Source: an uncultured bacterium (GTDB lineage: Bacteria; Verrucomicrobiota; Kiritimatiellia; RFP12; UBA1067). From it: a stretch of DNA of 64,000 bases. The stretch is from assembly GCA_902779865.1 (NCBI GenBank), contig CACZDG010000007.1, positions 8,958-72,957 of the forward strand, in the 5' to 3' direction. Numbering within the stretch: the stretch's first letter is position 1; every line of letters begins with the position of its first letter. This document shows positions 1 to 64,000 of this stretch, one piece after another. The notes beneath the pieces are model-generated. The model made no database searches. It was not told the DNA's origin and saw nothing but the letters and a program-made list of their open reading frames with translations. The position numbers were made by a program, and so were the translations under genes.

Positions 1-2
1 CG

Positions 3-1733
3 ATGCGCGTCTGGACGGACGACGCGATGCTGTGGAAGAAACTGCGTAATCGCGGAAGGGCCGATTGGTTCGTGCTGTGGTCCGCAGTGACGTCGTTCAG
101 GCCGGACATCCCGATGGAGAAGCGCCGGCTCATCTACTACCGCGTGACCGGCGAGGACCCAGAGACCGTGTTTGACTTTTGGGGCGGTCGCGGAAGGCGG
201 CGCTTGAGCTGGGACCGTTTCATCGGCGGCGAGAAGATGGGCGGCGTCTTGGACGGCCTTTCGCTCAAGGGGTCCAGCTATTCCACGACCGTGGATGCGC
301 CCGGCAACGTCGGCTATGCCGAATGGACGCTCGTGTTCGCCAACGACAGCCACCAGCAGCGCGAGGCACGCGCGCGTATCGCGCTGCCGCCGGGCGGGGT
401 GGTGTCGCGCCTCACGCTCTGGATCGACGGCGAGGAGCGGGAGGCCGCGTTCGGTACGAAGGGACAGGTCCGCCGGGCGTACGAAAGCGTCGTGAACCGC
501 CGCCGCGACCCCGTGCTGGTGAACGTGTGCGGACCCGACCAGGTGCAGATGCAGTGCTTCCCCGTGCCGCCGAACGGGGAGATGAAGGTGCGGATCGGCA
601 TGACCGTTCCACTGGAACTTTCGGACGACGGCAAGGCGGCGCGCCTTCCCGCCCCCGCAATCCTGACGCAGAATTTCAGCATTCCGGGCGACCTGCTCGG
701 TTTGCCCGCCGACGAGACCAAGGCACTTGAAAAACCGCCCGCTCCCGTTGCGGTGTACGTGGAGGACAAGTACGTCCCGATCATCGGCCGCGCCGTCGTG
801 CAGCGTATGTCCCGCGCGGAAGGCTGGAAACCGAAGCGCGTCGCCGTGGTGCTGGATTCGTCCGCCGCGATGTCGCCGTTCTTCAAGAAGGATGCAGCAC
901 GCGCGCTTGCCGCGATTCCCGCAGACGTGTCCGTTGATCTCTGGCTTGTGGATGACGAAGCCCCGACGGCCCCCATCGCGTCGCCTGCGAACGACACGGG
1001 CCGTGCGCACGCGTTCGAACAGGCAATCCACTCGCACGCCTGCGCGGGCGGACGCTGCAACCTCGTGACGCTGGTGCGGGCTCTCGACTCGCTTGCCCCA
1101 AACCCCGATCCCGCCGCGCTTGTGTGGATTCACGCTGTCCAGCCGGTCGTATCGCAAACAGCGGACGTGCTCTCCGCGAAACTCGCCGGAGCGGCGAATG
1201 TCCGCATGGTCCTCTGTCAGGTCGCTCCTGGCACGTGCGAAATCTCGTCTTCGCTCGCGTCTAGTCCGTCTGTGACCTCATGCACCGCAGCCGCGCTTAA
1301 GGGCGACGCCGTCGCGGCTCTGGATGGCGTGTTCTCCAAATGGGGCGCTGTCGCGTGGCAGGCGACGCGCACGAACGTGGCGCGCGCGGACGTGCCAGAT
1401 GGCGCCGTGCCGGCCGGAAGGCATCTCGGACGGCTGTGGGCGGCGGAGGAGACGGCGCGCACGTATCGCGTGGGCGATCCCGTCAGCCTCGAGAAGGCGC
1501 AGAAGACTGCCCTGCCGTGGCAGATCGTCACGCCCGTCACGGGCGCGGTGGTGCTGGAGACGGCGGAGCAGTACAAGCAGAACAACTTGAAGCCGGCGGA
1601 GGCGGATTCCGTGCCGACCACGGCATCCTCCGTGCCGACCGTCCCGGAACCGGGGTCGATCGTGTGCCTCATTTTGGCGGCGCTGGTTCTCCTTTTCGCG
1701 TGGATGTTCCGTGCAAGGAAGGTTCGCGCCTGA
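3..1733 (+). CDS. VIT/vWA-like secreted protein with C-terminal PEP-CTERM sorting signal (5' end cut by window edge)
   Basis: VIT-like block AEWTLVFANDSHQQREARARIALPPGGVVSRLTLWIDGEEREAAFGTKGQVRRAYE. C-terminus VPTVPEPGSIVCLILAALVLLFAWMFRARKVRA gives a PEP motif, a TM helix and a basic tail. The ORF runs to the window start. Confidence 0.8.
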   Translation: MRVWTDDAMLWKKLRNRGRADWFVLWSAVTSFRPDIPMEKRRLIYYRVTGEDPETVFDFWGGRGRRRLSWDRFIGGEKMGGVLDGLSLKGSSYSTTVDAPGNVGYAEWTLVFANDSHQQREARARIALPPGGVVSRLTLWIDGEEREAAFGTKGQVRRAYESVVNRRRDPVLVNVCGPDQVQMQCFPVPPNGEMKVRIGMTVPLELSDDGKAARLPAPAILTQNFSIPGDLLGLPADETKALEKPPAPVAVYVEDKYVPIIGRAVVQRMSRAEGWKPKRVAVVLDSSAAMSPFFKKDAARALAAIPADVSVDLWLVDDEAPTAPIASPANDTGRAHAFEQAIHSHACAGGRCNLVTLVRALDSLAPNPDPAALVWIHAVQPVVSQTADVLSAKLAGAANVRMVLCQVAPGTCEISSSLASSPSVTSCTAAALKGDAVAALDGVFSKWGAVAWQATRTNVARADVPDGAVPAGRHLGRLWAAEETARTYRVGDPVSLEKAQKTALPWQIVTPVTGAVVLETAEQYKQNNLKPAEADSVPTTASSVPTVPEPGSIVCLILAALVLLFAWMFRARKVRA

Positions 1734-3075
1734 CGTGAGGGACGGCGCGGAGAGGGCGCTTGCGGCGTTCGCATGGGGCGGTGCGCTCTTCTCGCTCTGG
1801 GCGTGGTGGTTCGCGCGAATCGGCGAACCGCTTGACGCGGGGATGGCGGCGTGGGCCGCGCTTGCGGTGTTCGTCGTAGATGCGTGGCGGCGCAACGGGT
1901 GGAAGGTGGCGCGTCCGTCGACGCGAGCATACGCGCTGGCCGCGTCCGGTCTCGCGGCGTATTGGGCTGCGAGGCCTTTTCTGCCGATCACGCTGTGTGG
2001 GCTGTTTGGCGTGCTGGGGGGCGTGTCGCTGCTTGTGCCCGCCACGCGCGACCAGGGGGAGTTCCCGGCACCGCTTGCGGGACTGGCCGTGGCGGGGTTG
2101 CCGACGCTTTTCATCTTGGACTTGTTCCTCGGCGTGCCGCTTCGCACGGTGTCCACGTTCATGGCGACGGCGCTGCTGCGCCTTACGGGACTGGAGGTGG
2201 TCCGTAACGGGATGGAAATCGCGGTGGGCGGCGTCCCCGTGTGGGTCGATGCGCCGTGTGCGGGGGTGGCGATGCTGGGGACGGGCGTCGTGCTGGCTCT
2301 CGTTCTCGCGCAGGTGTGGCGTCTGCGGACATGGCGCACGATCGGCGTGTGTGCGTTTGCGGTTGTGGCCGTGTGTTTGGCCAACGCCGCCCGTGTGGCG
2401 GTGCTGACGATGTGTGCGTCGACGGGGCTGAAATTGGGCAGCGCGGCACATGAGGTCGTGGGCGGCATCGCCCTGCTGGCGGCGCTGCTGCTCATCGCGT
2501 GCGTGCCGCATGGAGGGAATGCGCAGAAGGGCGTAGATGATGTCCAGAAGCCAATTGCGGACGGCTGGGGGCGTGTCCTGGCGATGTCCGTCTTCTTCGC
2601 CGTGGCGACGTTGTGCATGGTCTGCCGTCCTTCCGTTCGTCCCACTGTGAACGACGCGGAAATGGCGCAGTTCCCGGAGTGGCCGGAAACGTTTGACGGG
2701 GACGTGCTTGTGGAAGAGCCGCAGAGCGAGTTTGAAGAGAAGTTCGCGCAGAACTTTCCCGGACGGATCGGGCGTTTCAGGGCAGGGCGTCGCACGGTGA
2801 TCCTGCGCTGGACGACGCGTCCAACGCACCGCGTACACGGTGCGGCGTACTGTCTGCGCGCGACGGGCTGGCGCATCGAGCCGCTGCCGCTCGAGGACAA
2901 CGGCGCGGGCGCGTGGTCCGCGTTCCGTGCGACGCGGGGCGTCGAAACGCTAAAGGTGCGCGAGCAGGTGCGCAGTGCAAACGGCACCACGTTCGCCGAC
3001 GTGCCGGATTGGTTCTTCAACGCCCTCCTTGGCCGCACCGCCGGCCCGTGGTGGATCGTCACCGTCGCGGAATAG
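1711..3075 (+). CDS. Exosortase (EpsH/Xrt family) with fused EpsI-like C-terminal domain
   Basis: Polytopic membrane N-terminal half carrying exosortase-type motifs: VDAPCAGV (catalytic Cys), NAARVAV and AHEVVGGIA. A soluble tail of about 140 aa follows. It lies immediately downstream of the PEP-CTERM protein. The start is uncertain: GTG at 1711, or GTG at 1735 after an AAGGAAGG Shine-Dalgarno. Confidence 0.75.
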   Translation: MQGRFAPDVRDGAERALAAFAWGGALFSLWAWWFARIGEPLDAGMAAWAALAVFVVDAWRRNGWKVARPSTRAYALAASGLAAYWAARPFLPITLCGLFGVLGGVSLLVPATRDQGEFPAPLAGLAVAGLPTLFILDLFLGVPLRTVSTFMATALLRLTGLEVVRNGMEIAVGGVPVWVDAPCAGVAMLGTGVVLALVLAQVWRLRTWRTIGVCAFAVVAVCLANAARVAVLTMCASTGLKLGSAAHEVVGGIALLAALLLIACVPHGGNAQKGVDDVQKPIADGWGRVLAMSVFFAVATLCMVCRPSVRPTVNDAEMAQFPEWPETFDGDVLVEEPQSEFEEKFAQNFPGRIGRFRAGRRTVILRWTTRPTHRVHGAAYCLRATGWRIEPLPLEDNGAGAWSAFRATRGVETLKVREQVRSANGTTFADVPDWFFNALLGRTAGPWWIVTVAE

Positions 3076-3135
3076 CGCAGACGCGCCCGTTTTTAGTCTG
3101 GAGGATTGCTTGTTCTGTACATCGGATGAATGGTG

Positions 3136-3144
3136 TGGTATAAT
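3136..3144 (+). promoter_or_regulatory. Extended -10 box TGGTATAAT upstream of rhaD
   Basis: Exact TGnTATAAT 33 nt upstream of the ATG at 3177. AAAGGAAA Shine-Dalgarno in between. Confidence 0.5.
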
Positions 3145-3176
3145 TTCATCCGTTTCTGAATGAAAGGAAAATTAAG

Positions 3177-3998
3177 ATGAAGATTCTCGACATGCCCTGC
3201 ACGAAGGGCTTCATGCAGCTCGCCCAGGATGGCGTTGACAAGGGCTGGCACGAAATGAACGGAGGCAACCTCAGCTACCGCCTCACGAAGGACGAGGCCG
3301 CGAACGTGAAGAAGGTCATGAAGAAGGCCTCCGGCGAGTGGACGGACATCTGCGAGAGCGTCCCGAAACTCGCGGGCGAGTTCTTCATGGTCACGCGCAC
3401 GACGGGCTATATGCGTAACGTCATGCGCAACCCGGAGAACGCCTTCGGCATCGTTGAGATCGACAAGACCGGCACGAAGTACCGCATCTGGTGGGGACTC
3501 GCCAATGGCGGGCGTCCCACGAGCGAGTTTCCGAGCCACCTCAAGAACCACGAGGTGAAGCTCGAGACGACCGGTGGCGAGCATCGCGTGATCTACCACG
3601 CGCACCCCGTGAACCTCATCGCGCTCACGTTCGTGCTGCCGCCGACGGACAAGGCGTTCACGCGCGCGCTGTGGGAAATCATGACGGAGTGTCCCGTGAT
3701 CTTCCCCGAGGGCGTTGGCGTGGTGCCGTGGATGGTGCCGGGGAAGGGTCCGATCGCAACGGCCACCTCGAAGCTCATGCGCGAATACAACATCGTCGTG
3801 TGGGTACACCACGGGCTGTTCGTTTCGGGCAAGGATTTTGACCGCTGCTTCGGCCTCATGGACACCGTTGAGAAGGCGGCCGAGATCCGTATCCGCGCAC
3901 AGTCCACCGGCGCCATGAAGAAGAGCGCGATACAGGTACCGCAGCTCAAGCAGATTGCAAAGGATTTTGGCTTCACCCTCAACAAGAAATTCCTCTAA
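3177..3998 (+). CDS. rhaD: Rhamnulose-1-phosphate aldolase (class II aldolase)
   Basis: Colinear with E. coli RhaD as I recall it: KGWHEMNGGNLSYRL, YRIWWGL..GGRPTSEFPSH, VIYHAHPVNLIALTFVL, VIFPEGVGVVPWMVPG, GLMDTVEKAAE. Length 273 aa. Confidence 0.9.
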   Translation: MKILDMPCTKGFMQLAQDGVDKGWHEMNGGNLSYRLTKDEAANVKKVMKKASGEWTDICESVPKLAGEFFMVTRTTGYMRNVMRNPENAFGIVEIDKTGTKYRIWWGLANGGRPTSEFPSHLKNHEVKLETTGGEHRVIYHAHPVNLIALTFVLPPTDKAFTRALWEIMTECPVIFPEGVGVVPWMVPGKGPIATATSKLMREYNIVVWVHHGLFVSGKDFDRCFGLMDTVEKAAEIRIRAQSTGAMKKSAIQVPQLKQIAKDFGFTLNKKFL

Positions 3999-4101
3999 AC
4001 ACACAGCGGTGAAAATTCTTTCATTTTGTGCTTGCGTAAATAGAAAGAATATGTCATACTAACGCCGTCAACCCAAAAAAGAAAAACAAGGAGACAAAAA
4101 A

Positions 4102-4830
4102 ATGAAGAAGGTTTCAAACAAAGGATTCACGCTCGTCGAGCTGCTCGTGGTTATCGGCATCCTCGGCGTTCTAATGGGTGCACTCTTCCCGGCTATTTCG
4201 TCTGCGTTGCTGAGTGCCAACCTCAACACTATGTCCATGCAGGGACGTAAGCTAATCCAAGGCATAGTGCAGGCCAACATCGAGCGTCAGGGCCGTCTAG
4301 GCGCTGTGTGGCCGAGGGAGCAGGACGGTGGCGAAGCGACGAATGACAATGACGATCCTTCTAAGGTGACTGGTAGCACCACCGAGTATTTCAAGAAGCT
4401 GTTCGACATGGACAACTACGGCAAGGCTGAGTGGGACCCCGTTGTTGACGGCGATCTTCTCAGCTCACTGTCCGGTTGCGGCGTGAACGGCATCACCGGA
4501 ACTTCGCTGGAGAAGGACAACATCGCATGGGTGATGGCGAAGAACATCGTCGAGGAGTCGCAGGACTTCCTTCCTGTGCTCGTTACGCGTAACCTTGACT
4601 TCCAGACTCTTAACGGCTCGATGAACAAGTTCGACGGCACCTCTACTGAAAAGGTGGCGCTGGGCAAGAACTACGACCAGCCTTTCTCCGACAAGGGATT
4701 CGTGCTTGTGCGCAAGTCTGGCGCCGCCGAATCGTTCAAGAAGAAATACTCCCGTCTTGACCTGATCTTCAAGAATCAGGGCTTCGACAATTCAAGCCGC
4801 GAGAAGCAAGTCGAGTTCATGGATCTCTGA
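4102..4830 (+). CDS. Prepilin-type N-terminal cleavage/methylation domain protein (pseudopilin-like)
   Basis: N-terminus MKKVSNKGFTLVELLVVIGILGVLMGALFP is the classical G/FTLxE class III signal. Shine-Dalgarno AAGGAG upstream. Confidence 0.85.
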   Translation: MKKVSNKGFTLVELLVVIGILGVLMGALFPAISSALLSANLNTMSMQGRKLIQGIVQANIERQGRLGAVWPREQDGGEATNDNDDPSKVTGSTTEYFKKLFDMDNYGKAEWDPVVDGDLLSSLSGCGVNGITGTSLEKDNIAWVMAKNIVEESQDFLPVLVTRNLDFQTLNGSMNKFDGTSTEKVALGKNYDQPFSDKGFVLVRKSGAAESFKKKYSRLDLIFKNQGFDNSSREKQVEFMDL

Positions 4831-7041
4831 TTGTTCGTTTCAGTAGCCATAGACTTGGCGCTCGACCGGCTCTTCACGTATGAAGTGCCGGTCGAACTTT
4901 TAGGTAAGGTGCGCGTGGGGCAACTTCTGCGCGTGCCGTTCCACGGGCGCATTGCTCGTGGCTTTGCGTTAACACTTTCGGATGAGCCGCCGACGTTCGC
5001 CACGAAGCCGGTGATGTCAATAGAGGACGAGTCGCCTTTTTTCTCGCCCGCATTGTTGCAGCTTGTCAAATGGATCGCCTCGTACACGGCCTCGCCCATC
5101 GAGGTGGTGTTGAAGACAGCCGTCCCCGCGTCCGTCCTCAAACCGTCCGCACGCCCGAAGGAACTTCTTTTCGTCGAACCTACAGGGAAATCAGCCGAGC
5201 TGACGAAACACCAGGCGGAGCTTCTTGCAGACATCGTCCGCGTTGGCGGCGGCTGGATGCAGCAGCTCTTGAAGGAGTTCAAGACTTCGCCATCGACGAT
5301 TCGTGCCCTTGCGCAGAAGGGGTGCGTTTCCATAGCCCCGCGCGTATCGCGCCGCGATCCGCTTGCTGGACGGAGTGTTGTGCCCACGCAGCCGCTTAGG
5401 TTGAACGACATGCAGGCGCGGGCACTTGATACCATCTTTTCTGGAAGCGGCGAGAACGCCGCTTCACCACGTCCGGTGTTGTTGCATGGCGTCACCGGTA
5501 GCGGCAAGACGGAAATATACCTTCAGGCCATCGGTCGACTGCTGGAGCGCGGGAAGGGCGCAATAGTGCTTGTACCGGAGATCGCGCTTACGCCGCAGAC
5601 GGTTCGACGTTTCGCCGCGCGTTTCGGCGACAAGGTGGCCGTGCTTCACTCCGCGCTTTCCGACGGCGAGCGCTACGACGAATGGCACCGCATCCGCACA
5701 GGCGAGGCGCGCGTGGTGGTTGGCCCGCGCAGCGCGATTTTTGCGCCGGTTGCAAACCTTGGCCTGATTGTGGTGGACGAAGAACACGATCCTTCGTACA
5801 AGCAGGACGAGACACCGCGCTACCATGCGCGCGACGTCGCCGTGGTGCGCGCACGGCTAGAGGGTGCTCGTGTTGTACTGGGCAGCGCGACGCCATCGTT
5901 GGAATCGTGGCTCAACGCGAAGGAGGGAAAATACGCGCTTGCTTCAGTGCCAGCCCGCGTGGCGGGAAGATCCCTGCCTGACGTCCATCTCGTCAACATG
6001 CAGGAAGAGCTGGAACGCGCGGGGCACGTCCCCATCTACTCGTCGTTACTTCTCGATGCTGTTAAGAGCCGTCTTGATCGCGGGGAACAGACTATTCTGT
6101 TCCTCAACAGACGCGGATATTCGCGCGTGCTGGACTGTCCTGAATGCGGCTGGGTTGCGGAGTGTCCCGATTGCTCCGTGCCATATACGTACCACCAGGC
6201 GGATCGCTGTCTTCGCTGCCACGTCTGCGGCGGATGGGCGCACCTGCCGTCGGATTGTCCTATCTGTCATGCAAAGGATCTTTCATATAGCGGCGTCGGC
6301 ACGCAACGCGCCGAGGCCGCGCTGCATGCGTGTTTTCCTCGTGCGCGGATTCTTCGGATGGACGCCGACTCCACGTCGCGCAAGTTTTCGCACGATGACA
6401 TCCTCTCCGCGTTCCGCGCTGGGAAGGCGGATGTTCTTCTTGGCACGCAGATGATCGCGAAGGGGTTGGACTTCCCGAACGTCACGCTCGTAGGAGTGCT
6501 GAACGCGGACATGTCGCTGAACCGTCCCGACCCCCGCGCAAGCGAACGCACTTACCAGTTGCTCGCGCAGGTCAGTGGACGCGCTGGCCGTGCGGAGAAA
6601 CCGGGCGAGGTGTACATACAGACGTTCCAGCCGGATGCCGCCGCAATCGCTGCTGCCGCGAAGGGTGACTACGCAACTTTCGCCGCAGGTGAACTTGTTG
6701 ACAGGCACGACGCATATTTCCCGCCGTACTGCAGACTTTCCACGCTACTGTTCCGGTCGAAGGCGGACGCGCTTGCGCGTGACTGGGCCGACCTCTACGC
6801 ACGTTCGCTTGGTGAGTGGGCGAAGAAAGTGAACGACGCCGCGAACGCAGCGGTATTCCGCGTATCAGAGGCGGCTGAGGCTCCGCTCTCGAAAGCTGAC
6901 GGCTGGTTCCGCTACCACGTAGTGCTGCGCACACCTACGGCAAAGGCGGCGGTTGACGCCGTAAAGTGGCTGCGCTCCGCACGTCCCGCGCCCGAGGCTC
7001 TGCGCGTCTCCTTTGACGTGGACGCGTTGAATTTGATGTGA
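4831..7041 (+). CDS. priA: Primosomal protein N' (replication restart helicase PriA)
   Basis: Walker A LLHGVTGSGKTE, DEEHD box, Cys-rich zinc region CPECGWVAECPDCSVPYTYHQADRCLRCHVCG, and a C-terminal helicase domain. TTG start directly abuts the stop of the preceding gene. Confidence 0.93.
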   Translation: MFVSVAIDLALDRLFTYEVPVELLGKVRVGQLLRVPFHGRIARGFALTLSDEPPTFATKPVMSIEDESPFFSPALLQLVKWIASYTASPIEVVLKTAVPASVLKPSARPKELLFVEPTGKSAELTKHQAELLADIVRVGGGWMQQLLKEFKTSPSTIRALAQKGCVSIAPRVSRRDPLAGRSVVPTQPLRLNDMQARALDTIFSGSGENAASPRPVLLHGVTGSGKTEIYLQAIGRLLERGKGAIVLVPEIALTPQTVRRFAARFGDKVAVLHSALSDGERYDEWHRIRTGEARVVVGPRSAIFAPVANLGLIVVDEEHDPSYKQDETPRYHARDVAVVRARLEGARVVLGSATPSLESWLNAKEGKYALASVPARVAGRSLPDVHLVNMQEELERAGHVPIYSSLLLDAVKSRLDRGEQTILFLNRRGYSRVLDCPECGWVAECPDCSVPYTYHQADRCLRCHVCGGWAHLPSDCPICHAKDLSYSGVGTQRAEAALHACFPRARILRMDADSTSRKFSHDDILSAFRAGKADVLLGTQMIAKGLDFPNVTLVGVLNADMSLNRPDPRASERTYQLLAQVSGRAGRAEKPGEVYIQTFQPDAAAIAAAAKGDYATFAAGELVDRHDAYFPPYCRLSTLLFRSKADALARDWADLYARSLGEWAKKVNDAANAAVFRVSEAAEAPLSKADGWFRYHVVLRTPTAKAAVDAVKWLRSARPAPEALRVSFDVDALNLM

Positions 7042-7215
7042 AATTCTGGCTTACGCGGATTATGATACTACGTTGCGGAACTATCCCACCAACTATCCTG
7101 CATCCATCCCGTCCGCGCCGTAATATCATGGTTTGGAATGCCACATTTCCAATCTGGTCTGCTTCAAACCGCAGTCCAGTCATTTTGTGCGTTGACACTG
7201 GTACGCCCGTGGGCG

Positions 7216-7221
7216 TATAAT
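7216..7221 (+). promoter_or_regulatory. -10 box TATAAT, 8 nt upstream of the ATG at 7230 (near-leaderless)
   Basis: Exact TATAAT. No Shine-Dalgarno can fit between the box and the start codon. Confidence 0.45.
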
Positions 7222-7229
7222 ATGTTGCA

Positions 7230-8015
7230 ATGAAACGAGCACTTTATCAAAGATTGACCGAACTTTATAACGCCTACGTTGACACGTTCCGCGAGGCGGA
7301 CGGCAAGTTGCCGCCGATGATGGAGCTTAAACGAATCCACACGGCGCATGTGGTGGCGAACGCCCGACTAATCGCCGAGGGCGAGGGTTTCGACGCCGAA
7401 ACGACGCATGCGTGCGACGCGGCGGCGCTCCTGCACGACACTGGCCGCTACGAGCAGCTGAAGCGCTACAACACGTTCCGCGACGCGGACAGCGTTGACC
7501 ACGCCGTGTTCTCGCATGACATCGTGAAGGAGAAGGGGTGGCTTGATGGCGACCCGCACCGCGAGTCGATTCTCGCCGCCGTCCTCTACCACAACCGCCG
7601 CGACCTGCCTGATGGCTTGGACGCGCTTACTCTTGCTGCGGCCCAGACCGTTCGCGATGCGGACAAGCTCGACATCTTCCGAGTGCTGGAGCACCAGATC
7701 ACCACGACGGACTGGCGGCACAACAGCCAGGCGTTCTGGAATCTGCCCACGACCGCGCGGCCGAACCCGGTTGTGCTTGACGACATCAGGTCGGGACGTC
7801 CGGTTGCGTATCAGGATATCCGTTCACTTGCGGACTTCGTCCTCATACAGGTCGGCTGGATTCGCAACGGTCTTGCCTACGCCACGACGCGCAGGCTCTG
7901 CGCCGAACGCGGACATCTTGCATTCAGGCGCGATTTTCTCCATCAGCTTACCGACGATCCTGCTGTGGATGAATTGTGCCAGTATGCGGAATTGCCTACG
8001 CAAGGAGTCTCATGA
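7230..8015 (+). CDS. HD-domain metal-dependent phosphohydrolase
   Basis: HD motif LLHDTGRYEQ plus downstream DHAVFSH and VRDADKLD, typical of the HD superfamily. Confidence 0.75.
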   Translation: MKRALYQRLTELYNAYVDTFREADGKLPPMMELKRIHTAHVVANARLIAEGEGFDAETTHACDAAALLHDTGRYEQLKRYNTFRDADSVDHAVFSHDIVKEKGWLDGDPHRESILAAVLYHNRRDLPDGLDALTLAAAQTVRDADKLDIFRVLEHQITTTDWRHNSQAFWNLPTTARPNPVVLDDIRSGRPVAYQDIRSLADFVLIQVGWIRNGLAYATTRRLCAERGHLAFRRDFLHQLTDDPAVDELCQYAELPTQGVS

Positions 8016-8620
8016 GAAGATTCACATTCAAGGTGTCGGCATTTGTCGCGATATCGCTGTGCATTGTCTGCGTATGCGGGTGTTCGTTGTTTAGGGGCAA
8101 GCCCGTACCCAACGTGCTGTCTGCAGAGGAGGAGTCGCTTGGGTGGGGATTACTGTGGGGAGGAGAGTTCCCTCCAAGTGCCTGGGCAGACGTACGCGCC
8201 GGCAGCACGAATTTCACGGCGGTTGGATGGGCGGTTGCGAATGATGCGCTAGTTGCGTCCGCCGGTGCGGAACCTATCCGCACGAAGACGGCGTTCTGCG
8301 ACTTCGACGTCAAGGTCGATTATCGCCTCGCACCCGGGGCCTCGGCGAGCATCATTTATTTCCACAACGCCGAAACCAACGTTGATACGTCTGTAGCCTA
8401 CGAGCTTGCGCAGCCACCGCCTGGGACGGAGTATGAAGATGCATGGCAGACGGCGCGCATCGTTGCGCGGCGCAAGTCCGTCACGCATTGGCTTGACGGA
8501 CGGATCGTGGATCGCAAGACGCGCGAGGACACGGAACTTTCCGGGCGCATAATGCTTGCGCCGCGCAGCGGAAACGTTGAATTCCGCAACATGAAGGTCC
8601 GTGTTTTTGGAAAGTGGTGA
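8012..8620 (+). CDS. DUF1080-family (3-keto-disaccharide hydrolase-like) lipoprotein
   Basis: Signal peptide with lipobox, MRRFTFKVSAFVAISLCIVCVCGC. C-terminal pattern WQTARIVARRKSVTHWLDGRIV...GRIMLAPRSGNVEFRNMKV is typical of DUF1080. ATGA overlap with the upstream stop. Confidence 0.7.
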   Translation: MRRFTFKVSAFVAISLCIVCVCGCSLFRGKPVPNVLSAEEESLGWGLLWGGEFPPSAWADVRAGSTNFTAVGWAVANDALVASAGAEPIRTKTAFCDFDVKVDYRLAPGASASIIYFHNAETNVDTSVAYELAQPPPGTEYEDAWQTARIVARRKSVTHWLDGRIVDRKTREDTELSGRIMLAPRSGNVEFRNMKVRVFGKW

Positions 8621-8673
8621 TTGCTTTCGTAAGTGGCAGTTTTAAAGTTTGAGGTCGTTTGTGGAGGTACAAC

Positions 8674-11600
8674 ATGATTAAACTAACTTGCAGTGCGGCG
8701 ATTGCTGTTGCAGTCGCGCAAACGTTCGCGTTCAGGCTGCCAGTGGTGCAGGACGTGGACGTGGTGGTGGCCGGCGGGTCGTCCGCCGCCGTCGCCGCCG
8801 CCGTTGCCGCGAAGCAGGCGGGCGCGACGGTGTTTCTCGCCGCGCCGCGTCCGTACCTGGGCGAGGATCTCGCGGGCACGCTGCGCCTTGCGCGCGTGCC
8901 GGACGACGACGAGTCGCATCCGATCTACCGCGCGATTTTCGACGGACGCCGCGCCGCGCGCGCGAGTTGGCCGTTCACCTACACATACGACGCGAAGCCC
9001 GACAAGACGCATCTTGACGCGAAACACTCCGTGTTGAAGGACGGAAAGTTCGGCAACGCGACGCTGGAAAGCGTGCAGTTTTCCGGCGACGTCACCGTGT
9101 CCGTCGATCTCGGCGAGGCACGCGACATCTCCGGCGTGGAGCTCTCCACGTACCTGCGCGAACACAAGGCTGGCAAGAATCGAAAGGCCGACCTCTCGAA
9201 GGTTGGATTCCGTACGGCGGCGATGGAGGTGTCCGCAAGCCGTGACGGCAAGGAGTGGAGCCCCGTCTCCTTTTCCGACAAGCCTGCCGTCAGAGGCACC
9301 ACCAACAGCGGCATCCTCTCCGTGCCGTTCGCCGGCACGTGGCGTTACCTGCGCGTGCGCGCGGTGCGGGATCCCGCGTATCCGCGCCAGCTTCTCGGCG
9401 AACTGCGCGTGCTGAAGGGCGATTCCGCCGTCGATGAGCTTGTAGACCGCACCACGCCCATCGCCGTGAAGCGGACGCTCGACGAGGCGCTTCTCGCGGC
9501 GGGCGTTCCCTACCTCACGGGCGCGGTGCCGTGTGGTCTCCTGAAGGACGAAGACGAGCGCGCGTGCGGCATTGTGATCGCGGACCGCAGCGGACGCCAG
9601 GCGATCCGCGCGAAGATGATCATCGACGCGATGCCGCGCGGCCGCATCGCCCGTCTCGCGGGCGCCGAGGCGACGTTCAAAGCCGGTACGCGCACGTTCT
9701 CGCGCATCGTTCTTTCCGGGGAACGTCCGACCCGCGTGCGCACCACGCAGCTTCCCGGCGACGTGCCAGTGACGGTGAAGAACATCCGCTCGAAGAGATT
9801 CCCCAATGATTTCACGGCGCACTTCTGGAAGTGCGAGATGGACGTCGATATGCCGGATGATTCGGCGCGTTCCTTCGCTGAGGCGGAACAGGCGCTGCGC
9901 GATGCCACGTTCACGCCGCTCCAGGCAGATGCCGCGAACACGGCGGTTCTCGCGGACGAACCCGCCTTGCGGGTGCCCGACGGCAAACCCGTGTTCGTGC
10001 TTGCGCCGTGTGCATTCCCCGGAAAGGCAATCACGGTTGGCGCACAGACGGGCACGGCGGCGGCGAAGGCCGCGAAGGGAATGCCCGCGCCGAGCGGGCG
10101 GATTTACGTGTACGGCGCGTTGCCGGGCGAAAAGCTGCTGATACATGCGTCCGCCGAGCGCGTAGGCGAACACGCGAAGGCGCTGCCGTCATACCTCGTG
10201 AAGGCGTCCGGCACGGTTGCGGACGTTTCGCCGATGCCGCTTCTCGCGACATGCGACACATTCGTGGTGGGAGCGGGCACGGGCGGCGGACCGGCCGGCA
10301 TCTCCGCCGCGCGCGCAGGCGCGAAGACGATTGTGTGCGAGTACGTTTACATGATGGGCGGCGTCACTACGGATGGCTTGATCGGACACTACTACTACGG
10401 CAACCGCGTCGGCTTCACGCAGGAGATCGACGCGGGCGTGCAGGAGACGGGCGCGGTGTTCCCGCAGGCGAAAAGCGAGTGGTACCGCCGCGAACAGCGT
10501 CGGGCGGGCGCGGAGATTTGGTTCGGCACGATGCTTCAGGGAGTGATCGTGTACGGCTCGCGCGTGATTGGCGTGGTGGTGGTGATGCCGGACGGCACGC
10601 GCGGCGCGGTGCGCTGCAAGAACGTGGTGGACGCCACGGGCAACGCGGAGATTCCCGCGCTCGTCGGTACCGACACCGAGTTCATCACCGACACCGAACT
10701 CTCCGTGCAGGGCGCGACCATGGCGCGCAACACCCTTGGCACGGGCTACGCGAACTCCGATCTCGGCTTCGTGGACGATACGGACGCCGCCGACGTCTTC
10801 TACTTCGCGCTCCGCTCGCGCATGAGCATGCCGGACGGATCGTGGGACCAGTCGCAGGTGGTCAACAGCCGTGAGCGTCGCCGCATGGTGGGCGCGTTCT
10901 ACATGACGCCGCCCGACGTGATGAACGGTCGCACGTATCCCGACACGGTGGTGCGCACGTATTCGAACTTCGACTCGCACGGGCAGACCGCGCACGACGC
11001 GTTCTTCATCGAGGATCCCGGACACAAGCCGATGTACGTGAACCTGCCGTACCGCTGTTTCCTGCCGAAGACGCTCGACGGTGTGCTCGTGACGGGCCTC
11101 GGCATCAGCGCGCACCGCGACGCAATGCCGATCCTGCGCATGGAACCCGACGTGCAGAACCAGGGTTACGTGGCCGGCTATGCGGCGGCGTCTGCCGTAA
11201 AGGCGGGAGTCTCCGTGCGCAACGTGGACATCAAAGCGCTCCAGAAGCACCTTGTGGAGAAGAAAATCATCGGACCGGACGTGCCGAATCAGAAGGACTC
11301 CTTCCCGCTTTCCGACGAGGCATTCGCCAAGGCCGTACACGACCTCGCGAATAACTACAAGGGCCTCGCCGTGTTGATGACCGACCCCGACCGGGCGCGT
11401 CCGCTCCTCGCACGCGCCTACGCGACGGCGGAAGGAGAGTCCAAGTTCAACTACGCCCACCTGCTCGCGATGCTTGGTTGCGACGACGGCGCGGCGCTAG
11501 TGTTGGCGAAGTTCAAGGCGATGGACTGGGACAAGGGCTGGAACTACCGCGGCATGGGCCAGTACAACCGCAGCGTGAGCTGGGCAGACAGCTACGCAAT

Positions 11601-12003
11601 CGCGCTTGGGCACGCGAAGGTGCGCGCCGCCGTGCCTGCTCTCATTGAGAAGGCGGACCTGCTCACGGAGAAGAGCGAGTATTCTCATTTTCGCGCCATC
11701 GCCCGTGCGCTTGAGGAAATCGGCGACAAGTCGGCCGCGCCTGCGCTCGCGCGCGTGCTGAATCGTCCGGGCATCGGCGGCCACGCGCAGAAGATGCAGG
11801 CGAACGTGCCGGTTTTCGCAGGTTACTCCAACAAGGCGGGCGACTGGGAGCGTACGCTTTCGTTGCGCGAAATCTGCATCGCCCGCGCGCTCTACCGTCT
11901 CGGCGACACTTCCGACGGCCTTGGACGTCGTACGCTGGAAGCCTACGCGGCCGATCCTCGCCGCGCGTTCGCCACGCATGCCAAGCTAGTATTGGGCCAT
12001 TGA
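8674..12003 (+). CDS. Large FAD-dependent oxidoreductase-like protein with discoidin-like insert and C-terminal helical repeats
   Basis: Two Rossmann-type dinucleotide motifs: VDVVVAGGSSAAVAAAVAAKQAGATVFL, and FVVGAGTGGGPAGISAARAGAKTIV near aa 535. Signal peptide present. GGAGG Shine-Dalgarno 6 nt before the ATG at 8674. Confidence 0.65.
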   Translation: MIKLTCSAAIAVAVAQTFAFRLPVVQDVDVVVAGGSSAAVAAAVAAKQAGATVFLAAPRPYLGEDLAGTLRLARVPDDDESHPIYRAIFDGRRAARASWPFTYTYDAKPDKTHLDAKHSVLKDGKFGNATLESVQFSGDVTVSVDLGEARDISGVELSTYLREHKAGKNRKADLSKVGFRTAAMEVSASRDGKEWSPVSFSDKPAVRGTTNSGILSVPFAGTWRYLRVRAVRDPAYPRQLLGELRVLKGDSAVDELVDRTTPIAVKRTLDEALLAAGVPYLTGAVPCGLLKDEDERACGIVIADRSGRQAIRAKMIIDAMPRGRIARLAGAEATFKAGTRTFSRIVLSGERPTRVRTTQLPGDVPVTVKNIRSKRFPNDFTAHFWKCEMDVDMPDDSARSFAEAEQALRDATFTPLQADAANTAVLADEPALRVPDGKPVFVLAPCAFPGKAITVGAQTGTAAAKAAKGMPAPSGRIYVYGALPGEKLLIHASAERVGEHAKALPSYLVKASGTVADVSPMPLLATCDTFVVGAGTGGGPAGISAARAGAKTIVCEYVYMMGGVTTDGLIGHYYYGNRVGFTQEIDAGVQETGAVFPQAKSEWYRREQRRAGAEIWFGTMLQGVIVYGSRVIGVVVVMPDGTRGAVRCKNVVDATGNAEIPALVGTDTEFITDTELSVQGATMARNTLGTGYANSDLGFVDDTDAADVFYFALRSRMSMPDGSWDQSQVVNSRERRRMVGAFYMTPPDVMNGRTYPDTVVRTYSNFDSHGQTAHDAFFIEDPGHKPMYVNLPYRCFLPKTLDGVLVTGLGISAHRDAMPILRMEPDVQNQGYVAGYAAASAVKAGVSVRNVDIKALQKHLVEKKIIGPDVPNQKDSFPLSDEAFAKAVHDLANNYKGLAVLMTDPDRARPLLARAYATAEGESKFNYAHLLAMLGCDDGAALVLAKFKAMDWDKGWNYRGMGQYNRSVSWADSYAIALGHAKVRAAVPALIEKADLLTEKSEYSHFRAIARALEEIGDKSAAPALARVLNRPGIGGHAQKMQANVPVFAGYSNKAGDWERTLSLREICIARALYRLGDTSDGLGRRTLEAYAADPRRAFATHAKLVLGH

Positions 12004-12051
12004 CGAGGCATTTCATAATGGACGCCCCGCTTGCGCTGCGGACAGAGATTT

Positions 12052-12060
12052 TGATATAAT
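12052..12060 (+). promoter_or_regulatory. Extended -10 box TGATATAAT, 7 nt upstream of the ATG at 12068 (leaderless)
   Basis: Exact TGnTATAAT. The spacing places the expected TSS at or next to the start codon. Confidence 0.5.
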
Positions 12061-12067
12061 ATGCCCC

Positions 12068-13660
12068 ATGAAAACGCTTGCGACAGCAAACTACGACTTT
12101 GAAAAGCTGATAACCGATGGGTGCGTGTACGTCGATAAAACGGACATGCTCGGTAAGCTCGCGTCAACGAAGGACGCCATCTACTTCATCTCGCGTCCAC
12201 GTCGCTTTGGCAAGTCGCTGATGCTTTCCACGCTCAAGTGCCTGTTCGAGGGGAAGAAAAAGCTCTTCAAGGGGCTAAAGATCGAGAAGAAGTGGGACTG
12301 GTCGAAGACGTATCCCGTTATTGACCTCAACATGTCCGACTTTGACAAGGAAGGGACGCGGGAGGGGTTCCGATATTCGCTGCACGTTTCCCTCCAGGAA
12401 CGCTTGGAGAAGGAAGGCATCCCATACAAGGAGGGCGATACGCCAGCCCTGCTTTTTGACCGACTCATCAAGGGCCTTGCGGCGAAGAGCGACGAGGGGA
12501 GCGTCGTCATACTCGTTGATGAGTACGACCATCCACTTGGCGGGCTCCTCGACGACCGTCGGGCGCTCCGCGAGATGCGCCGCGAGCTGCATGGGTTTTA
12601 CTCAACGCTGAAGAACAACGTCGGCATCATACGTTTCATGATGATGACGGGCGTTTCCAAGTTCACGAAGCTTTCCGTGTTCTCCGGGCTCAAAAACCTG
12701 ATCGATCTCACAATCGAACGCCCCGAATACGCGGCCCTGCTAGGTTACACGGTGAAGGAGATCGAGACGGTGCTCGCTCCGCACCTCAGGGTCTTCGCCC
12801 GCAAGCAGCATGTTCCTCAGGAAAAGGCGATCAAGCTCCTCCGCGCCTGGTACGACTCGTACCGATTCTCGCCGTATTCCAACGCGCGCGTGTTGAATCC
12901 GGTTGCTGTCGGAAAGGCGCTTCCAAGCGGAATACTGATGAACTACTGGTCGAAGACAGGTATGCCCACGCTCATCCTCGAACGCCTACAGGCCTGCGGC
13001 AAGCGCCCCGAGAACATCGACGGCGTGACGGCTACGTTCGAGGAGCTCGACGTATGCGACGCGGAGGACCTGCCTTGGGTATCGCTCCTCTACCAGAGCG
13101 GATATCTCACGATCAAGGACGTCATCTGGACGGACGACGGGGACGGACGACGCGTCACCGGCATGATCCTCGGTGTTCCCAACCTTGAAGTGCGCGCCTC
13201 GCTAAAGTCGCTCTGGTGGAAACAGCTGATGAAGATCGATGAAAAGGACTTCACCGCGCTTGTGGATGTAGCGAAGCGGCAAATTGCGGAAGGTGACATT
13301 CGAATGCTCGTCGGCAAGACTCTCTACTCGCTCTATGCCGCGTTGCCGCCGACATGGCGCGTGAAGGACGAGGCGGATGCCAAACGGTACTTCCAGCTTT
13401 TCACGAAGATGCTCGGCGCGAAGGTGCAGGCGGAGGAGGGGTCAGCCTTCGGCTACGCCGACGCTATCGTTGAGACGAAGAAGGGTGTCTATGTGTTCGA
13501 GTTCAAGTTCAACCGTTCGGCGAAGGCGGCGATACGGCAGATTCGCGAAAAGGGATATGCCGACGCCTACAAGACGGACAAGCGTCCCGTGACGCTTATC
13601 GGCATCAACTTCAGCGCGAAGAAGCGCAACATCGACGAACCTTTGATTGAAAACCTGTGA
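12068..13660 (+). CDS. AAA-ATPase-like / PD-(D/E)XK nuclease family protein (predicted ATPase, DUF1703-type)
   Basis: N-terminal signature FEKLITDGCVYVDKT...YFISRPRRFGKSL. The C-terminal YADAIVETKKGVYVFEFKF block fits a PD-(D/E)XK core. Confidence 0.8.
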   Translation: MKTLATANYDFEKLITDGCVYVDKTDMLGKLASTKDAIYFISRPRRFGKSLMLSTLKCLFEGKKKLFKGLKIEKKWDWSKTYPVIDLNMSDFDKEGTREGFRYSLHVSLQERLEKEGIPYKEGDTPALLFDRLIKGLAAKSDEGSVVILVDEYDHPLGGLLDDRRALREMRRELHGFYSTLKNNVGIIRFMMMTGVSKFTKLSVFSGLKNLIDLTIERPEYAALLGYTVKEIETVLAPHLRVFARKQHVPQEKAIKLLRAWYDSYRFSPYSNARVLNPVAVGKALPSGILMNYWSKTGMPTLILERLQACGKRPENIDGVTATFEELDVCDAEDLPWVSLLYQSGYLTIKDVIWTDDGDGRRVTGMILGVPNLEVRASLKSLWWKQLMKIDEKDFTALVDVAKRQIAEGDIRMLVGKTLYSLYAALPPTWRVKDEADAKRYFQLFTKMLGAKVQAEEGSAFGYADAIVETKKGVYVFEFKFNRSAKAAIRQIREKGYADAYKTDKRPVTLIGINFSAKKRNIDEPLIENL

Positions 13661-13667
13661 TGAAGTA

Positions 13668-16187
13668 ATGGAGCCCCAAAATATGAGAAAATTGTTTTGT
13701 GCTGCTGTAACGGCATCCGTGTTTGTGCCGTTGCTTTCCGCCGCCGAACCCGCGTGGCCCGCCGTCACGAAGGAGATGCGTCCGTGGGCGTACAACTGGT
13801 GGATGGGATGCGCCGCCGACAGGGCGGGGCTTGAGCTCCAGGCGAAGGAGTTCGCGGAGGCCGGCATGGGCGGCTACCACGTGATTCCGATTTACGAAGC
13901 CAAGGAAGAGAAGCACCCGAAGGTTGCGTTCCTTTCGGAGGAATGGACGCGCCTGTTCAATACGGCGGAGGAAACGGCGCGGGCGCAGGGTCTCGGCGTC
14001 GATCTTTCCATGGGATGCGGCTGGTGCTTCGGCGGACCGTGGGTCTCGAAGGAACACGGCGGCTGGCATCTTGCGCGCATGTGGGACGGCGAGAAGCCCA
14101 AGAAGGCCGGGTCGCGTCTTCTGTGGGAAGGGAAGAACGAAAAAGGCAGGCGCATGGCCCTCTACTCCGTGCCGACCGGGTTAAAGGTGAAGCGCCCACC
14201 CGAATCTGGCAAGGGGCTGATGATCGACCCGTTTTCGCCCGACGCCATGCGCGAGCACCTGAAGCCGTTTGCCGCCGCGCTCGACCGCCCCGGCGCCGTC
14301 TCCCCGCGCGCGTTCTACCACGACTCCTACGAGTACTACGGCGCGTCCTGGACGCCCGCCCTGTTCGAGGCGTTCAAGGCGAAGCGCGGCTACGACCTGC
14401 GTGACCACCTGTCCGCATTCGCGGGCGCGAGCGGCACGAAGGACGAGCAGTTCCGCCTCCGCCACGACTACCGCGAGACGCTGTCCGACCTCATCCTCGA
14501 CACGTTTGCGATCTGGTCGGACTGGTGTCGCACGCGCGGCATCATCACCCGCAACGAGGCGCACGGCTCGCCCTCCAACTGGCTTGACTTCTACGCCCTC
14601 TCCGACATCCCGGAGACCGAGATGTTCAACAAGGACCGCGACATCCTCGTCTCGAAGTTCGCCTCGTCGGCGGCCCATGTGAAGGGCACGCGCCTCGTTG
14701 CCAGCGAAAGCTGCACGTGGATCAACGAGCATTTCAACGCCTCGCTTGAGGAGGTGAAGGGGTTCCTCGACCTGCTCTTTCTCTCCGGCGTGAACCACAT
14801 GTACTACCACGGTTGCTGCTATTCGCCCGCCGATGCCGCGTGGCCGGGCTGGTGCTTCTACGCGTCGCTCGAAATGAACCCGCGCAACCCGATCTGGCGT
14901 GACGCGCCGATCCTCAACGCCTGGATCACGCGCGTGCAGTCGCTTGCGCAAACTTCGGAGCCGGACGAGGACGCGCTCATCTACTGGACGCTCCACGACT
15001 ACTGGCGCAACCAGCGCGAACTGTCTTTCGGTCTGGGCGTCTCCGGCAATGATTGGTTCGCGAAGACCGCTGTCGGCAAGACGGCGCGGCGTCTCTACAC
15101 GGAAGGCGCGGCATTCGACTTCATTTCCGACCGCCAGCTCATTGCCCTTGCGCAGCAGCCGAAGCGGAAGTGGAACACGATCGTCATTCCGGACTGCGAG
15201 ACGATGCCGGTGGAGACGGCGCGGAGTCTTGCGGCGCTTGCGAAGAAGGGTTACAAGATCGTGTTTGACGGACGGCGTCCCGCAGACGTGCCGGGTCTGA
15301 AGGACGTGGAGGCGGGACGTGCCGCGCTCGCAAAGGCACTTGCAGATATTCCGGGGGCGGATATGAAGAACGCCGTGAGGCGCGAGCCGTTCAACGCAAA
15401 GGCGGGGCTTGCCTACACGCGCTTCCGTCGCGGCGACTATACGCTCTACTACGTGGTCAACATGTCCGACAAGACAACGCAGGGCGTATTCCGTCCCACG
15501 GCGAAGACGGTTGGCGCGTGGCTGCTCGACCCGATGAGCGGGGCGATCAAGCCGATCGCCGCGCAGGACGGCGCGGTGGAGCTGGCGCTCGAGAAGGGCG
15601 AAAGCGTGTGGGTTTGGTGTACGCCTTCGGGAGGGCCGCGCTCCGTCGCGGCCGAAAGAGCACGCATTGCCTCCTCCACAATCACTCTCAATGGCCCGTG
15701 GACGCTCACGCCTGTCTGCGGTGGACCTGACTTGGAGAAGGGCTGGCCGCGCACGATGCAGACGCTCACGTCATGGTCGCGCAACGACGACGGCACGGAG
15801 AATCCGTTCTGCGGGACGGTCTGCTATCGGACGACATTCACGCTGGACAACGATGGCGCGCGGAAGGGCGCGACGCTGGACCTCGGGCGTGTGTGCGAAT
15901 CGGCGCGCGTGAGCGTGAACGGTGTGTGCGCGGGTGTACGCATCATGCCGCCGTATCGCGTGGAGATCCCGGCGGGTATGCTCAAAGTGGGCGAGAACGT
16001 GCTGGAGGTTGAAGTCACGAACGTGGGCGCGAACCGCATCCGCGACCTCGACAAGCGCAAGGTGCAATGGAAGATATTCAGCGACATCAACATCGTCGGA
16101 CGCAACTACCGTCCGTTCGACGCCTCCAAGTGGCCGCTGCGCGATTCAGGTCTGTTCGGCCCGGTCACGTTGTCATTTCGTCAGTAA
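13668..16187 (+). CDS. Secreted glycoside hydrolase (GH106-like / alpha-L-rhamnosidase-like family suspected) with C-terminal galactose-binding-like domain
   Basis: Signal peptide MRKLFCAAVTASVFVPLLSA. N-terminal PWAYNWWMG...AGMGGYHVIPIY. C-terminal RVSVNGVCAGVRIMPPYRVEIPAGMLKVGENVLEVEVTN is a typical sugar-binding jelly roll. Family assignment is from memory only. The start could be 13668 or 13683. Confidence 0.55.
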   Translation: MEPQNMRKLFCAAVTASVFVPLLSAAEPAWPAVTKEMRPWAYNWWMGCAADRAGLELQAKEFAEAGMGGYHVIPIYEAKEEKHPKVAFLSEEWTRLFNTAEETARAQGLGVDLSMGCGWCFGGPWVSKEHGGWHLARMWDGEKPKKAGSRLLWEGKNEKGRRMALYSVPTGLKVKRPPESGKGLMIDPFSPDAMREHLKPFAAALDRPGAVSPRAFYHDSYEYYGASWTPALFEAFKAKRGYDLRDHLSAFAGASGTKDEQFRLRHDYRETLSDLILDTFAIWSDWCRTRGIITRNEAHGSPSNWLDFYALSDIPETEMFNKDRDILVSKFASSAAHVKGTRLVASESCTWINEHFNASLEEVKGFLDLLFLSGVNHMYYHGCCYSPADAAWPGWCFYASLEMNPRNPIWRDAPILNAWITRVQSLAQTSEPDEDALIYWTLHDYWRNQRELSFGLGVSGNDWFAKTAVGKTARRLYTEGAAFDFISDRQLIALAQQPKRKWNTIVIPDCETMPVETARSLAALAKKGYKIVFDGRRPADVPGLKDVEAGRAALAKALADIPGADMKNAVRREPFNAKAGLAYTRFRRGDYTLYYVVNMSDKTTQGVFRPTAKTVGAWLLDPMSGAIKPIAAQDGAVELALEKGESVWVWCTPSGGPRSVAAERARIASSTITLNGPWTLTPVCGGPDLEKGWPRTMQTLTSWSRNDDGTENPFCGTVCYRTTFTLDNDGARKGATLDLGRVCESARVSVNGVCAGVRIMPPYRVEIPAGMLKVGENVLEVEVTNVGANRIRDLDKRKVQWKIFSDINIVGRNYRPFDASKWPLRDSGLFGPVTLSFRQ

Positions 16188-16203
16188 CGCATTTCGGGAT
16201 TTT

Positions 16204-16212
16204 TGATATACT
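16204..16212 (+). promoter_or_regulatory. Extended -10 box TGATATACT upstream of the GDPD gene
   Basis: TGnTATACT 46 nt upstream of the ATG at 16258. AAAGGAAAAG Shine-Dalgarno in between. Confidence 0.45.
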
Positions 16213-16257
16213 ATCTGCGTTTAGACAATTTCAGTTCATAAAGAAAGGAAAAGAATC

Positions 16258-17133
16258 ATGAAGATGCAAATTGGAATGGCGGCTCTGGTGGTTGCCGGAA
16301 CTTTCATGTTTGGCGGGTGCTGCAGCTGCTGCTGCACGGCGAAACCCGACTACGATACGTTTATCTGCCACCGCGGCGAGTCCGACGACGCGCCGGAGAA
16401 CACTCTGCCAGCGTACAAGATGGCCGTTGACCGCGGATTCGGATTCGAGTGCGACATCTACCTTTCCGCCGACAAGCGCGTGTTCACGTTCCACGACCGC
16501 GACCTCAAGCGCACGACCGATGGCGCCTGCACGAAGAAGTGCGCCGAGGCGAACTGGGAAACGGAAATCTCCAAGGCCGACGTCGGCGGCTGGGGCAAGT
16601 GGAAAGGCTCGAAGTACTCGCCCACGCGCCCCGCTCTCCTCGAGGAGGTGCTGGCGCTTGCGCGTGACGGACGCCAGATCTACGTGGAGGTGAAGCCCGG
16701 CCCGGAGATCGTGCCGTACATCAAGGAAGTGTTCGCGAAGCAGAAGAACGCAACGCCCAAGAACGCCCTCTTCATAGCCTTCAACCGCGAGACGTGCAAG
16801 AAGCTGAAGGAGCTGATGCCCGAGTACAAGGTCTATTGGCTCACCTCTTCGAAGGTTGGCCCGAAGGGGGCGCAGAAACCCGTGACGGCCGAGTACATCA
16901 TCGAGGGCATCAAGGAAACTGGAGCGGACGGTGTTGACTGCCACTTCAACAGCAAGATCATCACCGCCGACATCATCAAGCAGGTGAAGTCCGCCGGTTA
17001 CGAGTTCCACGTGTGGACCGTTGACAAGCTCGAGGAGTCCCTCAAGGCGTTCGAGCGCGGTGCGCAGACCGTAACCACGAACTGCGCTAAGAAGCAGCTC
17101 GACGAGTACACCGCCAAGTGCAAGGCGAAGTAA
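16258..17133 (+). CDS. Glycerophosphodiester phosphodiesterase (GDPD family), likely lipoprotein
   Basis: ICHRGESDDAPENTLPAYKMAVDRGFGFECDIYLSADKRVFTFHDRDLKRTTDG matches the GDPD catalytic N-terminus. Signal peptide with Cys cluster. Confidence 0.85.
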   Translation: MKMQIGMAALVVAGTFMFGGCCSCCCTAKPDYDTFICHRGESDDAPENTLPAYKMAVDRGFGFECDIYLSADKRVFTFHDRDLKRTTDGACTKKCAEANWETEISKADVGGWGKWKGSKYSPTRPALLEEVLALARDGRQIYVEVKPGPEIVPYIKEVFAKQKNATPKNALFIAFNRETCKKLKELMPEYKVYWLTSSKVGPKGAQKPVTAEYIIEGIKETGADGVDCHFNSKIITADIIKQVKSAGYEFHVWTVDKLEESLKAFERGAQTVTTNCAKKQLDEYTAKCKAK

Positions 17134-17137
17134 CACC

Positions 17138-18436
17138 ATGCTACGCATAGTTGAATGGTCTGCGGGAAAACCGCAGAGCCGCGCCGTAACGAATTTCCTC
17201 TCACGCAGCGCGTTCCCGGAGGAGGCCGAGAAGGCCGCCTCCGAGGTGCTCGCCGCCATCCGCGCGGAGGGCGATGCGGCAGTTGCGCGCTACGTGGAGA
17301 AGTTTGAGGGCGCGCGCCTTTCACCGAAGCGTTTCCGCGTGACGGAGAAGGAACTAGCCGCAGCGGAGGCAGCCGTATCCCCCGATCTCAAGCGGGCGGT
17401 CAAGGATGCCTACGCGCGCGTGATGCGCTTTTCCAAGGCGTCTCTGCGCAAGCCGTGGACGATGAAGACTCCGAAGGGCGGTTCGGCGGGCGAGTTCTTC
17501 TCGCCGATGGACCGCGTGGGCGTCTATGTGCCGGGCGGCACCGCGCCGCTCGCTTCGACGAGCGTGATGACCGTTACGCTCGCCGCCGCAGCTGGCGTGA
17601 AGGAAATCGTCGCCAGCACGCCCGCAGGCCCAACGGGCACGCCCAACCCTGTGCTGCTCTACGCGCTCAAGCTCGCCGGTGCGACGGAAGTCTATCGCGT
17701 GGGCGGCATTCAGGCGATTGGCCTCATGGCGTTTGGCACGAAGACCGTGAAGAAAGTGCAGAAGATTGTGGGGCCCGGCAACGCCTACGTGACAGCGGCG
17801 AAGCGTCAGGTGTATGGCTACGTTGGCATCGACCAGGTGGCGGGCCCGAGCGAGATCGCAGTCCTTGCGGATGGCACGGTCAGCGCACAGTGGGTGGCCG
17901 CCGACCTCCTCAGCCAGGCCGAACACGGCAGCGGCTGGGAGAAGAGTCTGCTAGTCACGCAGTCCAAGGCGTTCGCCGAAGAGGTAAAGCGCGTATTGTT
18001 TGCGCAGACGGAAACGCTGTCGCGCAAGGCGCTCATCCAGCGCGTCATCGACCGCGACGGAATCCTCTTCGCCGTCACGCCTACGGTTGAGGAAGGGCTT
18101 GAGCTCGTGAACCGCTTCGCGCCGGAGCACTTCGAGATAATGTGCAAGGACGCGCTGAAGCTGATGAAGGGCGTTCGTTCGGCGGGCGCGGTGTTCGCGG
18201 GGGCGTGGACGCCTGAAAGCGCCGGCGACTTCGTTGCGGGTCCATCTCACGTGCTGCCCACGGGCGGCGCGGCGAATATGTTCAACGGACTCACGCCGGA
18301 CGACTTTCGCCGCCGTCATTCGTTCGTGGCCTTCACGAAGGGCGACCTCGCGCAGACGAAATCCACAATCGAGGCGTTTGCGCGCGTGGAGGGCCTCGAC
18401 GCGCACGGACGCGCAGCGACAATCCGATTCGAGTAA
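17138..18436 (+). CDS. hisD: Histidinol dehydrogenase
   Basis: Conserved GPGNAYVTAAKR, IDQVAGPSEIAVLAD, LLSQAEHG, EHFEI, PTGGAA. Length 432 aa. Confidence 0.93.
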   Translation: MLRIVEWSAGKPQSRAVTNFLSRSAFPEEAEKAASEVLAAIRAEGDAAVARYVEKFEGARLSPKRFRVTEKELAAAEAAVSPDLKRAVKDAYARVMRFSKASLRKPWTMKTPKGGSAGEFFSPMDRVGVYVPGGTAPLASTSVMTVTLAAAAGVKEIVASTPAGPTGTPNPVLLYALKLAGATEVYRVGGIQAIGLMAFGTKTVKKVQKIVGPGNAYVTAAKRQVYGYVGIDQVAGPSEIAVLADGTVSAQWVAADLLSQAEHGSGWEKSLLVTQSKAFAEEVKRVLFAQTETLSRKALIQRVIDRDGILFAVTPTVEEGLELVNRFAPEHFEIMCKDALKLMKGVRSAGAVFAGAWTPESAGDFVAGPSHVLPTGGAANMFNGLTPDDFRRRHSFVAFTKGDLAQTKSTIEAFARVEGLDAHGRAATIRFE

Positions 18437-18441
18437 CGGCA

Positions 18442-19650
18442 ATGAAGACGCGCACGTTCATAGACCAGGTTGACGTAATCGTCCGCTCCGGTAAGGGTGG
18501 CGACGGCTCCGCCTCGTTCCGGCGTGAGGCGCTCGTCGCCTTCGGTGGACCCGACGGCGGTGATGGTGGACGCGGCGGCGACGTGGTGTTGCGCGCTTCG
18601 ACGCACGTCAACTCGCTCATCTCGCTCTACTTCGATCCGAAGCTCTTTGCCGAGGATGGAGTGCCCGGTTCTGGTAAGCGATGCTACGGGCGGCGCGGGA
18701 AGGACCTCGTCGTAGATGTGCCTTGCGGGACGCTGGTGACGGACTCAGACACCGGACTCATGGTGGCGGACATCGTGTCGCCCGGACAGCGCGTTGTCGT
18801 CGCGAAGGGCGGCGTGGGCGGTTTTGGAAACGTCCACTTCAAAAGCTCCGTCAACCAGGCCCCTACCGAACACACTCCAGGAGGACCCGCCGAGGAGCGT
18901 CGTCTGCACCTTGAACTGAAGACGATTGCGGACGCTGGCTTGCTCGGCTTCCCCAACGCCGGGAAGAGTTCGCTCCTTACGGCGCTTTCATCAGCGACGC
19001 CGAAGATCGCCTCGTATCCGTTCACCACGCTCAACCCGATCGTCGGCACGATAGAGTACGAGGACTTCGCGCAAGTGCGCATGGCGGACGTGCCCGGTAT
19101 CATCGAGGGCGCTTCGCGTGGCGTCGGCCTCGGAATCGCCTTCCTCAAGCACCTCGAACGCGCGCGCGTGCTCGTTTACGTGATTGACATGGCCGGCACG
19201 GACAACCGCAAGCCGTGGGATGACTTCCGCATACTGTCCGATGAAATCGCCGCGTTCAACACGGAGCTGCCGGAGCGTCCTGCTTTGGTGGTTGCCAACA
19301 AGATGGACCAGGCGGCTGCGCGCCGCAACTTGAAACGTTTTGTAAAGGAGACCGGGGTCACGCCCATCGCGCTCAGCTGCACGCCTACGCTCAAGGACCT
19401 GCGCGAGTACGCCGACTTGAAGGACTATCCGGGTCAAGTTGGCATGGAAGCCTTTAAGACTGCGCTCAGGGACCTTGTAAACCCCAAGCCTCGCGCGCAA
19501 CAGCATTTGGAGGCACCGCCTCCGCCGCTCCACGAGATGCCGGATACGACGGGCGAGGAAATCCCCGCCGAAGCGCTGAAGTTCGCGACATTCCTAAAGC
19601 TAGACGCGCCGAAGAAGAAGTCGCACCCCTCGCGCGGCAACATTCATTGA
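18442..19650 (+). CDS. obg: GTPase Obg/CgtA
   Basis: Obg fold N-terminus FIDQVDVIVRSGKGGDGSASFRRE. G1 GFPNAGKSSLL. G3 DVPGIIEGAS. G4 NKMD. Confidence 0.93.
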   Translation: MKTRTFIDQVDVIVRSGKGGDGSASFRREALVAFGGPDGGDGGRGGDVVLRASTHVNSLISLYFDPKLFAEDGVPGSGKRCYGRRGKDLVVDVPCGTLVTDSDTGLMVADIVSPGQRVVVAKGGVGGFGNVHFKSSVNQAPTEHTPGGPAEERRLHLELKTIADAGLLGFPNAGKSSLLTALSSATPKIASYPFTTLNPIVGTIEYEDFAQVRMADVPGIIEGASRGVGLGIAFLKHLERARVLVYVIDMAGTDNRKPWDDFRILSDEIAAFNTELPERPALVVANKMDQAAARRNLKRFVKETGVTPIALSCTPTLKDLREYADLKDYPGQVGMEAFKTALRDLVNPKPRAQQHLEAPPPPLHEMPDTTGEEIPAEALKFATFLKLDAPKKKSHPSRGNIH

Positions 19651-19660
19651 TAATGATTCA

Positions 19661-20035
19661 CTAGTGGATGAGTTGGCTTCTGATCTCTTGTCCGAAGGCT
19701 TCCACCCATTCGTTGTATTCGTCTTTGCCGATTCTCTTGGCCAGTTTTTTCGGCTGTATGATGAGGGTGGGTTTATTTAGCCTTACTTTGACTGCGATGT
19801 CGTTTTGCACGCTGGTACACGTCACGTTGTTATCATCCTCAACTTGCGGCAGGCACTTGTGGCGAACTGCGGCTTTCAGCACATCGTCCATTGCAGCCGT
19901 GTCATTTGACAGGTAATTGATTTTATATGGGGCATAACGGTAATCGATATCGTCGGAACGACATCCGGCAATGCCAAGTGTCAAGGCCGCGACGGCCAAC
20001 ACGGCAACGATGACTTTTGATTTCATTGACTTCAT
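19661..20035 (-). CDS. Small hypothetical lipoprotein (only minus-strand gene in the window)
   Basis: Lipoprotein signal MKSMKSKVIVAVLAVAALTLGIAGC. 124 aa, AT-richer than its neighbours, no recognised domain. Confidence 0.5.
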   Translation of the reverse strand: MKSMKSKVIVAVLAVAALTLGIAGCRSDDIDYRYAPYKINYLSNDTAAMDDVLKAAVRHKCLPQVEDDNNVTCTSVQNDIAVKVRLNKPTLIIQPKKLAKRIGKDEYNEWVEAFGQEIRSQLIH

Positions 20036-20305
20036 TTCCTTTCGTTAATACACTTCTTCTCAGACAGGGTTATTATACCACATATTTGCCGTGCATGCGA
20101 AGATCATGCAAATGTGGGAAGATACACTTTGAGCATTTCAAAGACACTCCAGATTTTCTCACTTGCAACAGGCGGGTGGATTTGGCATACTATTTGCGTT
20201 GGATTCTTCAGTTGCGCAGGAGGTGTCTTGTGAGTTCCATCAGGTCGGGTGGCCTGGCTCGTAGGCTGCGTGAAAGAGGGGTGCTTCAAGGACGCGGATA
20301 AGGCT

Positions 20306-22468
20306 ATGGACGGCGACACAATCGGCAACGAGCGGACGATTGATAACGTTAGAACAATCGGCGACGAGCGGACGATTCCGACGCATGCCGGCTCCGCTCT
20401 TGGCCGTATCGACCAGTACGAATTGCTGAAGGAACTTGGCGGAGGCGGGTTCGGGACGGTGTATCTCGCCAAAGACACGGTTTCCGGCATCGAAGTGGCG
20501 GTGAAGGGACTCCCTCTGTTCGTGCGTAACAACCGCGAGGAGATGGAGAACATCCGTTCGAACTTCGCGCTCGTCTCGCGCCTCACGCACACCAACATCG
20601 CCAAGGCGCTCGTACTGCATCCCGCGAAGGAGGTCGTATATGAGTCTGAGGATGTCCGCAAGAAGCTGCGCGTCGATTCCGGCGATACGTTGATGGTGAT
20701 GGATTACGCGCCGGGGGTCACGCTCTCGCAGTGGCGCAGGCAGTTCCCAGACAGGAAAGTGCCGCTTGAGCAGGCGCTGGAGATCACGCGCCAGATCGCC
20801 TCGGCGCTAGACTACGCGCACGAACTCCGGGTCGTTCACCGCGACATCAAGCCCACCAACATGATGATAGAGACGGCGGAAGACGGCTCTGTGAAGGTGC
20901 GTGTGCTCGACTTCGGCCTTGCGGCGGAGATCCGTTCGTCCATGGGGCGGGTCTCGCGGGAGATCCACGACACATCCGGCACGTGTCCCTACATGGCCCC
21001 GGAGCAGTGGCTCGGGGCCAAGCAGGGGCCGGCGACAGACCAGTACTCGCTTGCGGCGATGTTCTGCGAGCTCGTTACGGGTGACGTGCCGTTCGCGTCG
21101 GTGTTCGACACCGGCGACCCGGTGGTGATGATGAACGCCGTCGGACGCGAGCCGTTCGACCCGTCGCAGGACCTGCCGAAGCCGATCCGTCTTGCGCTTT
21201 CCAAGGCACTTGCCAAGCGGCCGGAAGAGCGCTTCGCGAGCTGCGGCGACTTTGTGGCCGCGCTGGAGGGGCGTGGTTTTAGCCGCAAAGAACGCAAAGA
21301 AGCGGGAGGGCCGCGCCCCGTCGCGGCCGTGAAGGGCATCCTCGCCGCCGCCGCGCTTGGTCTGGCGGCTTTTGGCGGCTGGTGGTGGATGAGTGGTCGG
21401 GAAGGGACGAAAGGGACACAGGGGACAGAAGAGACAATTGGGACAAACGTGACGAACGTCGTTCAAGTCTCTTCGGTCACTCAGGTCGCTTCACCCGCGC
21501 GTGAGCGCCGCGCGAAGTGGCGTAAAGAAGGCGAACAGTTCACCATCAACAATCCATACGGGCTAAACATGACGATGAAGTGGTGCCCGGCGGGTACGTT
21601 CACGATGGGAAGCCCTCCGACGGAGGAAGGGCGTTACGATGACGAGAGGCAGCATGAGGTGACGCTCACCAAGGGCTTCTGGATGGGGCAGACGGAGGTG
21701 ACGCAGGGGCAGTGGAAGAAGATCATGGGCGGCGAGACGATTGTCGATCTTGCGCGCAAGGGGCTTCAGGACGACACGCTCTATAATCTCCCTGGCGGGA
21801 AAAAGACGTTGCGCGAATTTTGGGGAATGTCCCGTGATGGCGATCCCATGAACCGATGCGGTGACTTGAAAGAAGACGTTCCCGTTTACAATGTCAGTTG
21901 GAACGAGGCCGTAGAGTTCTGCCGCAGGCTGACACAGCGCGAAAGGGCAGAGGGGCGGATTCCGGATGGCTATGAGTATCGTCTGCCAACTGAGGCTGAA
22001 TGGGAATACGCCTGCCGGGCCGGAACGACATCGGCCTTGCCAAACGGACGTGACATCCGCATTCTTGGCAAGAACAATGCACCTGCTCTAGACGACATCG
22101 CGTGGTACGGTGGAAATTCGAGCGTTGGGTTCAATGGACGAGGGCCTGATACGTCAAATTGGCAAGAAAAACAATATTCAGGTGGGCGAGCCTCTGCCCG
22201 CGAGGTCAAGGGCAAGCAGCCGAACAGGTGGGGACTCTACGACATGATCGGCAACGTGTGGGAATGGTGCGGCGACTGGTATGGAGATTATCCTTACGGT
22301 TCGGCTACAGACCCGACAGGTGTGGCAACCGGTGCGTTTCGCGTCGATCGCGGCGGGAGCTGGTACTTCTTCGCCCGCAACTGCCGATCCGCGAACCGCG
22401 ACGGGGTCTTGCCGGGCTGCCGCTACCGCAGCCTGGGCTTCCGCGTCGCTCTCGCTCCCAGCCACTGA
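20306..22468 (+). CDS. Ser/Thr protein kinase - TM - FGE-sulfatase (SUMF1/C-type-lectin fold) fusion protein
   Basis: Kinase motifs GGGGFGTVYLAKD, HRDIKPTNMM, DFGLA, PYMAPE. TM segment ILAAAALGLAAFGGWWW. C-terminal FGE-sulfatase signatures GNVWEWCGDWY, RGGSWYFFARNCRSANR, LGFRVAL. Start taken at the ATG at 20306. Confidence 0.85.
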   Translation: MDGDTIGNERTIDNVRTIGDERTIPTHAGSALGRIDQYELLKELGGGGFGTVYLAKDTVSGIEVAVKGLPLFVRNNREEMENIRSNFALVSRLTHTNIAKALVLHPAKEVVYESEDVRKKLRVDSGDTLMVMDYAPGVTLSQWRRQFPDRKVPLEQALEITRQIASALDYAHELRVVHRDIKPTNMMIETAEDGSVKVRVLDFGLAAEIRSSMGRVSREIHDTSGTCPYMAPEQWLGAKQGPATDQYSLAAMFCELVTGDVPFASVFDTGDPVVMMNAVGREPFDPSQDLPKPIRLALSKALAKRPEERFASCGDFVAALEGRGFSRKERKEAGGPRPVAAVKGILAAAALGLAAFGGWWWMSGREGTKGTQGTEETIGTNVTNVVQVSSVTQVASPARERRAKWRKEGEQFTINNPYGLNMTMKWCPAGTFTMGSPPTEEGRYDDERQHEVTLTKGFWMGQTEVTQGQWKKIMGGETIVDLARKGLQDDTLYNLPGGKKTLREFWGMSRDGDPMNRCGDLKEDVPVYNVSWNEAVEFCRRLTQRERAEGRIPDGYEYRLPTEAEWEYACRAGTTSALPNGRDIRILGKNNAPALDDIAWYGGNSSVGFNGRGPDTSNWQEKQYSGGRASAREVKGKQPNRWGLYDMIGNVWEWCGDWYGDYPYGSATDPTGVATGAFRVDRGGSWYFFARNCRSANRDGVLPGCRYRSLGFRVALAPSH
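21304..21328. repeat. 25-nt hairpin-forming element GGGAGGGCCGCGCCCCGTCGCGGCC (copy inside the kinase CDS)
   Basis: Exact reverse-complement copy at 22766-22790. Contains a 7-bp stem GGCCGCG/CGCGGCC with a 6-nt loop. Confidence 0.8.
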
Positions 22469-22697
22469 ACGGAGGTCAGTCTTGTCCTTGAGCAAAGAGA
22501 GCGGAGCAAGGGAGGCGCGAACGGCGGCCGGAGGCGTCCTGTGCGGAGCGCGGGTTCGCGGAGCGAAAGCCCGGCCGACGCGACGTCGCGAGCGACGTGC
22601 GAAGAAGGGTGGTCCATTAGTAGAACGCGCTGCTAGCGCGTTCACATGATGAACGGGTTACACGTTCTACATGTTCTACATGGACAATTCTTCCGAC

Positions 22698-22726
22698 TGC
22701 GCCGCCATGATGGCGGCGTTCCCAGT
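22698..22726. repeat. 29-nt direct repeat, copy 1 (contains the 19-nt palindrome CGCCGCCATGATGGCGGCG)
   Basis: TGCGCCGCCATGATGGCGGCGTTCCCAGT matches 23908-23936 at 27 of 29 positions in the same orientation. Confidence 0.75.
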
Positions 22727-22765
22727 CAAACTGATCGCCAATTGATATTTGTGATTTTGAACAAT

Positions 22766-22790
22766 GGCCGCGACGGGGCGCGGCCCTCCC
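22766..22790. repeat. Inverted exact copy of the 25-nt element at 21304-21328 (intergenic)
   Basis: GGCCGCGACGGGGCGCGGCCCTCCC is the exact reverse complement of 21304-21328. Confidence 0.8.
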
Positions 22791-23232
22791 GTGTATTTCC
22801 ATGTGTGGTATTTGGCACGAAAATCGTACCAATGTGGTTGCTTCATTGGCCGGAATATTGTACCATACTTGCCATAAAAGAGGTGTTGCAGGAATTCTGC
22901 CATAATTGCAGAATGGCTATTTTTGCATTTTGAAGATACATCACGCAGAGGAACGGGGACACAGAGAAAAATGGGTGGATTTCAAATTTCAACCCCAAAA
23001 CTCTCTGTGTCTCTGTGGCTTTGTGTGAGAAATGGTCCAACAGATCCTTTGGACCCCAAAAACCTAACCCGACCAAAAACATGGCATTTTACAGGGCTTT
23101 TTAGGGGCAAACTTCGAGAACCGTGCCTATCGCGCTTTTTCTTGCAGTCATGCTTTTTGAATGTAACGGTTTTTGAGACAATGAAGCGATTCTAGTCGGC
23201 CTATAATACGTGTGGGATGCATGTTTTGTCTG

Positions 23233-23412
23233 GGTGCCCGAGCGTCTTAGACTGGGGTGTACATGCGTCTTTGTGGGGGGGTAAGAGCGTCCTACACCTA
23301 GGTGTACGTGCGTCTTAGTGGGGGTGTAAGAACGCCCTACACCTAGGTGTACTTGCGTCATGGTGGGGGTGTAAGAGCACCTTAGACTAGGGTGTAAAAG
23401 GGACGTGTACTC
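23233..23412. repeat. Tandem array of four 45-bp units with internal GGTGTA/TACACC inverted repeats (iteron-like)
   Basis: Hand alignment of four contiguous 45-nt units, for example GGTGTAAGAACGCCCTACACCTAGGTGTACTTGCGTCATGGTGGG. The two inner units are near-identical and the two outer units resemble each other. Confidence 0.75.
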
Positions 23413-23671
23413 CGAGTGGTTGATGTCTGATTGAGGTATGGAGCGTCCCATAACATAAAATATGCCTTCAGGGGTAAAACGCGCTTTTGGAAATTATGTC
23501 ATTCGCTTCATCTAGAATGTTGCCGTTTCCATGGGGCGCAAATTTGGCGCGTTAACCCGACTTTCCACGTTCGACCTAAGTTTCAACTTTTTTTCACGCT
23601 GATAAATAACTTCAAATGTTCGGCGGTTGGCACTGGATTCAGCCGGCTATCGCCGCGAAAAGCCGTGTAGT

Positions 23672-23707
23672 GAAGACTTGCCCCCTTGGGAAGACTTGCC
23701 CCCTTGG
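23672..23707. repeat. Perfect 18-bp tandem duplication GAAGACTTGCCCCCTTGG x2
   Basis: Identical copies at 23672-23689 and 23690-23707, flanked on both sides by AAAGCCGTG. It lies about 30 nt upstream of the transposase-fragment ATG. Confidence 0.8.
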
Positions 23708-23737
23708 AAAGCCGTGCCGGATTGAGATAATACCGGC

Positions 23738-23938
23738 ATGTTTCTTCGGGCCACAAAGAGATTCAAGGACGGCAAGGTCCACCTGTACTGGAGCATGGTG
23801 GAGAACGTGCGCGTCGGCAGGCGCGTGTTCCAGCGCAGGGCGCTGTACACCTCGGCGAGCGAGTCCTACCATGTGGTGGCTTGCCGAGGATGGCTCGCCA
23901 TGTTGGGTGCGCCGCCAAGATGGCAGCGTTCCCAGTAA
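23738..23938 (+). pseudogene. N-terminal remnant of an IS4/IS1634-superfamily-like transposase
   Basis: MFLRATKRFKDGKVHLYWSMVENVRVGRRVFQRRALY resembles the conserved MFLR.TKR.KDGK.H.YWS.VEN.R...R.VQR.VLYLGE N-terminus that I recall for such transposases. The LYLGE continuation is only readable after a frame slip, and the ORF ends after 66 codons with no DDE domain. Confidence 0.45.
23908..23936. repeat. 29-nt direct repeat, copy 2
   Basis: TGCGCCGCCAAGATGGCAGCGTTCCCAGT. It has two substitutions relative to copy 1, both within the palindrome. Confidence 0.75.
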
Positions 23939-24010
23939 GAGTGGAAAACAGGATTGACCTGTTTTGCCACTACTTTGGAAATCTGAATTGAAATATGGCG
24001 CCGAATCGCG

Positions 24011-24016
24011 TATAAT
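24011..24016 (+). promoter_or_regulatory. -10 box TATAAT upstream of the rubredoxin-lysS unit
   Basis: Exact TATAAT 50 nt upstream of the ATG at 24067. GAAGGAG Shine-Dalgarno in between. Confidence 0.45.
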
Positions 24017-24066
24017 ATGGGGCGTCTGGAGGGATTGTCCCGCCGGAGGAAGAGAAGGAGAAGTCC

Positions 24067-24204
24067 ATGAAGAAGTATGTGTGCAAGATCTGCGGTCACG
24101 TGTATGACCCTGCGGAGAACAACGGCGTCGCGTTTGAGGACCTGCCGGATGACTGGGCATGCCCTGTCTGCGGCGTGGGCAAGGATCAGTTCGAAGAGGC
24201 TTAA
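24067..24204 (+). CDS. Rubredoxin (45 aa, below the ORF-track length cutoff)
   Basis: My translation is [45 protein letters not shown]. It has two CxxCG knuckles plus the DLPDDW.CP motif. Good Shine-Dalgarno GAAGGAG. Confidence 0.9.
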
Positions 24205-24208
24205 TTCA

Positions 24209-25657
24209 ATGGCACAGGAGACGAACGAATACCGCGAGAACCGGCTGGCGTCGCTGAAGGCTCTCGCGGAGATGGGTTTTACCCCATACGGCCATGCGTT
24301 CCCGCACACGGACCTGAAGGTTGTCCGCGCCGAGTTTGAAGAGGGCAAGGAGGTGACTGTAGCCGGTCGCCTGTTGATGATCCGCCGCATGGGCAAGATG
24401 AACTTCTGCACGCTCAACGACGGCACGGACCGTTTCCAGCTGATCTTCAAGCGCGACGAGCTGGACGAACGTCTCTTCGCTGGCTTCAAGCAGCTCAACC
24501 TCGGCGATATCATCGGTGTGAAGGGTAGGCTTTTCACCACGCAGAAGGGTGAGAGGTCTGTGATCGTTAAGGAGTGGGAACTCCTCGCCAAGGCGCTCGA
24601 GCAGCCGCCGGAGAAGTTCCATGGCCTCGCCGACCAGGAGGAGTGCTACCGCCGTCGCTACGTCGATCTGATGACGAACGACGAGAGCCGCGAACGCTTC
24701 TTCACGCGTTCCCGCCTCATTATGGAGATCCGCAAGTACCTCTGGGAGCGCGGTTTCGTGGAAGTGGAAACGCCCATCCTCCAGGACCAGGCCGGCGGCG
24801 CCGCCGCCAAGCCGTTCTTCTCGCACTTCAATGCGCTCGACAAGGACTGCGTGATGCGCATCGCCCCGGAGCTCTACCTCAAGCGACTCCTCGTGGGCGG
24901 CATGAACAAGGTGTTCGAACTCGGCAAGGACTTCCGCAACGAGGGTATTGACCGTACGCACAATCCCGAGTTTACCGTGTGCGAGATATACGAGGCTTAC
25001 GGCGACCGTGCCTCGATGGAGAACATCATGGAGGGACTTCTCCCGCATCTCTGCGATAAGGTGATCGGCAAGCGCGTGATTGAATACGGAGAGAACAAGG
25101 TTCCGATCGACTTCACGCCGCCGTACCGCCGCGTTGCGTACAAGGATCTCGTGAAGGAGCTGATGGGCGACGACTGGTTCGACCTTGACTTCGTCACGCA
25201 GCTTGAAAAGGCCAAGGCGAAGGGTGCAGAGACCGATACCAACCTTGAGCTGGACGGTGTCACGAACGAGTTGATGCTCACGCACGAGGTCTATGACAAG
25301 CTCATCGAGCGCAACCTGATGCAGCCCACTTTCGTGACGCGCATTCCGCACGAATTCGTGCCACTTGCCAAGGCGTGCAAGGATGATCCTTCGCTCGTGG
25401 ACGTGTTCGAGTTCGTCGTGGCCGGACGCGAGCTGTGCCCCGGTTATACCGAGCAGAACGATCCGCTCGAGCAGCGCAAGGCACTTGAGAACCAGGCGGG
25501 CGAGGATACGGAGAAGATAGACGAGGACTTCATCAGCGCGCTTGAATGCGGTATGCCGCCGACTGGCGGACTCGGCTTCGGCGTGGATCGACTCGTGATG
25601 TTCCTCACCGGCACGGACTCCATCCGCGACGTGGTCCTCTTCCCGCAGTTGAAGTAG
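24209..25657 (+). CDS. lysS: Lysine--tRNA ligase (class II)
   Basis: N-terminal OB domain, then class II motifs FVEVETPILQ, FRNEGID.THNPEFT and GGLGFGVDRLVMF. Start taken at MAQETNEYRENR (ATG 24209), not the longer ORF-track start that overlaps rubredoxin. Confidence 0.93.
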   Translation: MAQETNEYRENRLASLKALAEMGFTPYGHAFPHTDLKVVRAEFEEGKEVTVAGRLLMIRRMGKMNFCTLNDGTDRFQLIFKRDELDERLFAGFKQLNLGDIIGVKGRLFTTQKGERSVIVKEWELLAKALEQPPEKFHGLADQEECYRRRYVDLMTNDESRERFFTRSRLIMEIRKYLWERGFVEVETPILQDQAGGAAAKPFFSHFNALDKDCVMRIAPELYLKRLLVGGMNKVFELGKDFRNEGIDRTHNPEFTVCEIYEAYGDRASMENIMEGLLPHLCDKVIGKRVIEYGENKVPIDFTPPYRRVAYKDLVKELMGDDWFDLDFVTQLEKAKAKGAETDTNLELDGVTNELMLTHEVYDKLIERNLMQPTFVTRIPHEFVPLAKACKDDPSLVDVFEFVVAGRELCPGYTEQNDPLEQRKALENQAGEDTEKIDEDFISALECGMPPTGGLGFGVDRLVMFLTGTDSIRDVVLFPQLK

Positions 25658-25666
25658 CGCTGCCAC

Positions 25667-26341
25667 ATGAAGAATACGCCGCCAGTAAAGGACATCGGTT
25701 TCGCCAAACTCGACTTCGCGCGCCGTACGCGCACGGGATTCGGCGAGACCGTGTTCGGCCCTGGCAAGACGCCGGAGCAGATGGTTGGCATCTTCAAGGC
25801 CTTCCGCGAACGGCGTTTGCCCGTCCTCGCAACGCGCTGCACTTCCGCGCAGGCGGACGCGCTTGCGGCGGCTGGTGTGCCGGTGAAGTACGATTCCGTT
25901 GCGCGCGCGATTGTCTCTGGCTGGGGACGGAACCGCAAGTTGAAAGGACGCGTGGCGGTGTTGACCGGCGGCACGGCGGATATCCCAGTGGCGGAGGAAG
26001 CCGCCCATACGGTGGAGTTCTTCGGTGGCACGGCGGACCGATTTTTCGACGTTGGCGTAGCGGGGCTGCATAGGCTGCTCTCGAAGATCGACGCCATCCG
26101 CAATGCGGACGTCGTCATCGCAGTCGCGGGAATGGAGGGGGCGCTTCCAAGCGTCGTGGCGGGGTTGGTGTCCGCGCCCGTCGTGGCGGTGCCGACGTCC
26201 GTAGGGTACGGCGTGGGCTCTGGCGGCGTGGCCGCCGCGCTCGCTATGCTCAATTCATGCGCGGAGGGAGTGTCGGTGGTGAACATCGACAACGGCTTCG
26301 GCGCAGCGGTCGTAGCCTGCCGCATGTTAAAGGCAAGATGA
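25667..26341 (+). CDS. larB: LarB-like nickel-pincer cofactor biosynthesis protein (PurE-related, COG1691)
   Basis: VLTGGTADIPVAEEAAHTVEFFG, DVGVAGLHRLL, AVAGMEGALPSVVAGLVSAPVVAVPTSVGYG, VVNIDNGFGAA. Confidence 0.8.
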   Translation: MKNTPPVKDIGFAKLDFARRTRTGFGETVFGPGKTPEQMVGIFKAFRERRLPVLATRCTSAQADALAAAGVPVKYDSVARAIVSGWGRNRKLKGRVAVLTGGTADIPVAEEAAHTVEFFGGTADRFFDVGVAGLHRLLSKIDAIRNADVVIAVAGMEGALPSVVAGLVSAPVVAVPTSVGYGVGSGGVAAALAMLNSCAEGVSVVNIDNGFGAAVVACRMLKAR

Positions 26342-26360
26342 TGTAGCTGTCAGATAAGGA

Positions 26361-26369
26361 TGTTATACT
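26361..26369 (+). promoter_or_regulatory. Extended -10 box TGTTATACT, 6 nt upstream of the ATG at 26376 (leaderless)
   Basis: TGnTATACT. No room for a Shine-Dalgarno. Confidence 0.45.
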
Positions 26370-26375
26370 AGTGTC

Positions 26376-26873
26376 ATGAACTATTCAGCTATCAGAACAT
26401 GCGACGTGGCGAACGGGCCGGGCGTGAGGGTGTCGCTCTTCGTGAGCGGCTGCACGCACTGCTGTCCCGGTTGCTTCAATCCCGATACGTGGGATTTCGC
26501 CCACGGCGAGCCGTGGACGGACGCCGTCCAGGAGAAGGTTCTCGCCTCCTGCGAACCGAATTGGATACAGGGGCTTTCCCTCCTCGGAGGCGAGCCGTTC
26601 GAGCCGGACAACCAACGCGCCTTGCTGCCGCTGCTGCGCGAGTTCCGCGCACGATTCCCGCAAAAGGACGTCTGGGCATGGACGGGATGCGTGTATGAGC
26701 AGGATTTTCTCAAGGACAGTCCATGGCGCTGCGAGGTGACGGACGAGATGCTTTCGCTAATCGACACGCTCGTGGACGGTCCTTTCATCGAGGCGCAGAA
26801 GGACATCTCCCTCCGGTTCCGCGGATCGTCCAACCAGCGTATTCTCACTTTGAAGGGCGGGCGCGTATCATGA
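26376..26873 (+). CDS. nrdG: Anaerobic ribonucleoside-triphosphate reductase activating protein (radical SAM)
   Basis: MNYSAIRTCDVANGPGVRVSLFVSGCTHCCPGCFNPDTWDF and the C-terminal FRGSSNQRIL align with E. coli NrdG as recalled. Confidence 0.87.
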   Translation: MNYSAIRTCDVANGPGVRVSLFVSGCTHCCPGCFNPDTWDFAHGEPWTDAVQEKVLASCEPNWIQGLSLLGGEPFEPDNQRALLPLLREFRARFPQKDVWAWTGCVYEQDFLKDSPWRCEVTDEMLSLIDTLVDGPFIEAQKDISLRFRGSSNQRILTLKGGRVS

Positions 26874-28060
26874 AGAAGTTAACGTTGAATCCCAAGCGCG
26901 ACTACACAGTTGTGCATCACCATCCGTGGATTTTCTCCGGTGCGGTGCGCTCCGTGGATGGCAACCCAGCGCCGGGCGAGACGGTCTGCGTGGAGAATTC
27001 GCGCGGTGAGCGTCTCGGCTGGGGCAGTTGGTCGCCCACTTCGCAGATTCGCGTGCGCATGCTTTCGTTCGACGATGGACGCGAGCCGGACGCCGATTAC
27101 GTGGAAAGCCTTGTCGGCGCGTCCGTAGCGCGCCGTGCGTCGTTTTGGGTGGATGGCGCGACGAATGCGTTCCGCCTCGTGAACGCGGAGTCTGACGGCT
27201 TGCCCGGCGTGGTGGCGGATTACTATGCGGGAAACGTTGTGGTGCAGCTCGCGACAGCCGGCGCGGAATATTGGAAGGGCGTGATTGTATCCGCACTCCA
27301 GAAGTACGTGCCGGACTGCAAGTGCGTTTACAACCGCAGCGACGTGGATGCCCGTGCGCGCGAGGGACTTGAACCGGCGACGGGGCTTCTCGCCGGAGAG
27401 GAACCGCCGGAACTTGTCGAGGTGAAGGAAGGCCCGGTCTCGTTCCTCGTTGACGTGCGCAAGGGGCACAAGACAGGATTCTACCTCGACCAGCGTGACG
27501 CTCGTGCGGCGGTCGCCGCATACGCGCCGACGGCCGAAGTGCTCAACTGCTTTTCGTACACCGGCGGGTTCGGAATCATGGCGTGTGCGTACGGCGCGGC
27601 GTCCGTAACGCATGTGGACGCAAGCGGAGACGCCCTTGCGCTTGCGCGTAGGAACACCGACCTCATGCATTTCTGCGGCGCGAAGAGCGAGTTCGTGGAG
27701 GCGGACGTCTTCAAGCAGCTGCGCCTTTACCGCGACCAAGGGAAGACGTTCGATTTGATCGTGCTCGATCCGCCAAAGTTCGCCGATACGAAGTCGGGCC
27801 TAATGCGCGCGGCGCGTGGGTACAAGGACATCAACCTCCTTGCCATGAAGCTTCTGCGTCCTGGCGGGGTGCTCGCGACGTTCTCCTGTTCCGGGGCGGT
27901 CACGATCGACCTCTTCGACAAAATCTGCGCGGAGGCAGCGTTTGACGCCAAGCGCGATTTTCAGGTGCTTGCGCGTACGCGTCAGGGCGCGGACCATCCT
28001 GTGGTGCTATCATTCCCCGAGGGGCTTTATCTAAAGGGGCTCATCCTCCGCCGTGTATGA
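26870..28060 (+). CDS. rlmI: 23S rRNA (cytosine1962-C5)-methyltransferase RlmI
   Basis: HHHPWIFSGAV, SPTSQIRVRM, NAESDGLPGVVADYY, GHKTGFYLDQRD, LNCFSYTGGFG, LDPPKF, RGYKDINLLAMKLL, PEGLYLKGL. Colinear with E. coli RlmI. ATGA overlap with nrdG. Confidence 0.85.
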   Translation: MKKLTLNPKRDYTVVHHHPWIFSGAVRSVDGNPAPGETVCVENSRGERLGWGSWSPTSQIRVRMLSFDDGREPDADYVESLVGASVARRASFWVDGATNAFRLVNAESDGLPGVVADYYAGNVVVQLATAGAEYWKGVIVSALQKYVPDCKCVYNRSDVDARAREGLEPATGLLAGEEPPELVEVKEGPVSFLVDVRKGHKTGFYLDQRDARAAVAAYAPTAEVLNCFSYTGGFGIMACAYGAASVTHVDASGDALALARRNTDLMHFCGAKSEFVEADVFKQLRLYRDQGKTFDLIVLDPPKFADTKSGLMRAARGYKDINLLAMKLLRPGGVLATFSCSGAVTIDLFDKICAEAAFDAKRDFQVLARTRQGADHPVVLSFPEGLYLKGLILRRV

Positions 28061-29538
<1,478 letters not shown>

Positions 29539-29539
<1 letters not shown>

Positions 29540-31440
29540 TGGCCTTCGGGGTTCCAGAATCAACCATTGAGGAAATCAGGGCGCGTACCGACCTTGCCGA
29601 TCTGATTGCCTCGTATGGTGTTCAGTTGCGTCGATCCAGCGGCGGCTACGTGGCGTGTTGTCCGTTCCACCATGAGAAGACGCCGTCCTTCCACATCCAG
29701 CCAGACAAAGGACTTTACCACTGTTTTGGATGCGGTGAGTCTGGTAATTGCTTTACATTCGTGCAGAAGCAGGAAGGGATGTCCTTCATAGAGGCCGTGA
29801 AGAAGCTCGCCGCCGGATGCGGCGTGACGGTGGAAGAGAAAGAGGATCCGAATGCCGGGCAGCGCAAGCGTCTGCTTGCGCTCCACGAACAGCTTGCCGA
29901 CTTCTTCCGCCGCTGCCTTCTGCAGGCGAAGGAGGCGGAACCCGCGCGCGCCTATCTCGCGAGCCGTGAACTGCCCGAGGCAATCGTCTCGCAGTTTAAA
30001 ATCGGATACGCACCGCTTTCCGCCGAGGCCATGCGCACGTGGGCGAAGAAATACGGTTTCACCGACGAAGACCTTGCCGCCGCCGGGGTGCTCCTGCCTC
30101 CGAAGTTTGCGGGCGGATCGTGGTTCAACCGCTTCGGCGGGCGTCTCATGTTTACGATCACCGATCGGCAAGATCGAGCGATCGCGTTTTCGGGGCGTAT
30201 CCTCACGAACGACAAGAAGAAGGCGAAGTACGTCAATTCGCCAGAGACTATTCTCTTCAAGAAATCGAACGTCCTCTTCGCGCTTGCCCACGCCGCGCCG
30301 AACATCGTCAAGACACCGGGACGTGAGGCAATCGTGTGCGAAGGGCAGATCGACGTGATCCGCTGCCATGCGTGCGGATTTCCTGTGGCGGTCGCGTCGC
30401 AGGGCACGGCCTTCACGGAGGAGCACGTGCGCCTCCTCAAGAAGTGTGCCGATTCCGTGGTGCTTGTGTTCGACGGCGACGGCGCGGGACAGAAAGCGGC
30501 GATCCGTACTGGCGGGGAGTTCTTGGCGGCGGGCGTGCCCGTGCGCGTGGCGACGCTGCCGGAGGGGGAGGATCCAGATTCGCTCCTCCGCACGAAAGGG
30601 CCTGAGGCGTTCCAGGCGTGCCTTGACGCGGCGGTGTCCGTTGCGAACTTCCAGGTGCACGCGTTGTTGGCTGGACACGAGAAGCCCTACAACATCCGCA
30701 CGGTGTCGGATACGAGCAAGGCGGTGCTGGAGACCATCGCGAAATGCACGTCGGCGGTGATGCGCGCGACGCTCATTGACGAGTCTGCGACGCTTCTGGG
30801 CGTGCCATCCGCCGCGTTGCAGGAAGATTTCATGAAGGTGCTGTCAGCCGCGAAGAGCCGTCCCGCGCCGCCACCGAAGGATGTCGAGCTAAGCGATGAA
30901 CCTTTTGGCGAACCAGACGGAGCCGATGAGGTGTCTGTGTCCTTCCCCGGCGAAGACGCAGCCTCTCCGCGCGTGAATCCACCGCCCACCACGGAGACCG
31001 CGTTCTGCGAGTTTCTAAAGGAACACGAGCGCAATGCTTCGCTTACGCCGCTTGTGTCGGAGTACGTGCCTGAAGTGATCCTCTCGCATCCCTTCACCAA
31101 GGCGTTCGTCAAGGCGTGGCTTGAAGGAATCGCCGATGGAACGGACGCTATCACGGCGCTGCGGGACAGTCTGCCGCCAGAGATGTGCGTGTGGCTCGAC
31201 CACATCCTGCTTAACGAGGAGAAGTCCGCCTCATGCGAACTTTCCCCAGAGCAGATACTTCAGGGTTTTCTGCGAAGACTGTGGATGGAGGCCGTGCAGC
31301 GTCGTCAGGGAGAACTGCCAGCGGCGTCATCGCCGGAAAACGACATGGCGCGTCTCCGGTATTCAACGAACATCCGCAAATTACAGCGAATGGATTGGGA
31401 GCGTGCCAGAGCCCTTATGCGTACAGAAACCCTTGCTTGA
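29539..31440 (+). CDS. dnaG: DNA primase
   Basis: Zinc finger CCPFHHEKTPSFHIQPDKGLYHCFGCGESGN. TOPRIM region IVCEGQIDVI and VLVFDGDGAGQKA. The start overlaps the purB stop (TGATG). Confidence 0.92.
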
Positions 31441-31585
31441 GCTCAACCGTGAGGGGCTTGCCCCATGTCTGTCGCTGCTGTGATCTTATGAATGTGAGAG
31501 GATTTGGCCGCTCAGGTGAGTTTTTGGGGTGTATTCCGCGTTTTTGCGGAATTTCAGATAAAGGATTGATAAAAGCGTAAGGTTG

Positions 31586-31594
31586 TGGTATCAT
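31586..31594 (+). promoter_or_regulatory. Extended -10 box TGGTATCAT upstream of the acyl-CoA ligase gene
   Basis: TGnTATCAT about 30 nt upstream of the ATG at 31624. AAGGA Shine-Dalgarno. Confidence 0.4.
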
Positions 31595-31623
31595 ATTCAG
31601 CGACTGCAGTTTAAGGATGTTTA

Positions 31624-33288
31624 ATGATGACAATCCGATCACTACTTGAAAAGTGCGCCCGGGACACCCCGGACGTCGTGGCGCTTTGCTCATGCGAGCA
31701 GAAGGAATGGCGTTCACGTACGTATGCGGAGTTCCTGTGCGATGTGCGCAGGACAGCTGCGGCTTATGGTTCCTCGTTCGGTCTGTGTCCGGGCGTGGAA
31801 AACGTCGCGTTGATTTTGTCGAACTCCCCCACGTGGATGGAATGTTACCTTGCGTGTAGCGGTGCGGGGGTGGCCGTAGTGCCAATCGACCCCAAGCTGC
31901 ATAACGACGAGGTTGCCTACATACTTGGAGATTCTGGCGCGGTCGTTGTTACCACGGACAAGGCGCATCTGGACATGATGCGAGCCATCGTGCCGGAGCT
32001 GCCTTCCGTTCGCGCGGTGGTGGTTGTGGATGCGGAAACCGCATGCGATCCGATAGGGACGGTTCCAGTGCGGGGTTTGGCGGCGTTGCGCGTTGCTGTG
32101 GAAGACGAGTCGTGGTACGACGTTCACGTGGCGGACGAGGAAAGTGTAGCATCCATCATCTACACCTCTGGCACGACGGGCAAGCCCAAGGGTGCTATGC
32201 TTACGCACGGCAATTTCACGGCAGACGCGGTTGGCGCGCTTGATGCGTTTGGCGAGCATGTCGATAGCGACGACGTGTTCCTCGTGGTGCTGCCGCTGTT
32301 CCACGCATTCTCCTTCTGCACGAACTTCGTGGTCCCGCTGCTGACCGGGTCGAGCATGGTCTTCGTGCGTTCCCTCTACACCATCGGCGAGGACGTAAAA
32401 CTCCTGCGTCCGACGGTGATTATGGGCGTGCCTCTTCTCGCGGAGAAGATGTTCGACAAGATTGACGCGAAGCTCAAGACGTCCAAGATGGCGAAGTTTC
32501 TTACGGCGATCGGGTTGCGCTCGCTTCTGCTAGGCGCGGTGAAGAAGGGACTTGGCGGGCGGCTGAGGTTCTTGATCGTGGGCGGGGCCCCGTGTCCGAG
32601 GCACGTGTTGGAGGGTTTCAACCGGTTGGACATAACCATGCTTGAGGGGTACGGACTTACGGAGTGCTCTCCGGTGGTGTCCATCGCCGGCCCGAAGTGT
32701 GCACGCGTTGGCACGATCGGCGCGAAGATCGCGAACATCGAGATACGCCTTGCGAACCAGAACGAGCAGGGAGTGGGCGAGCTTCAGGTTAAGGGGCCGA
32801 TCACGATGAAGGGTTACTGGCACAACGACGTCGCCACGGAGGAGGCGTTCGACGGCGAGTGGCTCAAAACCGGCGACCTCGCGTCGGTGGCGGACGACGG
32901 CCTCATCACGATCTGCGGAAGGAAGAAGGCGCTGATCGTGAACCGCGAGGGGAAGAACATCTATCCCGAAGAGGTAGAAAACCGCATTGCGGCAGATCCG
33001 CTTGTGGCGGACTGTGTGGTGGTGGGATATACGACCGGTGGGATTCCTGGTGAAAAGGTTGGCTGCGTGGTGCATCCGAACATGGATTTGCTCAAGGAAC
33101 GCAACGGCGGTAAGGAAGTGGCGTGGGAAGAAGCGATGAAAGTCGCGCAGGATCACGTACACGCTCAGTGCCACGACTTGGCGGACTACAAGCGGGTGCG
33201 CAAGGTCGTTGTGATGAAAGACCCGCTTGAGCGTACCTCCATACAGAAAGTCCGCCGCGTAACATATCAGGGAACCCTCGACGAGTAG
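31624..33288 (+). CDS. AMP-dependent (long-chain) fatty acid--CoA ligase
   Basis: AMP-binding signature IIYTSGTTGKPKGAMLTH. Also GYGLTE, TGDLA, GRKKALIV. Confidence 0.85.
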   Translation: MMTIRSLLEKCARDTPDVVALCSCEQKEWRSRTYAEFLCDVRRTAAAYGSSFGLCPGVENVALILSNSPTWMECYLACSGAGVAVVPIDPKLHNDEVAYILGDSGAVVVTTDKAHLDMMRAIVPELPSVRAVVVVDAETACDPIGTVPVRGLAALRVAVEDESWYDVHVADEESVASIIYTSGTTGKPKGAMLTHGNFTADAVGALDAFGEHVDSDDVFLVVLPLFHAFSFCTNFVVPLLTGSSMVFVRSLYTIGEDVKLLRPTVIMGVPLLAEKMFDKIDAKLKTSKMAKFLTAIGLRSLLLGAVKKGLGGRLRFLIVGGAPCPRHVLEGFNRLDITMLEGYGLTECSPVVSIAGPKCARVGTIGAKIANIEIRLANQNEQGVGELQVKGPITMKGYWHNDVATEEAFDGEWLKTGDLASVADDGLITICGRKKALIVNREGKNIYPEEVENRIAADPLVADCVVVGYTTGGIPGEKVGCVVHPNMDLLKERNGGKEVAWEEAMKVAQDHVHAQCHDLADYKRVRKVVVMKDPLERTSIQKVRRVTYQGTLDE

Positions 33289-33308
33289 CGGAATTGCTGG
33301 AAAACCTG

Positions 33309-33334
33309 AAGATGGTCAAATGACCATCTTTTGG
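33309..33334 (+). terminator. Putative rho-independent terminator after the acyl-CoA ligase gene
   Basis: AAGATGGTCAAATGACCATCTT is a palindrome giving an 8-10 bp stem, followed by TTGG with a run of T. Confidence 0.55.
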
Positions 33335-33371
33335 TGAAGAACGCGCCATTCAGGTGGTGTAAACTTGTTGC

Positions 33372-34259
33372 ATGTTTTTTCCATGCAACAGCATTTCCGT
33401 TTACGGTGGCCATGACCGTGGTTGCCGCGTACCTGCGTCCGTCGCGTCGCTTTCCATTGGCGTGCTGAGTTATCACGCCCACAAGACGCTGGCCAGCACG
33501 CTGGATTCATACGGGAAAGGCGGCTTGGTGTCATGCGCGAACGAGGCTTGCATCTTCTTCAATGAGCTCACGCCGGAAGATGAGCGGTTCTGCATGGAGC
33601 GTCCAGGCTGGCATTGTGTCGGTTCCCCGGTCAACCTTGGCCTGCTAGGTGGCATGGACGCCCTTGCGCGCACCATGACAGGAGATTACCTGCTGATGCT
33701 GCAGAACGACTGTCCTTTGGTGGCGGATGCCGTCGCCACGCGCCGTTACCTTGACGAGTCCATCGCTCTGCTTGCAACCGGGAAGGCGGACATAGTGCGC
33801 TGCCGTTCGCGTACGCTCCCAGGTCAGGGTTTCGCCGACTCTAAGAAGTTCGCGCGCTACCATGGGAACGGCCTGTTGCCCGCACTACGCCGAATCCTTC
33901 GCCCGAACAAGACCCGCCGCATGATCGGTCGTGCTCCTTATGCCATTCCGGACGCAGAGCTCAGATTCCCTGGCTACATTACGCGCGAGGGCGATTTCCT
34001 CGTCGTGGACTCTGCCGTAATCAACTTTACTGACCAGCCATTTTTGATTTCCCGACCGCTGATGCTAACCCTCCTTGACTGGGCTAAGGAGCATCCGAAG
34101 AAGCGCACCCTAAACGGATTCCAGGTGATGGAGATCAATCTCAACGTCCCCTGGTGGCGGCACAGCCACTTTAAAGTAGCGGTGGGCGAAGGCCTTTTTA
34201 CCCACTCTCGGCTAGACGGAGGGTTCAGGAAAGGCAAGGCTCGGGAAGTTTTGGTATAA
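33372..34259 (+). CDS. Hypothetical protein (possible GT-A fold glycosyltransferase)
   Basis: Long ORF with coding-like composition. LSIGVLSYHAHKTL and LMLQNDCPL loosely resemble GT2 N-terminal and acidic motifs. No firm match. Confidence 0.35.
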   Translation: MFFPCNSISVYGGHDRGCRVPASVASLSIGVLSYHAHKTLASTLDSYGKGGLVSCANEACIFFNELTPEDERFCMERPGWHCVGSPVNLGLLGGMDALARTMTGDYLLMLQNDCPLVADAVATRRYLDESIALLATGKADIVRCRSRTLPGQGFADSKKFARYHGNGLLPALRRILRPNKTRRMIGRAPYAIPDAELRFPGYITREGDFLVVDSAVINFTDQPFLISRPLMLTLLDWAKEHPKKRTLNGFQVMEINLNVPWWRHSHFKVAVGEGLFTHSRLDGGFRKGKAREVLV

Positions 34260-34260
34260 T
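34252..34260 (+). promoter_or_regulatory. Extended -10 box TGGTATAAT upstream of the response regulator; it contains the upstream gene's TAA stop
   Basis: Exact TGnTATAAT. The ATG at 34278 is 17 nt downstream, with no Shine-Dalgarno in the short leader. Confidence 0.5.
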
Positions 34261-34277
34261 ATTCCTTCGACATACCA

Positions 34278-34946
34278 ATGAACATACTAATCATCGAAGA
34301 CGATGCGGCTACGGCGGAGTTCGTCGCGGGCGCTTTCAAGCAGGTTGGATACGTCACCATGCACGTTGCCGACGGTGAGACCGGTCTCGCCGCAGCGCTG
34401 CACGGGTCTTACGATGCAGCCGTGGTTGACATCATGCTGCCCAAACTCGATGGGCTGGAGGTGATACGTCGTCTGAGGCAGTCAGGGCGAGGACTGCCGG
34501 TAATAGTCCTCTCCGCGCGTGGGAGCGTGGATGCGAAGATACGTGGCCTTGAGGCTGGCGGCGACGACTATCTCGCGAAGCCGTTCTCCGTGGCGGAACT
34601 AGTGGCGCGTGTCCAGGCGCTTCTGCGGCGCGCGAGTCGTGCGGAGGAGACGACCGTGCTCAGGGTGGAAGACCTGGAGATGGACCTGGTGACGCACCGT
34701 GTCACTCGCGCCGGCGAGCCTATCGACCTCCAGCCGCTGGAGTACCAGCTGCTTGAATACCTCATGCGCAACAGGGGGCGCGTGGTATCGCGCAACACGA
34801 TTCTGGACCGCGTGTGGAACTACAGTTTCGATCCGCACACGAACGTGGTGGAGTCGCGGGTTTACCATCTGCGCGAGAAGATCGACCGCAAGTCCGCGCG
34901 TAAGCTTCTCCGCACCGTCAGGGGGTTCGGATATGTCCTCGGCTAG
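34278..34946 (+). CDS. OmpR/PhoB-family response regulator
   Basis: Receiver domain MNILIIEDD...DAAVVDIMLPKLDG...KPF, then a winged-helix C-terminus LEYQLLEYLMRN...TVRGFGY. Confidence 0.9.
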   Translation: MNILIIEDDAATAEFVAGAFKQVGYVTMHVADGETGLAAALHGSYDAAVVDIMLPKLDGLEVIRRLRQSGRGLPVIVLSARGSVDAKIRGLEAGGDDYLAKPFSVAELVARVQALLRRASRAEETTVLRVEDLEMDLVTHRVTRAGEPIDLQPLEYQLLEYLMRNRGRVVSRNTILDRVWNYSFDPHTNVVESRVYHLREKIDRKSARKLLRTVRGFGYVLG

Positions 34947-36348
34947 GGGAGCCCATTCGCTCCGTCGGCACATCGTAGCCGTATCGCTCTCGGCGGGGGC
35001 GCTCCTGTTTCTGCTCGTGGGTTGTCTGATCCTTTTCGTGTCATGGTCGTTCATGAAGTCTGAATACGAGGAATTCCTCTCACGGTGCACGTCCGACCTC
35101 GTGGGCGAATATGCCGAGTCGAAGGGCGACTTGAAGAAGATGCGGCACTTCTTCGACGAAGATGTGGAGGAGCACGGCGCAGACCGTATTTTCCTGATGA
35201 TTACAGATCCGCATGGACGGAACGTACTTGACGCCTGCGCGGACAAGACCATCCAGCGCGCCATGGTCACACGCGCAAGGCGGGAACATGCTTCCTACCG
35301 CCTTAGCAAGGAAAGCGCGCTGCCGCACCGCAACCGCATCGTCCTACGCGTCAGGACTACGGTTCTGCCAGACGGCTTCAAACTCTCCGTCGGCCACGAC
35401 GTGACTGCCGACGAGCAGTACCTGCTATTCCTCGCCATTGTGCTTGGCGGCGCGTTCCTGCTTTCGCTCCTGCTTGGCGGCTGGGTGGCGGACTGGCTGG
35501 CGCGGCGGTTCGTCCGGTCGTTGCAGAACGTCTGCGATGCCGCCAACCGCATCAAGGCTGGCGAATGGTCCACGCGGGTCAAGCCGTCTCATGAAAGCCG
35601 CGAGTTAATCCTGTTGGAGGACGCCTTCAACACGATGTGTGACCAGAACGAGAAGACCATCACCGAGCTCAAGACTCTCACCGACGACATCGCCCACGAC
35701 CTGCGTACGCCGCTCACGCGCCTCCGCACCGCCGCGGAGTTCGCGGCCATGGGCGGCGAGTTGAAGCGTCCTCTGCCGGAGATGCTCTTCGAGCAGTCCT
35801 CTGACATGCTGGAGATGATCAACACGATGCTTGAGATATCGCAGGCCGGAAACAGGATCGATGGCACTCCGCGCGAGGACATTGACCTCTGCGCTTTCCT
35901 GCGTGAGACGGCGGATCTTTATTCGACCGTCCTCGACGACCAGGGTCTGAGGTTGGCGCTCAACGTGCCTGATGCGCCAGTTGTGTTTTCCGGGCACCGT
36001 GGCCGTCTGCAGCGACTCGTCGGAAACCTGCTAGACAACGCAATCAAGTTCACTCCTCGCGGCGGCACTATCACAATCGCGCTTGAACATGTACGGGATG
36101 CAGTCGTCCTTCGCGTTGCCGACACCGGCTGCGGCATCGCCGCAGAAGATCTGCCGCACGTATTCCGCCGCTTCTGGCGTGCGGATTCCAGCCGTTCGCT
36201 GCCGGGCAACGGGCTCGGTCTTGCTTTGGTGAAGGCGATTGTCACCTCATACGCCGGCACCATCACGTGTGACTCGTCGCCCGGGCGTGGAACAGCATTC
36301 TCGGTCTCGTTGCCGCATTTGGCGCTTGTTTCTTGTCAATGTCTGTGA
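34933..36348 (+). CDS. Sensor histidine kinase (HAMP-HisKA-HATPase)
   Basis: H-box DIAHDLRTPLT, N-box LLDNAIKFTP, G-boxes DTGCGI and GNGLGLALV, and two TM segments. ATG at 34933 overlaps the end of the response regulator gene. Confidence 0.88.
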   Translation: MSSARGAHSLRRHIVAVSLSAGALLFLLVGCLILFVSWSFMKSEYEEFLSRCTSDLVGEYAESKGDLKKMRHFFDEDVEEHGADRIFLMITDPHGRNVLDACADKTIQRAMVTRARREHASYRLSKESALPHRNRIVLRVRTTVLPDGFKLSVGHDVTADEQYLLFLAIVLGGAFLLSLLLGGWVADWLARRFVRSLQNVCDAANRIKAGEWSTRVKPSHESRELILLEDAFNTMCDQNEKTITELKTLTDDIAHDLRTPLTRLRTAAEFAAMGGELKRPLPEMLFEQSSDMLEMINTMLEISQAGNRIDGTPREDIDLCAFLRETADLYSTVLDDQGLRLALNVPDAPVVFSGHRGRLQRLVGNLLDNAIKFTPRGGTITIALEHVRDAVVLRVADTGCGIAAEDLPHVFRRFWRADSSRSLPGNGLGLALVKAIVTSYAGTITCDSSPGRGTAFSVSLPHLALVSCQCL

Positions 36349-36354
36349 TATCAT
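36346..36354 (+). promoter_or_regulatory. Extended -10 box TGATATCAT, 6 nt upstream of the ATG at 36361 (leaderless); the TGA is the histidine kinase stop codon
   Basis: TGnTATCAT directly abuts the start codon of the next gene. Confidence 0.45.
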
Positions 36355-36360
36355 ATTGAC

Positions 36361-37170
36361 ATGAGTTCTACACTTCAGAAGTATATTTTGCCTGGTGGCA
36401 GCATGTCATGGTTGGCGGCGCCACTTCTTTTTGCGATGTGCGTCACGGCGCTGTTCGTGACGTGGGTTGTGATGGAGCCGGCTGCGTTGCGCCATGCGTT
36501 CGACATGGACGGTCGTTCCACGTTCGAGCTGGCCACGATCCCGTTTTACGCCGCGATCATCCCCATCGTCTGGTGGAAGTGCCCGTTCACGGGTTCGCGC
36601 CGTCGTCGGACGTTGCTGTGCTTGGCGGTGACGTGCGTCGCGTTCATGGCCGTTGTCAAGGAACTAGACTGGCACCTTGCCGCAATGCAGCAGCTGTTCC
36701 CGTCGATCGTCGGGGCGGACGGCAACGTACACGGTCTCGTCAAGCCTAACGGTGCGCCGCTCACCGGCACGCCGTTCAAGATGCGTTTCCTTACGAACGG
36801 TGCCGTGCCTTTTGCGGCAAAGGCGTGTGTGCTGCTATACTTCGGCGCATTCTTCGGAGTGTTCGCGGTGTTGCTTGCGTACTATTCCGTGAAGTTGTTC
36901 AAGGGGTTCTTCCGGCTGCACCCGACGGCGTGGAGCGTGTGCTTTTTCGGAGGGTCTGGTGTGATGGTGGCGGTGATGGATCGCTTGCCGGCTTGGTATC
37001 GCCATGTGAACGGCTTGGGGAAGGATGAAGTCATTTCCAATTCCTTTGGTTCCTTCTGCACGTGTTTCGAGGAAGGCGGCGAGATGATGATAGCCATTTT
37101 CGCCATTCTTGCCATTCTCCAGGCGCATTCAATATATACGCGCCAGATAAAACCCCACTGCGAACTTTGA
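36361..37170 (+). CDS. Polytopic membrane protein, unknown function
   Basis: Multiple hydrophobic segments, for example LAAPLLFAMCVTALFVTWVV and ACVLLYFGAFFGVFAVLLAYY. No recognised motif. Confidence 0.5.
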   Translation: MSSTLQKYILPGGSMSWLAAPLLFAMCVTALFVTWVVMEPAALRHAFDMDGRSTFELATIPFYAAIIPIVWWKCPFTGSRRRRTLLCLAVTCVAFMAVVKELDWHLAAMQQLFPSIVGADGNVHGLVKPNGAPLTGTPFKMRFLTNGAVPFAAKACVLLYFGAFFGVFAVLLAYYSVKLFKGFFRLHPTAWSVCFFGGSGVMVAVMDRLPAWYRHVNGLGKDEVISNSFGSFCTCFEEGGEMMIAIFAILAILQAHSIYTRQIKPHCEL

Positions 37171-37193
37171 CCGGAAATTTGGGGAGTCGGGTT

Positions 37194-38807
37194 ATGCATA
37201 TTGGCTGGTCGTCACATGTCTATCCGCTTGAGGCGGCGGATTTTGCCGACGTGCCTGACTATGCCGGCAATCCGATTCCCGAAAACGAGCTTCCTCCCGA
37301 CAAGGTGATTCTCTTCATCCGCAAGGGATGTCCAGATTCGCTGGTGCGCGGTCGGGATGAGATTGCGCGGTGCGAGGGTGGCACGGTGGACGTGCGAGTG
37401 GTGTTCGAGCCGACGGTTGCACGGTGGAACCTGCCAGGCACTCTGGTGCGCGTGTGCCGTAACCGCTACCGTTTCCACGGTTCGCACGTGTACCATATCT
37501 CGGCTGAGTCCGTTCGGGACATGAAGCTTGAACGAGCCATTCGCACCATCGAAAACCCGCATGACCGTGATGGACAGGACAGGGTGGCGAGCATGATAAG
37601 GCTTTTGGAGAGCCTGAAACGTGAAGGCTACCGCGATGACAAGCCAATCGTGGTGATGCTCTGCCGTACGGGCGGCCTTGAGGATTCGCTCAGGCAGGGG
37701 CATCACCGCGTCAGCGCATGTCTCGCATGTGGCATCGATCGCATGGCCGTAGAATTCGCCGCAGCGGGTGTTGCGCCTTGGCAGCGGTGGGGTGTTTTTA
37801 TGCGCGTTGCGATGCTTGCCGCCGTATTTGCAGTGTTTGCCGGGGTTGTGTCGGCGGCGTTGGCGTTATGGCCGTCGATACCGTGGGTGGCGACGATGGA
37901 TGTGCGGGGATTGCCGAAGATTTCCCCGATAGGCGAGTTCATTCGTCCCCGCATTCCGGAGGAACTGAGTGGCATTACACACGTGGATGGCGACAGCTAC
38001 TACGCAGTAAGCGATGACGGCAGTGGCGTCTGGCCGATGCAGATCGGCATCGATCGGACGACCGGTGTGATCACGAACTGCGTGATGGGGCGTAACGTGC
38101 GTGTGGGCAAGGACAACGAGGGCATTGCTTGGGACCCGCAGAGCCGCACCGTGTTCGTTACGGACGAGGCGACGCATGTGATCAGCGAAGTCAACCCCGA
38201 GACTGGACGTCTCGTGGCAGAGGTGCAGCTTCCAGAACACCAGTGGAAAAGTCGCAGAAACCGTGGACTGGAGGCGTTGGCCCTGTCGCCAGACGGGGAG
38301 TTCCTCTGGACGGCGAACGAGGAGGCACTTCCCGGAGACGGGAGGCCTTCGAGCGTGGAAAATGGGACTACAGTGCGCCTAACGCGGTTCCGCCGCATTG
38401 ATAATGTAAAGTGGGAGCATGATGGGGAATGGGCTTATCTTACCGACGCCATTGGCGGCGGGAAAACAAAGCGGATGCGTTCTGGAGTGTCCGACCTATG
38501 TGCGTTGGAGGATGGGACTCTTCTTGTCCTCGAACGCGAGTTGAGCAGAAAGGGCGTCGATTCCGCGTACCGTGCGCGTCTCTACGCCGTGAGGCCAATA
38601 CGTGAAACGTCAATTGACATGGAGCGTCCCATTGCCAAGAAACTCCTTTTCGGCGCGGACACAGGCACGGCAAACTACGAGGGAGTGTGTCAAGGCCCCG
38701 TGCTGGATAACGGCGACCATACACTAGTCATGGTTTCCGATGGTGGTGACGCCGACGATGAACGGCTGTACGTACTCCGCATGGCGGTAGTACAGGAGGT
38801 ACGGTGA
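37194..38807 (+). CDS. ParB/sulfiredoxin-like N-terminal domain - TM - phytase-like esterase domain protein
   Basis: N-terminal LKREGYRDDKPIVVM....LRQGHHRVSACLACGIDRMAVEF carries the ParB/Srx GHHR signature. TM segment VAMLAAVFAVFAGVVSAALAL. C-terminal EGIAWDP, GLEALALSPDGEFLWTANEEAL and VSDLCALEDGTLLVLEREL resemble the esterase-like phytase family. Confidence 0.55.
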   Translation: MHIGWSSHVYPLEAADFADVPDYAGNPIPENELPPDKVILFIRKGCPDSLVRGRDEIARCEGGTVDVRVVFEPTVARWNLPGTLVRVCRNRYRFHGSHVYHISAESVRDMKLERAIRTIENPHDRDGQDRVASMIRLLESLKREGYRDDKPIVVMLCRTGGLEDSLRQGHHRVSACLACGIDRMAVEFAAAGVAPWQRWGVFMRVAMLAAVFAVFAGVVSAALALWPSIPWVATMDVRGLPKISPIGEFIRPRIPEELSGITHVDGDSYYAVSDDGSGVWPMQIGIDRTTGVITNCVMGRNVRVGKDNEGIAWDPQSRTVFVTDEATHVISEVNPETGRLVAEVQLPEHQWKSRRNRGLEALALSPDGEFLWTANEEALPGDGRPSSVENGTTVRLTRFRRIDNVKWEHDGEWAYLTDAIGGGKTKRMRSGVSDLCALEDGTLLVLERELSRKGVDSAYRARLYAVRPIRETSIDMERPIAKKLLFGADTGTANYEGVCQGPVLDNGDHTLVMVSDGGDADDERLYVLRMAVVQEVR

Positions 38808-39721
38808 TGAAGCGTAATTTCAACGACGCTGCCGTCCTCCGGGCGATTGAGGAAGGGTATGGCGTTTCGGTGCGGACGCTTAAAGCGTTGGATGGCCATG
38901 CGCATTCGTTCAACTTCCGGGCTGAGACCGCTGACGGAGAGGTTTTTGAGGTCAAGTGTTTTCCGGCGGTGCATGAAGAGAGGTTCAAGTGCCTGGTGGC
39001 GCATACGGCACCGTCGGACAATCATCTTGCCGCAACGCGACTCTTCGGTGGGAAGATACTTGGCTTCGACGGCTGGAAGGTGATTGCGCTCAGGTGGGTT
39101 CCAGGTTCAGAACTCGGCCCAGATGAGCTGTCAGACGAGGAGTTGGACGCTTTCCTTGCCGCATACGCAGAGTTCCTGTTGCACCTTTCAGACGATGGTG
39201 CGGTGTTGCCGGTCAGGGACTACCTCGCGCTCAAGCGGATGTTGCTGAAGCGCCTTCATGGAGGCAATGCGCCGGGGATCGTCCGTGAACTGAACGAGAT
39301 GCGGGACGATATGCTCATCCTTGCGGCGGAGCATAGGCGCATCATCCACGGCGATTTGCACAAGGGGAATCTACGCTTCGACGCTGGGACCGTAAGCGGT
39401 TTCTTTGATTTGGAGGAACTGCGTTTCGGCACGCCGGCGGAAGACCTTGTACGTTATGTAGTTTGTCGCGAAGAGCATCGGAGGTGGTATGACCCGCTGG
39501 GACGGCGGAGGCTGATCGTTGCGTTTCGCCGTATACTTGCGCGGACGTCCTACTCGCGTTCCGAATGGATGTTTGCCATAAACGGTTATCTCCTTAGGAA
39601 ACTCGCCAAAAAGGTAAAGTCGAACCGTTTGCCGGTTTGGCGGCGTATAAACCTACGCGCTCGGCTGGTTTTCTACCGTGCGTTGCGTAAAGCCGTTGAA
39701 AGAGAGGTTGCTAATGGCTGA
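38807..39721 (+). CDS. Aminoglycoside/choline-kinase-type phosphotransferase (APH family)
   Basis: Catalytic loop IIHGDLHKGNLRFDAGTVSGFFDLEELRFGTPAEDL is typical of the APH/ChoK fold. The start overlaps the upstream stop. Confidence 0.7.
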   Translation: MKRNFNDAAVLRAIEEGYGVSVRTLKALDGHAHSFNFRAETADGEVFEVKCFPAVHEERFKCLVAHTAPSDNHLAATRLFGGKILGFDGWKVIALRWVPGSELGPDELSDEELDAFLAAYAEFLLHLSDDGAVLPVRDYLALKRMLLKRLHGGNAPGIVRELNEMRDDMLILAAEHRRIIHGDLHKGNLRFDAGTVSGFFDLEELRFGTPAEDLVRYVVCREEHRRWYDPLGRRRLIVAFRRILARTSYSRSEWMFAINGYLLRKLAKKVKSNRLPVWRRINLRARLVFYRALRKAVEREVANG

Positions 39722-40505
39722 TCGTGTGAACGTGCTATGTGCAAAATGGGGAACGAAATACGGCGCGGACTATATAAATCGTCTGTATGCGGGGGTTGCG
39801 AAACATCTAAGCCGTCCGTTTCGGTTCGTCTGTGCCACGAACGAACCTGATGGCATACGTCCTGAAGTGGAATGTGCGCCATTGGACGCGAATCCGCACG
39901 TGAAGAACCGGGGCTGGCCAAACATCCACGCGAAGCTAACCCTTTTTCGGCGTGGGTTCGCCGACCTTGAGGGACCTACGTTGTTCCTTGACGTGGACGT
40001 TCTCGTGACGGGTCCCATTGACAAGTTCTTTGATTACCATCCTGGCGACTTCTGCATCATCCACAACTGGGTGGAACGGCGCAAGGCGTTGTTCCACCGT
40101 CCGAAAATCGGCAATTCGTCGTGTTTCCGCTTCGACGCTGGGTCGGATGCGGCGCATGGCGTGTATGAGTGCTTCCTTCGCGACAAGGACGATCCCTCGC
40201 TGGACATGTATTTCCGCAAAGGCTCGCAGAAGTTCCAGACGCGTGCGATGTTTGAACGTGGTAGGGTATGGTGGTGGCCGGAAGACTGGGTGTGCTCATT
40301 CAAGCGGCAGTGTATTCCGTTGTGGCCTCTGAACCATTTCCTCGTACCGCGCCCTCCAAAGACTGCGTCCGTAGTCGCATTCCATGGAAACCCCGACATC
40401 CCAGAGGCGATCGCAGGCTTCTATTGGCACAAGGGCAAGAAGATACCGACTCACCTTACTTGCCGCCCCACGCCGTGGGTAAAGGAGCTTTGGGAAAACC
40501 CATGA
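39714..40505 (+). CDS. Hypothetical GT-A-like glycosyltransferase (DxD = LDVDVL)
   Basis: VNVLCAKWGTKYGADYINRLYAGV N-terminus and FLDVDVLVTGPIDKFFDY. Sits in the glycopolymer operon. Assignment is weak. Confidence 0.4.
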   Translation: MADRVNVLCAKWGTKYGADYINRLYAGVAKHLSRPFRFVCATNEPDGIRPEVECAPLDANPHVKNRGWPNIHAKLTLFRRGFADLEGPTLFLDVDVLVTGPIDKFFDYHPGDFCIIHNWVERRKALFHRPKIGNSSCFRFDAGSDAAHGVYECFLRDKDDPSLDMYFRKGSQKFQTRAMFERGRVWWWPEDWVCSFKRQCIPLWPLNHFLVPRPPKTASVVAFHGNPDIPEAIAGFYWHKGKKIPTHLTCRPTPWVKELWENP

Positions 40506-41851
40506 AATCAGAACTCCATCTGTTCGTGCTCTGGGAGAAGGCGCGCCGAGTCGAGTCGAGGATATTGGAAGACCTCGGGCGCCAGAAGGACATCGAGGTT
40601 ATCGGAAAGTGGGAGTTTGCATTCTCCGGTCCGGCTGCGGTTGCGTATCCGGCGTTCTACGGCGGGAAGAAGCCATTGGACGGACGCCTCAAGGTGCGCA
40701 AGTGCGGCGGCGGCGGATTTCTGCTGATCGTGGTGCGCAACTTGAATCCCAGCTACGGTTCGCGCTGGGCCCGCGATGAAAAGTACTACATCGCCAACGA
40801 GTTGATGTATGATCTCAAGGTGCGATACCGCGAGTGGGCAGGACGCAAGCACCGCGTACATAGCACGACGAGCCAGAAGGAGTTCGCCCGTGACATCTTC
40901 CTGCTCACCGGTCACACGGCTGACGAGTGGGAGCGAGGCGTGCCGAACGACATCCGCCTCAACATTCCGGAGAAAGCCGAATGGAGGATGGTAGTTGACG
41001 GCGTGGGGGCGGACATGGGGCTTTCCGGTTGCCGTGTCCTCATGGAGAACAAATACATCAACGACGTGTTCTTCGAGGGGCAGTTCAAGGGGCGCGATGC
41101 CGTAATCAAGTGCTCTTCAAAGTGTGCGTGGTCGATTGGAAACGAGTTCCGTCTCGCTTCGCGCCTTTTCGCCGCCGCGCCGTCAGTCGTTGCCGAGCCG
41201 CTTGCGGTTTGGACGTCGGACGACGGGCGTAGGGCGTTTGTCGTGACGGAAAAGGTGTTGGGGTCGTCGCTCACGGAACTTTTGGAGCGAGGCGTCACGG
41301 ATGCGCAGGCGGATGGTTTCGCAGAGGATATCCTTGCGCTGGCGGGAGCGCTTGAGCGTACGGGCATCCTCCACCGTGACATCTACACCGACAATTTTCT
41401 CCTTGGAGCGGACGGACATTTGAAGGTGATTGACTTCCAGATGTCCATCGACCGAAACGACTACCGCGAGGATCCATGGGTGGCTTCGCACCCGAAGTTC
41501 CTCTACGTGGTATTCGGCGTGAACCACAATACGCCCTGCGGATGTTGGGACGACCGTGCGGCCCTTGATGCCGTTCTGGCTCTTTTACCGGCTACCGATG
41601 CCGTAAAACAGGCGCGTCGCAAGTTGGCGTCGATGCCGGAAATTGCGTTCACCGCACGACCTCCGCTTGAAGCGCGATTGACATTGGGCGCGTATGCCAT
41701 CAGCCTAATGATTCAGTCGCACGTGCCGTGGCGTTCGCGCAAGCGGCGCAACCAAGCGCGCAAGCGCCTCGATACCATACGTGCATGTGGCGGCACGGAC
41801 GTTGACGGACGCGATCCAGATGCCACGTGTGCAGGGAAGGCGGCGCCATGA
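40502..41851 (+). CDS. Protein-kinase-like fold protein (Kdo/WaaP/RIO-like) with unknown N-terminal domain
   Basis: GILHRDIYTDNFLLGADGHLKVIDFQMS is a kinase catalytic and DFx-like segment. ATGA overlap with the upstream gene. Confidence 0.55.
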   Translation: MKSELHLFVLWEKARRVESRILEDLGRQKDIEVIGKWEFAFSGPAAVAYPAFYGGKKPLDGRLKVRKCGGGGFLLIVVRNLNPSYGSRWARDEKYYIANELMYDLKVRYREWAGRKHRVHSTTSQKEFARDIFLLTGHTADEWERGVPNDIRLNIPEKAEWRMVVDGVGADMGLSGCRVLMENKYINDVFFEGQFKGRDAVIKCSSKCAWSIGNEFRLASRLFAAAPSVVAEPLAVWTSDDGRRAFVVTEKVLGSSLTELLERGVTDAQADGFAEDILALAGALERTGILHRDIYTDNFLLGADGHLKVIDFQMSIDRNDYREDPWVASHPKFLYVVFGVNHNTPCGCWDDRAALDAVLALLPATDAVKQARRKLASMPEIAFTARPPLEARLTLGAYAISLMIQSHVPWRSRKRRNQARKRLDTIRACGGTDVDGRDPDATCAGKAAP

Positions 41852-42597
41852 TTTACGCAGCCATTATTTTCGTTGTGGCCGTGGCGATCTACGCACTCTG
41901 CAAATGTACGTGGTGGTGGCCGCGTTGGCCGCGTGGCGTGCCGTCGTTCCTGATGCTCCATTCCGTTTCAGACGAGGTGGTGGATGCGTCATGCCCCAAC
42001 AACACGATCCGGCCGCATGAGCTGGAGGCGTTGATCGTCCGGCTGCTCAAAGGCGGCTACCGGTTCCGGACGTTCGCGGATGCGGCTACCGATCCTGGAC
42101 CGCGCGACGTTGTCCTTACGTTCGACGATGGCTACGTTGACAATTACGTGGAGTTGTTGCCGATCCTGAAGCGCCGCGGCGTTCCGGCAACCTGTTTCGT
42201 CACAAGTCGGTTTGACGATCCGCGATTCCTGTCCCGCGAGCAACTGCGTGAGATGGACGCTAGCGGTCTTGTCGAGATTGGGGGACACACCTCGGGGCAT
42301 TGCGTGCTCACGTCCGTCGGCATTGCCGAGGCGCGCGAGCAGATTCACGCGAACAAACACGACCTCGAGTCGATCCTTGGGCATCAGATTGTTTCGTTCG
42401 CCTATCCCTGCGGTGGCGAGAACGATGACATAGTGGCAGAGGTCAGGGGGGCGGGATACAGATTCGCCGCCGCGATGGTTAAGAAGATGCGCCCCGTGGG
42501 GACAGATCCCTACCGAATCCACCGTCAGATCATTCCGCGCGGCAAGAAGACGTGGCAGTCCTATTTGTTGGCCACGCGGGGGAGGTACAAAATATGA
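41848..42597 (+). CDS. Polysaccharide deacetylase (NodB homology domain), membrane-anchored
   Basis: VLTFDDGYVDNYVELLPILKRRGVPATCFV, GGHTSGH, SFAYPCG. N-terminal TM helix. ATGA overlap. Confidence 0.85.
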   Translation: MIYAAIIFVVAVAIYALCKCTWWWPRWPRGVPSFLMLHSVSDEVVDASCPNNTIRPHELEALIVRLLKGGYRFRTFADAATDPGPRDVVLTFDDGYVDNYVELLPILKRRGVPATCFVTSRFDDPRFLSREQLREMDASGLVEIGGHTSGHCVLTSVGIAEAREQIHANKHDLESILGHQIVSFAYPCGGENDDIVAEVRGAGYRFAAAMVKKMRPVGTDPYRIHRQIIPRGKKTWQSYLLATRGRYKI

Positions 42598-43607
42598 GAA
42601 TCGCTGTTTATAAGGATACGTTTGCCGCCCGGCGCGGGGCGGATATGGCCGTGCAGTTCCTAATCGACGGCCTGCGCGAGCGCGGGCACGACGTGGTGGT
42701 TGTTACGGATGAGGATGTTGATGTGCGGGGACGCATTTCCGGCTGCGATGTCTGCATTGCCGCTGGGACGAACGAAATACTGTCGCTGACGGATGGCGGG
42801 CGGAATCGTCCGCCAGTCAAGACGATCCTCCAGTTACACACGCACCCGCTCTATCCCTTTCGTCATTGGCTTCGTCGGTGGCGGCGGTGTCGCGCCATCC
42901 GTCGCGCGATTGCGCTGGCCGACGCGGTGCAGGTGCTTGTGCCTTCTCATGAGGACGTGCTTCGGCGGAAGGTAGGGTATCGGGGGCGCGTGTACGTGAT
43001 TGGCAACGCCTCGCGTTTTGGGACGTGTATTTCGTCTTCTGATGACGGGCAGACGATTATCTATCCCGCCGCACTGAACGCCGACAAGCGCCAAACCCTC
43101 CTGATCGACGCCTTTGCGCGTGTGGCGGGCGATTTCCCCGGGTGGCGCGTCGTTCTTTATGGGACGGGGAAGGCATCGTATGAGAAAAAGCTCCGTGCGC
43201 GCGTGGCGGCGGCGGGGCTGGGAGACCGAGTCGTGTTCGCGGGGTACTGCAATGATCTGACGGCGGCGTATTCTTCTTGTTCATTTGTCGCTTTCCCGTC
43301 CGCCAACGAGGGCGGCCCACTGACTGTCGTCGATGCGGGGGTGTTTCGCAAGCCGGTGCTTGGTCTCACGGAGACACCGGCGGTTGCGGAGATCATTACT
43401 GACGGTGAAACAGGAATGCTGCGCGAGGGGACAGTGGCGACATACGCGGAGGGTCTGGCTCTGCTGATGCGCGATGCGGATTTACGTAGGCGGTTGGGAG
43501 AAGCGGCCCAATGCCGTTTTTCGGCGCTCTATTCCCGCACCGCTTTCCTTAATAGCTGGGAAAACGCCTTGAAAGATGTTTGCGGAAATGGAAAAGCAAT
43601 AGTTTGA
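42594..43607 (+). CDS. Glycosyltransferase family 4 (GT-B)
   Basis: FPSANEGGPLTVVDAGVFRKPVLG carries the E-x7-E region typical of GT4. ATGA overlap. Confidence 0.8.
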   Translation: MRIAVYKDTFAARRGADMAVQFLIDGLRERGHDVVVVTDEDVDVRGRISGCDVCIAAGTNEILSLTDGGRNRPPVKTILQLHTHPLYPFRHWLRRWRRCRAIRRAIALADAVQVLVPSHEDVLRRKVGYRGRVYVIGNASRFGTCISSSDDGQTIIYPAALNADKRQTLLIDAFARVAGDFPGWRVVLYGTGKASYEKKLRARVAAAGLGDRVVFAGYCNDLTAAYSSCSFVAFPSANEGGPLTVVDAGVFRKPVLGLTETPAVAEIITDGETGMLREGTVATYAEGLALLMRDADLRRRLGEAAQCRFSALYSRTAFLNSWENALKDVCGNGKAIV

Positions 43608-43632
43608 TGTGGCGGTGCAGACCAAAATAGGG

Positions 43633-43638
43633 TATAAT
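43633..43638 (+). promoter_or_regulatory. -10 box TATAAT (internal promoter candidate before the TagF-like gene)
   Basis: GGGTATAAT lies 32 nt upstream of the ATG at 43671, in the only intergenic gap of the operon. Confidence 0.35.
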
Positions 43639-43670
43639 AACGACGGTTTGCCAAAGTAAAAGCCTAGAAC

Positions 43671-45017
43671 ATGTCCGCAAAACTGACAATCATACGTCTT
43701 GTGACCGCGCTGATTCCCGTCAAGCGCGTCCGGCGTAGGTTACGCGACCGCTGGATGGCCGCGGCCCGTGAGCGTCGCCTTGAACGCACGCTGCCAGTGG
43801 TCCGCGCGCGTTACGCGGCGCACGAGGCGGAGTGCAGGGCGAAGCTTGCGCGCGGAGAGCGACTGCGCGTCGCCTTCCTCGTTTGCGATGCGTCGATGTT
43901 CTCGGCGGAGCCGGTCTTCGTTCAGATGAAGGACGACCCGCGATTCGACTGCTTCATCGCGGTTGCGCCTCGTGTCACCCGTGGTGACGCCTTTCTGCGC
44001 GACACGTTGAAGAAGACGTTTGACACGTTTGACAAGCGTTATCCGAAGCAGGTGCGATCGCTTTATGATCCCGATTCCGGGAAGGCGATGCCGCTGGAGG
44101 CGGACGTATTGTTCTCCACCGTGCTGTACGAAGACCAGACGCTTCCCGACTACACGGTAGAACGGTTGTCCAGGCGTGCGTTGGTGGCAATCCTCTACTA
44201 CGGCTACGGCGGGTTGTTTTTCACGAACGAGAAGAAGACCCCGTTCCTCCCTAACGTCGTGTTCGCATGGCGGTACTTCGTGTCAAACGAAGCGACGCGC
44301 ACGATGAGCGTGGCGAGAAATCCGGCGCTTGCCGGGAACGTGTGCGTTGCGGGGTACTGCAAGATGGACAGGCTCGCGTCGCTTCCGCAGAGGCGGCGTG
44401 AACGTAGGCGCGTGATACTGTGTCCGCACCACACAATCGACAAGGAGACGGATGGACTTGCGCTTTCGACGTTCCTTATCCATGCTGATTTGTTCCTGAA
44501 GTTGCCGGAGCTTTTTCCGGAAATAGATTTCGTGTTCCGTCCGCACCCGCTGCTCTTCCCGCGCCTCGCGACGGCAAAGTGGTGGGGGGCGGAGAAGACG
44601 GAAGCATACCGAGCGAAGATGGAGTCGTTCCCCAACGTCGAGTTCCAGCAGGGTGGAGACTACTTCGAGACGTTCGCGGATTCCGACGCATTGATCCATG
44701 ACTGCGGTTCGTTCCTAGCCGAATACTTCTACACCGGAAGACCGCAGTGCTATCTCCTGGCGGACGACAAGACGGTTGAGCAGCAGTTTCTGCCGTTCAG
44801 CCGCACTCTGCTGGAGCACGTGGAAAGGGCTTATACCGACGACGACGTTGTGGCGTTCATCCGCCGAGTGGTCGTGGAAGGCAACGATCCAGGCAAGGCG
44901 GAGCGCGATGCGTTCGCGGAACGCGAGGTCTGCGTAAACCACCCTCATGCGTCGGACGCGGTGCTGGCGGCCGTGATGGATGGAATTGAAAGCAAGGAAG
45001 GAAGCAAGACAAAATGA
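43671..45017 (+). CDS. CDP-glycerol glycerophosphotransferase family protein (TagB/TagF-like)
   Basis: VILCPHHT, FVFRPHPLL and SDALIHDCGSFLAEYFYTGRPQCYLL match the TagF C-terminal pattern (HP... / D.S.....f...kP). Adjacent to tagD. Confidence 0.6.
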   Translation: MSAKLTIIRLVTALIPVKRVRRRLRDRWMAAARERRLERTLPVVRARYAAHEAECRAKLARGERLRVAFLVCDASMFSAEPVFVQMKDDPRFDCFIAVAPRVTRGDAFLRDTLKKTFDTFDKRYPKQVRSLYDPDSGKAMPLEADVLFSTVLYEDQTLPDYTVERLSRRALVAILYYGYGGLFFTNEKKTPFLPNVVFAWRYFVSNEATRTMSVARNPALAGNVCVAGYCKMDRLASLPQRRRERRRVILCPHHTIDKETDGLALSTFLIHADLFLKLPELFPEIDFVFRPHPLLFPRLATAKWWGAEKTEAYRAKMESFPNVEFQQGGDYFETFADSDALIHDCGSFLAEYFYTGRPQCYLLADDKTVEQQFLPFSRTLLEHVERAYTDDDVVAFIRRVVVEGNDPGKAERDAFAEREVCVNHPHASDAVLAAVMDGIESKEGSKTK

Positions 45018-45448
45018 GCAAGACGATAATCGGATACACCAGTGGGGTTTACGACCTCTTCCACATCGGCCACTTGAACCTGCTGAAAAATGCGCACGGG
45101 CTTTGCGACAAACTGATCGTGGGCGTGTCGGTGGACGAGCTTGTGGCGTACAAGCACAAACGCGCGGTCATCCCGTTCGCGGAGCGGCTTGAAATCGTCC
45201 GCTCCATCAAGTACGTTGACGCGGCAATTCCCCAGGACGACCTCGACAAGTACAAGATGTGGGAGAAGCTTCACTTCGACGTTCTCTTCGTCGGCGACGA
45301 CTGGTTCAACACGCCGAGTTGGAAGGAGATGGAGGCGAAGTTCGCAACAGTTGGCGTACGTGTCGTGTATTTCCCGCGCACGAAGGGGACGAGTTCTACG
45401 CTTCTTTCCGCGACGCTCAAGAAACTGCGCGAGGGAGGCGTGTCATGA
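45014..45448 (+). CDS. tagD: Glycerol-3-phosphate cytidylyltransferase (TagD family)
   Basis: IIGYTSGVYDLFHIGHLNLLKNA (HxGH), IKYVDAAIPQ, FVGDDW, VVYFPRTKGTSSTLL. Colinear with B. subtilis TagD as recalled. Confidence 0.85.
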   Translation: MSKTIIGYTSGVYDLFHIGHLNLLKNAHGLCDKLIVGVSVDELVAYKHKRAVIPFAERLEIVRSIKYVDAAIPQDDLDKYKMWEKLHFDVLFVGDDWFNTPSWKEMEAKFATVGVRVVYFPRTKGTSSTLLSATLKKLREGGVS

Positions 45449-46398
45449 GTCTGCTCACCCGCAAGTACGAGAAGGGGCGCCTTGTCACGCGGTTTTGCGG
45501 CGTGCGCGTGTGGCGCGCAGCGGACGATCCGGGGCTTTCATTGCAGTCGCAGTTGTTGCGGCGCGAGCTGTTGATGGCCGCAGACGTTTCCAACATGCCG
45601 CCGGCGCACGGTTATGCGCGCGACGTACAGCTCGCGGGCGTTGTGCTTTTGAAGGAAGTCTTGCGCGTTGCGCACGAGAACGGATTTCATCCATGGACGA
45701 TTAGCGGAAGCCTTTTGGGGACAGTGCGGCACGGAGGCCGTTTCGTGCCGTGGGACGATGACGTTGACCAGGGGATGATCCGCGATGAGTACGACAGGTT
45801 CTGCGAAGTGTTCAATGAGAAATGCCGTGATGGCTATTACGCCTGGCGGCGTTTCTCTCGCAAGTGGAACCAGATCAAGGTGTCACATCGCGAATTGCCG
45901 AAAGACATTACGTCGTCTGTGATGTCGTACGATCTCTACCACTCCCCGTTGCCGACGCTGAAGGAGAAGCACGCCCTCTTCATGAAAGTCAAGGACGCGC
46001 AGGAGCGCAATGCGGCGCGGTTCGATCCGCAGGCCGATGACGCTACGCACCGTGCGGCGCTTGATTCCGCGCGCCGTGACTGGATCATGGACGGAAAAGA
46101 ACCAGCGCCCCCGGAGTCGAAGCCGGCGGTTCTTCGCGGCATCGAGTTTTCTACTCCTGACTGGGTGAAGGAAGCGGTCTATGACTACGACGACATCTTT
46201 CCGCTTCGTCCCGCGACGTTCGAGGGCGTACCCGTGATGGTGCCGAACGATCCGGAGACCGTCTTGACCTACAACTACGGCGACTGGGCCGGTTGGCCCG
46301 GACGCCTGCAACCGCATCATCCGGCCTCGCGGTTCAACATGGAGAAGGCACTTGCATTGCGCAAGTTCCTTAAGAAGCACGGGGAGGTCAAGTCGTGA
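45445..46398 (+). CDS. LicD-family phosphotransferase
   Basis: ISGSLLGTVRHGGRFVPWDDDVDQGMIRDEYDRF is the canonical LicD motif. ATGA overlap. Confidence 0.8.
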   Translation: MSLLTRKYEKGRLVTRFCGVRVWRAADDPGLSLQSQLLRRELLMAADVSNMPPAHGYARDVQLAGVVLLKEVLRVAHENGFHPWTISGSLLGTVRHGGRFVPWDDDVDQGMIRDEYDRFCEVFNEKCRDGYYAWRRFSRKWNQIKVSHRELPKDITSSVMSYDLYHSPLPTLKEKHALFMKVKDAQERNAARFDPQADDATHRAALDSARRDWIMDGKEPAPPESKPAVLRGIEFSTPDWVKEAVYDYDDIFPLRPATFEGVPVMVPNDPETVLTYNYGDWAGWPGRLQPHHPASRFNMEKALALRKFLKKHGEVKS

Positions 46399-46802
46399 TA
46401 GTTGGCTACACAACAGGCGTGTTCGACATGTTCCACGTAGGGCATCTCAATCTGCTTGCGCGGGCGCGTGAGCAATGCGACCGGCTTATCGTGGGCGTTT
46501 CAACGGACGAGGTGGTGCTCGGCTACAAGAAGCACGCGCCCATCGTCCCCTACGCGGAAAGGGTTGCTATCGTGAAGGCGATACGTTACGTAGATGAAGT
46601 CGTGCCGCAGACGTCGATGGATAAATTCGCCGCGTGGGAAAAACTGCACTTCAACCGCCTCTTCCACGGTAATGACTGGAAGGGGAGCGCGATGTACAAT
46701 GAAGTCGAGGCGAAGTTGAAGTCCGTCGGCGTGGAGGTAGTCTATTTCCCCTACACGCAGGGCACGAGCTCCACGCTTCTCGCCGAGCGTTTGAGGGGCT
46801 AG
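46395..46802 (+). CDS. Second TagD-family cytidylyltransferase paralog
   Basis: IVGYTTGVFDMFHVGHLNLLARA, IRYVDEVVPQ, FHGNDW, VVYFPYTQGTSSTLL. GTGA overlap start, with GGGGAGG Shine-Dalgarno. Confidence 0.85.
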   Translation: MIVGYTTGVFDMFHVGHLNLLARAREQCDRLIVGVSTDEVVLGYKKHAPIVPYAERVAIVKAIRYVDEVVPQTSMDKFAAWEKLHFNRLFHGNDWKGSAMYNEVEAKLKSVGVEVVYFPYTQGTSSTLLAERLRG

Positions 46803-46844
46803 ATGGTGGTGCGCCTGAGGGCAATGTTCTGTGGCGGAGAAGGG

Positions 46845-46868
46845 AAAAATCTGCGATGATTTTTTTTT
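46845..46868 (+). terminator. Weak AT-rich hairpin plus T-run after the glycopolymer operon
   Basis: AAAAATC-TGCGAT-GATTTTT followed by TTTT. The stem is AT-only, so it is marginal. Confidence 0.35.
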
Positions 46869-46878
46869 CATTTTCCCC

Positions 46879-46907
46879 TTGCATCTGGAAACGCGATATG
46901 ATACAAT
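46879..46907 (+). promoter_or_regulatory. Sigma70-like promoter TTGCAT-N17-TACAAT for the low-GC block
   Basis: TTGCAT at 46879-46884 and TACAAT at 46902-46907 with 17-nt spacing. Confidence 0.45.
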
Positions 46908-46914
46908 ATTTGCG

Positions 46915-47205
46915 CTTTCGAGGAACTAGGCGGGTTTCGGACATTGTGTCCGGGCCTAGGAATAACCGGGCTCAATGAAAGTTGACCCGCAAGACGTTTC
47001 AAGGAAGTGAGTGGTGAGGAGCGCGAAACTCAAATCGTTCCAATCTGCTGAATGGCATAACATGTGTGCCGACCGTGTTCACGCGGGTGCAATAAAGTGA
47101 AGCGGTACGATACCACCGGAAAGAACGGATCAACCGGGTAGCTCCGGTCGGAAGGGTGCGGAAGTCCGCGCCTAGAAGAGAAAAGCCAAAGGAAAAAGAA
47201 CAACA
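46915..47205 (+). promoter_or_regulatory. About 290-nt untranslated leader, candidate structured RNA
   Basis: No ORF. Hairpin CTAGGCGGGTTTCGGACATTGTGTCCGGGCCTAG at 46925-46959. The motif GTCCG(G/C)GCCTAG recurs at 47164-47175, allowing alternative pairing with the CTAGGCGGG arm. Confidence 0.35.
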
Positions 47206-47997
47206 ATGAAGAAACTCATTATTGGTGCTGCTGTTGCAACCATCGCTGCTGGTGCGTTCGCGGCGGCATGCAGTGAAGTTAAGGATTGTGCGGCTTGGGA
47301 TGTGAAGTTCAATCTCAAGACGCTCACCCCCAAGAAGACCAATTGCGGTAAGGATGCATGTGGTGAATCGCTCGGTTCGGTTTACTACCTTGATTCTGTT
47401 TCTCGCAAGATTGAAGGTTACATGTGGGCATGTGAGTATGATTGCGCGGAGAGCGATGAGTACTACATCACACTGTGGGATAAGAAGAACAAGAAGGCTG
47501 TTGTCGCTTATAGCGCAGAAGAAACTCAGACTGTTCCTGTCCCTGCCGATGATCTCCTCGTTTATGGCAAGAAGGCAACCAAGGTCGCTGGCACGTTCGT
47601 GTTCGAGGGGCTGATGGATGATGTCGGCGATGAGGCGTTCAACATTACGGCCGCAGGTATCAACGGCAAGTTCCAGAAGGGTGATAAGTGCTACATCAAG
47701 TCGCTGTCTGGCTATGCTGCTGGTAAGGTGAAGCTCTATGTGCCTACTGCCAAGACACCGAAGGGTTCGAAGGGTACTCTCTGCGAGGATCCTGAGCCTG
47801 TTGATCCTTGCGAGGATGTCCTTCTTCGTGCGGCGACCTTCTGCGATGCGTGCTGCTGGGAGACGTGGTGTGATGACACTTACGACTACGGTGAGACGCT
47901 TGTTCCGGCCGCTGGAACTTGGTCTATGAAGTACAACAAGAAGGTGTCCAAGGGGACGAAGTCGATGTCCCAGTTGATTCCTAGCTATGCTCTCTAA
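47206..47997 (+). CDS. Secreted cysteine-rich protein, family A copy 1 (paralog of 56720-57502)
   Basis: Signal peptide MKKLIIGAAVATIAAGAFAAA. 13 Cys by my count. Shares with copy 2 the blocks KIEGYMWACEYDC/KIKGVFWGCDC, CWETWC/CECAEGG, AAGTWSMKYNKK/ASGTWKLKYNAA and IPSYAL/FPSYVK. Confidence 0.7.
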   Translation: MKKLIIGAAVATIAAGAFAAACSEVKDCAAWDVKFNLKTLTPKKTNCGKDACGESLGSVYYLDSVSRKIEGYMWACEYDCAESDEYYITLWDKKNKKAVVAYSAEETQTVPVPADDLLVYGKKATKVAGTFVFEGLMDDVGDEAFNITAAGINGKFQKGDKCYIKSLSGYAAGKVKLYVPTAKTPKGSKGTLCEDPEPVDPCEDVLLRAATFCDACCWETWCDDTYDYGETLVPAAGTWSMKYNKKVSKGTKSMSQLIPSYAL

Positions 47998-48084
47998 TGA
48001 GGGTGTAAGGTTGTAACTTACAAAGTGGGGGGAGGTGGCAAAGGCTACTTCCCCCCATAATTGTAATACCTACAAGATACGCAC

Positions 48085-49131
48085 ATGTTAAAGTTACTCA
48101 CGACAGGTATTGTTGTATTTTTGATGTTGTTTGGTAGCGTGGGAATGGCTGCGCCAGTGCTTGAGCGTTTTATTCCTGTGAAGCCATCTTCTGGTATTGT
48201 TCTAGTACGTGTAAATGGGGTTGATATCACTCGAGCACAGTTGGACAGAAAACTTGACATGATGGTGGCCCTCTTGAAGAATAAAAAGAAAACTATGACT
48301 TCAGACGAAGTGGCAAAATTTAAGAAGAAGAATCTAATACCATTGAGTAACGCTCTCCTCTACCAGAAAATACTTGAAACTAATCTTGCCAGTTCAAATA
48401 TAATATCAAACGCGGCAGCGGAGAGAGAGGTGAAAAATGAGTTTCTTAGAAAATTTGGTAAACGAAAGCAATCATGGCAGGATTTGGTTGCGTATGTAAA
48501 GGGAACTGGGTTTGATAAGGATTTCAATGATAGATTTGCATTTGAGATTCGCCTTCGCAGTTTCTTTATGACAGTACATTCGAATCAGTATTATGTGACT
48601 CAGTCGGACATTGAAAAAGTAAAGGCAGATGTGTCAGCTTATAATAAGCGAGCAGCAGCGACAAATAAGGTAACACTTGCCTATGCCCAAAATATCTTGA
48701 AGAAGGCAAGATCTGGTGAAGATTTTGCAAAGTTGGCCAATCATTATTCACAAGACAAGGATCAGAATGATGGGGGAAGTTTGGGTGATTGCGATGAATC
48801 TGATTTTCTCGGAGGCGATCAGTATGTTTGGAAGATTTTAAATTCATTGAAAGTTGGGGATGTCAGTGATATCTTGCAGACGGAAGAAGGATATGTGATT
48901 TATAAGGTCGTTCGGCGTAACACGGCAGAGCAATCTCAAACTGGAAGCGCATCTTTGACATTGTCTAGAATCTTTTTTCGATGTGCATATTTATTTCCCG
49001 AGCAGACGGATGAAGAGTTAAGGGATGATGTTGAAAGAGAGAAGCGAGAAAAGTTGGCAATTGATGTTTACAAGGCGTTTCGCGCCCAAAGCAAGGTTTC
49101 TTATCCAAATGGCCCAGTAAGGGTAAAATGA
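48085..49131 (+). CDS. PpiC/parvulin-type peptidyl-prolyl isomerase (SurA/PrsA-like foldase)
   Basis: Signal or anchor MLKLLTTGIVVFLMLFGSVGMA. Parvulin block FAKLANHYSQDKDQNDGGSLGD...LKVGDVSDILQTEEGYVIYKV. The most AT-rich gene in the window. Confidence 0.8.
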   Translation: MLKLLTTGIVVFLMLFGSVGMAAPVLERFIPVKPSSGIVLVRVNGVDITRAQLDRKLDMMVALLKNKKKTMTSDEVAKFKKKNLIPLSNALLYQKILETNLASSNIISNAAAEREVKNEFLRKFGKRKQSWQDLVAYVKGTGFDKDFNDRFAFEIRLRSFFMTVHSNQYYVTQSDIEKVKADVSAYNKRAAATNKVTLAYAQNILKKARSGEDFAKLANHYSQDKDQNDGGSLGDCDESDFLGGDQYVWKILNSLKVGDVSDILQTEEGYVIYKVVRRNTAEQSQTGSASLTLSRIFFRCAYLFPEQTDEELRDDVEREKREKLAIDVYKAFRAQSKVSYPNGPVRVK

Positions 49132-49144
49132 AAGGTAAAGCTAA

Positions 49145-50395
49145 ATGAAACTGAAAACGGTAATCCTGACAATTGCATGTGCGGCTAGTAGTGTCGTATC
49201 TGCAGCATCCCTTAACGACGTTCAGTCGAATGTTGTACCTGGTGAATGGACAAGCAGTTATTCTGTAGCAAAGAAATATGCAGAAGACAATGGTGTGCCA
49301 ATGCTTGTTTTTTGGTCCAGCCCTGGATGTGCAAAATGCAGTAAAATGAAGGTTGCATGTAATACTGCTGAGTTTGTCACTTGGCGAAAAGCGAGAAAGT
49401 TAATCATGGTGTTTTCAGAGGGGGATTCGACCGTAAAGGCTTTTGCTAGAAATTCATCAGGGGATTATCCATATATGCGTCTTTATTGGCCTAAAGGTGG
49501 CGTTGATCTAAAGTTTACAGGTCGCTCAACCTCAATAAGAGCTTCGGGAAATACTTTACAGGCTCAACTCATGAACTACGTTGATGCAAATGTCAAGGCA
49601 TGGATTAGTGGTGGCGGTGATGCTGGTGGGGGCACAGAGGTGACACCAACTCCCACGCCCACCCCCACGCCCACTCCAGCAGATCTTTCTGCGTGGAAAA
49701 AAGCCCGTTTCCTCTACGGTTCATACTATACTAGCAATGGTGCGTTCGCTGGGCGCGTGGTGCTTACGGCTGGAAAGATTAATGCAAGGGGGGCCTCTAG
49801 AATCAAGGCTACGGTGATGGGATTCGATGGCCGGTCTAGGACATTTGGTCAGAAGTCTTTCACGGTGACTGGTACGACGACTGGTACACTGTCGAGTTCC
49901 GTAGGGACGTATGCATTCTCCATCAACGGTTCGTCGATTTCTGGCACTTTGACACGTGACGGCGTGGCATATTATGTAAAACCCGTGAAGACTGGGGGGA
50001 CATTGTCTGATGGGGCGTTCACCTTTAAACTCATCGATTATCCTGAGAAATGTGAAGGGTATCCGCTTATTCATGGTGCAAGTTATCTACCGATTTCGCA
50101 GTCCTTCACGTCCCGTTCGTCAAAGTGGTCTTTCGCGAGGCGGGGGGCGTTGCGTTACGTTACAAAAAGCGGCGACTTTGTCATGTCCGCTACGGATAAT
50201 CCTTCTGGCCTCAAGTTGTCATATAGAAGCACAAACGGCTATTTCAAGGGTACGTTCACGGTCTATGCCGCGCGTAATGGGAAGTATGTCAAGCGTTATT
50301 CAGCAAAGGTATCTGGTTTTATGGTTGGCAATTCCGGTGAGGGTGTTGTGACCATCAACAAAGTGGGTACGTTCAGCTGTACGATCACGCGCTGA
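49145..50395 (+). CDS. Secreted thioredoxin-fold (CxxC = CAKC) protein with TP-repeat linker and shared C-terminal module
   Basis: Signal peptide, VVPGEWTSSY, PMLVFWSSPGCAKCSKM, linker TPTPTPTPTPTP. C-terminus DNPSGLKLSYRSTNGYFKGTFTVYAARNGKYVKRYSAKVSGFMVGNSGEGVVTINKVG. Confidence 0.7.
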   Translation: MKLKTVILTIACAASSVVSAASLNDVQSNVVPGEWTSSYSVAKKYAEDNGVPMLVFWSSPGCAKCSKMKVACNTAEFVTWRKARKLIMVFSEGDSTVKAFARNSSGDYPYMRLYWPKGGVDLKFTGRSTSIRASGNTLQAQLMNYVDANVKAWISGGGDAGGGTEVTPTPTPTPTPTPADLSAWKKARFLYGSYYTSNGAFAGRVVLTAGKINARGASRIKATVMGFDGRSRTFGQKSFTVTGTTTGTLSSSVGTYAFSINGSSISGTLTRDGVAYYVKPVKTGGTLSDGAFTFKLIDYPEKCEGYPLIHGASYLPISQSFTSRSSKWSFARRGALRYVTKSGDFVMSATDNPSGLKLSYRSTNGYFKGTFTVYAARNGKYVKRYSAKVSGFMVGNSGEGVVTINKVGTFSCTITR

Positions 50396-50402
50396 CAAAT
50401 AA

Positions 50403-52115
50403 ATGGACAGAAGGTTTATAATTCTGTCGCTTTTGGCCGGTTTGGTGCTATGCACCATCGGCCAGGAGTCGTCTTTTGTGCCCGTCAATGGGCAGATGTA
50501 TCGCATGCGGCAGCCTGACGGTGTTGTGCGCATGTTTTTGCGCGACAATGACGAGCCGAATCTCCTTCACGGCGAAGGAGGTTGGACCGCCGAGCTTGAC
50601 GGGCGAAAGACTTTGGTAATGAACGATGCCGATCAGGATAAGGATCGGCGCGGCTTTTTGTTCTTGAATGGTTATTTGCGGAAGCAATTGGTTGGCGACC
50701 GCGAGATTGACGTTCGAGTTCCGCCTCCTGGTAGCGATGCTAAAGCACTTGCAGAACTTTGGCCAGTAAAGGAGGCACGTTTGGTCGCGGCGGAAGCGCC
50801 GGACATTTGGAGCGGCGGTCCGCGCATTCGGCTGTGGTTTGACAATCCGAACAAGGCCGGCTTCCTTTTTGCGGAGATTGCGCTTGCGGCTCTTGCTCTG
50901 CTCTTTTGCAGGCCGGTTTGGCTGCGGATTGTCGGCGCGGCCGTATCGCTTGCGTCGTTTATCGGATTGGTGCAGACGTCTTCCCGAGGGGCGCTGCTTG
51001 CGTTCCTGTGCGGTGTCGCAGCAATTGGCGCAGTGCGCTTCAAAAGTGTGTTCACAGCTAAAAGGTTGCTTGTTGTCGCCGCTGTGATTGGCGTGGCCAT
51101 TGGATGTCTGTTCGCCTCTGGGCAGTTCGAGCGTCTGGGCAAGAATCTTTTCAATGAGGGGCAACGCGAAACGAGCCGCCTGACGGTGTGGAAGGAGGTT
51201 CCGCGTATGATGGTGGATGCTCCGGATGGATGGGGATTCGGACAATCGGCAAGAGCATACATCGATTGGTATCAACCACAGAGCGTATGCCTGCTGAAGA
51301 ATTTGATCAGCGACCATCTCACCTTTCTCGTGGAAGCTGGTTGGCCGTTGCGCTTTGCATACGTATTTCTTTGGCTAGCAATAGGTAGTGTGCTGGCATG
51401 GTTGTCCGTGCAAGGTGCATCGCCAGTCCCGATGGCCATTATTGCGGCATTTGCGGTTGCGGGCTGCTTCAATCCCGTTGTTTTTGTTCCAGAACTATGG
51501 GTGATTCCGGTAACGGCCGTTGTGTGTTTGGCAATATTTCGTTTTCATGACTGGTTTGCCAGGAAAACGCTTGTGCCAGTAGCCATTGCAGCTCTGCTCA
51601 CGATGCTTGCCGCCGTTGGCGTTTACATTTGGGGATCGGCGGTATCTCCGAAAGTGTCCGTTCACAAGACGGGTGGAGCCGTTTGCTTAAATGGCGAGAA
51701 TCCGTCAATCTGGGTTGTTGACGACGACTATGTGTTGCATGGTGGCTATTGGTGGTTGGCTGGCCGCGAACTGCGTGATTCGCTTGAATCGCTGAAGACT
51801 TCTTCTTCGCTTGGGTACGTTCGCTCCGTGGCCGATTTGCCTAAGGATACAGACGTGATTGTGCTGCTTGGTGAGGCTGGCCGTGATTTCCTTGAACTGC
51901 AAAGCCGACCGGGTGCGAAGAAGGTTGTGTTCGTTTCGCCTCCATTTCCATGGCAGACCGTTCCTCTGTCGTTGTTGTCCACAAGCGAGGTATCGTTTGT
52001 GCTTGGTGGGGTAGCGGCGCGGCGTATTGCGGGAGAGGCATCGCCTCCTTCGTGGGTGACGATTGTGCCAGGCTCTGAACTTTATGTTCCCAACTGGCTC
52101 AAATTTGTGCTATAA
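50403..52115 (+). CDS. O-antigen ligase / Wzy_C-family membrane protein with extra N- and C-terminal domains
   Basis: LVQTSSRGALLAFLCGVAAIG, R..VWKEVPRMMVDAPDGWGFGQ and SDHLTFLVEAGWPLRF fit the O-antigen-ligase loop and His motif. About 150-aa N-terminal and about 170-aa C-terminal non-membrane extensions. Confidence 0.65.
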   Translation: MDRRFIILSLLAGLVLCTIGQESSFVPVNGQMYRMRQPDGVVRMFLRDNDEPNLLHGEGGWTAELDGRKTLVMNDADQDKDRRGFLFLNGYLRKQLVGDREIDVRVPPPGSDAKALAELWPVKEARLVAAEAPDIWSGGPRIRLWFDNPNKAGFLFAEIALAALALLFCRPVWLRIVGAAVSLASFIGLVQTSSRGALLAFLCGVAAIGAVRFKSVFTAKRLLVVAAVIGVAIGCLFASGQFERLGKNLFNEGQRETSRLTVWKEVPRMMVDAPDGWGFGQSARAYIDWYQPQSVCLLKNLISDHLTFLVEAGWPLRFAYVFLWLAIGSVLAWLSVQGASPVPMAIIAAFAVAGCFNPVVFVPELWVIPVTAVVCLAIFRFHDWFARKTLVPVAIAALLTMLAAVGVYIWGSAVSPKVSVHKTGGAVCLNGENPSIWVVDDDYVLHGGYWWLAGRELRDSLESLKTSSSLGYVRSVADLPKDTDVIVLLGEAGRDFLELQSRPGAKKVVFVSPPFPWQTVPLSLLSTSEVSFVLGGVAARRIAGEASPPSWVTIVPGSELYVPNWLKFVL

Positions 52116-52116
52116 T
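52108..52116 (+). promoter_or_regulatory. Extended -10 box TGCTATAAT overlapping the Wzy_C stop codon, followed by a 5' stem-loop at 52126-52144
   Basis: Exact TGnTATAAT. CACGCCC-ATGTC-GGGCGTG hairpin begins about 10 nt downstream. AAAGGAAA Shine-Dalgarno before the ATG at 52167. Confidence 0.45.
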
Positions 52117-52166
52117 ATTAGTCGACACGCCCATGTCGGGCGTGACAAAAGAAAGGAAATGAGTAA

Positions 52167-52655
52167 ATGAAAATTAGAAAATTCGTTGTGTGGGCGATGG
52201 TTGTTATGCTGCCGATCGCCGTTTTCTCGAAATCCTCGCTTAAGACTTTGGTGCTTGGCGATGATATCGTGTTGGAGCCTGAAAGTTCCTTGACGTTTAC
52301 TTTGGCTGGAGACTTGGAAGACCTTGCATTCCCCTACGAGTTGCTTCCATTCTCGCCCGACGGCGTTGATGTGGAATGGACCGGCAAGAAGTTCAAGACG
52401 CCCAAGGCAGGAAAGGTTAAGTACATCAAGAGCGACGAGGACTTCGGCGACTCGAAGGATTCGGACAATCCGTGTGGGCTGAAGATCAGCATCAACAAAA
52501 AGACTGGTAAGGTGAGCGGCTCATTCAAGGTCTATACGGCAAAGACTGAAAAGAAGCTTAAAACTTACACTGCCAAGGTTTCAGGGTATGTTGGGAGTGA
52601 GTCGCTTACGGTAACGATCAAGAAGATCGGGACGGTTGCGGCTTCGCTAGAATAG
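52167..52655 (+). CDS. Small secreted protein consisting essentially of the shared C-terminal module
   Basis: Signal peptide MKIRKFVVWAMVVMLPIAVFS. The block PDGVDVEWTGKKFKTPKAGKVKYIK...DNPCGLKISINKKTGKVSGSFKVYTAKTEKKLKTYTAKVSGYV...IKKIG aligns with the C-termini of 49145, 54426 and 57517. Confidence 0.7.
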   Translation: MKIRKFVVWAMVVMLPIAVFSKSSLKTLVLGDDIVLEPESSLTFTLAGDLEDLAFPYELLPFSPDGVDVEWTGKKFKTPKAGKVKYIKSDEDFGDSKDSDNPCGLKISINKKTGKVSGSFKVYTAKTEKKLKTYTAKVSGYVGSESLTVTIKKIGTVAASLE

Positions 52656-52683
52656 TTTTGTTCCAACGTTCAAGGATTGACAA

Positions 52684-53805
52684 ATGCGGTGGAGTTGTCA
52701 TCTTTTTGCGATTGTTTTTCTGACGGCGCTATCGTCGGCTGCTTTCAGTATTCCAATCTCATGCGGGGAAGTTGTTCCGGGTGAGTGGAATGCTGATTTT
52801 TCAGCCGTTCTTGAAAGGTCCAATCGTGAGCATTTGCCAATGCTGCTTGTTCGCGCCAGCGAGGGGTGTCCTCTTTGCGCGCGATTGAATCAAGCGTTGG
52901 ACGGGGAGGCCTTTTCGCAATGGCAGAAAGACCGCAAGTTGTTGATGGCGTATATCCGCACAAGTGGCCAGAATGCAGTCTCTAAGCGGGTGCAGAACTT
53001 CATCAAGTCCGTTTCGGGGGAGTTGCCAGAATTCCCGTATGTATGCGTTTACTGGCCCAAAGCCGATGGTACGACGAATAGTGTAGCTTTTGCCGGACGT
53101 CGCGGCGAGATGGGAACTGAACGCAAGGATTTGCTCTCCGTTGAGTTCATGACGGCCGTTGATAGAACTATTCAGGATTATTTGGCGCAGGATTCGCAGC
53201 ATGCAACGATTGAACAAATCCTCGCGAAAAGCGTAAAGAAAATTGCCTGCGCAAAAGCGGGGGCAGCGGGTTCCGTGGTCATGCGTCCCGAATCTGGAGT
53301 CTTGAATGAAGGAGGGAAAGTGATCCTTGAGGCACGGGCGGCTTCGGATGCGCTTTTTGTTGGATGGGAAGACCCTCAGGGGCGTTTTGTCGAATGGAAC
53401 TATCGTCTGGTCGTATCGGGGCGCATGCCTGCCGGCACTTATACTGCGCGTTTCCGTCCAAAGGAGGGATGCCCCCCACCGGCATTGACAACAGTGACGA
53501 CTTCCTTGTGTGTGCAAGTTGGTCGGAGGTTTAATTTATCGGTACCAGTCGATCCGACCAGTCGTCCGGTTCATTTCCGTGCTGCCCAGCGCTTGCCTAG
53601 GGGGGTGAAGCTTGACAAGGTTACTGGTGAACTTACCGGCTTGTTTCATAAAGAAGGTATTGTGCGTATTACAATTCTGGTTGTGGGATCGGACAAAGCA
53701 AACACTACAAAGTCCTATTCTGTCAACTTGACGATAGCCCCGAAGAGACGGCAATCCGTTTCAACTGCTATTGTGGACGAAAAAGCGGTGATGAGTTCGG
53801 AATGA
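52684..53805 (+). CDS. Secreted thioredoxin-fold (CxxC = CPLC) protein with Ig-like repeat domains
   Basis: VVPGEWNADF, PMLLVRASEGCPLCARL, YVCVYWPKADG parallel 49145. C-terminal GWEDPQGRFVEW (bacterial repeat-like) and RLPRGVKLDKVTGELTG (putative Ig domain). Confidence 0.65.
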   Translation: MRWSCHLFAIVFLTALSSAAFSIPISCGEVVPGEWNADFSAVLERSNREHLPMLLVRASEGCPLCARLNQALDGEAFSQWQKDRKLLMAYIRTSGQNAVSKRVQNFIKSVSGELPEFPYVCVYWPKADGTTNSVAFAGRRGEMGTERKDLLSVEFMTAVDRTIQDYLAQDSQHATIEQILAKSVKKIACAKAGAAGSVVMRPESGVLNEGGKVILEARAASDALFVGWEDPQGRFVEWNYRLVVSGRMPAGTYTARFRPKEGCPPPALTTVTTSLCVQVGRRFNLSVPVDPTSRPVHFRAAQRLPRGVKLDKVTGELTGLFHKEGIVRITILVVGSDKANTTKSYSVNLTIAPKRRQSVSTAIVDEKAVMSSE

Positions 53806-53815
53806 ATACACGCCA

Positions 53816-53965
53816 ATGAAGCGAGTGTTTCAATATTTTAACTGGTGGGTCGTGATGGGTACCATCGCCATTGCGGTGGTTTTGGGCATTCTCAATAATA
53901 TCCGTGTGTATGAGGAACAACGGGTGAATTGGTTTGGTGGCCCAGTTGTGGAATCAGAGGAATGA
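53816..53965 (+). CDS. 49-aa single-pass membrane protein (below the ORF-track cutoff)
   Basis: My translation is MKRVFQYFNWWVVMGTIAIAVVLGILNNIRVYEEQRVNWFGGPVVESEE. Its stop overlaps the MauE-like start region (TGATATG). Confidence 0.4.
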   Translation: MKRVFQYFNWWVVMGTIAIAVVLGILNNIRVYEEQRVNWFGGPVVESEE

Positions 53966-53966
53966 T

Positions 53967-54401
53967 ATGTGGTCGGCGGTACTAGTTTGGCTAGAGCGGC
54001 TGTGCCGCGTTGGATTAGGTAGCATGTTTGTCTATTCAGCCTGGGATAAAATCGCGGATCCAGGGCTGTTTGCCACGGTTGTGATGCGATACGAACTGCT
54101 GCCCGAAGTTGCGGTAGGGATGTTTTCGCTGACGCTGCCAATGCTAGAGATGTTAGTGGGGCTTTTGTTTTTATGCACGAAATGGTTGCGAGAGGCGGCA
54201 TTGTTGGCAACTGGCATGTTGTTGATGTTCTTGGGCGCATTGACGATTGCCATCGCACGCGGGCTGGAGATCGATTGCGGATGTTTCGGTATTTCGGGGG
54301 GAGGCAGGGCGGAATTGGTTCAAGCGGTAATACGCGACTTGGTGTTGTTGATGCCAACGGTGTGGTTGATTTTTCGACGTGAAAATTGGTTGTGGAAATA
54401 A
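53967..54401 (+). CDS. MauE/DoxX-family redox-associated membrane protein
   Basis: Four TM segments and the characteristic IDCGCFG motif. SAWDKIADPGLFATVVMRYELLP is typical of MauE-like proteins. Confidence 0.7.
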   Translation: MWSAVLVWLERLCRVGLGSMFVYSAWDKIADPGLFATVVMRYELLPEVAVGMFSLTLPMLEMLVGLLFLCTKWLREAALLATGMLLMFLGALTIAIARGLEIDCGCFGISGGGRAELVQAVIRDLVLLMPTVWLIFRRENWLWK

Positions 54402-54425
54402 TAAAGAAAGAAGAAGTAAAGTCAA

Positions 54426-56642
54426 ATGATATGTGTTTCTAAAAAGGTTTTCGCGGCGTTGGCAATTTGCCAGCTGTTTGCAGTCAACGAGTATGCCATG
54501 GCATACGGCATTGCGGAAGTGAAAGACGTGCGCGTCGCACCGCTTGTTTCCTCCAAATGGTCGGTTGGAGATTTCGGCGGGGCAAATGCGTTCAATTTTT
54601 ATACTCCAAAGAACTATTCTTGCGGGTGTGGAATTACGGCGTATGCACAGATTATGCGTTTTTGGCGTGCGCCAAATGCGGTAGCCGCGAAGAAATTTCA
54701 GTGCTGGCTTGATGGAGTCCCGGGAAGTTATTCGACTAGAGGGGGCGCATACGCTTGGGACGAAATGCCTTTCACGGGCGAAGAGTGCGTCAATGACGCC
54801 CAACGCGAGGCGCTTGGACATCTTGCTTTTGATCTAGGAGTGGCTTCGCATGTGTCATGGGCCAATATAAAGTATTCATATAGTTATGGAGTCCTTTCGG
54901 TAGCCGCATTGCAAGATTATTTCGGGTATGCGTCGGCTCGCACTCTTATGCGTGGAGCCTCTAATGGAAACATTTTCAAGGATGAAGACTATCGGAATGC
55001 TTTGCTTGCGAGCCTTGACGCCGGTATGCCTGCGGTAATCGGAGTTAGGACCGTTGACAACCAAGGGCATCAAGTAGTCGTTGACGGGTATGGGTTTGAC
55101 GATGCAGGCAAACTATTATGCCACTTGAATTTTGGGTGGAATGGAGCCGCTGACAATTGGTACAATCTTATGGAGAATGCTTTTGCCGCAGGTGACGGCA
55201 TTGATGAGTTTGTATTCGCCCACATTGACGAAATAGCCTACAACATTCATCCAAGCAAGAAGGGAGAGGTTATTTCGGGACGTGTTTTGGATAAGGCTGG
55301 GAATCCTGTCAAAAACATTTCAGTTAGATTTGGACTGGCTGGGAAGGCCTCGTCGGTTGAGGAGACGCTTACGGATGAGAATGGCATCTACAGTTTCCGT
55401 TTTACAGGGAAGGGCAAGTATGTTGTCTCGGTGGCTGATGAGAATCTAGGGCAGGCGGAACGAACGATTACTATTTCAAAGGATGGAGCAAGTGTGGCCT
55501 TGGTTCCGTCGTTGGACTTCTCCGTCCCGTTCACCAGTTTCAAACTTTACGCAAACGCCATTGGTACCGTAGGTAACCGATGGGGAGAGGATCTGGTGCT
55601 TAAGGAAGGCTCGTCTGCACCCATTCCCCCGCCTACAACCGGTCCCATTTTCAGCGCCGCTGCCACAATTGATGGTTACCTGACGGATGCTGGCGGAAAA
55701 ATGGCTGGAACCATTCAGGTGAAGGCGGGAAAGGCCGACAAGGCCGGTCAAAGCAAGATGACGGCTAACGTCATGATAAATGGACAGGCAAAGAAATGGT
55801 CATTCAAGGGCGTTATGGCGGCAGATGGTTCGGCAAGCCTCTCTTGTGCGGGGCAACCGGCTCTGAATCTTGCGTTTGATGAAAAGGGAATGAGCGGTAA
55901 GCTTGGAGGGCGTGATGTCGTAGGCGTGCGGAATTTGTTCGCATCGAAAGTCAAGACAGAAGTCAATGAGGCCAATGCAGCACTGAAAACGTTGTTGGGT
56001 ACGTTGAACGTAGCATCGGATGGTACGTTCCTGACTGTGACGATTGCGGCCAAGGGCAAGGTCAAGGTGACCGGAATGATTGGCGAGAAGAAGGTTTCGA
56101 CAACAAGCCAGCTTCTGCTTGGTGAGACCCAGCACGTCATACCTGTGTTGGTGACGAAACCTACTATGTTGGCGTTCCTTGTCAACATGGCACCGAACGG
56201 GAGCGTGATCAGCGTAGAGGGGTTGAAAACATGCAAGGCTGGCAAGGTTGTTGGTTTGCGTTCAAACGCCAAGTTCCATGTGGATACTTCGGCGGAACTT
56301 TGGAAATCGTTGCAGGGGAACGTTATTACGGGGGTGTTGCCTGATGGCCAGCCTGTGCCCGTGTCTGGCAGTAAGTGGATTCTTGACAAAGCGGGGAAGG
56401 TGGTGTACAAAAAAGGCACGACTGATTTGGATGATACGAAGTTCGGCAAGAACCCTTCTGCGTTGAAACTGACCTACAAGGCGAAAGACGGGACATTCAA
56501 GGGGGCGTTCAAGGTATATTGTGAGGTGAAGGGTAGGCTAAAAGCAACGACCGTTAATGTGACGGGTGTGTTGATTGGCGACAGGGGTTATGGTTCGGCT
56601 TCCATCAAAAAAGTTGGGAGTGTGCCGATAACGGTTGAATAG
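54426..56642 (+). CDS. Peptidase C10 (streptopain/SpeB-like cysteine protease) with carboxypeptidase-regulatory-like domain and shared C-terminal module
   Basis: Catalytic Cys context YSCGCGITAYAQIMRFW. His context GHQVVVDGYGFD. HLNFGWNGAADNWYNL matches the SpeB NWGWGG block. ISGRVLDKAGNPV...TDENGIYSF. C-terminus NPSALKLTYKAKDGTFKGAFKVYCEVKGRLKATTVNVTGVLIGDRGYGSASIKKVG. Confidence 0.82.
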   Translation: MICVSKKVFAALAICQLFAVNEYAMAYGIAEVKDVRVAPLVSSKWSVGDFGGANAFNFYTPKNYSCGCGITAYAQIMRFWRAPNAVAAKKFQCWLDGVPGSYSTRGGAYAWDEMPFTGEECVNDAQREALGHLAFDLGVASHVSWANIKYSYSYGVLSVAALQDYFGYASARTLMRGASNGNIFKDEDYRNALLASLDAGMPAVIGVRTVDNQGHQVVVDGYGFDDAGKLLCHLNFGWNGAADNWYNLMENAFAAGDGIDEFVFAHIDEIAYNIHPSKKGEVISGRVLDKAGNPVKNISVRFGLAGKASSVEETLTDENGIYSFRFTGKGKYVVSVADENLGQAERTITISKDGASVALVPSLDFSVPFTSFKLYANAIGTVGNRWGEDLVLKEGSSAPIPPPTTGPIFSAAATIDGYLTDAGGKMAGTIQVKAGKADKAGQSKMTANVMINGQAKKWSFKGVMAADGSASLSCAGQPALNLAFDEKGMSGKLGGRDVVGVRNLFASKVKTEVNEANAALKTLLGTLNVASDGTFLTVTIAAKGKVKVTGMIGEKKVSTTSQLLLGETQHVIPVLVTKPTMLAFLVNMAPNGSVISVEGLKTCKAGKVVGLRSNAKFHVDTSAELWKSLQGNVITGVLPDGQPVPVSGSKWILDKAGKVVYKKGTTDLDDTKFGKNPSALKLTYKAKDGTFKGAFKVYCEVKGRLKATTVNVTGVLIGDRGYGSASIKKVGSVPITVE

Positions 56643-56660
56643 TAAAAAGTGCTTTGGCCG

Positions 56661-56683
56661 CACTTGACTTTGCAAGTGTTTTT
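56661..56683 (+). terminator. Short hairpin plus T5 after the C10 protease gene
   Basis: CACTTG-ACTTTG-CAAGTG followed by TTTTT. The stem is only 6 bp. Confidence 0.4.
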
Positions 56684-56686
56684 AGG

Positions 56687-56692
56687 TACAAT
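56687..56692 (+). promoter_or_regulatory. -10 box TACAAT upstream of cysteine-rich protein copy 2
   Basis: TACAAT 27 nt upstream of the ATG at 56720. AAAGGAG Shine-Dalgarno. Confidence 0.4.
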
Positions 56693-56719
56693 ACGCGCCA
56701 AGCCTAAAAAGGAGAAATC

Positions 56720-57502
56720 ATGAAAACGATAACAGTGTTTGCAGTTGCAGTTCTTTCGACATTTGCCGTCTTTGCTGACGCGCAGGTGTATGAGATGACG
56801 ATTACTCTTAAGTCCACAACTGCCGCATCTGGTAAAATCACGCCAATAGTGTGCGATACGCCGAAGCCGGAAGTCAATTTGTACCGCAAGCAGTCCACCG
56901 TAAAGATAAAAGGGGTGTTTTGGGGATGTGATTGCGAGACGATTGCCGAACCGCAGTTTGTAACGTCTGCGGAGGCTACCTATGGTTATGTCTTCTGGAA
57001 TGAAACGACTCACAAGGTTCTTGATGTTGAATTTGGCTGGCATATACTCAACCGCATTGACAAGAAGCTGAAGAAAGCAGAAGGCGCATGGATGATCGGC
57101 AGTTTGGATTCAGATGTTTTTCTTACGGGGGCTGGTTTCGGAACGGTCAAGGATGATGTCGCCAAGGCGTCGTGTACGATCAATTCCGTTATTCTAACAC
57201 CCATGAGCGGTTCCTGCGCTGGTTGGTTGTCGCTTCCTTCTGTCACAGTCAAGGGAACGGCTGAAGATTGCCCTAAATGTGGCGAGGTTACGCCTGGTAC
57301 CGATGATGTTGAGACTGTTGCACCGGCTTGGTCGTTATGCGAATGCGCCGAAGGTGGCGAATACACTGCTGCATCAGGCACATGGAAACTCAAGTACAAT
57401 GCAGCGGCCTCAAAGAAGTGGAAGAATGCTGATGCATCTCTTTCAATAACGAAGGCATATTCATTCCCGTCATACGTTAAGACGTTTATAGAATCGTTGT
57501 AA
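56720..57502 (+). CDS. Secreted cysteine-rich protein, family A copy 2
   Basis: Signal peptide MKTITVFAVAVLSTFAVFADA. Paralogous blocks shared with 47206-47997 (see that entry). Confidence 0.7.
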   Translation: MKTITVFAVAVLSTFAVFADAQVYEMTITLKSTTAASGKITPIVCDTPKPEVNLYRKQSTVKIKGVFWGCDCETIAEPQFVTSAEATYGYVFWNETTHKVLDVEFGWHILNRIDKKLKKAEGAWMIGSLDSDVFLTGAGFGTVKDDVAKASCTINSVILTPMSGSCAGWLSLPSVTVKGTAEDCPKCGEVTPGTDDVETVAPAWSLCECAEGGEYTAASGTWKLKYNAAASKKWKNADASLSITKAYSFPSYVKTFIESL

Positions 57503-57516
57503 ATGGAGCATTGCAA

Positions 57517-59328
57517 ATGAGAATCGCTTTCAGGGCATCGATCATGGCTGCGGGCGCGCTTGTCGCGTCCGTAGTCTGGGGGTTTGAATACAACGTGCGT
57601 CAACCGTCGGACTACCTTAAGCCGACGTGGCATTCGAAGGATACGGCCCCTGGTGTCTGGACTCTCAATGTTGATGATGCCTTGGCTCGTGCCAAGGCCG
57701 CTGGCAAGTGTACGATTCTCATGATGACGGCTTCGTGGTGGTGTCCATATTGCGAGACGTTTGAGGACATGGTTCTTTCGTCGAAAGCATGGAAGAACTA
57801 TGTGGCGGAGAAAGGGTTCTACCTCGCGATGCTGGATTTCCCGTATCGCAATGACGTGCCCGCAGGTCAGGAGTGGAAGAGTTGGCGCCCCGATCTTGGA
57901 AAGGGATGGGGCTTCAAGTGTTGGCTTATGAATCAGACTTATCTTGCGGAGATTGGCCTTACGCAAGAGGAAGGTCTGGACGCAATCATGGATCTGTACA
58001 AGCGTCAAGGTGAGCTTGCCACGGAGTCTGCACAACTGATAACGATGAAAAACTGGAGGCAGACGAAAGAGTTTACATACGGCAAGGTCGGTTATCTATC
58101 CTTGATCGTAATTGGACCAGATGGGAAAGAACGTGGGCGCATGTCGTTCCCGTGGTACAAAACAGAGTCTGTGACTGTTTCAGAGGCGCAAGAGTACGTC
58201 TTTCAATCGCTTGAGCAAATCATGGCTGGCACGTGTGAGATTTGCACCGATCCTGCTGCAGGCGTCCCAGTTACTGACAAGGCACAGGAGTACGACGGCT
58301 GGTTGGCCGATGGTTCAGGCGCGATTGCAGGCTTCGTACAGTTCAAGACATCGCGACGCATGGCTTCTGGCGCGGTTAAGGTCAGTGGTAGCGTTACAAT
58401 CTCAGGTAAGAAGACTACCTTCAAGCCAGTAGTTGCGTTCAATTTGAACCAGCCGATCGTTCTTGTGAATAAGGGTAAATCTGTAAACGTTTCGTTTGGC
58501 GAACTCGGTCTAAGTGGAGACGTGATGGTGGATGGCGTCCGATACACGATTGGAGGAGGAGGACGGAACGTGTTCAAAGCTAAGGATACTGCGGCTATGA
58601 GACGTCGGGTCTCAGCGCCGTCAGGCAATTGGAGTGTTGTCCTTAAACCTTCCGACAAGGATGCTCCGAATCGATACGCGCGCGGGTATGGCTCATTGAC
58701 GGTGCAGTTGCGCAGCAACGGTATTGGGAAAATTATTGGTTTTCTTGGCGATGGTACAAAGGTGAGCGTCAAATGCCAGGCAATTGTCGGCGACGATGGC
58801 GTATCTTGCTTGCCTGTATGTGCAAACCTTTACGGGAAAAGGGGTGGTCTGGGTTTCGTGTTATGGTTCAAGAACGGTCGTTTGCTCACGGCAACGGCTA
58901 TCAGGCCTTGGAAGGCCGTTGGTCGCTATGCGTCTTTTATAGCAAACTACGTCCCGAATTTCACTATGTCATCAGGTATTGGCGAGCCGTTGAACGAGAT
59001 GGATCTGACGATTGAGGACTTTGACGAAACGGCGCTTCTACGTGCGCTTCCGCTCGCTTGGTCTCCTTCTGAAGACATTGTAGAGGTCAAGGGAACAAAA
59101 TGGATTGGCACAAAGGCGTCTTACTTTTCGGCGAGGTGTACGGTGAGTTCGGGCCTGTTGAAGGGCAATATGACATTTTCGACGGTTCGTCCGAACGGGG
59201 CGATTAAAAAGGTTAAAGGGACTTTTACCGGTGTAATAATGGGGGGATCTGGATATGGTACGGTTTTTGTGGCAGGAGAGGGGACTTGGGCCGTCAAAAT
59301 CGCCGTTTGTGGAAGTTGCAGCGAGTAA
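57517..59328 (+). CDS. Secreted thioredoxin-fold (CxxC = CPYC) protein with beta-rich middle region and shared C-terminal module
   Basis: APGVWTLNV, CTILMMTASWWCPYCETFE. The middle YDGWLADGSGAIAGFVQFKTSRR parallels YGSYYTSNGAFAGRVVLTAGK (49145) and IDGYLTDAGGKMAGTIQVKAGK (54426). C-terminus SSGLLKGNMTFSTV...KVKGTFTGVIMGGSGYGTVFV. Confidence 0.7.
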   Translation: MRIAFRASIMAAGALVASVVWGFEYNVRQPSDYLKPTWHSKDTAPGVWTLNVDDALARAKAAGKCTILMMTASWWCPYCETFEDMVLSSKAWKNYVAEKGFYLAMLDFPYRNDVPAGQEWKSWRPDLGKGWGFKCWLMNQTYLAEIGLTQEEGLDAIMDLYKRQGELATESAQLITMKNWRQTKEFTYGKVGYLSLIVIGPDGKERGRMSFPWYKTESVTVSEAQEYVFQSLEQIMAGTCEICTDPAAGVPVTDKAQEYDGWLADGSGAIAGFVQFKTSRRMASGAVKVSGSVTISGKKTTFKPVVAFNLNQPIVLVNKGKSVNVSFGELGLSGDVMVDGVRYTIGGGGRNVFKAKDTAAMRRRVSAPSGNWSVVLKPSDKDAPNRYARGYGSLTVQLRSNGIGKIIGFLGDGTKVSVKCQAIVGDDGVSCLPVCANLYGKRGGLGFVLWFKNGRLLTATAIRPWKAVGRYASFIANYVPNFTMSSGIGEPLNEMDLTIEDFDETALLRALPLAWSPSEDIVEVKGTKWIGTKASYFSARCTVSSGLLKGNMTFSTVRPNGAIKKVKGTFTGVIMGGSGYGTVFVAGEGTWAVKIAVCGSCSE

Positions 59329-59343
59329 TTGGGGATTATTGCC

Positions 59344-60525
59344 ATGAAGAAGTATGCAGTTTTTATATTGATTTCGCTGGTTGCGATTGTGGCTGTGGTG
59401 TGGTTTGTGGCGCTGCCGCGTGGCGCGGAAGAGACGCCGCAAACAGAACATGTCGATGGCATAAAGAGTGGACGGCGTTTAGTCCGCCGCACTGGGCGGA
59501 ATCCGACCAATGTGCGTGAAAAAGTGCGAGGTATCGTTTCAACCGAACCCAAGAATGGGCGCCGTCGTCCACGACCAGACGCGGAGATGTTTGAACATCT
59601 GCGCGGGGTGGATCGTCGGCTTGCCGAGAGTATTCAGAAAGCGCTGGATGACGACAATTATAGTGGCGTTATGGAATCCGTTGATGCCGCCATGCGTTCG
59701 AAGAATGCCGAAGTACGCTCGCACCTAGTCGATGCCTTGGGTTGGTTTGGGGTCGAGGCGTTGCCCGAGCTCACGGTGCTGATGGCTGATCCGGATGATG
59801 AAGTGGCCGAATCGGCGCAAGCGCAGTGGACAGTTGCCCTGGCCGAAATTGAGAATCCAGGCAAACGCATGCAGATCGGTTTATCGGTGCTTGGGACGTT
59901 TTCTAATAAGGACATGTTGGATGGTATTATCGGAGAGGTTTCTAACGCCGCCGTTGAATACATTGAGGAAGAACCGGACGATTCAGATGAAGCGGAGAAT
60001 GCAGAGCGTCAAAGTACTAGGCGCATAGAGGTGGTTCAGGCTCTTCTTGATATTATGAGTGGCGATCTGCCAGTATGCGCTAAAGCCGCTGCCGAGGCAT
60101 ACGAAGATATTACGGGACACGAATGGATCAGCATTGACGAGGCAGAGCTTTACTTGCAGAACCCTGATGACTATGAACTGCCCGAAGATCGTGACGATGA
60201 CGATAATAAACGGATTCAGCCGCCAGTTGAGCCGCCAGTCGAACAGCCCGCTGAGCAGCCTGTTGAACAGCCAGTAGAGCAACTCGGCGAGCAGCCAGTA
60301 GTGCAGCCCGTTGAGCAACCCGTTGAACAACCAGGTGAGCAGCCTGTTGAACAGCCCGTAGAGCAGCCCGTTGAACAGCCTGGTGAACAACCAGTGGTGC
60401 AGCCAGTAGAGCAACCTGTTGAACAGCCAGGCGACCAGCAACAGCCTGTTGATACGCCGGAGCAAGACGACGATGACGATGGTGTTGTTATAGGACCAGA
60501 TGGCAAACGTATTGGTAATAGGTAA
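59344..60525 (+). CDS. Membrane-anchored HEAT-like repeat protein with acidic (E/V)QP(V/G) tandem-repeat tail
   Basis: N-terminal TM helix. LVDALGWFGVEALPELTVLMADPDDEVAESAQAQW is HEAT-like. The tail holds about 18 copies of a 4-aa EQPV/EQPG unit. Confidence 0.65.
   Translation: MKKYAVFILISLVAIVAVVWFVALPRGAEETPQTEHVDGIKSGRRLVRRTGRNPTNVREKVRGIVSTEPKNGRRRPRPDAEMFEHLRGVDRRLAESIQKALDDDNYSGVMESVDAAMRSKNAEVRSHLVDALGWFGVEALPELTVLMADPDDEVAESAQAQWTVALAEIENPGKRMQIGLSVLGTFSNKDMLDGIIGEVSNAAVEYIEEEPDDSDEAENAERQSTRRIEVVQALLDIMSGDLPVCAKAAAEAYEDITGHEWISIDEAELYLQNPDDYELPEDRDDDDNKRIQPPVEPPVEQPAEQPVEQPVEQLGEQPVVQPVEQPVEQPGEQPVEQPVEQPVEQPGEQPVVQPVEQPVEQPGDQQQPVDTPEQDDDDDGVVIGPDGKRIGNR
60216..60446 (+). repeat. 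12-nt periodic coding tandem repeat (GAGCAGCCNGTN)n
   Basis: Reads QPPVEPPVEQPAEQPVEQPVEQLGEQPVVQPVEQPVEQPGEQPVEQPVEQPVEQPGEQPVVQPVEQPVEQPG. There is a higher-order repeat of about 60 nt. Confidence 0.85.
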
Positions 60526-61331
60526 TGAAGAAAACGGTCATTTCTTGCCTCGTAGGCCTACTTTGCGTGTCGGCGATTGTTATTGTCGTGTTGCGGCACG
60601 ATGGCGCGTCAAGTAAGGCAGATATTGATCCTGGTGACCGCGATGAAGTTTCTTCGCGCAACCCAGGCAAGAAATTTTCAGTGACTCCGGCTTCATCGCA
60701 GCGTAAGCGCCATAAAGTGGCTAATCCGTCAAAACCGGTTTTGGATTTAGGTGTTGATGATGACGATGATGAGGAAGACAGGCGGACGCCAGCCGAGAAG
60801 GCGCTTGCAGAACGCATAGAGAAGGCTCTTGACGAAGAAGATCTTGAAATGGCGGTGTCATGCGCAGACGAGGCCCTGTCATGCGCGGTCACCGAGATTC
60901 GTCAGGCGATGGTTGAAACACTTGGCTGGTTTGGCGAGAAAGCGCTACCTGAACTCACGCCATTTCTTGCGGATGCCGATGAAGACGTTCGCGACAGCGC
61001 GATGAACGAATGGACAACGGCATTGTCATCCATTGAGGATGAAAAAGCAAAAATCGGGGTTGTGGAACTTGCGATGGGCGTCCTTAAGGATGAGGATGCA
61101 TTGGAGTCGATTTCGAGCGAATATATCGGCGTGGACGAGAAACTGGCCGTTGAGTCGCTGTCTAGGATCATTACGGACGGGAAGTCGGCTGCTGGCGTCG
61201 AAAAGGCCAAGGAGACTTACGAGTTTGTAACTGGCGACGAATGGGCGGGTGTTGATGAGGCCGCACGCTGGATTGCCGAAGAATACGAACCGCCAAACCA
61301 AGCTGATGCTTCTGGTGGCAATCAACGGTGA
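60525..61331 (+). CDS. Membrane-anchored HEAT-like repeat protein (tandem paralog of 59344-60525)
   Basis: MVETLGWFGEKALPELTPFLADADEDVRDSAMNEW and TYEFVTGDEWAGVDEAARW align with the upstream paralog. TAATG overlap. Confidence 0.65.
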   Translation: MKKTVISCLVGLLCVSAIVIVVLRHDGASSKADIDPGDRDEVSSRNPGKKFSVTPASSQRKRHKVANPSKPVLDLGVDDDDDEEDRRTPAEKALAERIEKALDEEDLEMAVSCADEALSCAVTEIRQAMVETLGWFGEKALPELTPFLADADEDVRDSAMNEWTTALSSIEDEKAKIGVVELAMGVLKDEDALESISSEYIGVDEKLAVESLSRIITDGKSAAGVEKAKETYEFVTGDEWAGVDEAARWIAEEYEPPNQADASGGNQR

Positions 61332-61334
61332 CGG

Positions 61335-62750
61335 ATGTTCACTCAGGGCAGAATAAGGGTAGTGGCGCTGGGGATGGCGGATGCAGCGTGCATCGCCTCC
61401 GTATGGATGTTGTCCGTTCTCTCGTATTGGTGGCTTGGCGGAGACTATGACCCCGCGCTGTATCTATCTTTCTGGCCTGTGGTCCCGGCGTTTCTTCTGC
61501 TGAACGCGGTACTTGGACTATACAATGGGAGCTGGATGTACCCGGCCGCACCTTTGTCGCCGGTCGAGGAGATGCGGCGGCTTTTCCTCTCATCGCTGAT
61601 TGTGCATCTGGCCGTTGTCGCCTTTCTCGTCATGTTGTTCCAGACCACGCGGGGCTATTCGCGTGTCGTCATCGCGTCCGCTGGCGTATTGACCTCGCTG
61701 CTCTCGCAGTCGTTTCGGAATTGGATGAGGTATGCGTTGTTCAAGCTGAATGCGGGGCAGATACCCGTTCTGCTTGCAGGTGTGGGCGAGGCGGGACGGC
61801 GGCTGGCCGTGATTCTCAAAACCGATCCCTACACTGGCTTTAAAATCGTCGGCTACTTCAACGGTGTTCGCGAGGTGAACCCCGAATTGGATAGCAAGGA
61901 GATCCCGTGCCTTGGTTCGTTTAAGGACATCGTACCAGAGGCGAAGAGGCTCGACGTCAAGATACTGATTGCATGCCAGGACGAACGTCTCTTCCGTTGC
62001 CAGATGAAGGAGTTCTCAGCCTGGTTCACGTACATCGAGTTTCTGCCCACGGCAAGCGCATTCCCCGTATTCGGCTCAAAGGCCGTTGTGTTCGATGGCT
62101 TGGGCGGGCTTGAAATGGTCAACCAGGCGCGCAAGCGGGCGTTGCGATTCCAGAAATGGTTACTCGACAAAACACTCGCTTTGATCGCTTTTGTGGTGGC
62201 GTTGCCTTTCTTCATCGTCCTGCCTGTCCTTATAAAGCTGACAAGCCGCGGTACGGTATTTTACAGGCAGGAACGGCTTGGACGCTACGGAAAGCCGTTC
62301 CGCGTGTGGAAGTTCCGTTCCATGTACGCCGACGCCGATGCGCGCCTCAAACGCCTCTGCGAGGAAAACCCTGAATTGGCGGCAGAATGGGAACGTAATT
62401 ACAAGCTTTCAAACGACCCGCGCGTGACGCCGTTCGGACGTTTCCTCCGGCGTACGTCCCTTGATGAACTTCCCCAGCTCATTAACGTGCTTTGCGGCGA
62501 GATGGCGTTGATTGGTCCGCGTCCAATTGTTGCGGGCGAAGTGAAATACTATGGCACTTCCTACGAAACGTTTGCGTCCGTGCGTCCTGGCGTTACGGGG
62601 CTTTGGCAGATTTCCGGACGCAGCGATACAGATTACGACCGACGCGTCGCGCTGGACACCTATTACGTGTTGAACTGGTCGCCGTGGATGGACTTGTGGA
62701 TTCTCCTGCGTACCGTCCTCGCCGTCGTTCTCATGCGCGGTGCGCGATGA
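61335..62750 (+). CDS. Polyprenyl-phosphate glycosyl-1-phosphate transferase (bacterial sugar transferase, WbaP/CpsE type)
   Basis: N-terminal TM bundle, then [71 protein letters not shown]. Confidence 0.88.
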
Positions 62751-62818
62751 GTTGCGCCGCGCAGAAAACGCAGTAGTGCAAATAATGCTCAATGTGTCAT
62801 CCACGATGCCGCGTGTTA

Positions 62819-62827
62819 TGGTATAAT
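62819..62827 (+). promoter_or_regulatory. Extended -10 box TGGTATAAT upstream of the MraY-like gene
   Basis: Exact TGnTATAAT 22 nt upstream of the ATG at 62850. AAAGGAAAA Shine-Dalgarno. Confidence 0.5.
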
Positions 62828-62849
62828 ATGCGCAAAGGAAAATACTGTC

Positions 62850-63971
62850 ATGCTTTATCTATTAGCGCCATATCTTGAGAATGTGTGGGGGCCGTTCCGC
62901 CTTCTGCGGTCGCACGTGCTCCTGCTAGCCGCCGGCACAATGCTTGCGGCCATTGCCGTTTTGCTGTTGCTGCCGAAGCTGCTGCGGTTCTCCCCGCACG
63001 ACCACGGCAAGGCCATCCTGGGCAAAGACGGGATGGTGTCGGCCGGCAAGCCCACGGGCACTGGTTTGTGGGTGACGCTGCTCATATTGCCTATCATCCT
63101 TCTGGTGATGCCGCTCTCGGTGCCGGTTCTCGGCATGCTCTTCTGCCTGTACGTGGCGATGGTGTGCGGGTATCTCGACGATCGTTCCGAGAAACCCTGG
63201 GGTCAGCTTAAGAAAGGCGTGCTGGACGCCTTGGTGTGTCTGGGCGTGGCGTACTTCGTGTGGTCTGCCCTTGACGGACAGGTGTGGTTGCCGTTCTTCA
63301 AGGGCGAGTGGACGATGCCGTGGTGGGCCTACATCCCCTGCATGGGGTTCGTGCTGTTCGTGACGATGAACGCGACGAACTGCTCGGACGGCGTGGACGG
63401 CCTTGCGGGATCGCTCTCAGTGATTTCGCTCGTGGCTCTGGCGGTGTTCCTGTACGCGGTGATCGGCTACCGTCCGATGGCGGACTACCTCCTCGTGCCG
63501 CACAACTACTTGGCCGTGCGCTGGTCGATTCTGTTGATGACTGTTGCCGGTGCCTTTTCCGGCTATCTCTGGTGGAACGCGGAACCGTCGCGGGTGCTGA
63601 TGGGTGACGCGGGGTCGCGTTTCCTCGGACTGCTGATCGGCGCTGCCGTGCTGGTGACGGGTAACCCGGCGCTTGTGCTCGCCTTTGCGCCCGTCCTGCT
63701 CGTGAACGGCGGCGGTGGCATGGTGAAGATCCTTCTGCTCCGCTTCTTCCGCAAGTGTGGACTCGACGTGCGCCCGCCGTCCGAGCTCAAGCCGGAGGAG
63801 AAGAAAAGCCGGAACGTCCTGGTGAAGGCGGTGTGGAAGGTCCGCTTCCCGCTGCACGACCACTGCAAGAAGGAACTTCACTGGACGAACGCGCAGGTGC
63901 TTATGCGCTTCGTGCTTCTGCAGGCGTTCCTAATGCCGCTGGTATTCGTTCTCCTCGTAAAGATTCGCTGA
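62850..63971 (+). CDS. MraY-family polyprenyl-phosphate phospho-sugar transferase (GT4 PNPT family)
   Basis: YLDDRSEK (DD), NATNCSDGVDGLAGS (NxxNxTDGxDGL), MGDAGS and FPLHDH (in place of the MraY PIHHH) are colinear with E. coli MraY as recalled. There is an extra loop of about 25 aa before the His motif. Confidence 0.75.
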   Translation: MLYLLAPYLENVWGPFRLLRSHVLLLAAGTMLAAIAVLLLLPKLLRFSPHDHGKAILGKDGMVSAGKPTGTGLWVTLLILPIILLVMPLSVPVLGMLFCLYVAMVCGYLDDRSEKPWGQLKKGVLDALVCLGVAYFVWSALDGQVWLPFFKGEWTMPWWAYIPCMGFVLFVTMNATNCSDGVDGLAGSLSVISLVALAVFLYAVIGYRPMADYLLVPHNYLAVRWSILLMTVAGAFSGYLWWNAEPSRVLMGDAGSRFLGLLIGAAVLVTGNPALVLAFAPVLLVNGGGGMVKILLLRFFRKCGLDVRPPSELKPEEKKSRNVLVKAVWKVRFPLHDHCKKELHWTNAQVLMRFVLLQAFLMPLVFVLLVKIR

Positions 63972-64000
63972 TGCTCAGTCGCTGTATCTGAAATGGAAGG

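Follow-up and report, generated by a model that had tools for sequence, protein, structure and literature searches.

TagF-like capsule polymerase loci have been described in Actinobacillus pleuropneumoniae (Cps3D/Cps7D), Neisseria meningitidis and Bibersteinia trehalosi, where a TagF-like phosphotransferase is accompanied by glycosyltransferase activities and by a cytidylyltransferase predicted to use glycerol-3-phosphate, and where assembly is cytoplasmic (PMC5974469). The wall teichoic acid core of Bacillus subtilis and Staphylococcus (TagD/TarD, TagB and TagF) is built on a CDP-alcohol donor and a phosphotransferase. A second relevant system is lic1 (LicA-LicB-LicC-LicD), present in Haemophilus influenzae and Streptococcus pneumoniae; in Haemophilus this phosphocholine pathway decorates the glycan of a diderm envelope. 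The waa operons for the LPS core of E. coli encode WaaG (GT4), WaaO/R/J (GT8) and the kinases WaaP and WaaY, and in arrangements of the pmrCAB type a two-component system shares its operon with an envelope-modifying enzyme.

Here we describe an operon found in a 64,000-nucleotide stretch of DNA (the window) from an uncultured rumen Kiritimatiellae bacterium, a PVC-group gut commensal. LpxC is encoded in the genome and the host is therefore a diderm, as a first-pass annotation of the same DNA had thought probable. We interpret the locus, with moderate confidence, as a two-module operon by which a diderm with lipid A builds and decorates an envelope glycan. The decoration probably consists of small alcohols attached to the sugar chain through phosphate, glycerol phosphate being the likeliest. 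Because teichoic-acid-like chemistry is established in gram-negative bacteria, the operon, a divergent form of it, is a real but rather unremarkable finding, and the surprise implied by the first-pass annotation was overstated, TagF-like polymerases and a predicted glycerol-3-phosphate cytidylyltransferase having been published in gram-negative capsule loci (PMC5974469). The features of the unit, all on the + strand, are as follows.

34252–34260, +, promoter-like -10 box, TGGTATAAT, 18 nt before the response-regulator start
34278–34946, +, OmpR-type response regulator (Response_reg and Trans_reg_C), likely the first gene of the transcription unit
34933–36348, +, sensor histidine kinase (domain matches to HAMP, HisKA and HATPase_c)
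36361–37170, +, u0, multi-pass membrane protein, no match in the Pfam search
37194–38807, +, g1, cytoplasmic N-terminal domain, TM helix and Phytase-like domain (PF13449, 2.5e-43)
38804–39721, +, g2, APH-fold kinase with the catalytic loop HGDLHKGN (PF01636, 68.5 bits, 9.5e-19)
39714–40505, +, g3, unannotated GT-A (GT8/GT24-like) glycosyltransferase with an invariant DxD (AF2 and Foldseek)
40502–41851, +, g4, N-terminal domain of ~160 aa followed by a protein-kinase-like/WaaP-Kdo-kinase-like domain (HRDIYTDN, IDF; Pfam)
41848–42597, +, g5, TM-anchored NodB-type polysaccharide deacetylase (TFDDG, HTSGH; PF01522, 95 bits, 3.8e-27)
42594–43607, +, g6, GT4 glycosyltransferase (PF00534, 96 bits, 2.8e-27)
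43608–43670, +, 63-nt gap and module boundary, with a GGTATAAT box at 43631–43638 (ORF map and motif scan)
43671–45017, +, g7, candidate divergent TagF-like GT-B phosphotransferase (FRPHP, HDCGSFLAEY; model and profile comparisons)
45014–45448, +, g8, HxGH cytidylyltransferase (HIGH, RTKGTSST), the conserved LicD partner (CTP_transf_like, 74 bits)
45445–46398, +, g9, LicD-family phosphotransferase (PWDDDVD; PF04991, 86 bits)
46395–46802, +, g10, second, accessory HxGH cytidylyltransferase (HVGH, YTQGTSST; CTP_transf_like, 67 bits)

Like the gram-negative capsule loci, the operon brings together a TagF-like phosphotransferase, a cytidylyltransferase and glycosyltransferases in a diderm host, but g7 is a stand-alone enzyme of 448 aa that falls below the Pfam threshold, the group 2 capsule export genes (kps/ABC) are absent, LicD, a second cytidylyltransferase and two kinases are added, and the host is a commensal instead of a pathogen. 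With the wall teichoic acid core it shares the logic of donor and phosphotransferase, and an HxGH cytidylyltransferase, ~38–39% identical to TagD, adjoins a GT-B enzyme resembling the TagF family; however, neither cytidylyltransferase falls within the TagD clade or reaches the TIGR01518 cut-off, the operon has no TagO, TagA or TagGH, and LicD occupies the place of the TagB-type primase. As in lic1, a cytidylyltransferase would feed a LicD-family transferase and an APH-fold kinase is encoded in the operon. Here, though, the cytidylyltransferase is of the HxGH (TagD/ECT) type and not of the GT-A type of LicC, the LicB permease is missing, and the kinase neither resembles choline kinases nor co-occurs with the cytidylyltransferases across genomes. 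The resemblance to waa operons (a GT4, a GT8-like enzyme and two kinase-fold proteins, one of them above the PF06293 cut-off) holds at the level of families and folds only, and heptosyl- and Kdo-transferases are absent from the operon. The presence of a two-component system in one operon with envelope-modifying enzymes is reminiscent of pmrCAB.

The ten ORFs g1–g10 run from 37194 to 46802 and are chained by start/stop overlaps, with the 63-nt gap as the sole interruption, in agreement with the first-pass annotation. Seven junctions are 4-nt overlaps (ATGA or GTGA), and at g1/g2 the sequence GTGATG gives an overlap of 4 nt or 1 nt according to which start codon is taken; the range of 1–4 nt given earlier thus fits every overlapping junction except g2/g3 (ATGGCTGA), where 8 nt are shared. 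Such junctions suggest translational coupling. Contrary to the earlier proposal, 37194 is not where the tight chain begins: three further genes, for the response regulator, the histidine kinase and u0, precede g1 from 34278 onwards with gaps of at most 23 nt, the ATG of the histidine kinase (34933) overlapping the response-regulator stop and u0 ending 23 nt before g1. The chain probably starts at the two-component system. In L002, one of the related loci, a 630-aa protein with GT1-type domains has a u0 homologue (48% identity) as its N-terminal part.

The genome has 254 copies of the word GGTATAAT, which lie a median of 31 nt ahead of an ORF start, against ~20 copies of permuted words, and the window holds 5 copies where 0.38 would be expected. 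Similar boxes, (T)GTATAAT or GGTATACT, lie ahead of g7 in L036, L039, L041 and L002, and on these motif statistics the box in the 63-nt gap gives the genes g7–g10 a promoter-like element of their own. Transcription would probably start at the TGGTATAAT promoter ahead of the two-component system and continue as far as g10, and the gap probably holds a second promoter. In metatranscriptome libraries, where some DNA may be present, contigs of low depth bridge u0/g1 (contig X2, 36726–37330), g3/g4, g4/g5, g6/g7, g7/g8 and g8/g9, consistent with co-transcription; one contig joins g7 from 43652 onto different upstream DNA, and two others read through the gap.

The unit consists of two modules that meet at this gap and that are shuffled among relatives. 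Module A (g1–g6) varies from strain to strain, and the families that the first-pass annotation assigned to it largely stand. The gene that it left unnamed, the tenth, is g1, the transmembrane protein with a Phytase-like domain; its N-terminal domain, without a Pfam or PDB match, recurs in relatives as a separate gene beside kinases or g7. The APH fold of g2 is confirmed, but its supposed likeness to choline kinases had to be rejected: the family search returned no choline-kinase match, the PDB matches are restricted to weak ones with antibiotic kinases that phosphorylate sugar hydroxyls, and in L002 the g2 homologue carries a fused GT10-like glycosyltransferase domain. The 263-aa protein g3 has no Pfam match and 637 homologues, all hypothetical; its AlphaFold2 model (pLDDT 89.6) matches glycogenin, UGGT and LgtC, GT-A enzymes of the GT8/GT24 type, at ~1e-7 in Foldseek, and the DxD motif (D93, D95) is invariant, which bears out the earlier call of a GT-A-like protein. 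The second kinase-like protein, g4, matches Pkinase (31.7 bits) and the Kdo/WaaP family PF06293 (26.3 bits, cut-off 21.3), and its N-terminal domain is absent from the L001 and L019 homologues. The NodB deacetylase and the GT4 are likewise as first described. Together, the GT8-like enzyme, the GT4, the deacetylase and the two kinases may build and tailor the acceptor, both kinases more probably acting on sugars, in the manner of WaaP, than on free alcohols.

Module B (the TagF-like enzyme, cytidylyltransferase, LicD and second cytidylyltransferase) is autonomous. In a comparison of 14 species-level loci from related species, LicD adjoins g8 in all 14 and g7 stands upstream of the pair in 10; g10 is present in seven and absent from at least five whose contigs run past LicD, and it has been deleted in frame in L003, a strain 99% identical to L002. 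In L035 and L043 the cassette g7–g10 stands alone amid housekeeping genes, and in L042, L044 and L048 the g8-LicD pair has no kinase nearby, which argues for a substrate drawn from central metabolism. The assignment of g9 to LicD holds, FKRP being its sole PDB relative. The case of g7 is more divided: its structure model is GT-B, hhalign relates it (92% probability) to a TagF-like domain that is encoded in the same genome and is itself Pfam-positive, and 16 of 29 homologues match PF04464 weakly, but g7 itself scores 11.9 bits against a threshold of 22.1. The closest folds to the model are UDP-GlcNAc 2-epimerases, followed by TarL, and no invariant N-domain histidine corresponds to the catalytic base of TagF. 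The first-pass claim of a TagF-like glycerophosphotransferase therefore survives as a GT-B fold with remote TagF similarity.

Both cytidylyltransferases carry HxGH, but the RT(K/Q)GTSST signature ascribed to the two is found in g8 alone, g10 reading YTQGTSST. For both, the best NCBIfam model is TIGR01518, at ~89–90 bits against an equivalog cut-off of 165 bits for TagD, and the best solved relative of g10 by domain is TagD (67 bits, compared with 54.5 for ECT-N). The tree does not split them between TagD and ECT/CCT: they form sister paralogs in one clade (99/99 support) apart from TagD, ECT-N and Fom1. Searches of the genome found no PEP mutase and no TagD-like cytidylyltransferase beyond these two. 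Glycerol-3-phosphate is only the most economical guess at the substrate, since the enzymes lie outside the TagD clade and far below its cut-off. We propose that g7–g10 form a self-contained CDP-alcohol cassette in which g8 would make a CDP-alcohol from CTP and an alcohol phosphate that is readily at hand, most likely sn-glycerol-3-phosphate. At the cytoplasmic face of the inner membrane, LicD and g7 would pass the alcohol phosphate from this donor to a sugar acceptor. Where present, g10 would be a functional accessory paralog giving a second donor or extra capacity.

It is unlikely that g8 and g10 serve one and the same CDP-alcohol, g10 being a dosage or back-up copy or a heterodimer partner by analogy with eukaryotic ECT, which has two tandem cytidylyltransferase domains. 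The two are 56% identical sisters, both keep HxGH and, at least in part, the (K)xK region aligning with K44/K46 of TagD, and many genomes, as well as one strain, can dispense with g10. Against this, protein identity is 86–97% for the two across species whose four-fold sites are near saturation (for g8, 88–97% against ~45% identity at four-fold sites), and a redundant copy is not expected to remain at 86–95% under saturated synonymous sites. Many genomes have a g8 that works in the absence of g10, which excludes an obligate heterodimer.

A lipid-anchored product in place of a decorated polysaccharide also seems improbable. It would be either a glycolipid or lipid A-core bearing a phospho-alcohol head group, or a short poly(alcohol phosphate) chain of the lipoteichoic acid type, primed by LicD and extended by the TagF-like enzyme. 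The cassettes outside any polysaccharide locus, the likeness of the GT4, GT8-like enzyme and WaaP-like kinases to waa operons, and an operon in which inspection of the genes revealed no flippase, ABC exporter or initiating transferase would all suit such a product; the missing flippase, exporter and transferase also count against the reading preferred here. Among NCBIfam models g9 comes nearest to Mf1, a glycolipid cholinephosphotransferase of Mycoplasma, but at 42 bits against a cut-off of 225, and in the window genes for glycan tailoring (NodB and glycosyltransferases) are joined to the cassette.

Very unlikely is the wiring of the first-pass annotation, in which g8 supplies CDP-glycerol to the TagF-like enzyme while the APH kinase, g10 and LicD form a lic- or CCT/ECT-like branch: an APH-fold kinase does share the operon, g10 differs in its signature loop (YTQ for RTK) and outscores g8 against ECT and the Fom1 cytidylyltransferase domain, and purifying selection on both as distinct clades suggests non-redundant roles, but LicD keeps to g8 in all 14 loci and does without g10 in at least five species and the near-identical strain, g10 occurs without the kinase in seven loci and the kinase without g10 in two, the kinase lacks a choline-kinase match and has a glycosyltransferase-fused homologue in L002, and the cytidylyltransferases are sisters and not members of anciently separated clades. 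The mix of enzymes on which that wiring was drawn, from the remote TagF-like protein and LicD to the two TagD-type cytidylyltransferases, kinases, glycosyltransferases and deacetylase, is nevertheless present as described.

The ORF list and the junction analysis place ten forward-strand genes, g1 to g10, in a chain between 37194 and 46802 whose sole gap is the 63 nt at 43608-43670, in agreement with the first-pass annotation. The overlaps had been put there at 1-4 nt, but the g2/g3 overlap is 8 nt (ATGGCTGA); 4-nt ATGA or GTGA overlaps occur at seven junctions, and the GTGATG at g1/g2 gives a 4-nt or a 1-nt overlap depending on the start codon chosen. The chain does not start at 37194, as had been proposed, since a membrane-protein gene (u0) and a two-component system precede g1 at gaps of no more than 23 nt. 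Its 3' end is clean, and non-coding DNA of 403 nt comes next, with a promoter of its own. The 63-nt gap separates a variable module A (g1-g6) from a four-gene cassette (g7-g10), and the gene families were assigned with Pfam and NCBIfam.

34278-34946, +, OmpR-type response regulator
34933-36348, +, histidine kinase
36361-37170, +, membrane protein u0, 23 nt before g1
37194-46802, +, the ten-gene chain, in this order:
g1, transmembrane protein with a Phytase-like domain (PF13449)
g2, APH kinase with the catalytic motif HGDLHKGN intact
g3, GT8-like protein
g4, predicted Pkinase or WaaP/Kdo kinase-like protein
g5, transmembrane-anchored NodB deacetylase with TFDDG and HTSGH intact
g6, GT4
g7, divergent TagF-like enzyme
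g8, cytidylyltransferase (CTP_transf_like) with HIGH and RTKGTSST
g9, LicD
g10, cytidylyltransferase (CTP_transf_like) with HVGH and YTQGTSST

Homologues are named as Kiritimatiellae, Verrucomicrobia and rumen RUG or RGIG MAGs. The presence of LpxC in the genome (4.3 Mb, 92% complete) supports the earlier description of the host as a probable diderm. Rfam matched no family anywhere in the window.

The variable module is the upstream one, in which genes are shuffled, replaced or fused among relatives: NodB and GT4 give way to a hexapeptide acetyltransferase, and fusions join APH with GT10 and u0 with GT1. Pfam and NCBIfam matches bear out the earlier family calls for LicD, NodB, GT4, the APH kinase and the second kinase-like protein. 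The g2 kinase matches APH only, with no choline-kinase match. For g4, PF06293 scores 26.3 bits against a cut-off of 21.3, Pkinase scores 31.7 bits, equal to its cut-off, and the catalytic HRDIYTDN and IDF motifs are present, so that both score and catalytic loop place it, as a prediction, in the WaaP/Kdo LPS kinase family. No Pfam model matches g3, and its 637 homologues are all hypothetical. Its AlphaFold2 model (pLDDT 89.6) resembles the GT8/GT24 GT-A enzymes glycogenin, UGGT and LgtC (Foldseek 4e-8 to 5e-7, TM 0.5-0.6), and the DxD metal-site residues D93 and D95 are invariant; with these fold matches, the GT-A-like label it had been given proves right. The protein g1 carries a cytoplasmic N-terminal domain of about 200 aa (window 37194-37800), for which Pfam gave no match even at E<=5 and a single-sequence PDB search no meaningful match. 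Relatives have this domain too, as a gene of its own or in a fusion, directly adjoining kinases or the TagF-like gene (L002 4017-4601, L021 6-434, L036 4922-5578 and L046 2849-3448, all related loci).

The cassette was compared gene by gene across 14 species-level loci with close LicD relatives. With 86 bits for PF04991 (cut-off 22.6) and an intact acidic PWDDDVD motif, g9 can be assigned to the LicD family. The gene g8 lies directly upstream of LicD in all 14 loci and is preceded by g7 in 10 of them, while g10 follows LicD in half (7/14) and is absent from five (L039, L041, L042, L044, L048) in which the contig continues. In L035 and L043 the whole four-gene cassette sits among unrelated housekeeping genes. 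On this gene order, g8 and LicD are the core pair and g10 is an accessory. The first-pass annotation had sketched a second CDP-alcohol branch running from the APH kinase through g10 to LicD; co-occurrence across the loci lends this wiring no support, because LicD pairs with g8 throughout and g10 and the kinase are uncoupled, g10 being found without the APH kinase in seven loci and the kinase without g10 in two. Two related assemblies, L003 and L002, are 99% identical over 12.6 kb, and a 345-nt in-frame deletion in L003 removes g10 (L003 12722-12730 against L002 12732-13139); this could be a natural strain-level loss or an assembly artefact.

The two cytidylyltransferases are the only TagD-type ones in the genome, the other PF01467 matches being CoaD and NadD. 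Both had been credited with HxGH and RT(K/Q)GTSST. Both carry the TagD signature motifs (HxGH and RTxGxSTT), with RTKGTSST in g8, but the second motif of g10 reads YTQGTSST, with Tyr for Arg as in the cytidylyltransferase domain of Fom1. TIGR01518, the NCBIfam equivalog for the glycerol-3-phosphate cytidylyltransferase TagD/TarD, is still the best-scoring model for both, at 88.8 bits (g8) and 90.4 bits (g10), each well below its cut-off of 165.4. They are 56% identical to each other and each 38-39% identical to TagD. In a tree of relatives from 19 loci with four solved references, the g8 and g10 types form sister clades (99/99) apart from TagD of B. subtilis and S. aureus, ECT-N and the Fom1 domain. 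The phylogenetic placement that the first-pass annotation had proposed as a check therefore finds, against these four references, no separate TagD and ECT clades into which the paralogs fall, and the tree argues that g8 and g10 are lineage-specific paralogs and not two ancient functional clades. An ECT-like identity was rejected, as human ECT tops the PDB list for both enzymes solely through two summed domains; with per-domain scoring, TagD is the best match for g10. Protein identity of 86-97% across species alongside only about 45% identity at four-fold sites points to strong purifying selection on both genes; these same four-fold sites led us to reject recent horizontal transfer as the reason why g8 is 97% conserved. 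The Fom1-like PYT motif of g10 raised the idea of a phosphonate donor (2-AEP or HEP), which was set aside: no PEP mutase scored above cut-off in the 92%-complete genome, which argues against phosphonate substrates.

The assignment of g7 as TagF-like is remote, though reasonable. It had been called on sequence, and what stands is a GT-B fold with shared C-terminal motifs, but the Pfam threshold is not reached: PF04464 gives no match at E<=0.01 and 11.9 bits in the genome scan, against a gathering threshold of 22.1. Weak matches to it appear in 16 of 29 g7 homologues at E<=1 (best 1.5e-7). The AF2 model (pLDDT 91.8) has the two-Rossmann GT-B fold, and Foldseek ranks GT-B UDP-GlcNAc 2-epimerases (2.5e-12) ahead of TarL 8va1 (6e-10). 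Aligned by hhalign, the C-terminal domain matches a Pfam-positive TagF-like domain on another contig of this genome, C145, with 92% probability over 144 columns, including the shared donor-binding motifs FRPHP and D(C/W)(G/S)...EY. In the TagF/TarF family the catalytic histidine lies in the N-domain (TagF H444, TarL H300; PMC5974469). The invariant histidines of g7 are H253, H254, H292 and H343, none of them in the N-terminal Rossmann domain, and the N-domain showed no conserved histidine to match the catalytic base of TagF. Searches of PDB sequences with the family profile found nothing, and a single-sequence PDB search gave no meaningful match. The g7 family hardly extends beyond this genus, and the rest of the phylum has only distant relatives.

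The genome has 254 copies of a short word, GGTATAAT, compared with about 20 for permuted words, and the median distance from a copy to the ORF start that follows is 31 nt. A T comes before it in 228 of these copies, and 84% of those examined have another T at -3. The window holds five copies against 0.38 expected (3137-3144; 20072-20079 on the reverse strand; 34253-34260; 43631-43638; 62820-62827). Within the region, the word or a variant with one mismatch is found upstream of 31624, ahead of the response regulator (34252) and inside the 63-nt gap (43630), with none before g1; the boxes at 34252 and 43630 read TGGTATAAT, and boxes of this kind stand ahead of g7 in four related loci. By these statistics the word is very probably the extended -10 promoter element of the host, and it implies short leaders. 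A generic sigma-70 and terminator scan was discarded, its counts being no higher than in shuffled controls. Metatranscriptome contigs span u0/g1, g3/g4, g4/g5, g6/g7, g7/g8 and g8/g9 at low depth and may include DNA; co-transcription of the operon is likely. In one contig from an RNA library, the DNA upstream of g7 differs from that of the window up to 43652, a break that marks the module boundary. Downstream, the leader of a low-GC operon (46947-47475) far exceeds every other piece in one bovine metatranscriptome, with a summed depth of 66.9 against 0-9 elsewhere. Adapter-sequence loose ends occur at 46947 and 47193, the former fitting a transcription start shortly after a TTGCAT-N17-TACAAT promoter.

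Because the g8-LicD pair occurs without a nearby kinase, its substrate should be a central metabolite; together with the affinity to TagD, this expectation makes sn-glycerol-3-phosphate the most economical guess for g8. None of the operon transferases has an export signal, which implies reactions at the cytoplasmic face. Neither the operon nor its surroundings contain a flippase, an exporter or an initiating transferase, which leaves as acceptor candidates lipid A-core, a glycolipid or a glycan linked to Und-PP and made elsewhere. It is tempting, if improbable, to see the cassette as the builder of a lipoteichoic-acid analogue on the lipid A-core or a membrane glycolipid of a PVC diderm, with g10 supplying an undescribed second head group. 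LicD would then prime and the divergent TagF-like enzyme extend a teichoic-acid-like oligo- or poly(alcohol phosphate) chain, the two module A kinases would create phosphorylated sugar sites, and the co-operonic two-component system would switch the whole system.

LicD decoration of Haemophilus LOS is classical, and teichoic-acid-like polymers and LicD decorations are established in gram-negative bacteria. Gram-negative capsule loci combine TagF-like polymerases with a predicted glycerol-3-phosphate cytidylyltransferase (PMC5974469). The operon is a divergent, lineage-specific variant of known chemistry and opens no new class. It resembles LPS-core operons in combining a GT4, a GT8-like enzyme and WaaP-like kinases. 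Unlike the lic1 phosphocholine pathway, it has no LicB permease, its cytidylyltransferases are of the HxGH and not the LicC type, and its kinase is APH only, not choline-kinase-like, and does not co-occur with g10 across loci.

Rumen and gut communities contain Kiritimatiellae in abundance, but as uncultured members. From the cassette, their envelope is predicted to carry alcohol groups in phosphodiester linkage. Such groups would bear on surface charge, on recognition by phages and the immune system, and on antigenic variation between strains, in keeping with the shuffled modules and the strain-level loss of g10. The analysis also yields the first fold-level annotations for g3, g7 and the g8/g10 clade, all lineage-specific with no or sub-threshold Pfam coverage, and a likely promoter motif for the host genome.

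Further genes deserve mention. Outside the window, C145:1028-6952 is a second phospho-head-group locus, with a LicC-like nucleotidyltransferase, an APC-type permease, a large membrane sulfatase/LtaS-like protein and a membrane protein of 630 aa that carries, as its C-terminal part, the TagF-like domain aligned with g7; a single-sequence PDB search with that domain gave no meaningful match. Within the window, a 295-aa protein without a Pfam match (33372-34259), encoded just ahead of the two-component system, appears from its sequence to be a GT-A/GT2-type glycosyltransferase and may belong to the same glycan system as the operon. A 739-aa protein at 20249-22468 fuses a Ser/Thr protein kinase domain to an FGE-sulfatase (sulfatase-modifying-factor-like) domain, and at 3-3075 a VIT-domain protein is followed by an exosortase gene of the EpsH family.

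What the first reader, a model, noticed from the sequence alone, without database searches (positions are those of the whole stretch)
47206..61331. 14-kb low-GC block of secreted and membrane proteins: candidate undescribed extracytoplasmic folding, maturation or display system
Between two sets of glycopolymer genes lies a contiguous, same-strand run of 14 genes. Almost all have signal peptides or TM anchors, and most have no product I can name.

The recognisable parts make a coherent theme:
- three secreted CxxC thioredoxin-fold proteins (49145, 52684, 57517);
- a MauE-like CGCFG membrane protein (53967);
- a parvulin PPIase (48085);
- a C10 SpeB-like cysteine protease (54426);
- an O-antigen-ligase-like membrane protein (50403);
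- two cysteine-rich paralogs (47206, 56720);
- two tandem HEAT-like paralogs (59344, 60525).

Composition differs sharply from the flanks. My hand counts of single 60-nt lines give 22/60 GC at 48241 and 27/60 at 55081, against 42/60 at 9301.

I see two readings. The first is a dedicated oxidative-folding plus proteolytic-maturation pathway for Cys-rich exported proteins. The second is a family of surface proteins attached or displayed through the flanking glycopolymer machinery. I do not recognise this gene combination as a described system.
Basis: partly seen in the sequence, partly recalled or inferred. Interest (0 to 1): 0.85.

Follow-up and report, generated by a model that had tools for sequence, protein, structure and literature searches.

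The report
Hypervariable envelope-protein operon of rumen Kiritimatiellae
This 14-kb block is a real, conserved but fast-evolving operon of exported proteins from uncultured rumen bacteria; it most likely builds a disulfide-rich cell-envelope structure with its own folding enzymes, and some related genomes carry two versions and appear to switch between them by flipping a promoter.

Summary
Window 47206-61331 carries 12 same-strand genes plus one 49-aa ORF (not 14). All products are exported or membrane-bound. GC is 0.50 against 0.60 in the flanks.

The block is not a chance juxtaposition. A cassette recurs in many rumen Kiritimatiellae contigs: Cys-rich protein, parvulin PPIase, CxxC thioredoxin-fold protein, Wzy_C, a 160-aa protein, a 600-aa WWCPxC protein and a HEAT protein. 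It also sits at the same chromosomal site in another species. MauE and the C10 protease are accessory, not core.

Cassette proteins diverge far more than flanking genes (36-67% against 68-95% identity) and are mosaic.

- a ~100-aa basic C-terminal domain found only on cassette proteins;
- a ~290-nt conserved, covarying 5' leader RNA with no Rfam match;
- in four related loci, a tyrosine recombinase and the promoter lying between two divergent cassettes, with the repeat boundary exactly at a palindrome present in the window leader.

The two core proteins give confident models with no PDB fold match.

Best reading: a variable envelope-protein operon with dedicated oxidative-folding enzymes, probably coupled to a glycan. 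Function is inferred, not shown.

The parts
46879..46907 (+). Promoter: TTGCAT, 17-nt spacer with TG, then TACAAT, preceded by a T-run
   Evidence: Read from the sequence. The same T-run/CTTGCR/TAYAAT arrangement is conserved at the same distance in 13 or more related loci. It is absent from the promoterless copies in the recombinase loci.
46915..47205 (+). About 290-nt conserved, structured 5' leader RNA (long form)
   Evidence: Mean column identity is 79% over 20 distinct sequences, with long invariant blocks, while g01 is only about 50% identical. On a 59-pair structure, 97.3% of cells pair and 12 pairs show compensatory changes. 0/500 shuffles reach this, and slid controls pair <= 46%. MFE z-score is -2.38. 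No Rfam family matches.
46938..46952 (.). Palindrome CGGACA-TTG-TGTCCG inside the leader; presumed recombinase core site in relatives
   Evidence: In L006, L008, L035 and L048 the homology between promoter-bearing and promoterless leader copies begins at this palindrome. The window has a single copy.
47206..47997 (+). g01: secreted Cys-rich (13 Cys) all-beta protein; first gene and family founder
   Evidence: No Pfam or NCBIfam hit. It has 63 homologs and 369 clusters at 50% identity, none named. The AF2 model has pLDDT 83.5 and no PDB or BFVD fold match. A g01-family gene follows the leader in about 20 loci.
48085..49131 (+). g02: membrane-anchored parvulin PPIase (PrsA/SurA-like)
   Evidence: PF00639 1.7e-12 and PF13616 1.6e-11. 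It is always the second gene of the cassette. GC is 0.40.
49145..50395 (+). g03: secreted thioredoxin-fold (GCAKC) head, TP linker, then stalk and the basic C-terminal domain (CTD, nt 50084-50395)
   Evidence: Thioredoxin_7 2.3e-5. GCxxC is conserved in all homologs. CTD HMM hit 2.7e-18.
50403..52115 (+). g04: Wzy_C (O-antigen-ligase superfamily) membrane protein with extra N- and C-terminal soluble domains
   Evidence: PF04932 5.9e-11, above cut-off. Hydropathy shows about 9-10 TM segments. R and H residues are invariant in a 9-sequence alignment. Present in most cassettes.
52167..52655 (+). g05: small Lys-rich secreted protein that consists essentially of the CTD
   Evidence: 157 homologs, all small and unnamed. 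AF2 pLDDT 84.8, with no PDB fold match. It is the best-conserved cassette protein, at up to 84% identity between cassettes.
52684..53805 (+). g06: secreted thioredoxin-fold (GCPLC) protein with Ig-like domains
   Evidence: Homologous to the g03 head (blastp 1e-15). He_PIG 1.6e-4. Orthologs at 71-77% identity in L022 and L008.
53816..53965 (+). 49-aa single-TM ORF immediately before MauE
   Evidence: Translation. Called as a gene on identical contigs.
53967..54401 (+). g07: MauE, a DsbB-like disulfide generator (accessory)
   Evidence: PF07291 2.1e-25. It has a CGCFG motif and 4 hydrophobic segments. The CXC-FG active site and DsbB complementation are reported in bioRxiv 10.64898/2026.03.05.709764. 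Absent from all other cassettes examined.
54426..56642 (+). g08: C10 cysteine protease, CarboxypepD_reg, stalk and CTD (nt 56334-56642) (accessory)
   Evidence: PF01640 9.1e-32. Interpain and streptopain hits in the PDB. GCGITAYAQ and GHQVVVDG motifs. CTD hit 3.9e-15.
56720..57502 (+). g09: second, divergent g01-family Cys-rich protein (9 Cys)
   Evidence: E 8e-13 against the g01 profile. g09-type proteins are the first gene after the leader in other cassettes.
57517..59328 (+). g10: secreted thioredoxin-fold (WWCPYC) head plus a ~350-aa stalk/CTD shared with g08
   Evidence: Thioredoxin_7 6.4e-6. DsbH model 1.6e-8. Chlamydial DsbH 2JU5 2.8e-5. WWCPxC is conserved in all homologs. g08 402-737 aligns with g10 248-597.
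59344..60525 (+). g11: N-terminally anchored, very acidic HEAT-repeat protein with PVEQ repeats
   Evidence: HEAT_2 1.6e-5. pI 4.3, net charge -46. Paralog of g12.
60525..61331 (+). g12: N-terminally anchored acidic HEAT-repeat protein
   Evidence: HEAT_2 9.5e-5. pI 4.4. A HEAT protein closes most cassettes.
61335..62750 (+). WbaP-like initiating phosphoglycosyl transferase, 3 nt after g12; probably the same transcript
   Evidence: PF02397 8.4e-64. TIGR03025 350.9 bits, above cut-off. The same gene directly follows the cassette in L053, at 74% identity.

Best explanation
The block is one member of a family of hypervariable envelope-protein operons specific to gut and rumen Kiritimatiellae.

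Proposed sequence of events:
1. A strong conserved promoter and a ~290-nt structured leader drive the operon. Its first product is an acidic, all-beta, 13-Cys secreted protein (g01, with a second copy g09), probably the main structural or exposed component.
2. All products leave the cytoplasm by Sec.
3. A dedicated membrane-anchored PrsA-like PPIase (g02) and cassette-encoded CxxC thioredoxin-fold enzymes (g03, g06, g10) fold and oxidise the Cys-rich proteins. In this species they are re-oxidised by an added MauE (g07), which acts like DsbB.
4. The redox enzymes, the optional C10 protease (g08) and the small g05 share a basic C-terminal domain found only in this system. This domain is proposed to dock them to the same structure or to an anionic glycopolymer.
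5. The Wzy_C protein (g04), together with the WbaP-like transferase directly downstream, is proposed to couple the proteins to an undecaprenyl-linked glycan, either by glycosylating them or by ligating them to it.
6. The cassette diversifies by recombination and lateral exchange. In some genomes a tyrosine recombinase appears to flip the promoter between two complete alternative cassettes. That would give antigenic variation, presumably against phages, predators or host antibody.

Shown here: co-conservation, gene order, conserved catalytic motifs, the cassette-specific C-terminal domain, hypervariability and mosaicism, the structured leader, and the switch architecture in relatives.

Inferred: cellular location, substrates, the role of Wzy_C, the role of the C-terminal domain, and the selective agent.
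For: - Co-conservation and order.
- Orthologous locus with the same LicD/TagD flank in L010 and L036.
- Leader followed by a g01-family gene in about 20 loci.
- CxxC strictly conserved in both thioredoxin families; C10 dyad present.
- g01 family keeps 13 Cys and an invariant LVPxYAL C-terminus.
- MauE has the CGCFG active-site motif of DsbB-replacing MauE proteins.
- The C-terminal domain is always C-terminal, occurs only in cassette proteins, and is basic (pI 9.4-10.5), while heads are acidic.
- Flanks are 68-95% identical to L010 but cassette proteins only 36-67%. Different genes are closest to different cassettes.
- LysRS stays 88-96% identical across relatives in which g01 is about 50%.
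- GC and GC3 deviate from the flanks.
- Recombinase plus promoter lie between divergent cassettes. The inverted repeats are the leader, and their boundary is at the palindrome.
- 14 of 31 metagenome contigs end 19-40 nt upstream of the leader motif. Further contigs break inside the leader.
- Bac_transf lies directly downstream in the window and in L053.
Against: - There is no experimental or expression evidence.
- g01 and g05 have no fold match, so 'structural component' is a guess based on position, conservation pattern and composition.
- No outer-membrane translocation system is encoded in the cassette, so surface exposure is unproven. The products could all be periplasmic.
- Wzy_C is missing from both L008 cassettes, so glycan coupling cannot be essential.
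- The window itself has no recombinase and no second core site. Phase variation is shown only as an architecture in relatives, and both orientations were never observed in one population.
- Contig breaks could reflect repeats or strain mixtures rather than inversion.
- Thioredoxin_7 hits are just below the Pfam cut-off.
Confidence: 0.5

Rival explanations
1. Glycopolymer-processing module. The block would be the serotype-specific periplasmic part of an O-antigen or LPS locus. Wzy_C would act as polymerase or WaaL ligase. The unknown proteins would be polysaccharide-binding, chain-length or export accessories rather than a protein structure.
For: The block lies inside an LPS-like cluster with WaaP-like kinases, GT1, LicD and TagD upstream and WbaP and WecA-like genes downstream. 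Low GC, mosaicism and hypervariability are typical of O-antigen loci. Wzy_C is in most cassettes. The basic C-terminal domains could bind an anionic polymer.
Against: No glycosyltransferase, flippase or sugar-synthesis gene lies inside any cassette, so the cassettes cannot specify a glycan structure. Two cassettes lack Wzy_C. The conserved core is a Cys-rich protein plus a PPIase plus CxxC enzymes, which is protein-folding logic. There are no hits to Wzz, Wza, Wzi or Gfc families.
Confidence: 0.15
2. Outward-acting digestive or adhesive apparatus. Surface-tethered disulfide reductases and a C10 protease on a common stalk and anchor would attack disulfide-rich host or feed glycoproteins such as mucins. 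g01 would be the scaffold or adhesin.
For: The architecture is enzyme head, linker, shared stalk and C-terminal domain. The WWCPxC head resembles a reductase-type thioredoxin, the chlamydial DsbH. A C10 protease is present. From general knowledge, Kiritimatiellae are glycan degraders.
Against: The protease is optional. No glycoside hydrolases or sulfatases lie in any cassette. No electron donor for a reductase (DsbD-like) is encoded. A dedicated PPIase and a leading Cys-rich protein fit assembly better than digestion. Hypervariability is unusual for catabolic enzymes.
Confidence: 0.15
3. General housekeeping oxidative-folding (Dsb-like) locus of the cell that merely sits next to envelope genes.
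For: MauE together with an adjacent thioredoxin-fold protein resembles a DsbB/DsbA pair.
Against: MauE is unique to this species' cassette. Housekeeping systems are not duplicated as alternative cassettes under a flip switch. They also do not diverge at 36-67% while flanks stay at 68-95%.
Confidence: 0.07
4. Chance juxtaposition in a laterally acquired low-GC island, or a mobile element or prophage remnant.
For: GC and GC3 are atypical. Integrase genes lie next to cassettes in relatives.
Against: Gene order is conserved across many loci. The chromosomal site is the same in another species. There are no PHROG or PADLOC hits. The integrase lies between inverted leaders with the promoter, not at an island border.
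Confidence: 0.03

Closest known systems
Bacteroides thetaiotaomicron BT1927 phase-variable S-layer and B. fragilis Tsr-controlled outer-surface protein loci (PMC4611039)
   Same: A gut anaerobe's surface-protein locus is governed by a promoter on an invertible segment, with an adjacent tyrosine site-specific recombinase.
   Different: In Bacteroides a 256-bp element with 22-bp inverted repeats gives ON/OFF control of one gene. Here, in relatives, a 1.4-1.8-kb segment carries both the recombinase and the promoter. It lies between two complete ~10-kb cassettes, so the switch would be A/B rather than ON/OFF. The repeats are 135-330 nt and coincide with a structured leader. The proteins share no homology.
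Campylobacter fetus sap locus (own knowledge; not read here)
   Same: A single promoter on an invertible element is flanked by oppositely oriented cassettes that share conserved 5' regions. Inversion changes which surface protein is made.
   Different: The sap cassettes are single S-layer genes, and inversion uses homologous recombination. Here the cassettes are whole multi-gene operons and a dedicated tyrosine recombinase is encoded inside the element.
MauE/MauD and DsbB/DsbA oxidative-folding pairs (bioRxiv 10.64898/2026.03.05.709764)
   Same: g07 is a MauE with the CGCFG active-site motif. It lies just downstream of a secreted CxxC thioredoxin-fold protein (g06), separated only by a 49-aa ORF.
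   Different: Here the pair is embedded in, and optional for, a variable envelope operon. The thioredoxin-fold partners carry Ig-like or stalk domains.
Chlamydial cysteine-rich outer-membrane complex with DsbH/DsbA/DsbB (PMC6752827 abstract; otherwise own knowledge)
   Same: A PVC-superphylum envelope depends on disulfide-bonded Cys-rich proteins and dedicated periplasmic thioredoxin-fold enzymes. The g10 head is most similar to DsbH.
   Different: No Pfam hit to OmcA, OmcB or MOMP families. The DsbH similarity is far below the family cut-off (34.8 against 190 bits).
Type IX secretion cargo with a C-terminal domain anchored to anionic LPS (own knowledge)
   Same: Diverse enzymes, including a cysteine protease, share a ~100-aa C-terminal beta domain. 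An O-antigen-ligase-family gene and an anionic glycopolymer locus are linked.
   Different: No T9SS genes are present. The C-terminal domain does not match TIGR04183 or Por_Secre_tail. The fold search found no match for g05, which is essentially this domain.
PglL/TfpO protein O-oligosaccharyltransferases of the Wzy_C superfamily (own knowledge)
   Same: A Wzy_C membrane enzyme is encoded beside its possible protein substrates and an initiating phosphoglycosyl transferase.
   Different: No PglL_A domain hit. No sequence match to any solved structure. The acceptor is unknown.
Dedicated foldases in fimbrial or pilus operons, e.g. SrgA in the Salmonella pef operon and PrsA-type foldases (own knowledge)
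   Same: A surface-structure operon carries its own disulfide oxidoreductase or PPIase for its subunit.
   Different: Here two to three oxidoreductases plus a PPIase occur per cassette. They are fused to a system-specific docking domain. There is no chaperone-usher, sortase or type IV pilus machinery.

Membership tests
MauE (PF07291), DsbB-like disulfide generator | Pfam score above the gathering cut-off | tested here: met
   89.9 bits against 27
MauE (PF07291), DsbB-like disulfide generator | CXC active site followed by conserved F-G | tested here: met
   g07 has IDCGCFGISGG. The motif definition comes from the preprint.
MauE (PF07291), DsbB-like disulfide generator | Can replace DsbB and re-oxidise a thioredoxin-fold partner | not testable with these tools
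   Needs complementation of an E. coli dsbB mutant
Peptidase C10 (streptopain/interpain) | Pfam score above cut-off, and a catalytic Cys and His | tested here: met
   111.3 bits against 26. GCGITAYAQ and GHQVVVDG motifs. PDB interpain 1.7e-9.
Wzy_C / O-antigen-ligase superfamily | Pfam score above cut-off, and a polytopic membrane protein | tested here: met
   42.8 bits against 31.7. About 9-10 hydrophobic segments.
Wzy_C / O-antigen-ligase superfamily | Assignment to WaaL, Wzy or PglL-type protein glycosylase | tested here: inconclusive
   No PglL_A hit. Only weak IctB and polymerase hits. No PDB sequence match even with a profile.
Thioredoxin-fold thiol-disulfide oxidoreductase | Family model above cut-off | tested here: inconclusive
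   Thioredoxin_7 scores 24.9 and 26.7 bits against a cut-off of 27. The DsbH model scores 34.8 against 190.
Thioredoxin-fold thiol-disulfide oxidoreductase | Conserved CxxC active site | tested here: met
   GCxxC in 17 g03/g06-type homologs and WWCPxC in 9 g10-type homologs
Parvulin PPIase (PrsA/SurA-like foldase) | Rotamase domain above cut-off, with an N-terminal anchor | tested here: met
   48.6 bits against 21.7. N-terminal hydrophobic segment.
T9SS C-terminal sorting domain | Match to TIGR04183 or Por_Secre_tail | tested here: not met
   No such hit at E <= 0.1 for g03, g05, g08 or g10
Invertible-promoter (inverton) switch | Promoter between inverted repeats with a nearby site-specific recombinase, in the window | tested here: not met
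   No inverted repeat around the promoter, no second core site and no integrase in the 64 kb
Invertible-promoter (inverton) switch | The same architecture in related loci | tested here: met
   L006/L013, L008/L009, L035 and L048
Invertible-promoter (inverton) switch | Both orientations present in one population | not testable with these tools
   Needs read mapping. Only indirect evidence is available: contigs break at the leader.
Known RNA family (Rfam 15) | Covariance-model match to the leader | tested here: not met
   0 hits at gathering threshold. Best hit E = 2.1, 16 bits.
Structured cis-regulatory RNA (generic) | Base pairs kept by compensatory changes beyond controls | tested here: met
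   12 pairs and 38 cells with changes on both sides. 0/500 shuffles reach this. Slid controls are much lower. Caveat: the sequences are closely related.
Chlamydial Cys-rich outer-membrane complex proteins | Homology of g01 or g09 to OmcA, OmcB or MOMP | tested here: not met
   No Pfam or NCBIfam hit of any kind for g01 or g09

The most novel reading that the evidence does not exclude
The cassette would encode a previously unrecognised kind of bacterial envelope structure. It would be a disulfide-locked coat or appendage built from new-fold beta proteins (g01/g09 and g05). Redox enzymes and a protease would dock onto it through a system-specific basic C-terminal domain. A Wzy_C enzyme would couple it covalently to a glycan. 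Its expression element would serve two purposes: the same conserved sequence acts as a tyrosine-recombinase crossover site in DNA and as part of a novel structured regulatory leader in RNA. This would allow whole-operon antigenic switching.
Probability: 0.3. Interest if true: 0.85.

Novelty: new variant of a known kind. Interest (0 to 1): 0.68.

Why it matters
Kiritimatiellae are abundant in the rumen and gut but almost uncultured, and nothing is known about their cell surface. This locus gives a concrete and widespread handle on it: a marker leader sequence, a first-gene protein family with 369 clusters, and a cassette-specific domain.

If the model holds, it would be:
- the first surface-variation system described in this class;
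- an example of whole-operon A/B switching by a promoter flip;
- a natural context for the newly proposed MauE disulfide pathway in strict anaerobes;
- a source of two new protein folds and one new structured leader RNA.

Surface variation of this kind usually reflects phage or host pressure, so the cassettes may be the phage-receptor or antigen determinants of these bacteria.

Tried and rejected
- Rfam at gathering and at permissive thresholds found no family for the leader.
- PHROGs and PADLOC gave no phage or defence signal. The single PADLOC hit falls in the PVEQ low-complexity repeat of g11.
- Foldseek of g01 against PDB and BFVD, and of g05 against PDB, found nothing at E <= 0.001. Only weak beta-barrel, LolA or lipocalin-like resemblances with TM <= 0.3 appeared.
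- Profile-profile comparison of g01 against g05 showed them unrelated (probability 2.9%).
- Wzy_C, as a single sequence and as a 9-sequence profile, found no relevant match among PDB sequences.
- A search of the window for an integrase, a second cassette or a second core site found none.
- The consensus promoter/terminator scan was uninformative, with counts equal to shuffles. It also missed the conserved promoter.
- Literature searches for Kiritimatiellae together with invertible promoters or Cys-rich surface proteins found nothing relevant.
- Cluster look-up for names returned none.
- g01 as a lipoprotein: rejected. The residues before the conserved Cys (AFA-x-A/V/P-C) fit signal peptidase I, not a lipobox.
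- A leader peptide starting at the invariant ATGAAAGTTG: rejected. The short-form leaders have ACG there.
- TP-rich linkers as conserved glycosylation sites: not conserved among homologs.
- Low GC as a family trait: rejected.
- An apparent loss of MauE in L001 is only a gene-calling difference. The DNA is identical.
- I could not find the same invertible segment in both orientations.

Full report
OBSERVATION

The region 47206-61331 holds 12 closely packed (+)-strand genes. I label them g01 to g12. A 49-aa single-TM ORF at 53816-53965 brings the count to 13, not 14.

Every product starts with a hydrophobic signal or anchor, or is polytopic.
- parvulin PPIase (g02);
- Wzy_C (g04);
- MauE with CGCFG (g07);
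- C10 protease with an intact Cys/His dyad (g08);
- three CxxC thioredoxin-fold proteins (g03 GCAKC, g06 GCPLC, g10 WWCPYC);
- two HEAT paralogs (g11, g12);
- two Cys-rich proteins (g01, g09), which a profile shows to be distant homologs (E 8e-13).
These rest.

Block GC is 0.503 against 0.602 for the rest of the window. All 14 one-kb windows lie below 0.534 (Mann-Whitney p = 4e-8). GC3 is 0.375-0.64 against 0.64-0.82 in flanking genes.

The flanks are LPS- or glycopolymer-type genes. Upstream lie WaaP-like kinases, a deacetylase, GT1, TagD, LicD and a second TagD. Downstream lie WbaP-like and MraY/WecA-like transferases, then Lnt.

The DNA is 100% identical in three independent assemblies. Housekeeping LysRS is 88-90% identical to proteins named Kiritimatiellae. 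Samples are ruminant gut metagenomes.

THE BLOCK IS A CONSERVED MODULE

Homologs of g01 (63; 369 clusters at 50% identity in 1.84 billion representatives; none named) and of g05 (157) lead to contigs with the same gene order. The order is:
1. g01-type Cys-rich protein;
2. PPIase;
3. thioredoxin-fold protein with the C-terminal domain (about 420 aa);
4. Wzy_C;
5. g05;
6. WWCPxC protein of about 600 aa;
7. HEAT protein.

L010 carries the cassette at the orthologous chromosomal site, with the same Phytase-like/APH/kinase/TagD/LicD/TagD genes upstream. The C10 protease occurs in only some cassettes. MauE occurs in none of the others. Both L008 cassettes lack Wzy_C. A WbaP-like transferase follows the cassette directly in the window and in L053.

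HYPERVARIABILITY

Against L010, flanking proteins are 68-95% identical but cassette proteins only 36-67%. The window cassette is mosaic:
- g02, g03, g05, g06 and g09 are closest to the L008-left or L022 cassettes (58-84%);
- g08, g10 and g11 are closest to L010 (65-67%).

LysRS stays near 90% identical in relatives whose g01 is about 50%. Cassette GC varies from 0.46 to 0.63 between loci. The low GC here therefore reflects this cassette's history, probably lateral exchange, and is not a property of the family.

A SYSTEM-SPECIFIC C-TERMINAL DOMAIN

g03, g05, g08 and g10 end in a shared ~100-aa domain. g08 and g10 share about 340 aa of stalk plus this domain.

An HMM of the domain finds it only in cassette proteins, and always at the C-terminus, both in the window and in all loci. 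It is basic (pI 9.4-10.5). The enzyme heads are acidic, and g11 and g12 are extremely acidic. It does not match the T9SS C-terminal domain models.

STRUCTURES

g01 (pLDDT 83.5) and g05 (pLDDT 84.8) give confident all-beta models. Neither has a significant match in the PDB, and g01 has none in BFVD. They are unrelated to each other.

The g01 family keeps 13 cysteines. That odd number hints at one intermolecular bond. It also keeps a nearly invariant C-terminal LVPxYAL.

PROMOTER AND LEADER

The promoter is TTGCAT, a 17-nt spacer with TG, then TACAAT, at 46879-46907. It lies behind a T-run and about 300 nt upstream of g01.

The intervening leader is far better conserved than the proteins. Mean column identity is 79% over 20 distinct sequences. 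A motif from it retrieved 9 GTDB species genomes, all gut or rumen PVC MAGs, and 31 metagenome contigs. A long form of about 290 nt and a short form of about 165 nt exist.

On a 59-pair model, 97.3% of cells pair and 12 pairs carry compensatory changes. For example, GCGGG/CCCGC becomes GCAAG/CTTGC. No shuffle out of 500 reaches this, and slid controls pair <= 46%. RNAalifold found 10 compensatory pairs on its own. The MFE z-score is -2.38. Rfam has no match.

A g01-family gene follows the leader in about 20 distinct loci.

RECOMBINASE SWITCH IN RELATIVES

In L006/L013, L008/L009, L035 and L048 a Phage_integrase-family gene lies between two divergent cassettes, or next to a promoterless one.
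- The two leaders, with the first codons of the g01-type genes, are inverted repeats: 215 nt at 100% identity in L006, and 136 nt at 90% in L008.
- Only one side carries the promoter. The other side abuts the 3' end of the recombinase gene.
- In all four loci the homology boundary falls at the palindrome CGGACA-TTG-TGTCCG, or CGGACAGTATGTCC in the short form. The window has this palindrome at 46938-46952.
- The promoter faces the right cassette in L006 and the left one in L008 and L035.

This is the architecture of a promoter-carrying invertible element that would select one of two operons.

Two pieces of indirect evidence come from assemblies. First, 14 of 31 metagenome contigs end 19-40 nt upstream of the motif. 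Second, other contigs break inside the leader. Both fit a repeat or structural heterogeneity at that point. I did not see both orientations of one element.

The window itself has no recombinase and no partner site.

MECHANISM

The steps below combine what is shown with what is inferred.

1. All products are exported.
2. The PrsA-like PPIase and the CxxC proteins are core, and their active sites are invariant. The first product is Cys-rich. A dedicated folding and oxidation service for g01 and g09 is therefore the most economical reading.
3. MauE proteins with a CXC-FG site replace DsbB in E. coli (bioRxiv 10.64898/2026.03.05.709764). g07 has CGCFG and follows the thioredoxin-fold g06. In this species it plausibly supplies oxidising power, which would be useful in the reducing rumen.
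4. The head, linker, stalk and C-terminal domain layout, with a domain specific to the system, suggests docking to a common structure or polymer. The basic charge, the glycerol-phosphate/LicD genes upstream, and the Wzy_C plus WbaP pair suggest a link to an anionic glycan. The link could be binding, glycosylation or ligation.
5. Mosaic hypervariability and the switch point to an exposed, selected structure.

None of steps 2 to 5 has been tested experimentally.

RIVALS

- A polysaccharide-processing module is weakened by the lack of any glycosyltransferase or flippase in the cassettes, and by cassettes without Wzy_C.
- An outward-acting digestive apparatus is weakened by the optional protease and by the lack of glycoside hydrolases or a reductant source.
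- A housekeeping Dsb system is contradicted by cassette duplication and divergence.
- Chance juxtaposition or a mobile island is refuted by synteny and by the absence of phage or defence hits.

COMPARISON AND NOVELTY

The regulation resembles Bacteroides invertible promoters with adjacent tyrosine recombinases (BT1927 S-layer, PMC4611039) and the C. fetus sap promoter flip (own knowledge). It differs in toggling between whole operons and in using a structured leader as the repeat.

The enzymes belong to known families. g01, g05, the C-terminal domain and the leader have no described relatives. I rate the finding a new variant of a known kind, namely a variable surface or envelope operon with dedicated foldases. 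A substantial chance remains that the structure itself is new.

Noticed in passing
window 53816-53965: A 49-aa single-TM ORF (MKRVFQYFNWWVVMGTIAIAVVLGILNNIRVYEEQRVNWFGGPVVESEE) ends 1 nt before the MauE start codon. It could be a small MauE partner subunit.
   Followed up: partly
window 56660-56692: The 78-nt gap before g09 contains a hairpin followed by a T-run, overlapping a TTGACT-17-TACAAT promoter-like site. The second Cys-rich gene may have its own transcriptional control.
   Followed up: no
window ~60200-60470 (g11): A long PVEQ/PVEQP tandem repeat makes gene callers skip g11 on identical DNA; L001 calls a minus-strand ORF instead. It also produces a spurious PADLOC 'REase_II' hit.
   Followed up: partly
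metagenome loci L023-L047 and L057-L059: 14 of 31 metagenome contigs carrying the leader motif end 19-40 nt upstream of it. Three further contigs break inside the leader. This points to an assembly break point just at or upstream of the palindrome.
   Followed up: partly
L014 3489-7166 (= L026): A 1225-aa C10-type protein with the cassette C-terminal domain lies immediately upstream of, and in the same direction as, a promoter/leader/g01 unit. This suggests tandem cassettes or cassette remnants.
   Followed up: no
L031 5600-6200: The promoter and leader are the same as in L006 (99.5% over 221 nt), but only a remnant of the recombinase gene lies upstream. It may be a switch that has become fixed.
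   Followed up: no
window 20249-22468: A 739-aa fusion of a Ser/Thr protein kinase domain with an FGE-sulfatase (formylglycine-generating enzyme-like) domain.
   Followed up: no
window 34278-36348: An OmpR-type response regulator and a HAMP histidine kinase lie just upstream of the LPS-like gene cluster that contains the cassette. They are possible regulators of the envelope locus.
   Followed up: no
window 48085-49131 (g02): The PPIase gene is the compositional extreme (GC 0.40, GC3 0.375). Its closest homolog, in the L008 left cassette at 58% aa identity, lies in DNA of GC about 0.64. Different cassettes therefore have very different compositional histories.
   Followed up: partly

Follow-up and report, generated by a model that had tools for sequence, protein, structure and literature searches.

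Four proteins encoded in the window, the whole 64,000-nucleotide stretch of DNA analysed here, share a lineage-specific C-terminal domain. The domain was previously undescribed and has no known family or fold. On the basis of its architecture, charge and genomic context, we estimate a probability of roughly one half that it is a cell-envelope targeting or retention (anchoring) domain. At the sequence level, the conserved region consists of three lobes, D1, D2 and D3, spanning approximately 340 amino acids. All three are present in the C10 protease and Trx605, D1 and D3 in Trx416, and D3 alone in the 162-aa protein. The four carriers and their lobes are as follows.

49145..50395, plus strand: 416-aa secreted thioredoxin-like protein (Trx416) with CAKC, a TP-repeat linker and a short-form C-terminal domain
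49697-49894, plus strand: D1 of Trx416, aa 185-250 (E=7.8e-6)
49994, plus strand: start of the extended D3 unit of Trx416, approximately aa 284
50081-50386, plus strand: D3 of Trx416, aa 313-414 (E=1.1e-24)
52167..52655, plus strand: 162-aa protein; signal peptide, short acidic beta segment and D3; the stand-alone minimal form
52341-52646, plus strand: D3 of the 162-aa protein, aa 59-160 (E=9e-24)
54426..56642, plus strand: 738-aa secreted C10 cysteine peptidase with CarboxypepD_reg and a full C-terminal domain
55650-55943, plus strand: D1 of the C10 protease, aa 409-506 (E=4.7e-31)
55944-56318, plus strand: D2 of the C10 protease, aa 507-631 (E=1.4e-40)
56328-56639, plus strand: D3 of the C10 protease, aa 635-738 (E=1.5e-47)
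57517..59328, plus strand: 603/605-aa secreted thioredoxin-like protein (Trx605) with CPYC and a divergent full C-terminal domain
58255-58578, plus strand: D1 of Trx605 (E=6.7e-22)
58591-58965, plus strand: D2 of Trx605 (E=6.3e-23)
59101-59301, plus strand: D3 of Trx605 (E=4.9e-16)

The signal peptide of Trx416 was read from the sequence, and the Trx605 start at 57517 was taken from gene calls on identical contigs. The 738-aa protein belongs to the C10 peptidases; Peptidase_C10 (PF01640) matched aa 54-246 with 111.3 bits against a gathering cutoff of 26. Thioredoxin_7 scores for the genes at 49145, 52684 and 57517 were 24.9, 12.7 and 26.7 bits, all under the cutoff of 27. A CxxC motif occurs at the expected position in each (CAKC, CPLC and CPYC, respectively).

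The preliminary description had aligned the four C-termini by eye. BLASTP bears this out; the C-termini are homologous, with pairwise E-values from 1e-11 to 3e-15. The 162-aa protein aligned with the C10 protease over 155 aa (E=1e-14, 32% identity) and with Trx416 (E=3e-15). The C10 protease matched Trx416 (E=6e-14) and, between its residues 402-737 and residues 248-597 of Trx605, aligned over approximately 340 aa (E=1e-11). An HMM was built from the four stretches and compared with a six-frame translation of the whole window. Exactly four ORFs matched (E 1e-43 to 3e-25). No fifth copy was detected in this search, where the next best ORF had E=0.45.

A module of approximately 100 aa had been described, with a beta-rich segment upstream in the three large proteins. 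The segment is real and forms the start of D1 (family consensus YxGYLYDxxGxVKGTIQVKVGK), within the same conserved region. The size was an underestimate, since the 100-aa module is D3, the last third of the D1-D2-D3 region. The 162-aa protein had been taken as essentially the module alone. D3 is indeed its sole lobe. However, alignments reach back to approximately residue 30 of this protein. Hence, the smallest autonomous unit is about 135 aa, not 100. Internal repetition of a single unit was rejected as an account of the three lobes because similarity between them in hhalign was not significant. E-values were 0.15-0.35 for D1 against D3 and 0.06 for D2 against D3. The best result was a 31-column local match between D1 and D2 with a probability of 17.5%.

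The domain had been called unrecognised, and database searches agree. No Pfam-A or NCBIfam model covers it, and a sequence-profile search of the PDB returned nothing below E=0.13. Nothing relevant on such a domain in Kiritimatiellae was found in the literature. The AF2 model of aa 395-738 of the C10 protease (344 aa) is a single confident all-beta unit (pLDDT 95.4, pTM 0.90). For the 162-aa protein pLDDT was 83, exceeding 90 for aa 50-160. With both models, Foldseek found no real neighbour in the PDB, only spurious or very weak matches such as sliding clamps (TM-score <=0.3). The same was true of the 344-aa model against BFVD (TM-score <=0.3).

Established C-terminal tags were considered individually. 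The T9SS CTD (PF18962/TIGR04183) gave no match at E<=1 in the four window proteins and none at E<=0.01 in 70 domain-containing relatives. PEP-CTERM/exosortase and LPXTG/sortase tags are likewise carried C-terminally by many secreted proteins, often in or near exopolysaccharide loci. However, these consist of a short motif, then a transmembrane helix, then a basic tail. The present tag is a folded, soluble beta domain of 340 aa that ends in VT[IV]E and lacks a hydrophobic tail. PEP-CTERM membership was rejected; the ends (...KKVGSVPVT[IV]E) have no hydrophobic helix, and the cluster proteins have no VPEP or EpsH match. LPXTG membership was also rejected, with motif and tail missing from all four C-termini and no Gram_pos_anchor match. 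Searches with Pfam and NCBIfam profiles found no exosortase or sortase gene in the cluster. Type V autotransporter beta-domains form a C-terminal 12-strand outer-membrane barrel with an aromatic last residue. This class (PF03797) was discarded on the lack of a Pfam match, the lack of an outer-membrane barrel in Foldseek and the terminal Glu. An SLH anchor was dismissed because no profile matched.

We counted a protein as a family member when the D3 profile matched it no more than approximately 30 residues from the C-terminus; D1 and D2 usually come before D3. The window proteins qualify. The profile search identified 1,422 protein clusters. Among the best matches, 126 of 145 have the D1-D2-D3 architecture. 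D3-only orthologues of 155-165 aa are widespread. Proteins of 335-360 aa that appeared to be a signal peptide plus the domain were set aside as N-terminally truncated gene calls starting in the linker. The family is confined to one clade, and every named host is a Kiritimatiellae MAG from the gut or rumen. Host proteins can be as short as 160 aa or exceed 3,400 aa, and single MAGs have many copies. The question of whether matches are always C-terminal has a nearly uniform answer. The module lies at the extreme C-terminus in the 150 best of the 1,422 profile matches (150/150) and in 90 of 92 genomic ORFs from 79 loci. The exceptions are two ORFs with D3 internal, followed by 133 and 238 aa; a free C-terminus is thus not absolutely required. 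The 238-aa tail, in L080, was considered as a Fibrobacter-type paralogous domain but had no NCBIfam match, and we do not claim it as such. The end consensus is [IV]KKVGSVPVT[IV]E and stops exactly at the stop codon. The last residue is E or D in 106 of 145 matches, and T or S occupies position -3 in 65 of 106 sequences. A domain placed so strictly last, with a conserved V-T-[IV]-E ending, may also present its free C-terminus as a recognition signal.

Passenger domains were catalogued in 68 hosts. Flg_new (28) and LRR_5 (25) predominate, with Reprolysin (4), Peptidase_C10 (2), FGE-sulfatase, NosD and Ig-like domains also present. This cargo is of surface type: BspA-type LRRs, InlB B-repeats, reprolysins and C10 proteases. 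A signal-peptide-like N-terminus was found in 80 of 130 hosts, the remainder being truncated gene calls. The near-invariant C-terminal location and the fusion to many unrelated secreted or surface-type N-termini match the sorting or anchoring pattern first suggested. The dedicated processing machinery that went with that suggestion stays a hypothesis, as most carriers are dispersed.

An ordinary functional module with no targeting role, such as a lectin-like ligand-binding, host- or substrate-binding domain or a structural stalk, could have become C-terminal through duplication and shuffling in one lineage. The family does occupy a single clade, where repeat-protein families expand by duplication, and the two ORFs with internal D3 fit this idea. 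So do the lack of a consistently adjacent machinery gene and the weak Foldseek neighbours, which are lipocalin-, LolA- and two-barrel-type ligand binders (TM-score <=0.3). We nevertheless think it unlikely. Near-exclusive placement at the extreme C-terminus would be unexpected over 1,000+ clusters whose passengers are unrelated enzymes, redox proteins and adhesins, and whose lengths vary so widely. Such a module would also leave unexplained a terminal motif ending right at the stop codon and a conserved stand-alone D3 protein inside an envelope-biogenesis cluster.

The domain is strongly basic. Its median net charge is +13 and its median pI 9.4, with 10.2% Lys and 1.9% Arg, and D3 has a pI above 9 in 94% of cases. 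Passengers, by comparison, are acidic (median pI 4.6). This charge is suggestive, being compatible with binding to an anionic polymer but not specific to it. In the targeting and retention model, the domain would tag proteins that gut Kiritimatiellae, as diderm PVC bacteria, export through Sec. Kiritimatiella has been described (PMC5148204) as possessing an outer membrane and LPS genes as well as Sec, Tat and a T2SS. The compact, Lys-rich, all-beta domain would hold an acidic passenger (adhesin repeats, protease or thiol oxidoreductase) at the cell surface. It may do so by binding an anionic envelope component, either LPS or a phosphate-containing glycan from the surrounding locus. A Wzy_C-family membrane enzyme may ligate or transfer that glycan. 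The surface location, the anionic-glycan binding and any role for Wzy_C are what we infer.

Functionally, the domain is most likely analogous to the T9SS CTD or to InlB GW modules. GW modules of Listeria InlB, like SLH and CWB2, are non-covalent cell-wall anchors. They too are C-terminal, strongly basic and non-enzymatic, and InlB has the same layout of LRR, B-repeat and basic anchor. Electrostatic binding to an anionic envelope polymer, as for GW modules, is what we propose for the Kiritimatiellae domain. However, sequence and predicted fold are unrelated, and a diderm host also needs a step for crossing the outer membrane. The T9SS CTD of Bacteroidota similarly occupies the extreme C-terminus of many unrelated Sec-exported proteins, is all-beta, has conserved last residues and is linked to an envelope-glycan pathway. 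Its cargo in Bacteroidetes includes HBP35 (thioredoxin), PrtT and periodontain (C10), BspA (LRR) and metalloproteases, classes that match the passengers described here (PMC5445135). By contrast, there is no sequence match, and Foldseek matched the Kiritimatiellae domain to no PDB structure. The T9SS CTD is a beta-sandwich of approximately 70-100 aa, against 340 aa in three lobes. The T9SS has been reported only in Bacteroidetes (PMC5445135), whereas the hosts here are PVC bacteria. Cleavage and glycolipid attachment are features of the T9SS and would be conjecture for the present domain.

The genes surrounding the four carriers are as follows.

47206..47997, plus strand: 263-aa Cys-rich signal-peptide protein, no family assigned; conserved cluster member
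48085..49131, plus strand: 348-aa PpiC/SurA-type peptidyl-prolyl isomerase, conserved first cluster member (Pfam Rotamase E=1.7e-12, synteny)
50403..52115, plus strand: 570-aa polytopic Wzy_C (O-antigen-ligase-like) membrane protein, between two domain-bearing genes
52684..53805, plus strand: 373-aa thioredoxin-like protein with CPLC and Ig-like repeats
53934..54401, plus strand: MauE/DoxX-like membrane protein (Pfam MauE E=2.1e-25)
56720..57502, plus strand: 260-aa Cys-rich signal-peptide protein, no family assigned; conserved cluster member
59329..61331, plus strand: two membrane-anchored HEAT-like proteins, 398 and 268 aa (HEAT_2 on orthologues; synteny)
61335..62750, plus strand: polyprenyl glycosylphosphotransferase (WbaP/EPS_sugtrans; TIGR03025, 350.9 bits, cutoff 295.55)

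The PpiC/SurA-type isomerase has no C-terminal domain, and the 373-aa thioredoxin-like protein had no D1, D2 or D3 match in the lobe profile search. The Wzy_C-like protein belongs to its family, PF04932 matching aa 181-316 with 42.8 bits against a gathering cutoff of 31.7. Judged by its gene content, the cluster is part of an envelope-glycan locus, marked by the WbaP-type glycosylphosphotransferase. A LicD-family protein and two glycerol-3-phosphate-cytidylyltransferase-like genes are also present, as family-level matches under equivalog cutoffs; from these matches we propose that the glycan may be anionic. A scan of the cluster for promoters and terminators gave nothing above shuffled expectation.

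Several lineages have kept the cluster of Trx, Wzy_C-like, D3-only, HEAT and C10 genes, including some in which Wzy_C identity has dropped to 32-39%. The HEAT-like genes stay beside the D3-only and glycosylphosphotransferase genes. We propose that the four window genes, encoding two thioredoxins, a C10 protease and a D3-only protein, are conserved 'housekeeping' members of the family. Most domain-bearing genes are instead dispersed without a conserved neighbour. When 592 neighbouring ORFs from 79 loci were clustered, no family occurred in more than six loci, and a conserved adjacent partner of the two-partner style was rejected. Two membrane proteins had been put forward as partners, with different outcomes. 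The Wzy_C-like gene is a syntenic partner of the Trx-CTD and D3-only genes, a relationship that holds in both directions. The MauE-like gene has no homologue in the 79 loci (L007-L085) and occurs only in close relatives (L002-L006, L096).

This synteny bears on a bolder proposal, in which the domain would address proteins to a dedicated system of PVC bacteria for covalent sorting and attachment. The conserved cluster (Wzy_C-family enzyme, C10 protease, D3-only protein, thioredoxins and HEAT proteins) would be the machinery that links tagged proteins to envelope glycan. The C10 protease would be a PorU-like signal peptidase or transpeptidase; PorU itself bears a CTD. The D3-only protein would serve as adaptor or primer. 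The Wzy_C-like enzyme would supply or transfer a glycan anchor, or O-glycosylate Ser/Thr at -3 in the manner of TfpO, which O-glycosylates the pilin C-terminus. In pilA-tfpO and comP-pglS, Wzy_C-family O-oligosaccharyltransferases lie beside a small dedicated substrate. Likewise, the Wzy_C-like gene here directly adjoins a small secreted protein, the D3-only protein of approximately 160 aa, with Ser/Thr near the C-terminus. However, the D3-only protein is not a pilin and its C-terminal residue is Glu, not Ser.

Retention of Trx, Wzy_C-like, D3-only and C10 synteny favours such a system, as do the strict C-terminal placement, the conserved end and the frequent T/S at -3. Wzy_C-like relatives with at least 50% identity and usable flanks all have a D3-bearing gene on the side or sides covered by the contig. 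There is also a precedent. Two reports on the T9SS describe CTD cleavage, sortase-like linkage of cargo to A-LPS, and a block to export on loss of the last two residues (PMC4560394; PMC5445135). We nonetheless regard covalent sorting as quite unlikely. C10 proteases and thioredoxins are ordinary T9SS CTD cargo, and a special role is not needed to explain the domain on them. In the L086/L087 context, the D3-only, HEAT and glycosylphosphotransferase genes occur with no Wzy_C nearby. Linkers between passenger and domain are heterogeneous and revealed no cleavage motif at the junction. The Wzy_C-like gene may be no more than the WaaL of the O-antigen locus.

Thioredoxins, PpiC and MauE are classically periplasmic, so the domain may act in the periplasm and not at the surface. 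These neighbours would also suit an assembly module, in which domains bind each other or a scaffold (dockerin- or S-layer-like) as a surface coat, or retain proteins on peptidoglycan in the periplasm. Many copies per genome and a rigid three-lobed fold, confidently predicted as one unit, fit this arrangement, in which the D3-only protein might act as a cap or a nucleus. Yet the uniformly high positive charge disfavours homotypic packing unless a counter-charged partner is present, and nothing resembling a scaffold protein with acidic receptor repeats turned up in the 79 loci. Giant LRR/B-repeat adhesins and secreted proteases are, moreover, improbable residents of the periplasm. We conclude that a role in assembly or in retention on peptidoglycan is very unlikely.

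Kiritimatiellae are abundant in the rumen, the horse hindgut and the human gut, most have yet to be cultured, and knowledge of how PVC bacteria display adhesins and enzymes at their surface is very scarce. The confidently predicted all-beta fold has no PDB neighbour, and the domain is absent from Pfam and NCBIfam; a new family model and a structure are therefore warranted. If labelled, the recombinant domain could be a probe for the envelope polymer that it would bind. The domain also suggests a possible mechanism of anchoring and three possible partner genes, which encode the Wzy_C-subfamily enzyme, the C10 protease and the D3-only protein. Covalent sorting, if true, would constitute a PVC functional counterpart of the T9SS or exosortase. 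Found in more than 1,400 protein clusters, giant LRR adhesins and proteases among them, this one easily recognised C-terminal domain gives computational access to the entire proteome that the clade secretes or displays on its surface.

The four proteins concerned are encoded in a run of genes on one strand, which spans 47-63 kb of the window with spacers of 0-130 nt. The relevant members of this run are:

47206-47997, + strand, 263-aa Cys-rich protein
49145-50395, + strand, thioredoxin-like protein (Trx416)
50403-52115, + strand, Wzy_C-like protein
52167-52655, + strand, 162-aa protein
52684-53805, + strand, third thioredoxin-like protein
53934-54401, + strand, MauE/DoxX-like protein
54426-56642, + strand, 738-aa C10 cysteine peptidase
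56720-57502, + strand, 260-aa Cys-rich protein
57517-59328, + strand, 603/605-aa thioredoxin-like protein (Trx605)
59329-60525, + strand, HEAT-like protein

The preliminary description proposed that Trx416, the 162-aa protein, the C10 peptidase and Trx605 share a C-terminal module of ~100 aa. Pairwise alignment of the C-termini confirmed homology, with E values from 1e-11 to 3e-15. The 162-aa protein matched the C10 peptidase (E=1e-14) and Trx416 (E=3e-15), and the latter two matched each other (E=6e-14). Residues 402-737 of the C10 peptidase aligned with residues 248-597 of Trx605 (E=1e-11), a span of ~340 residues rather than 100. When the window was translated in six frames, a profile built from the four stretches picked out no ORFs other than these four (E 1e-43 to 3e-25; next match 0.45). 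Pfam and NCBIfam recognised Peptidase_C10 (111 bits) in the N-terminal parts; Thioredoxin_7 matches, in proteins that do have CxxC motifs, fell slightly below the cutoff. Wzy_C, MauE and PpiC rotamase were also recognised among the cluster products. The shared C-termini of the four proteins had no match in either database.

We searched with residues 395-738 of the C10 peptidase and aligned 68 full-length relatives. The result was a conserved C-terminal unit of ~340 aa, common to many proteins at ~45% identity and 95-100% coverage. We divided it into three profiles, D1, D2 and D3, with operational boundaries. Hence, the proposed module is real and corresponds to D3, but it is only part of the unit; the beta-rich segment noted upstream is also genuine, being the start of D1. 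The C10 peptidase and Trx605 carry D1-D2-D3, Trx416 carries D1-D3 and the 162-aa protein carries D3 alone. The third thioredoxin-like protein matched none of the three profiles. Among 145 new best profile matches, 126 have the D1-D2-D3 architecture. Because alignments of the 162-aa protein with the larger proteins reach back to residue ~30, the smallest autonomous unit is ~135 aa, comprising the D2 tail and D3. Comparison of D1, D2 and D3 using hhalign detected no repeat relation.

AlphaFold2 modelled residues 395-738 of the C10 peptidase, from a 70-sequence alignment, with pLDDT 95.4 and pTM 0.90. This all-beta model comprises three groups of strands, ~25 strands in all, and a helix follows the eighth. 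The 162-aa protein gave pLDDT 83, and above 90 across the module. Foldseek found no credible neighbour in PDB or BFVD (TM-scores ≤0.3). The top matches were sliding clamps at ~19 Å rmsd, with weak hints of two-barrel, lipocalin and LolA-type proteins. A sequence-profile search of PDB returned nothing under E=0.13. The predicted fold is apparently new.

An exhaustive search with the profile, covering 1.84 billion cluster representatives, gave 1,422 matches at E≤1e-3, 1,025 at E≤1e-10 and 171 at E≤1e-30. In all of the best 150 of these 1,422, the match ended 0-32 residues from the end of the protein, and host lengths ranged from 93 to 3,233 aa. Scanning one genome per GTDB species yielded 139 confirmed matches, biased to close relatives because one peptide pattern was used. 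The 79 retained loci all derive from gut, rumen or faecal MAGs, with up to 8 loci in a single MAG. Most are labelled Kiritimatiellae, some Verrucomicrobia or Lentisphaerae, and a few bins bear Firmicutes family labels (Lachnospiraceae, Anaerovoracaceae); we take the last to be mis-binned contigs. The window itself is placed taxonomically through its syntenic relatives. At these loci, D3 lies at most 14 residues from the stop codon in 90 of 92 D3-bearing ORFs. The exceptions, L034 9883-12525 and L080 243-1793, continue for 133 and 238 unannotated residues, and may reflect gene fusion, read-through or misassembly. The proposed C-terminal placement is thus borne out. The end itself is conserved, with consensus [IV]-K-K-V-G-S-V-P-V-T-[IV]-E-COOH; the last residue is E or D in 106 of 145 matches, and 94 finish in IE or VE. 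An ordinary ligand-binding or stalk module, occupying this terminal position in hosts of such varied length, is an unlikely reading. At L008, L024, L035, L050, L057 and L081, ORFs exceeding 3,400 aa run off the locus edge and end in the domain; giant adhesin-like proteins are common carriers.

The passengers are diverse. In 68 hosts, Pfam identified Flg_new (InlB B-repeat) in 28, BspA-type LRR_5 in 25, Reprolysin-like metalloprotease in 4 and Peptidase_C10 in 2, together with FGE-sulfatase, NosD and Ig-like domains. No Pfam family covered the C-terminal region of these hosts, and neither Pfam nor NCBIfam covered that of 70 further domain-bearing sequences. One domain-bearing protein, P0123, has an FGE-sulfatase passenger; separately, window positions 20249-22468 encode a 739-aa protein in which a Ser/Thr protein kinase domain is joined to a formylglycine-generating-enzyme-like FGE-sulfatase domain. 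By a simple heuristic, 80 of 130 hosts with lengths of 300 aa or more have a signal-peptide-like start, and the remainder begin within repeats, as truncated gene calls. All four domain-bearing window proteins have signal peptides, as read from their sequences.

The strictly C-terminal position and conserved end, fusion to dozens of unrelated Sec-exported, surface-typical passengers, many copies per genome and restriction, in the loci retained, to one diderm clade all fit a C-terminal envelope-targeting or anchoring domain. We infer this function with a probability of about 0.5. Assembly or periplasmic retention of these exported, surface-typical proteins is a very doubtful alternative role. 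Lys is abundant in the domain (10.2% K, 1.9% R), which has a median net charge of +13 and a median pI of 9.4; D3 has a pI above 9 in 94% of cases. Passengers are acidic (median pI 4.6, 95% below 6), and stand-alone proteins of ~160 aa have a short acidic segment followed by an equally basic D3. Given this opposition of charge, the domain may bind an anionic component of the envelope electrostatically; LPS and the phosphate-bearing glycan that the surrounding locus would make are the obvious candidates. Sec export, then an outer-membrane step, then retention would be a plausible route, since the classical diderm Kiritimatiella possesses LPS genes, Sec, Tat and a T2SS (PMC5148204).

The window domain genes sit within an envelope-glycan locus. 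This encodes a GT1 glycosyltransferase, a Kdo/WaaP-like kinase, a LicD-family protein, a MraY/WecA-like transferase, a WbaP/EPS-type polyprenyl glycosylphosphotransferase and two glycerol-3-phosphate-cytidylyltransferase-like proteins, this pair by family-level matches only. GC content falls from 0.57-0.67 in the first 46 kb to 0.44-0.53 over 48000-60000, an interval that coincides exactly with the Trx/Wzy_C/C10 cluster; such a drop is compatible with a surface-antigen locus that varies or is exchanged horizontally. The order [263-aa Cys-rich protein]-PpiC-Trx(D1-D3)-Wzy_C-like-D3-only-Trx(D1-D2-D3)-HEAT-(HEAT)-C10(D1-D2-D3)-glycosylphosphotransferase recurs, rearranged, in several other lineages. 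Wzy_C identity is 32-39% in the most distant of these (L007, L047, L054, L059/L040, L088/89). In the reverse test, scored only on flanks covered by the contig, every Wzy_C-like relative of at least 50% identity with usable flanks had Trx+D3 upstream and D3-only downstream (L088/89, L092-L097). Two relatives at 28-30% identity lacked these flanking genes. Elsewhere, a D3-only gene is accompanied just by HEAT and transferase genes in one lineage, and adjoins a reprolysin-like domain protein in another. Hence, the suggested association with Wzy_C holds in both directions within the conserved cluster, but most domain genes are dispersed, and no recurrent neighbour of them was found across the 79 loci. 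A covalent sorting system employing this cluster is decidedly unlikely. Association with MauE was not upheld; the gene, which lies between thioredoxin-like genes, occurs only in organisms closely related to that of the window, and syntenic clusters further removed lack it.

Several cluster members have features of their own. Upstream of the Wzy_C-like gene, L059 514-4536 (on a contig shared with L040) encodes a protein of 1,341 aa that contains two thioredoxin-like segments and lacks D3, indicating that the Trx partner of Wzy_C is kept even without the C-terminal domain. A 12-nt tandem repeat of ~17 copies at 60218-60428 encodes (PVEQ)n within the C-terminal part of the membrane-anchored HEAT-like protein, whose length varies from 365 to 393 aa across otherwise near-identical contigs. 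The two Cys-rich signal-peptide proteins have no Pfam or NCBIfam match, have only the C-terminal motif GTW(S/K)(M/L)KYN in common and are conserved cluster members in other MAGs.

Listeria InlB has an LRR, B-repeat and basic anchor layout, which the domain hosts mirror. The passenger set also mirrors the T9SS cargo of Bacteroidetes, which includes the HBP35 thioredoxin, the C10 proteases PrtT and periodontain, BspA LRR proteins and metalloproteases (PMC5445135). The domain may be likened in mode of action to the T9SS CTD and GW/SLH-type anchors, but it is a member of neither; profile, size, fold and motif tests of membership all fail. Neither Pfam-A (2025 copy) nor NCBIfam 20.0 contains it, and no published description came up in literature searches. 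On these grounds, the domain represents a new family, proposed to fall within the class of C-terminal targeting or anchoring domains.
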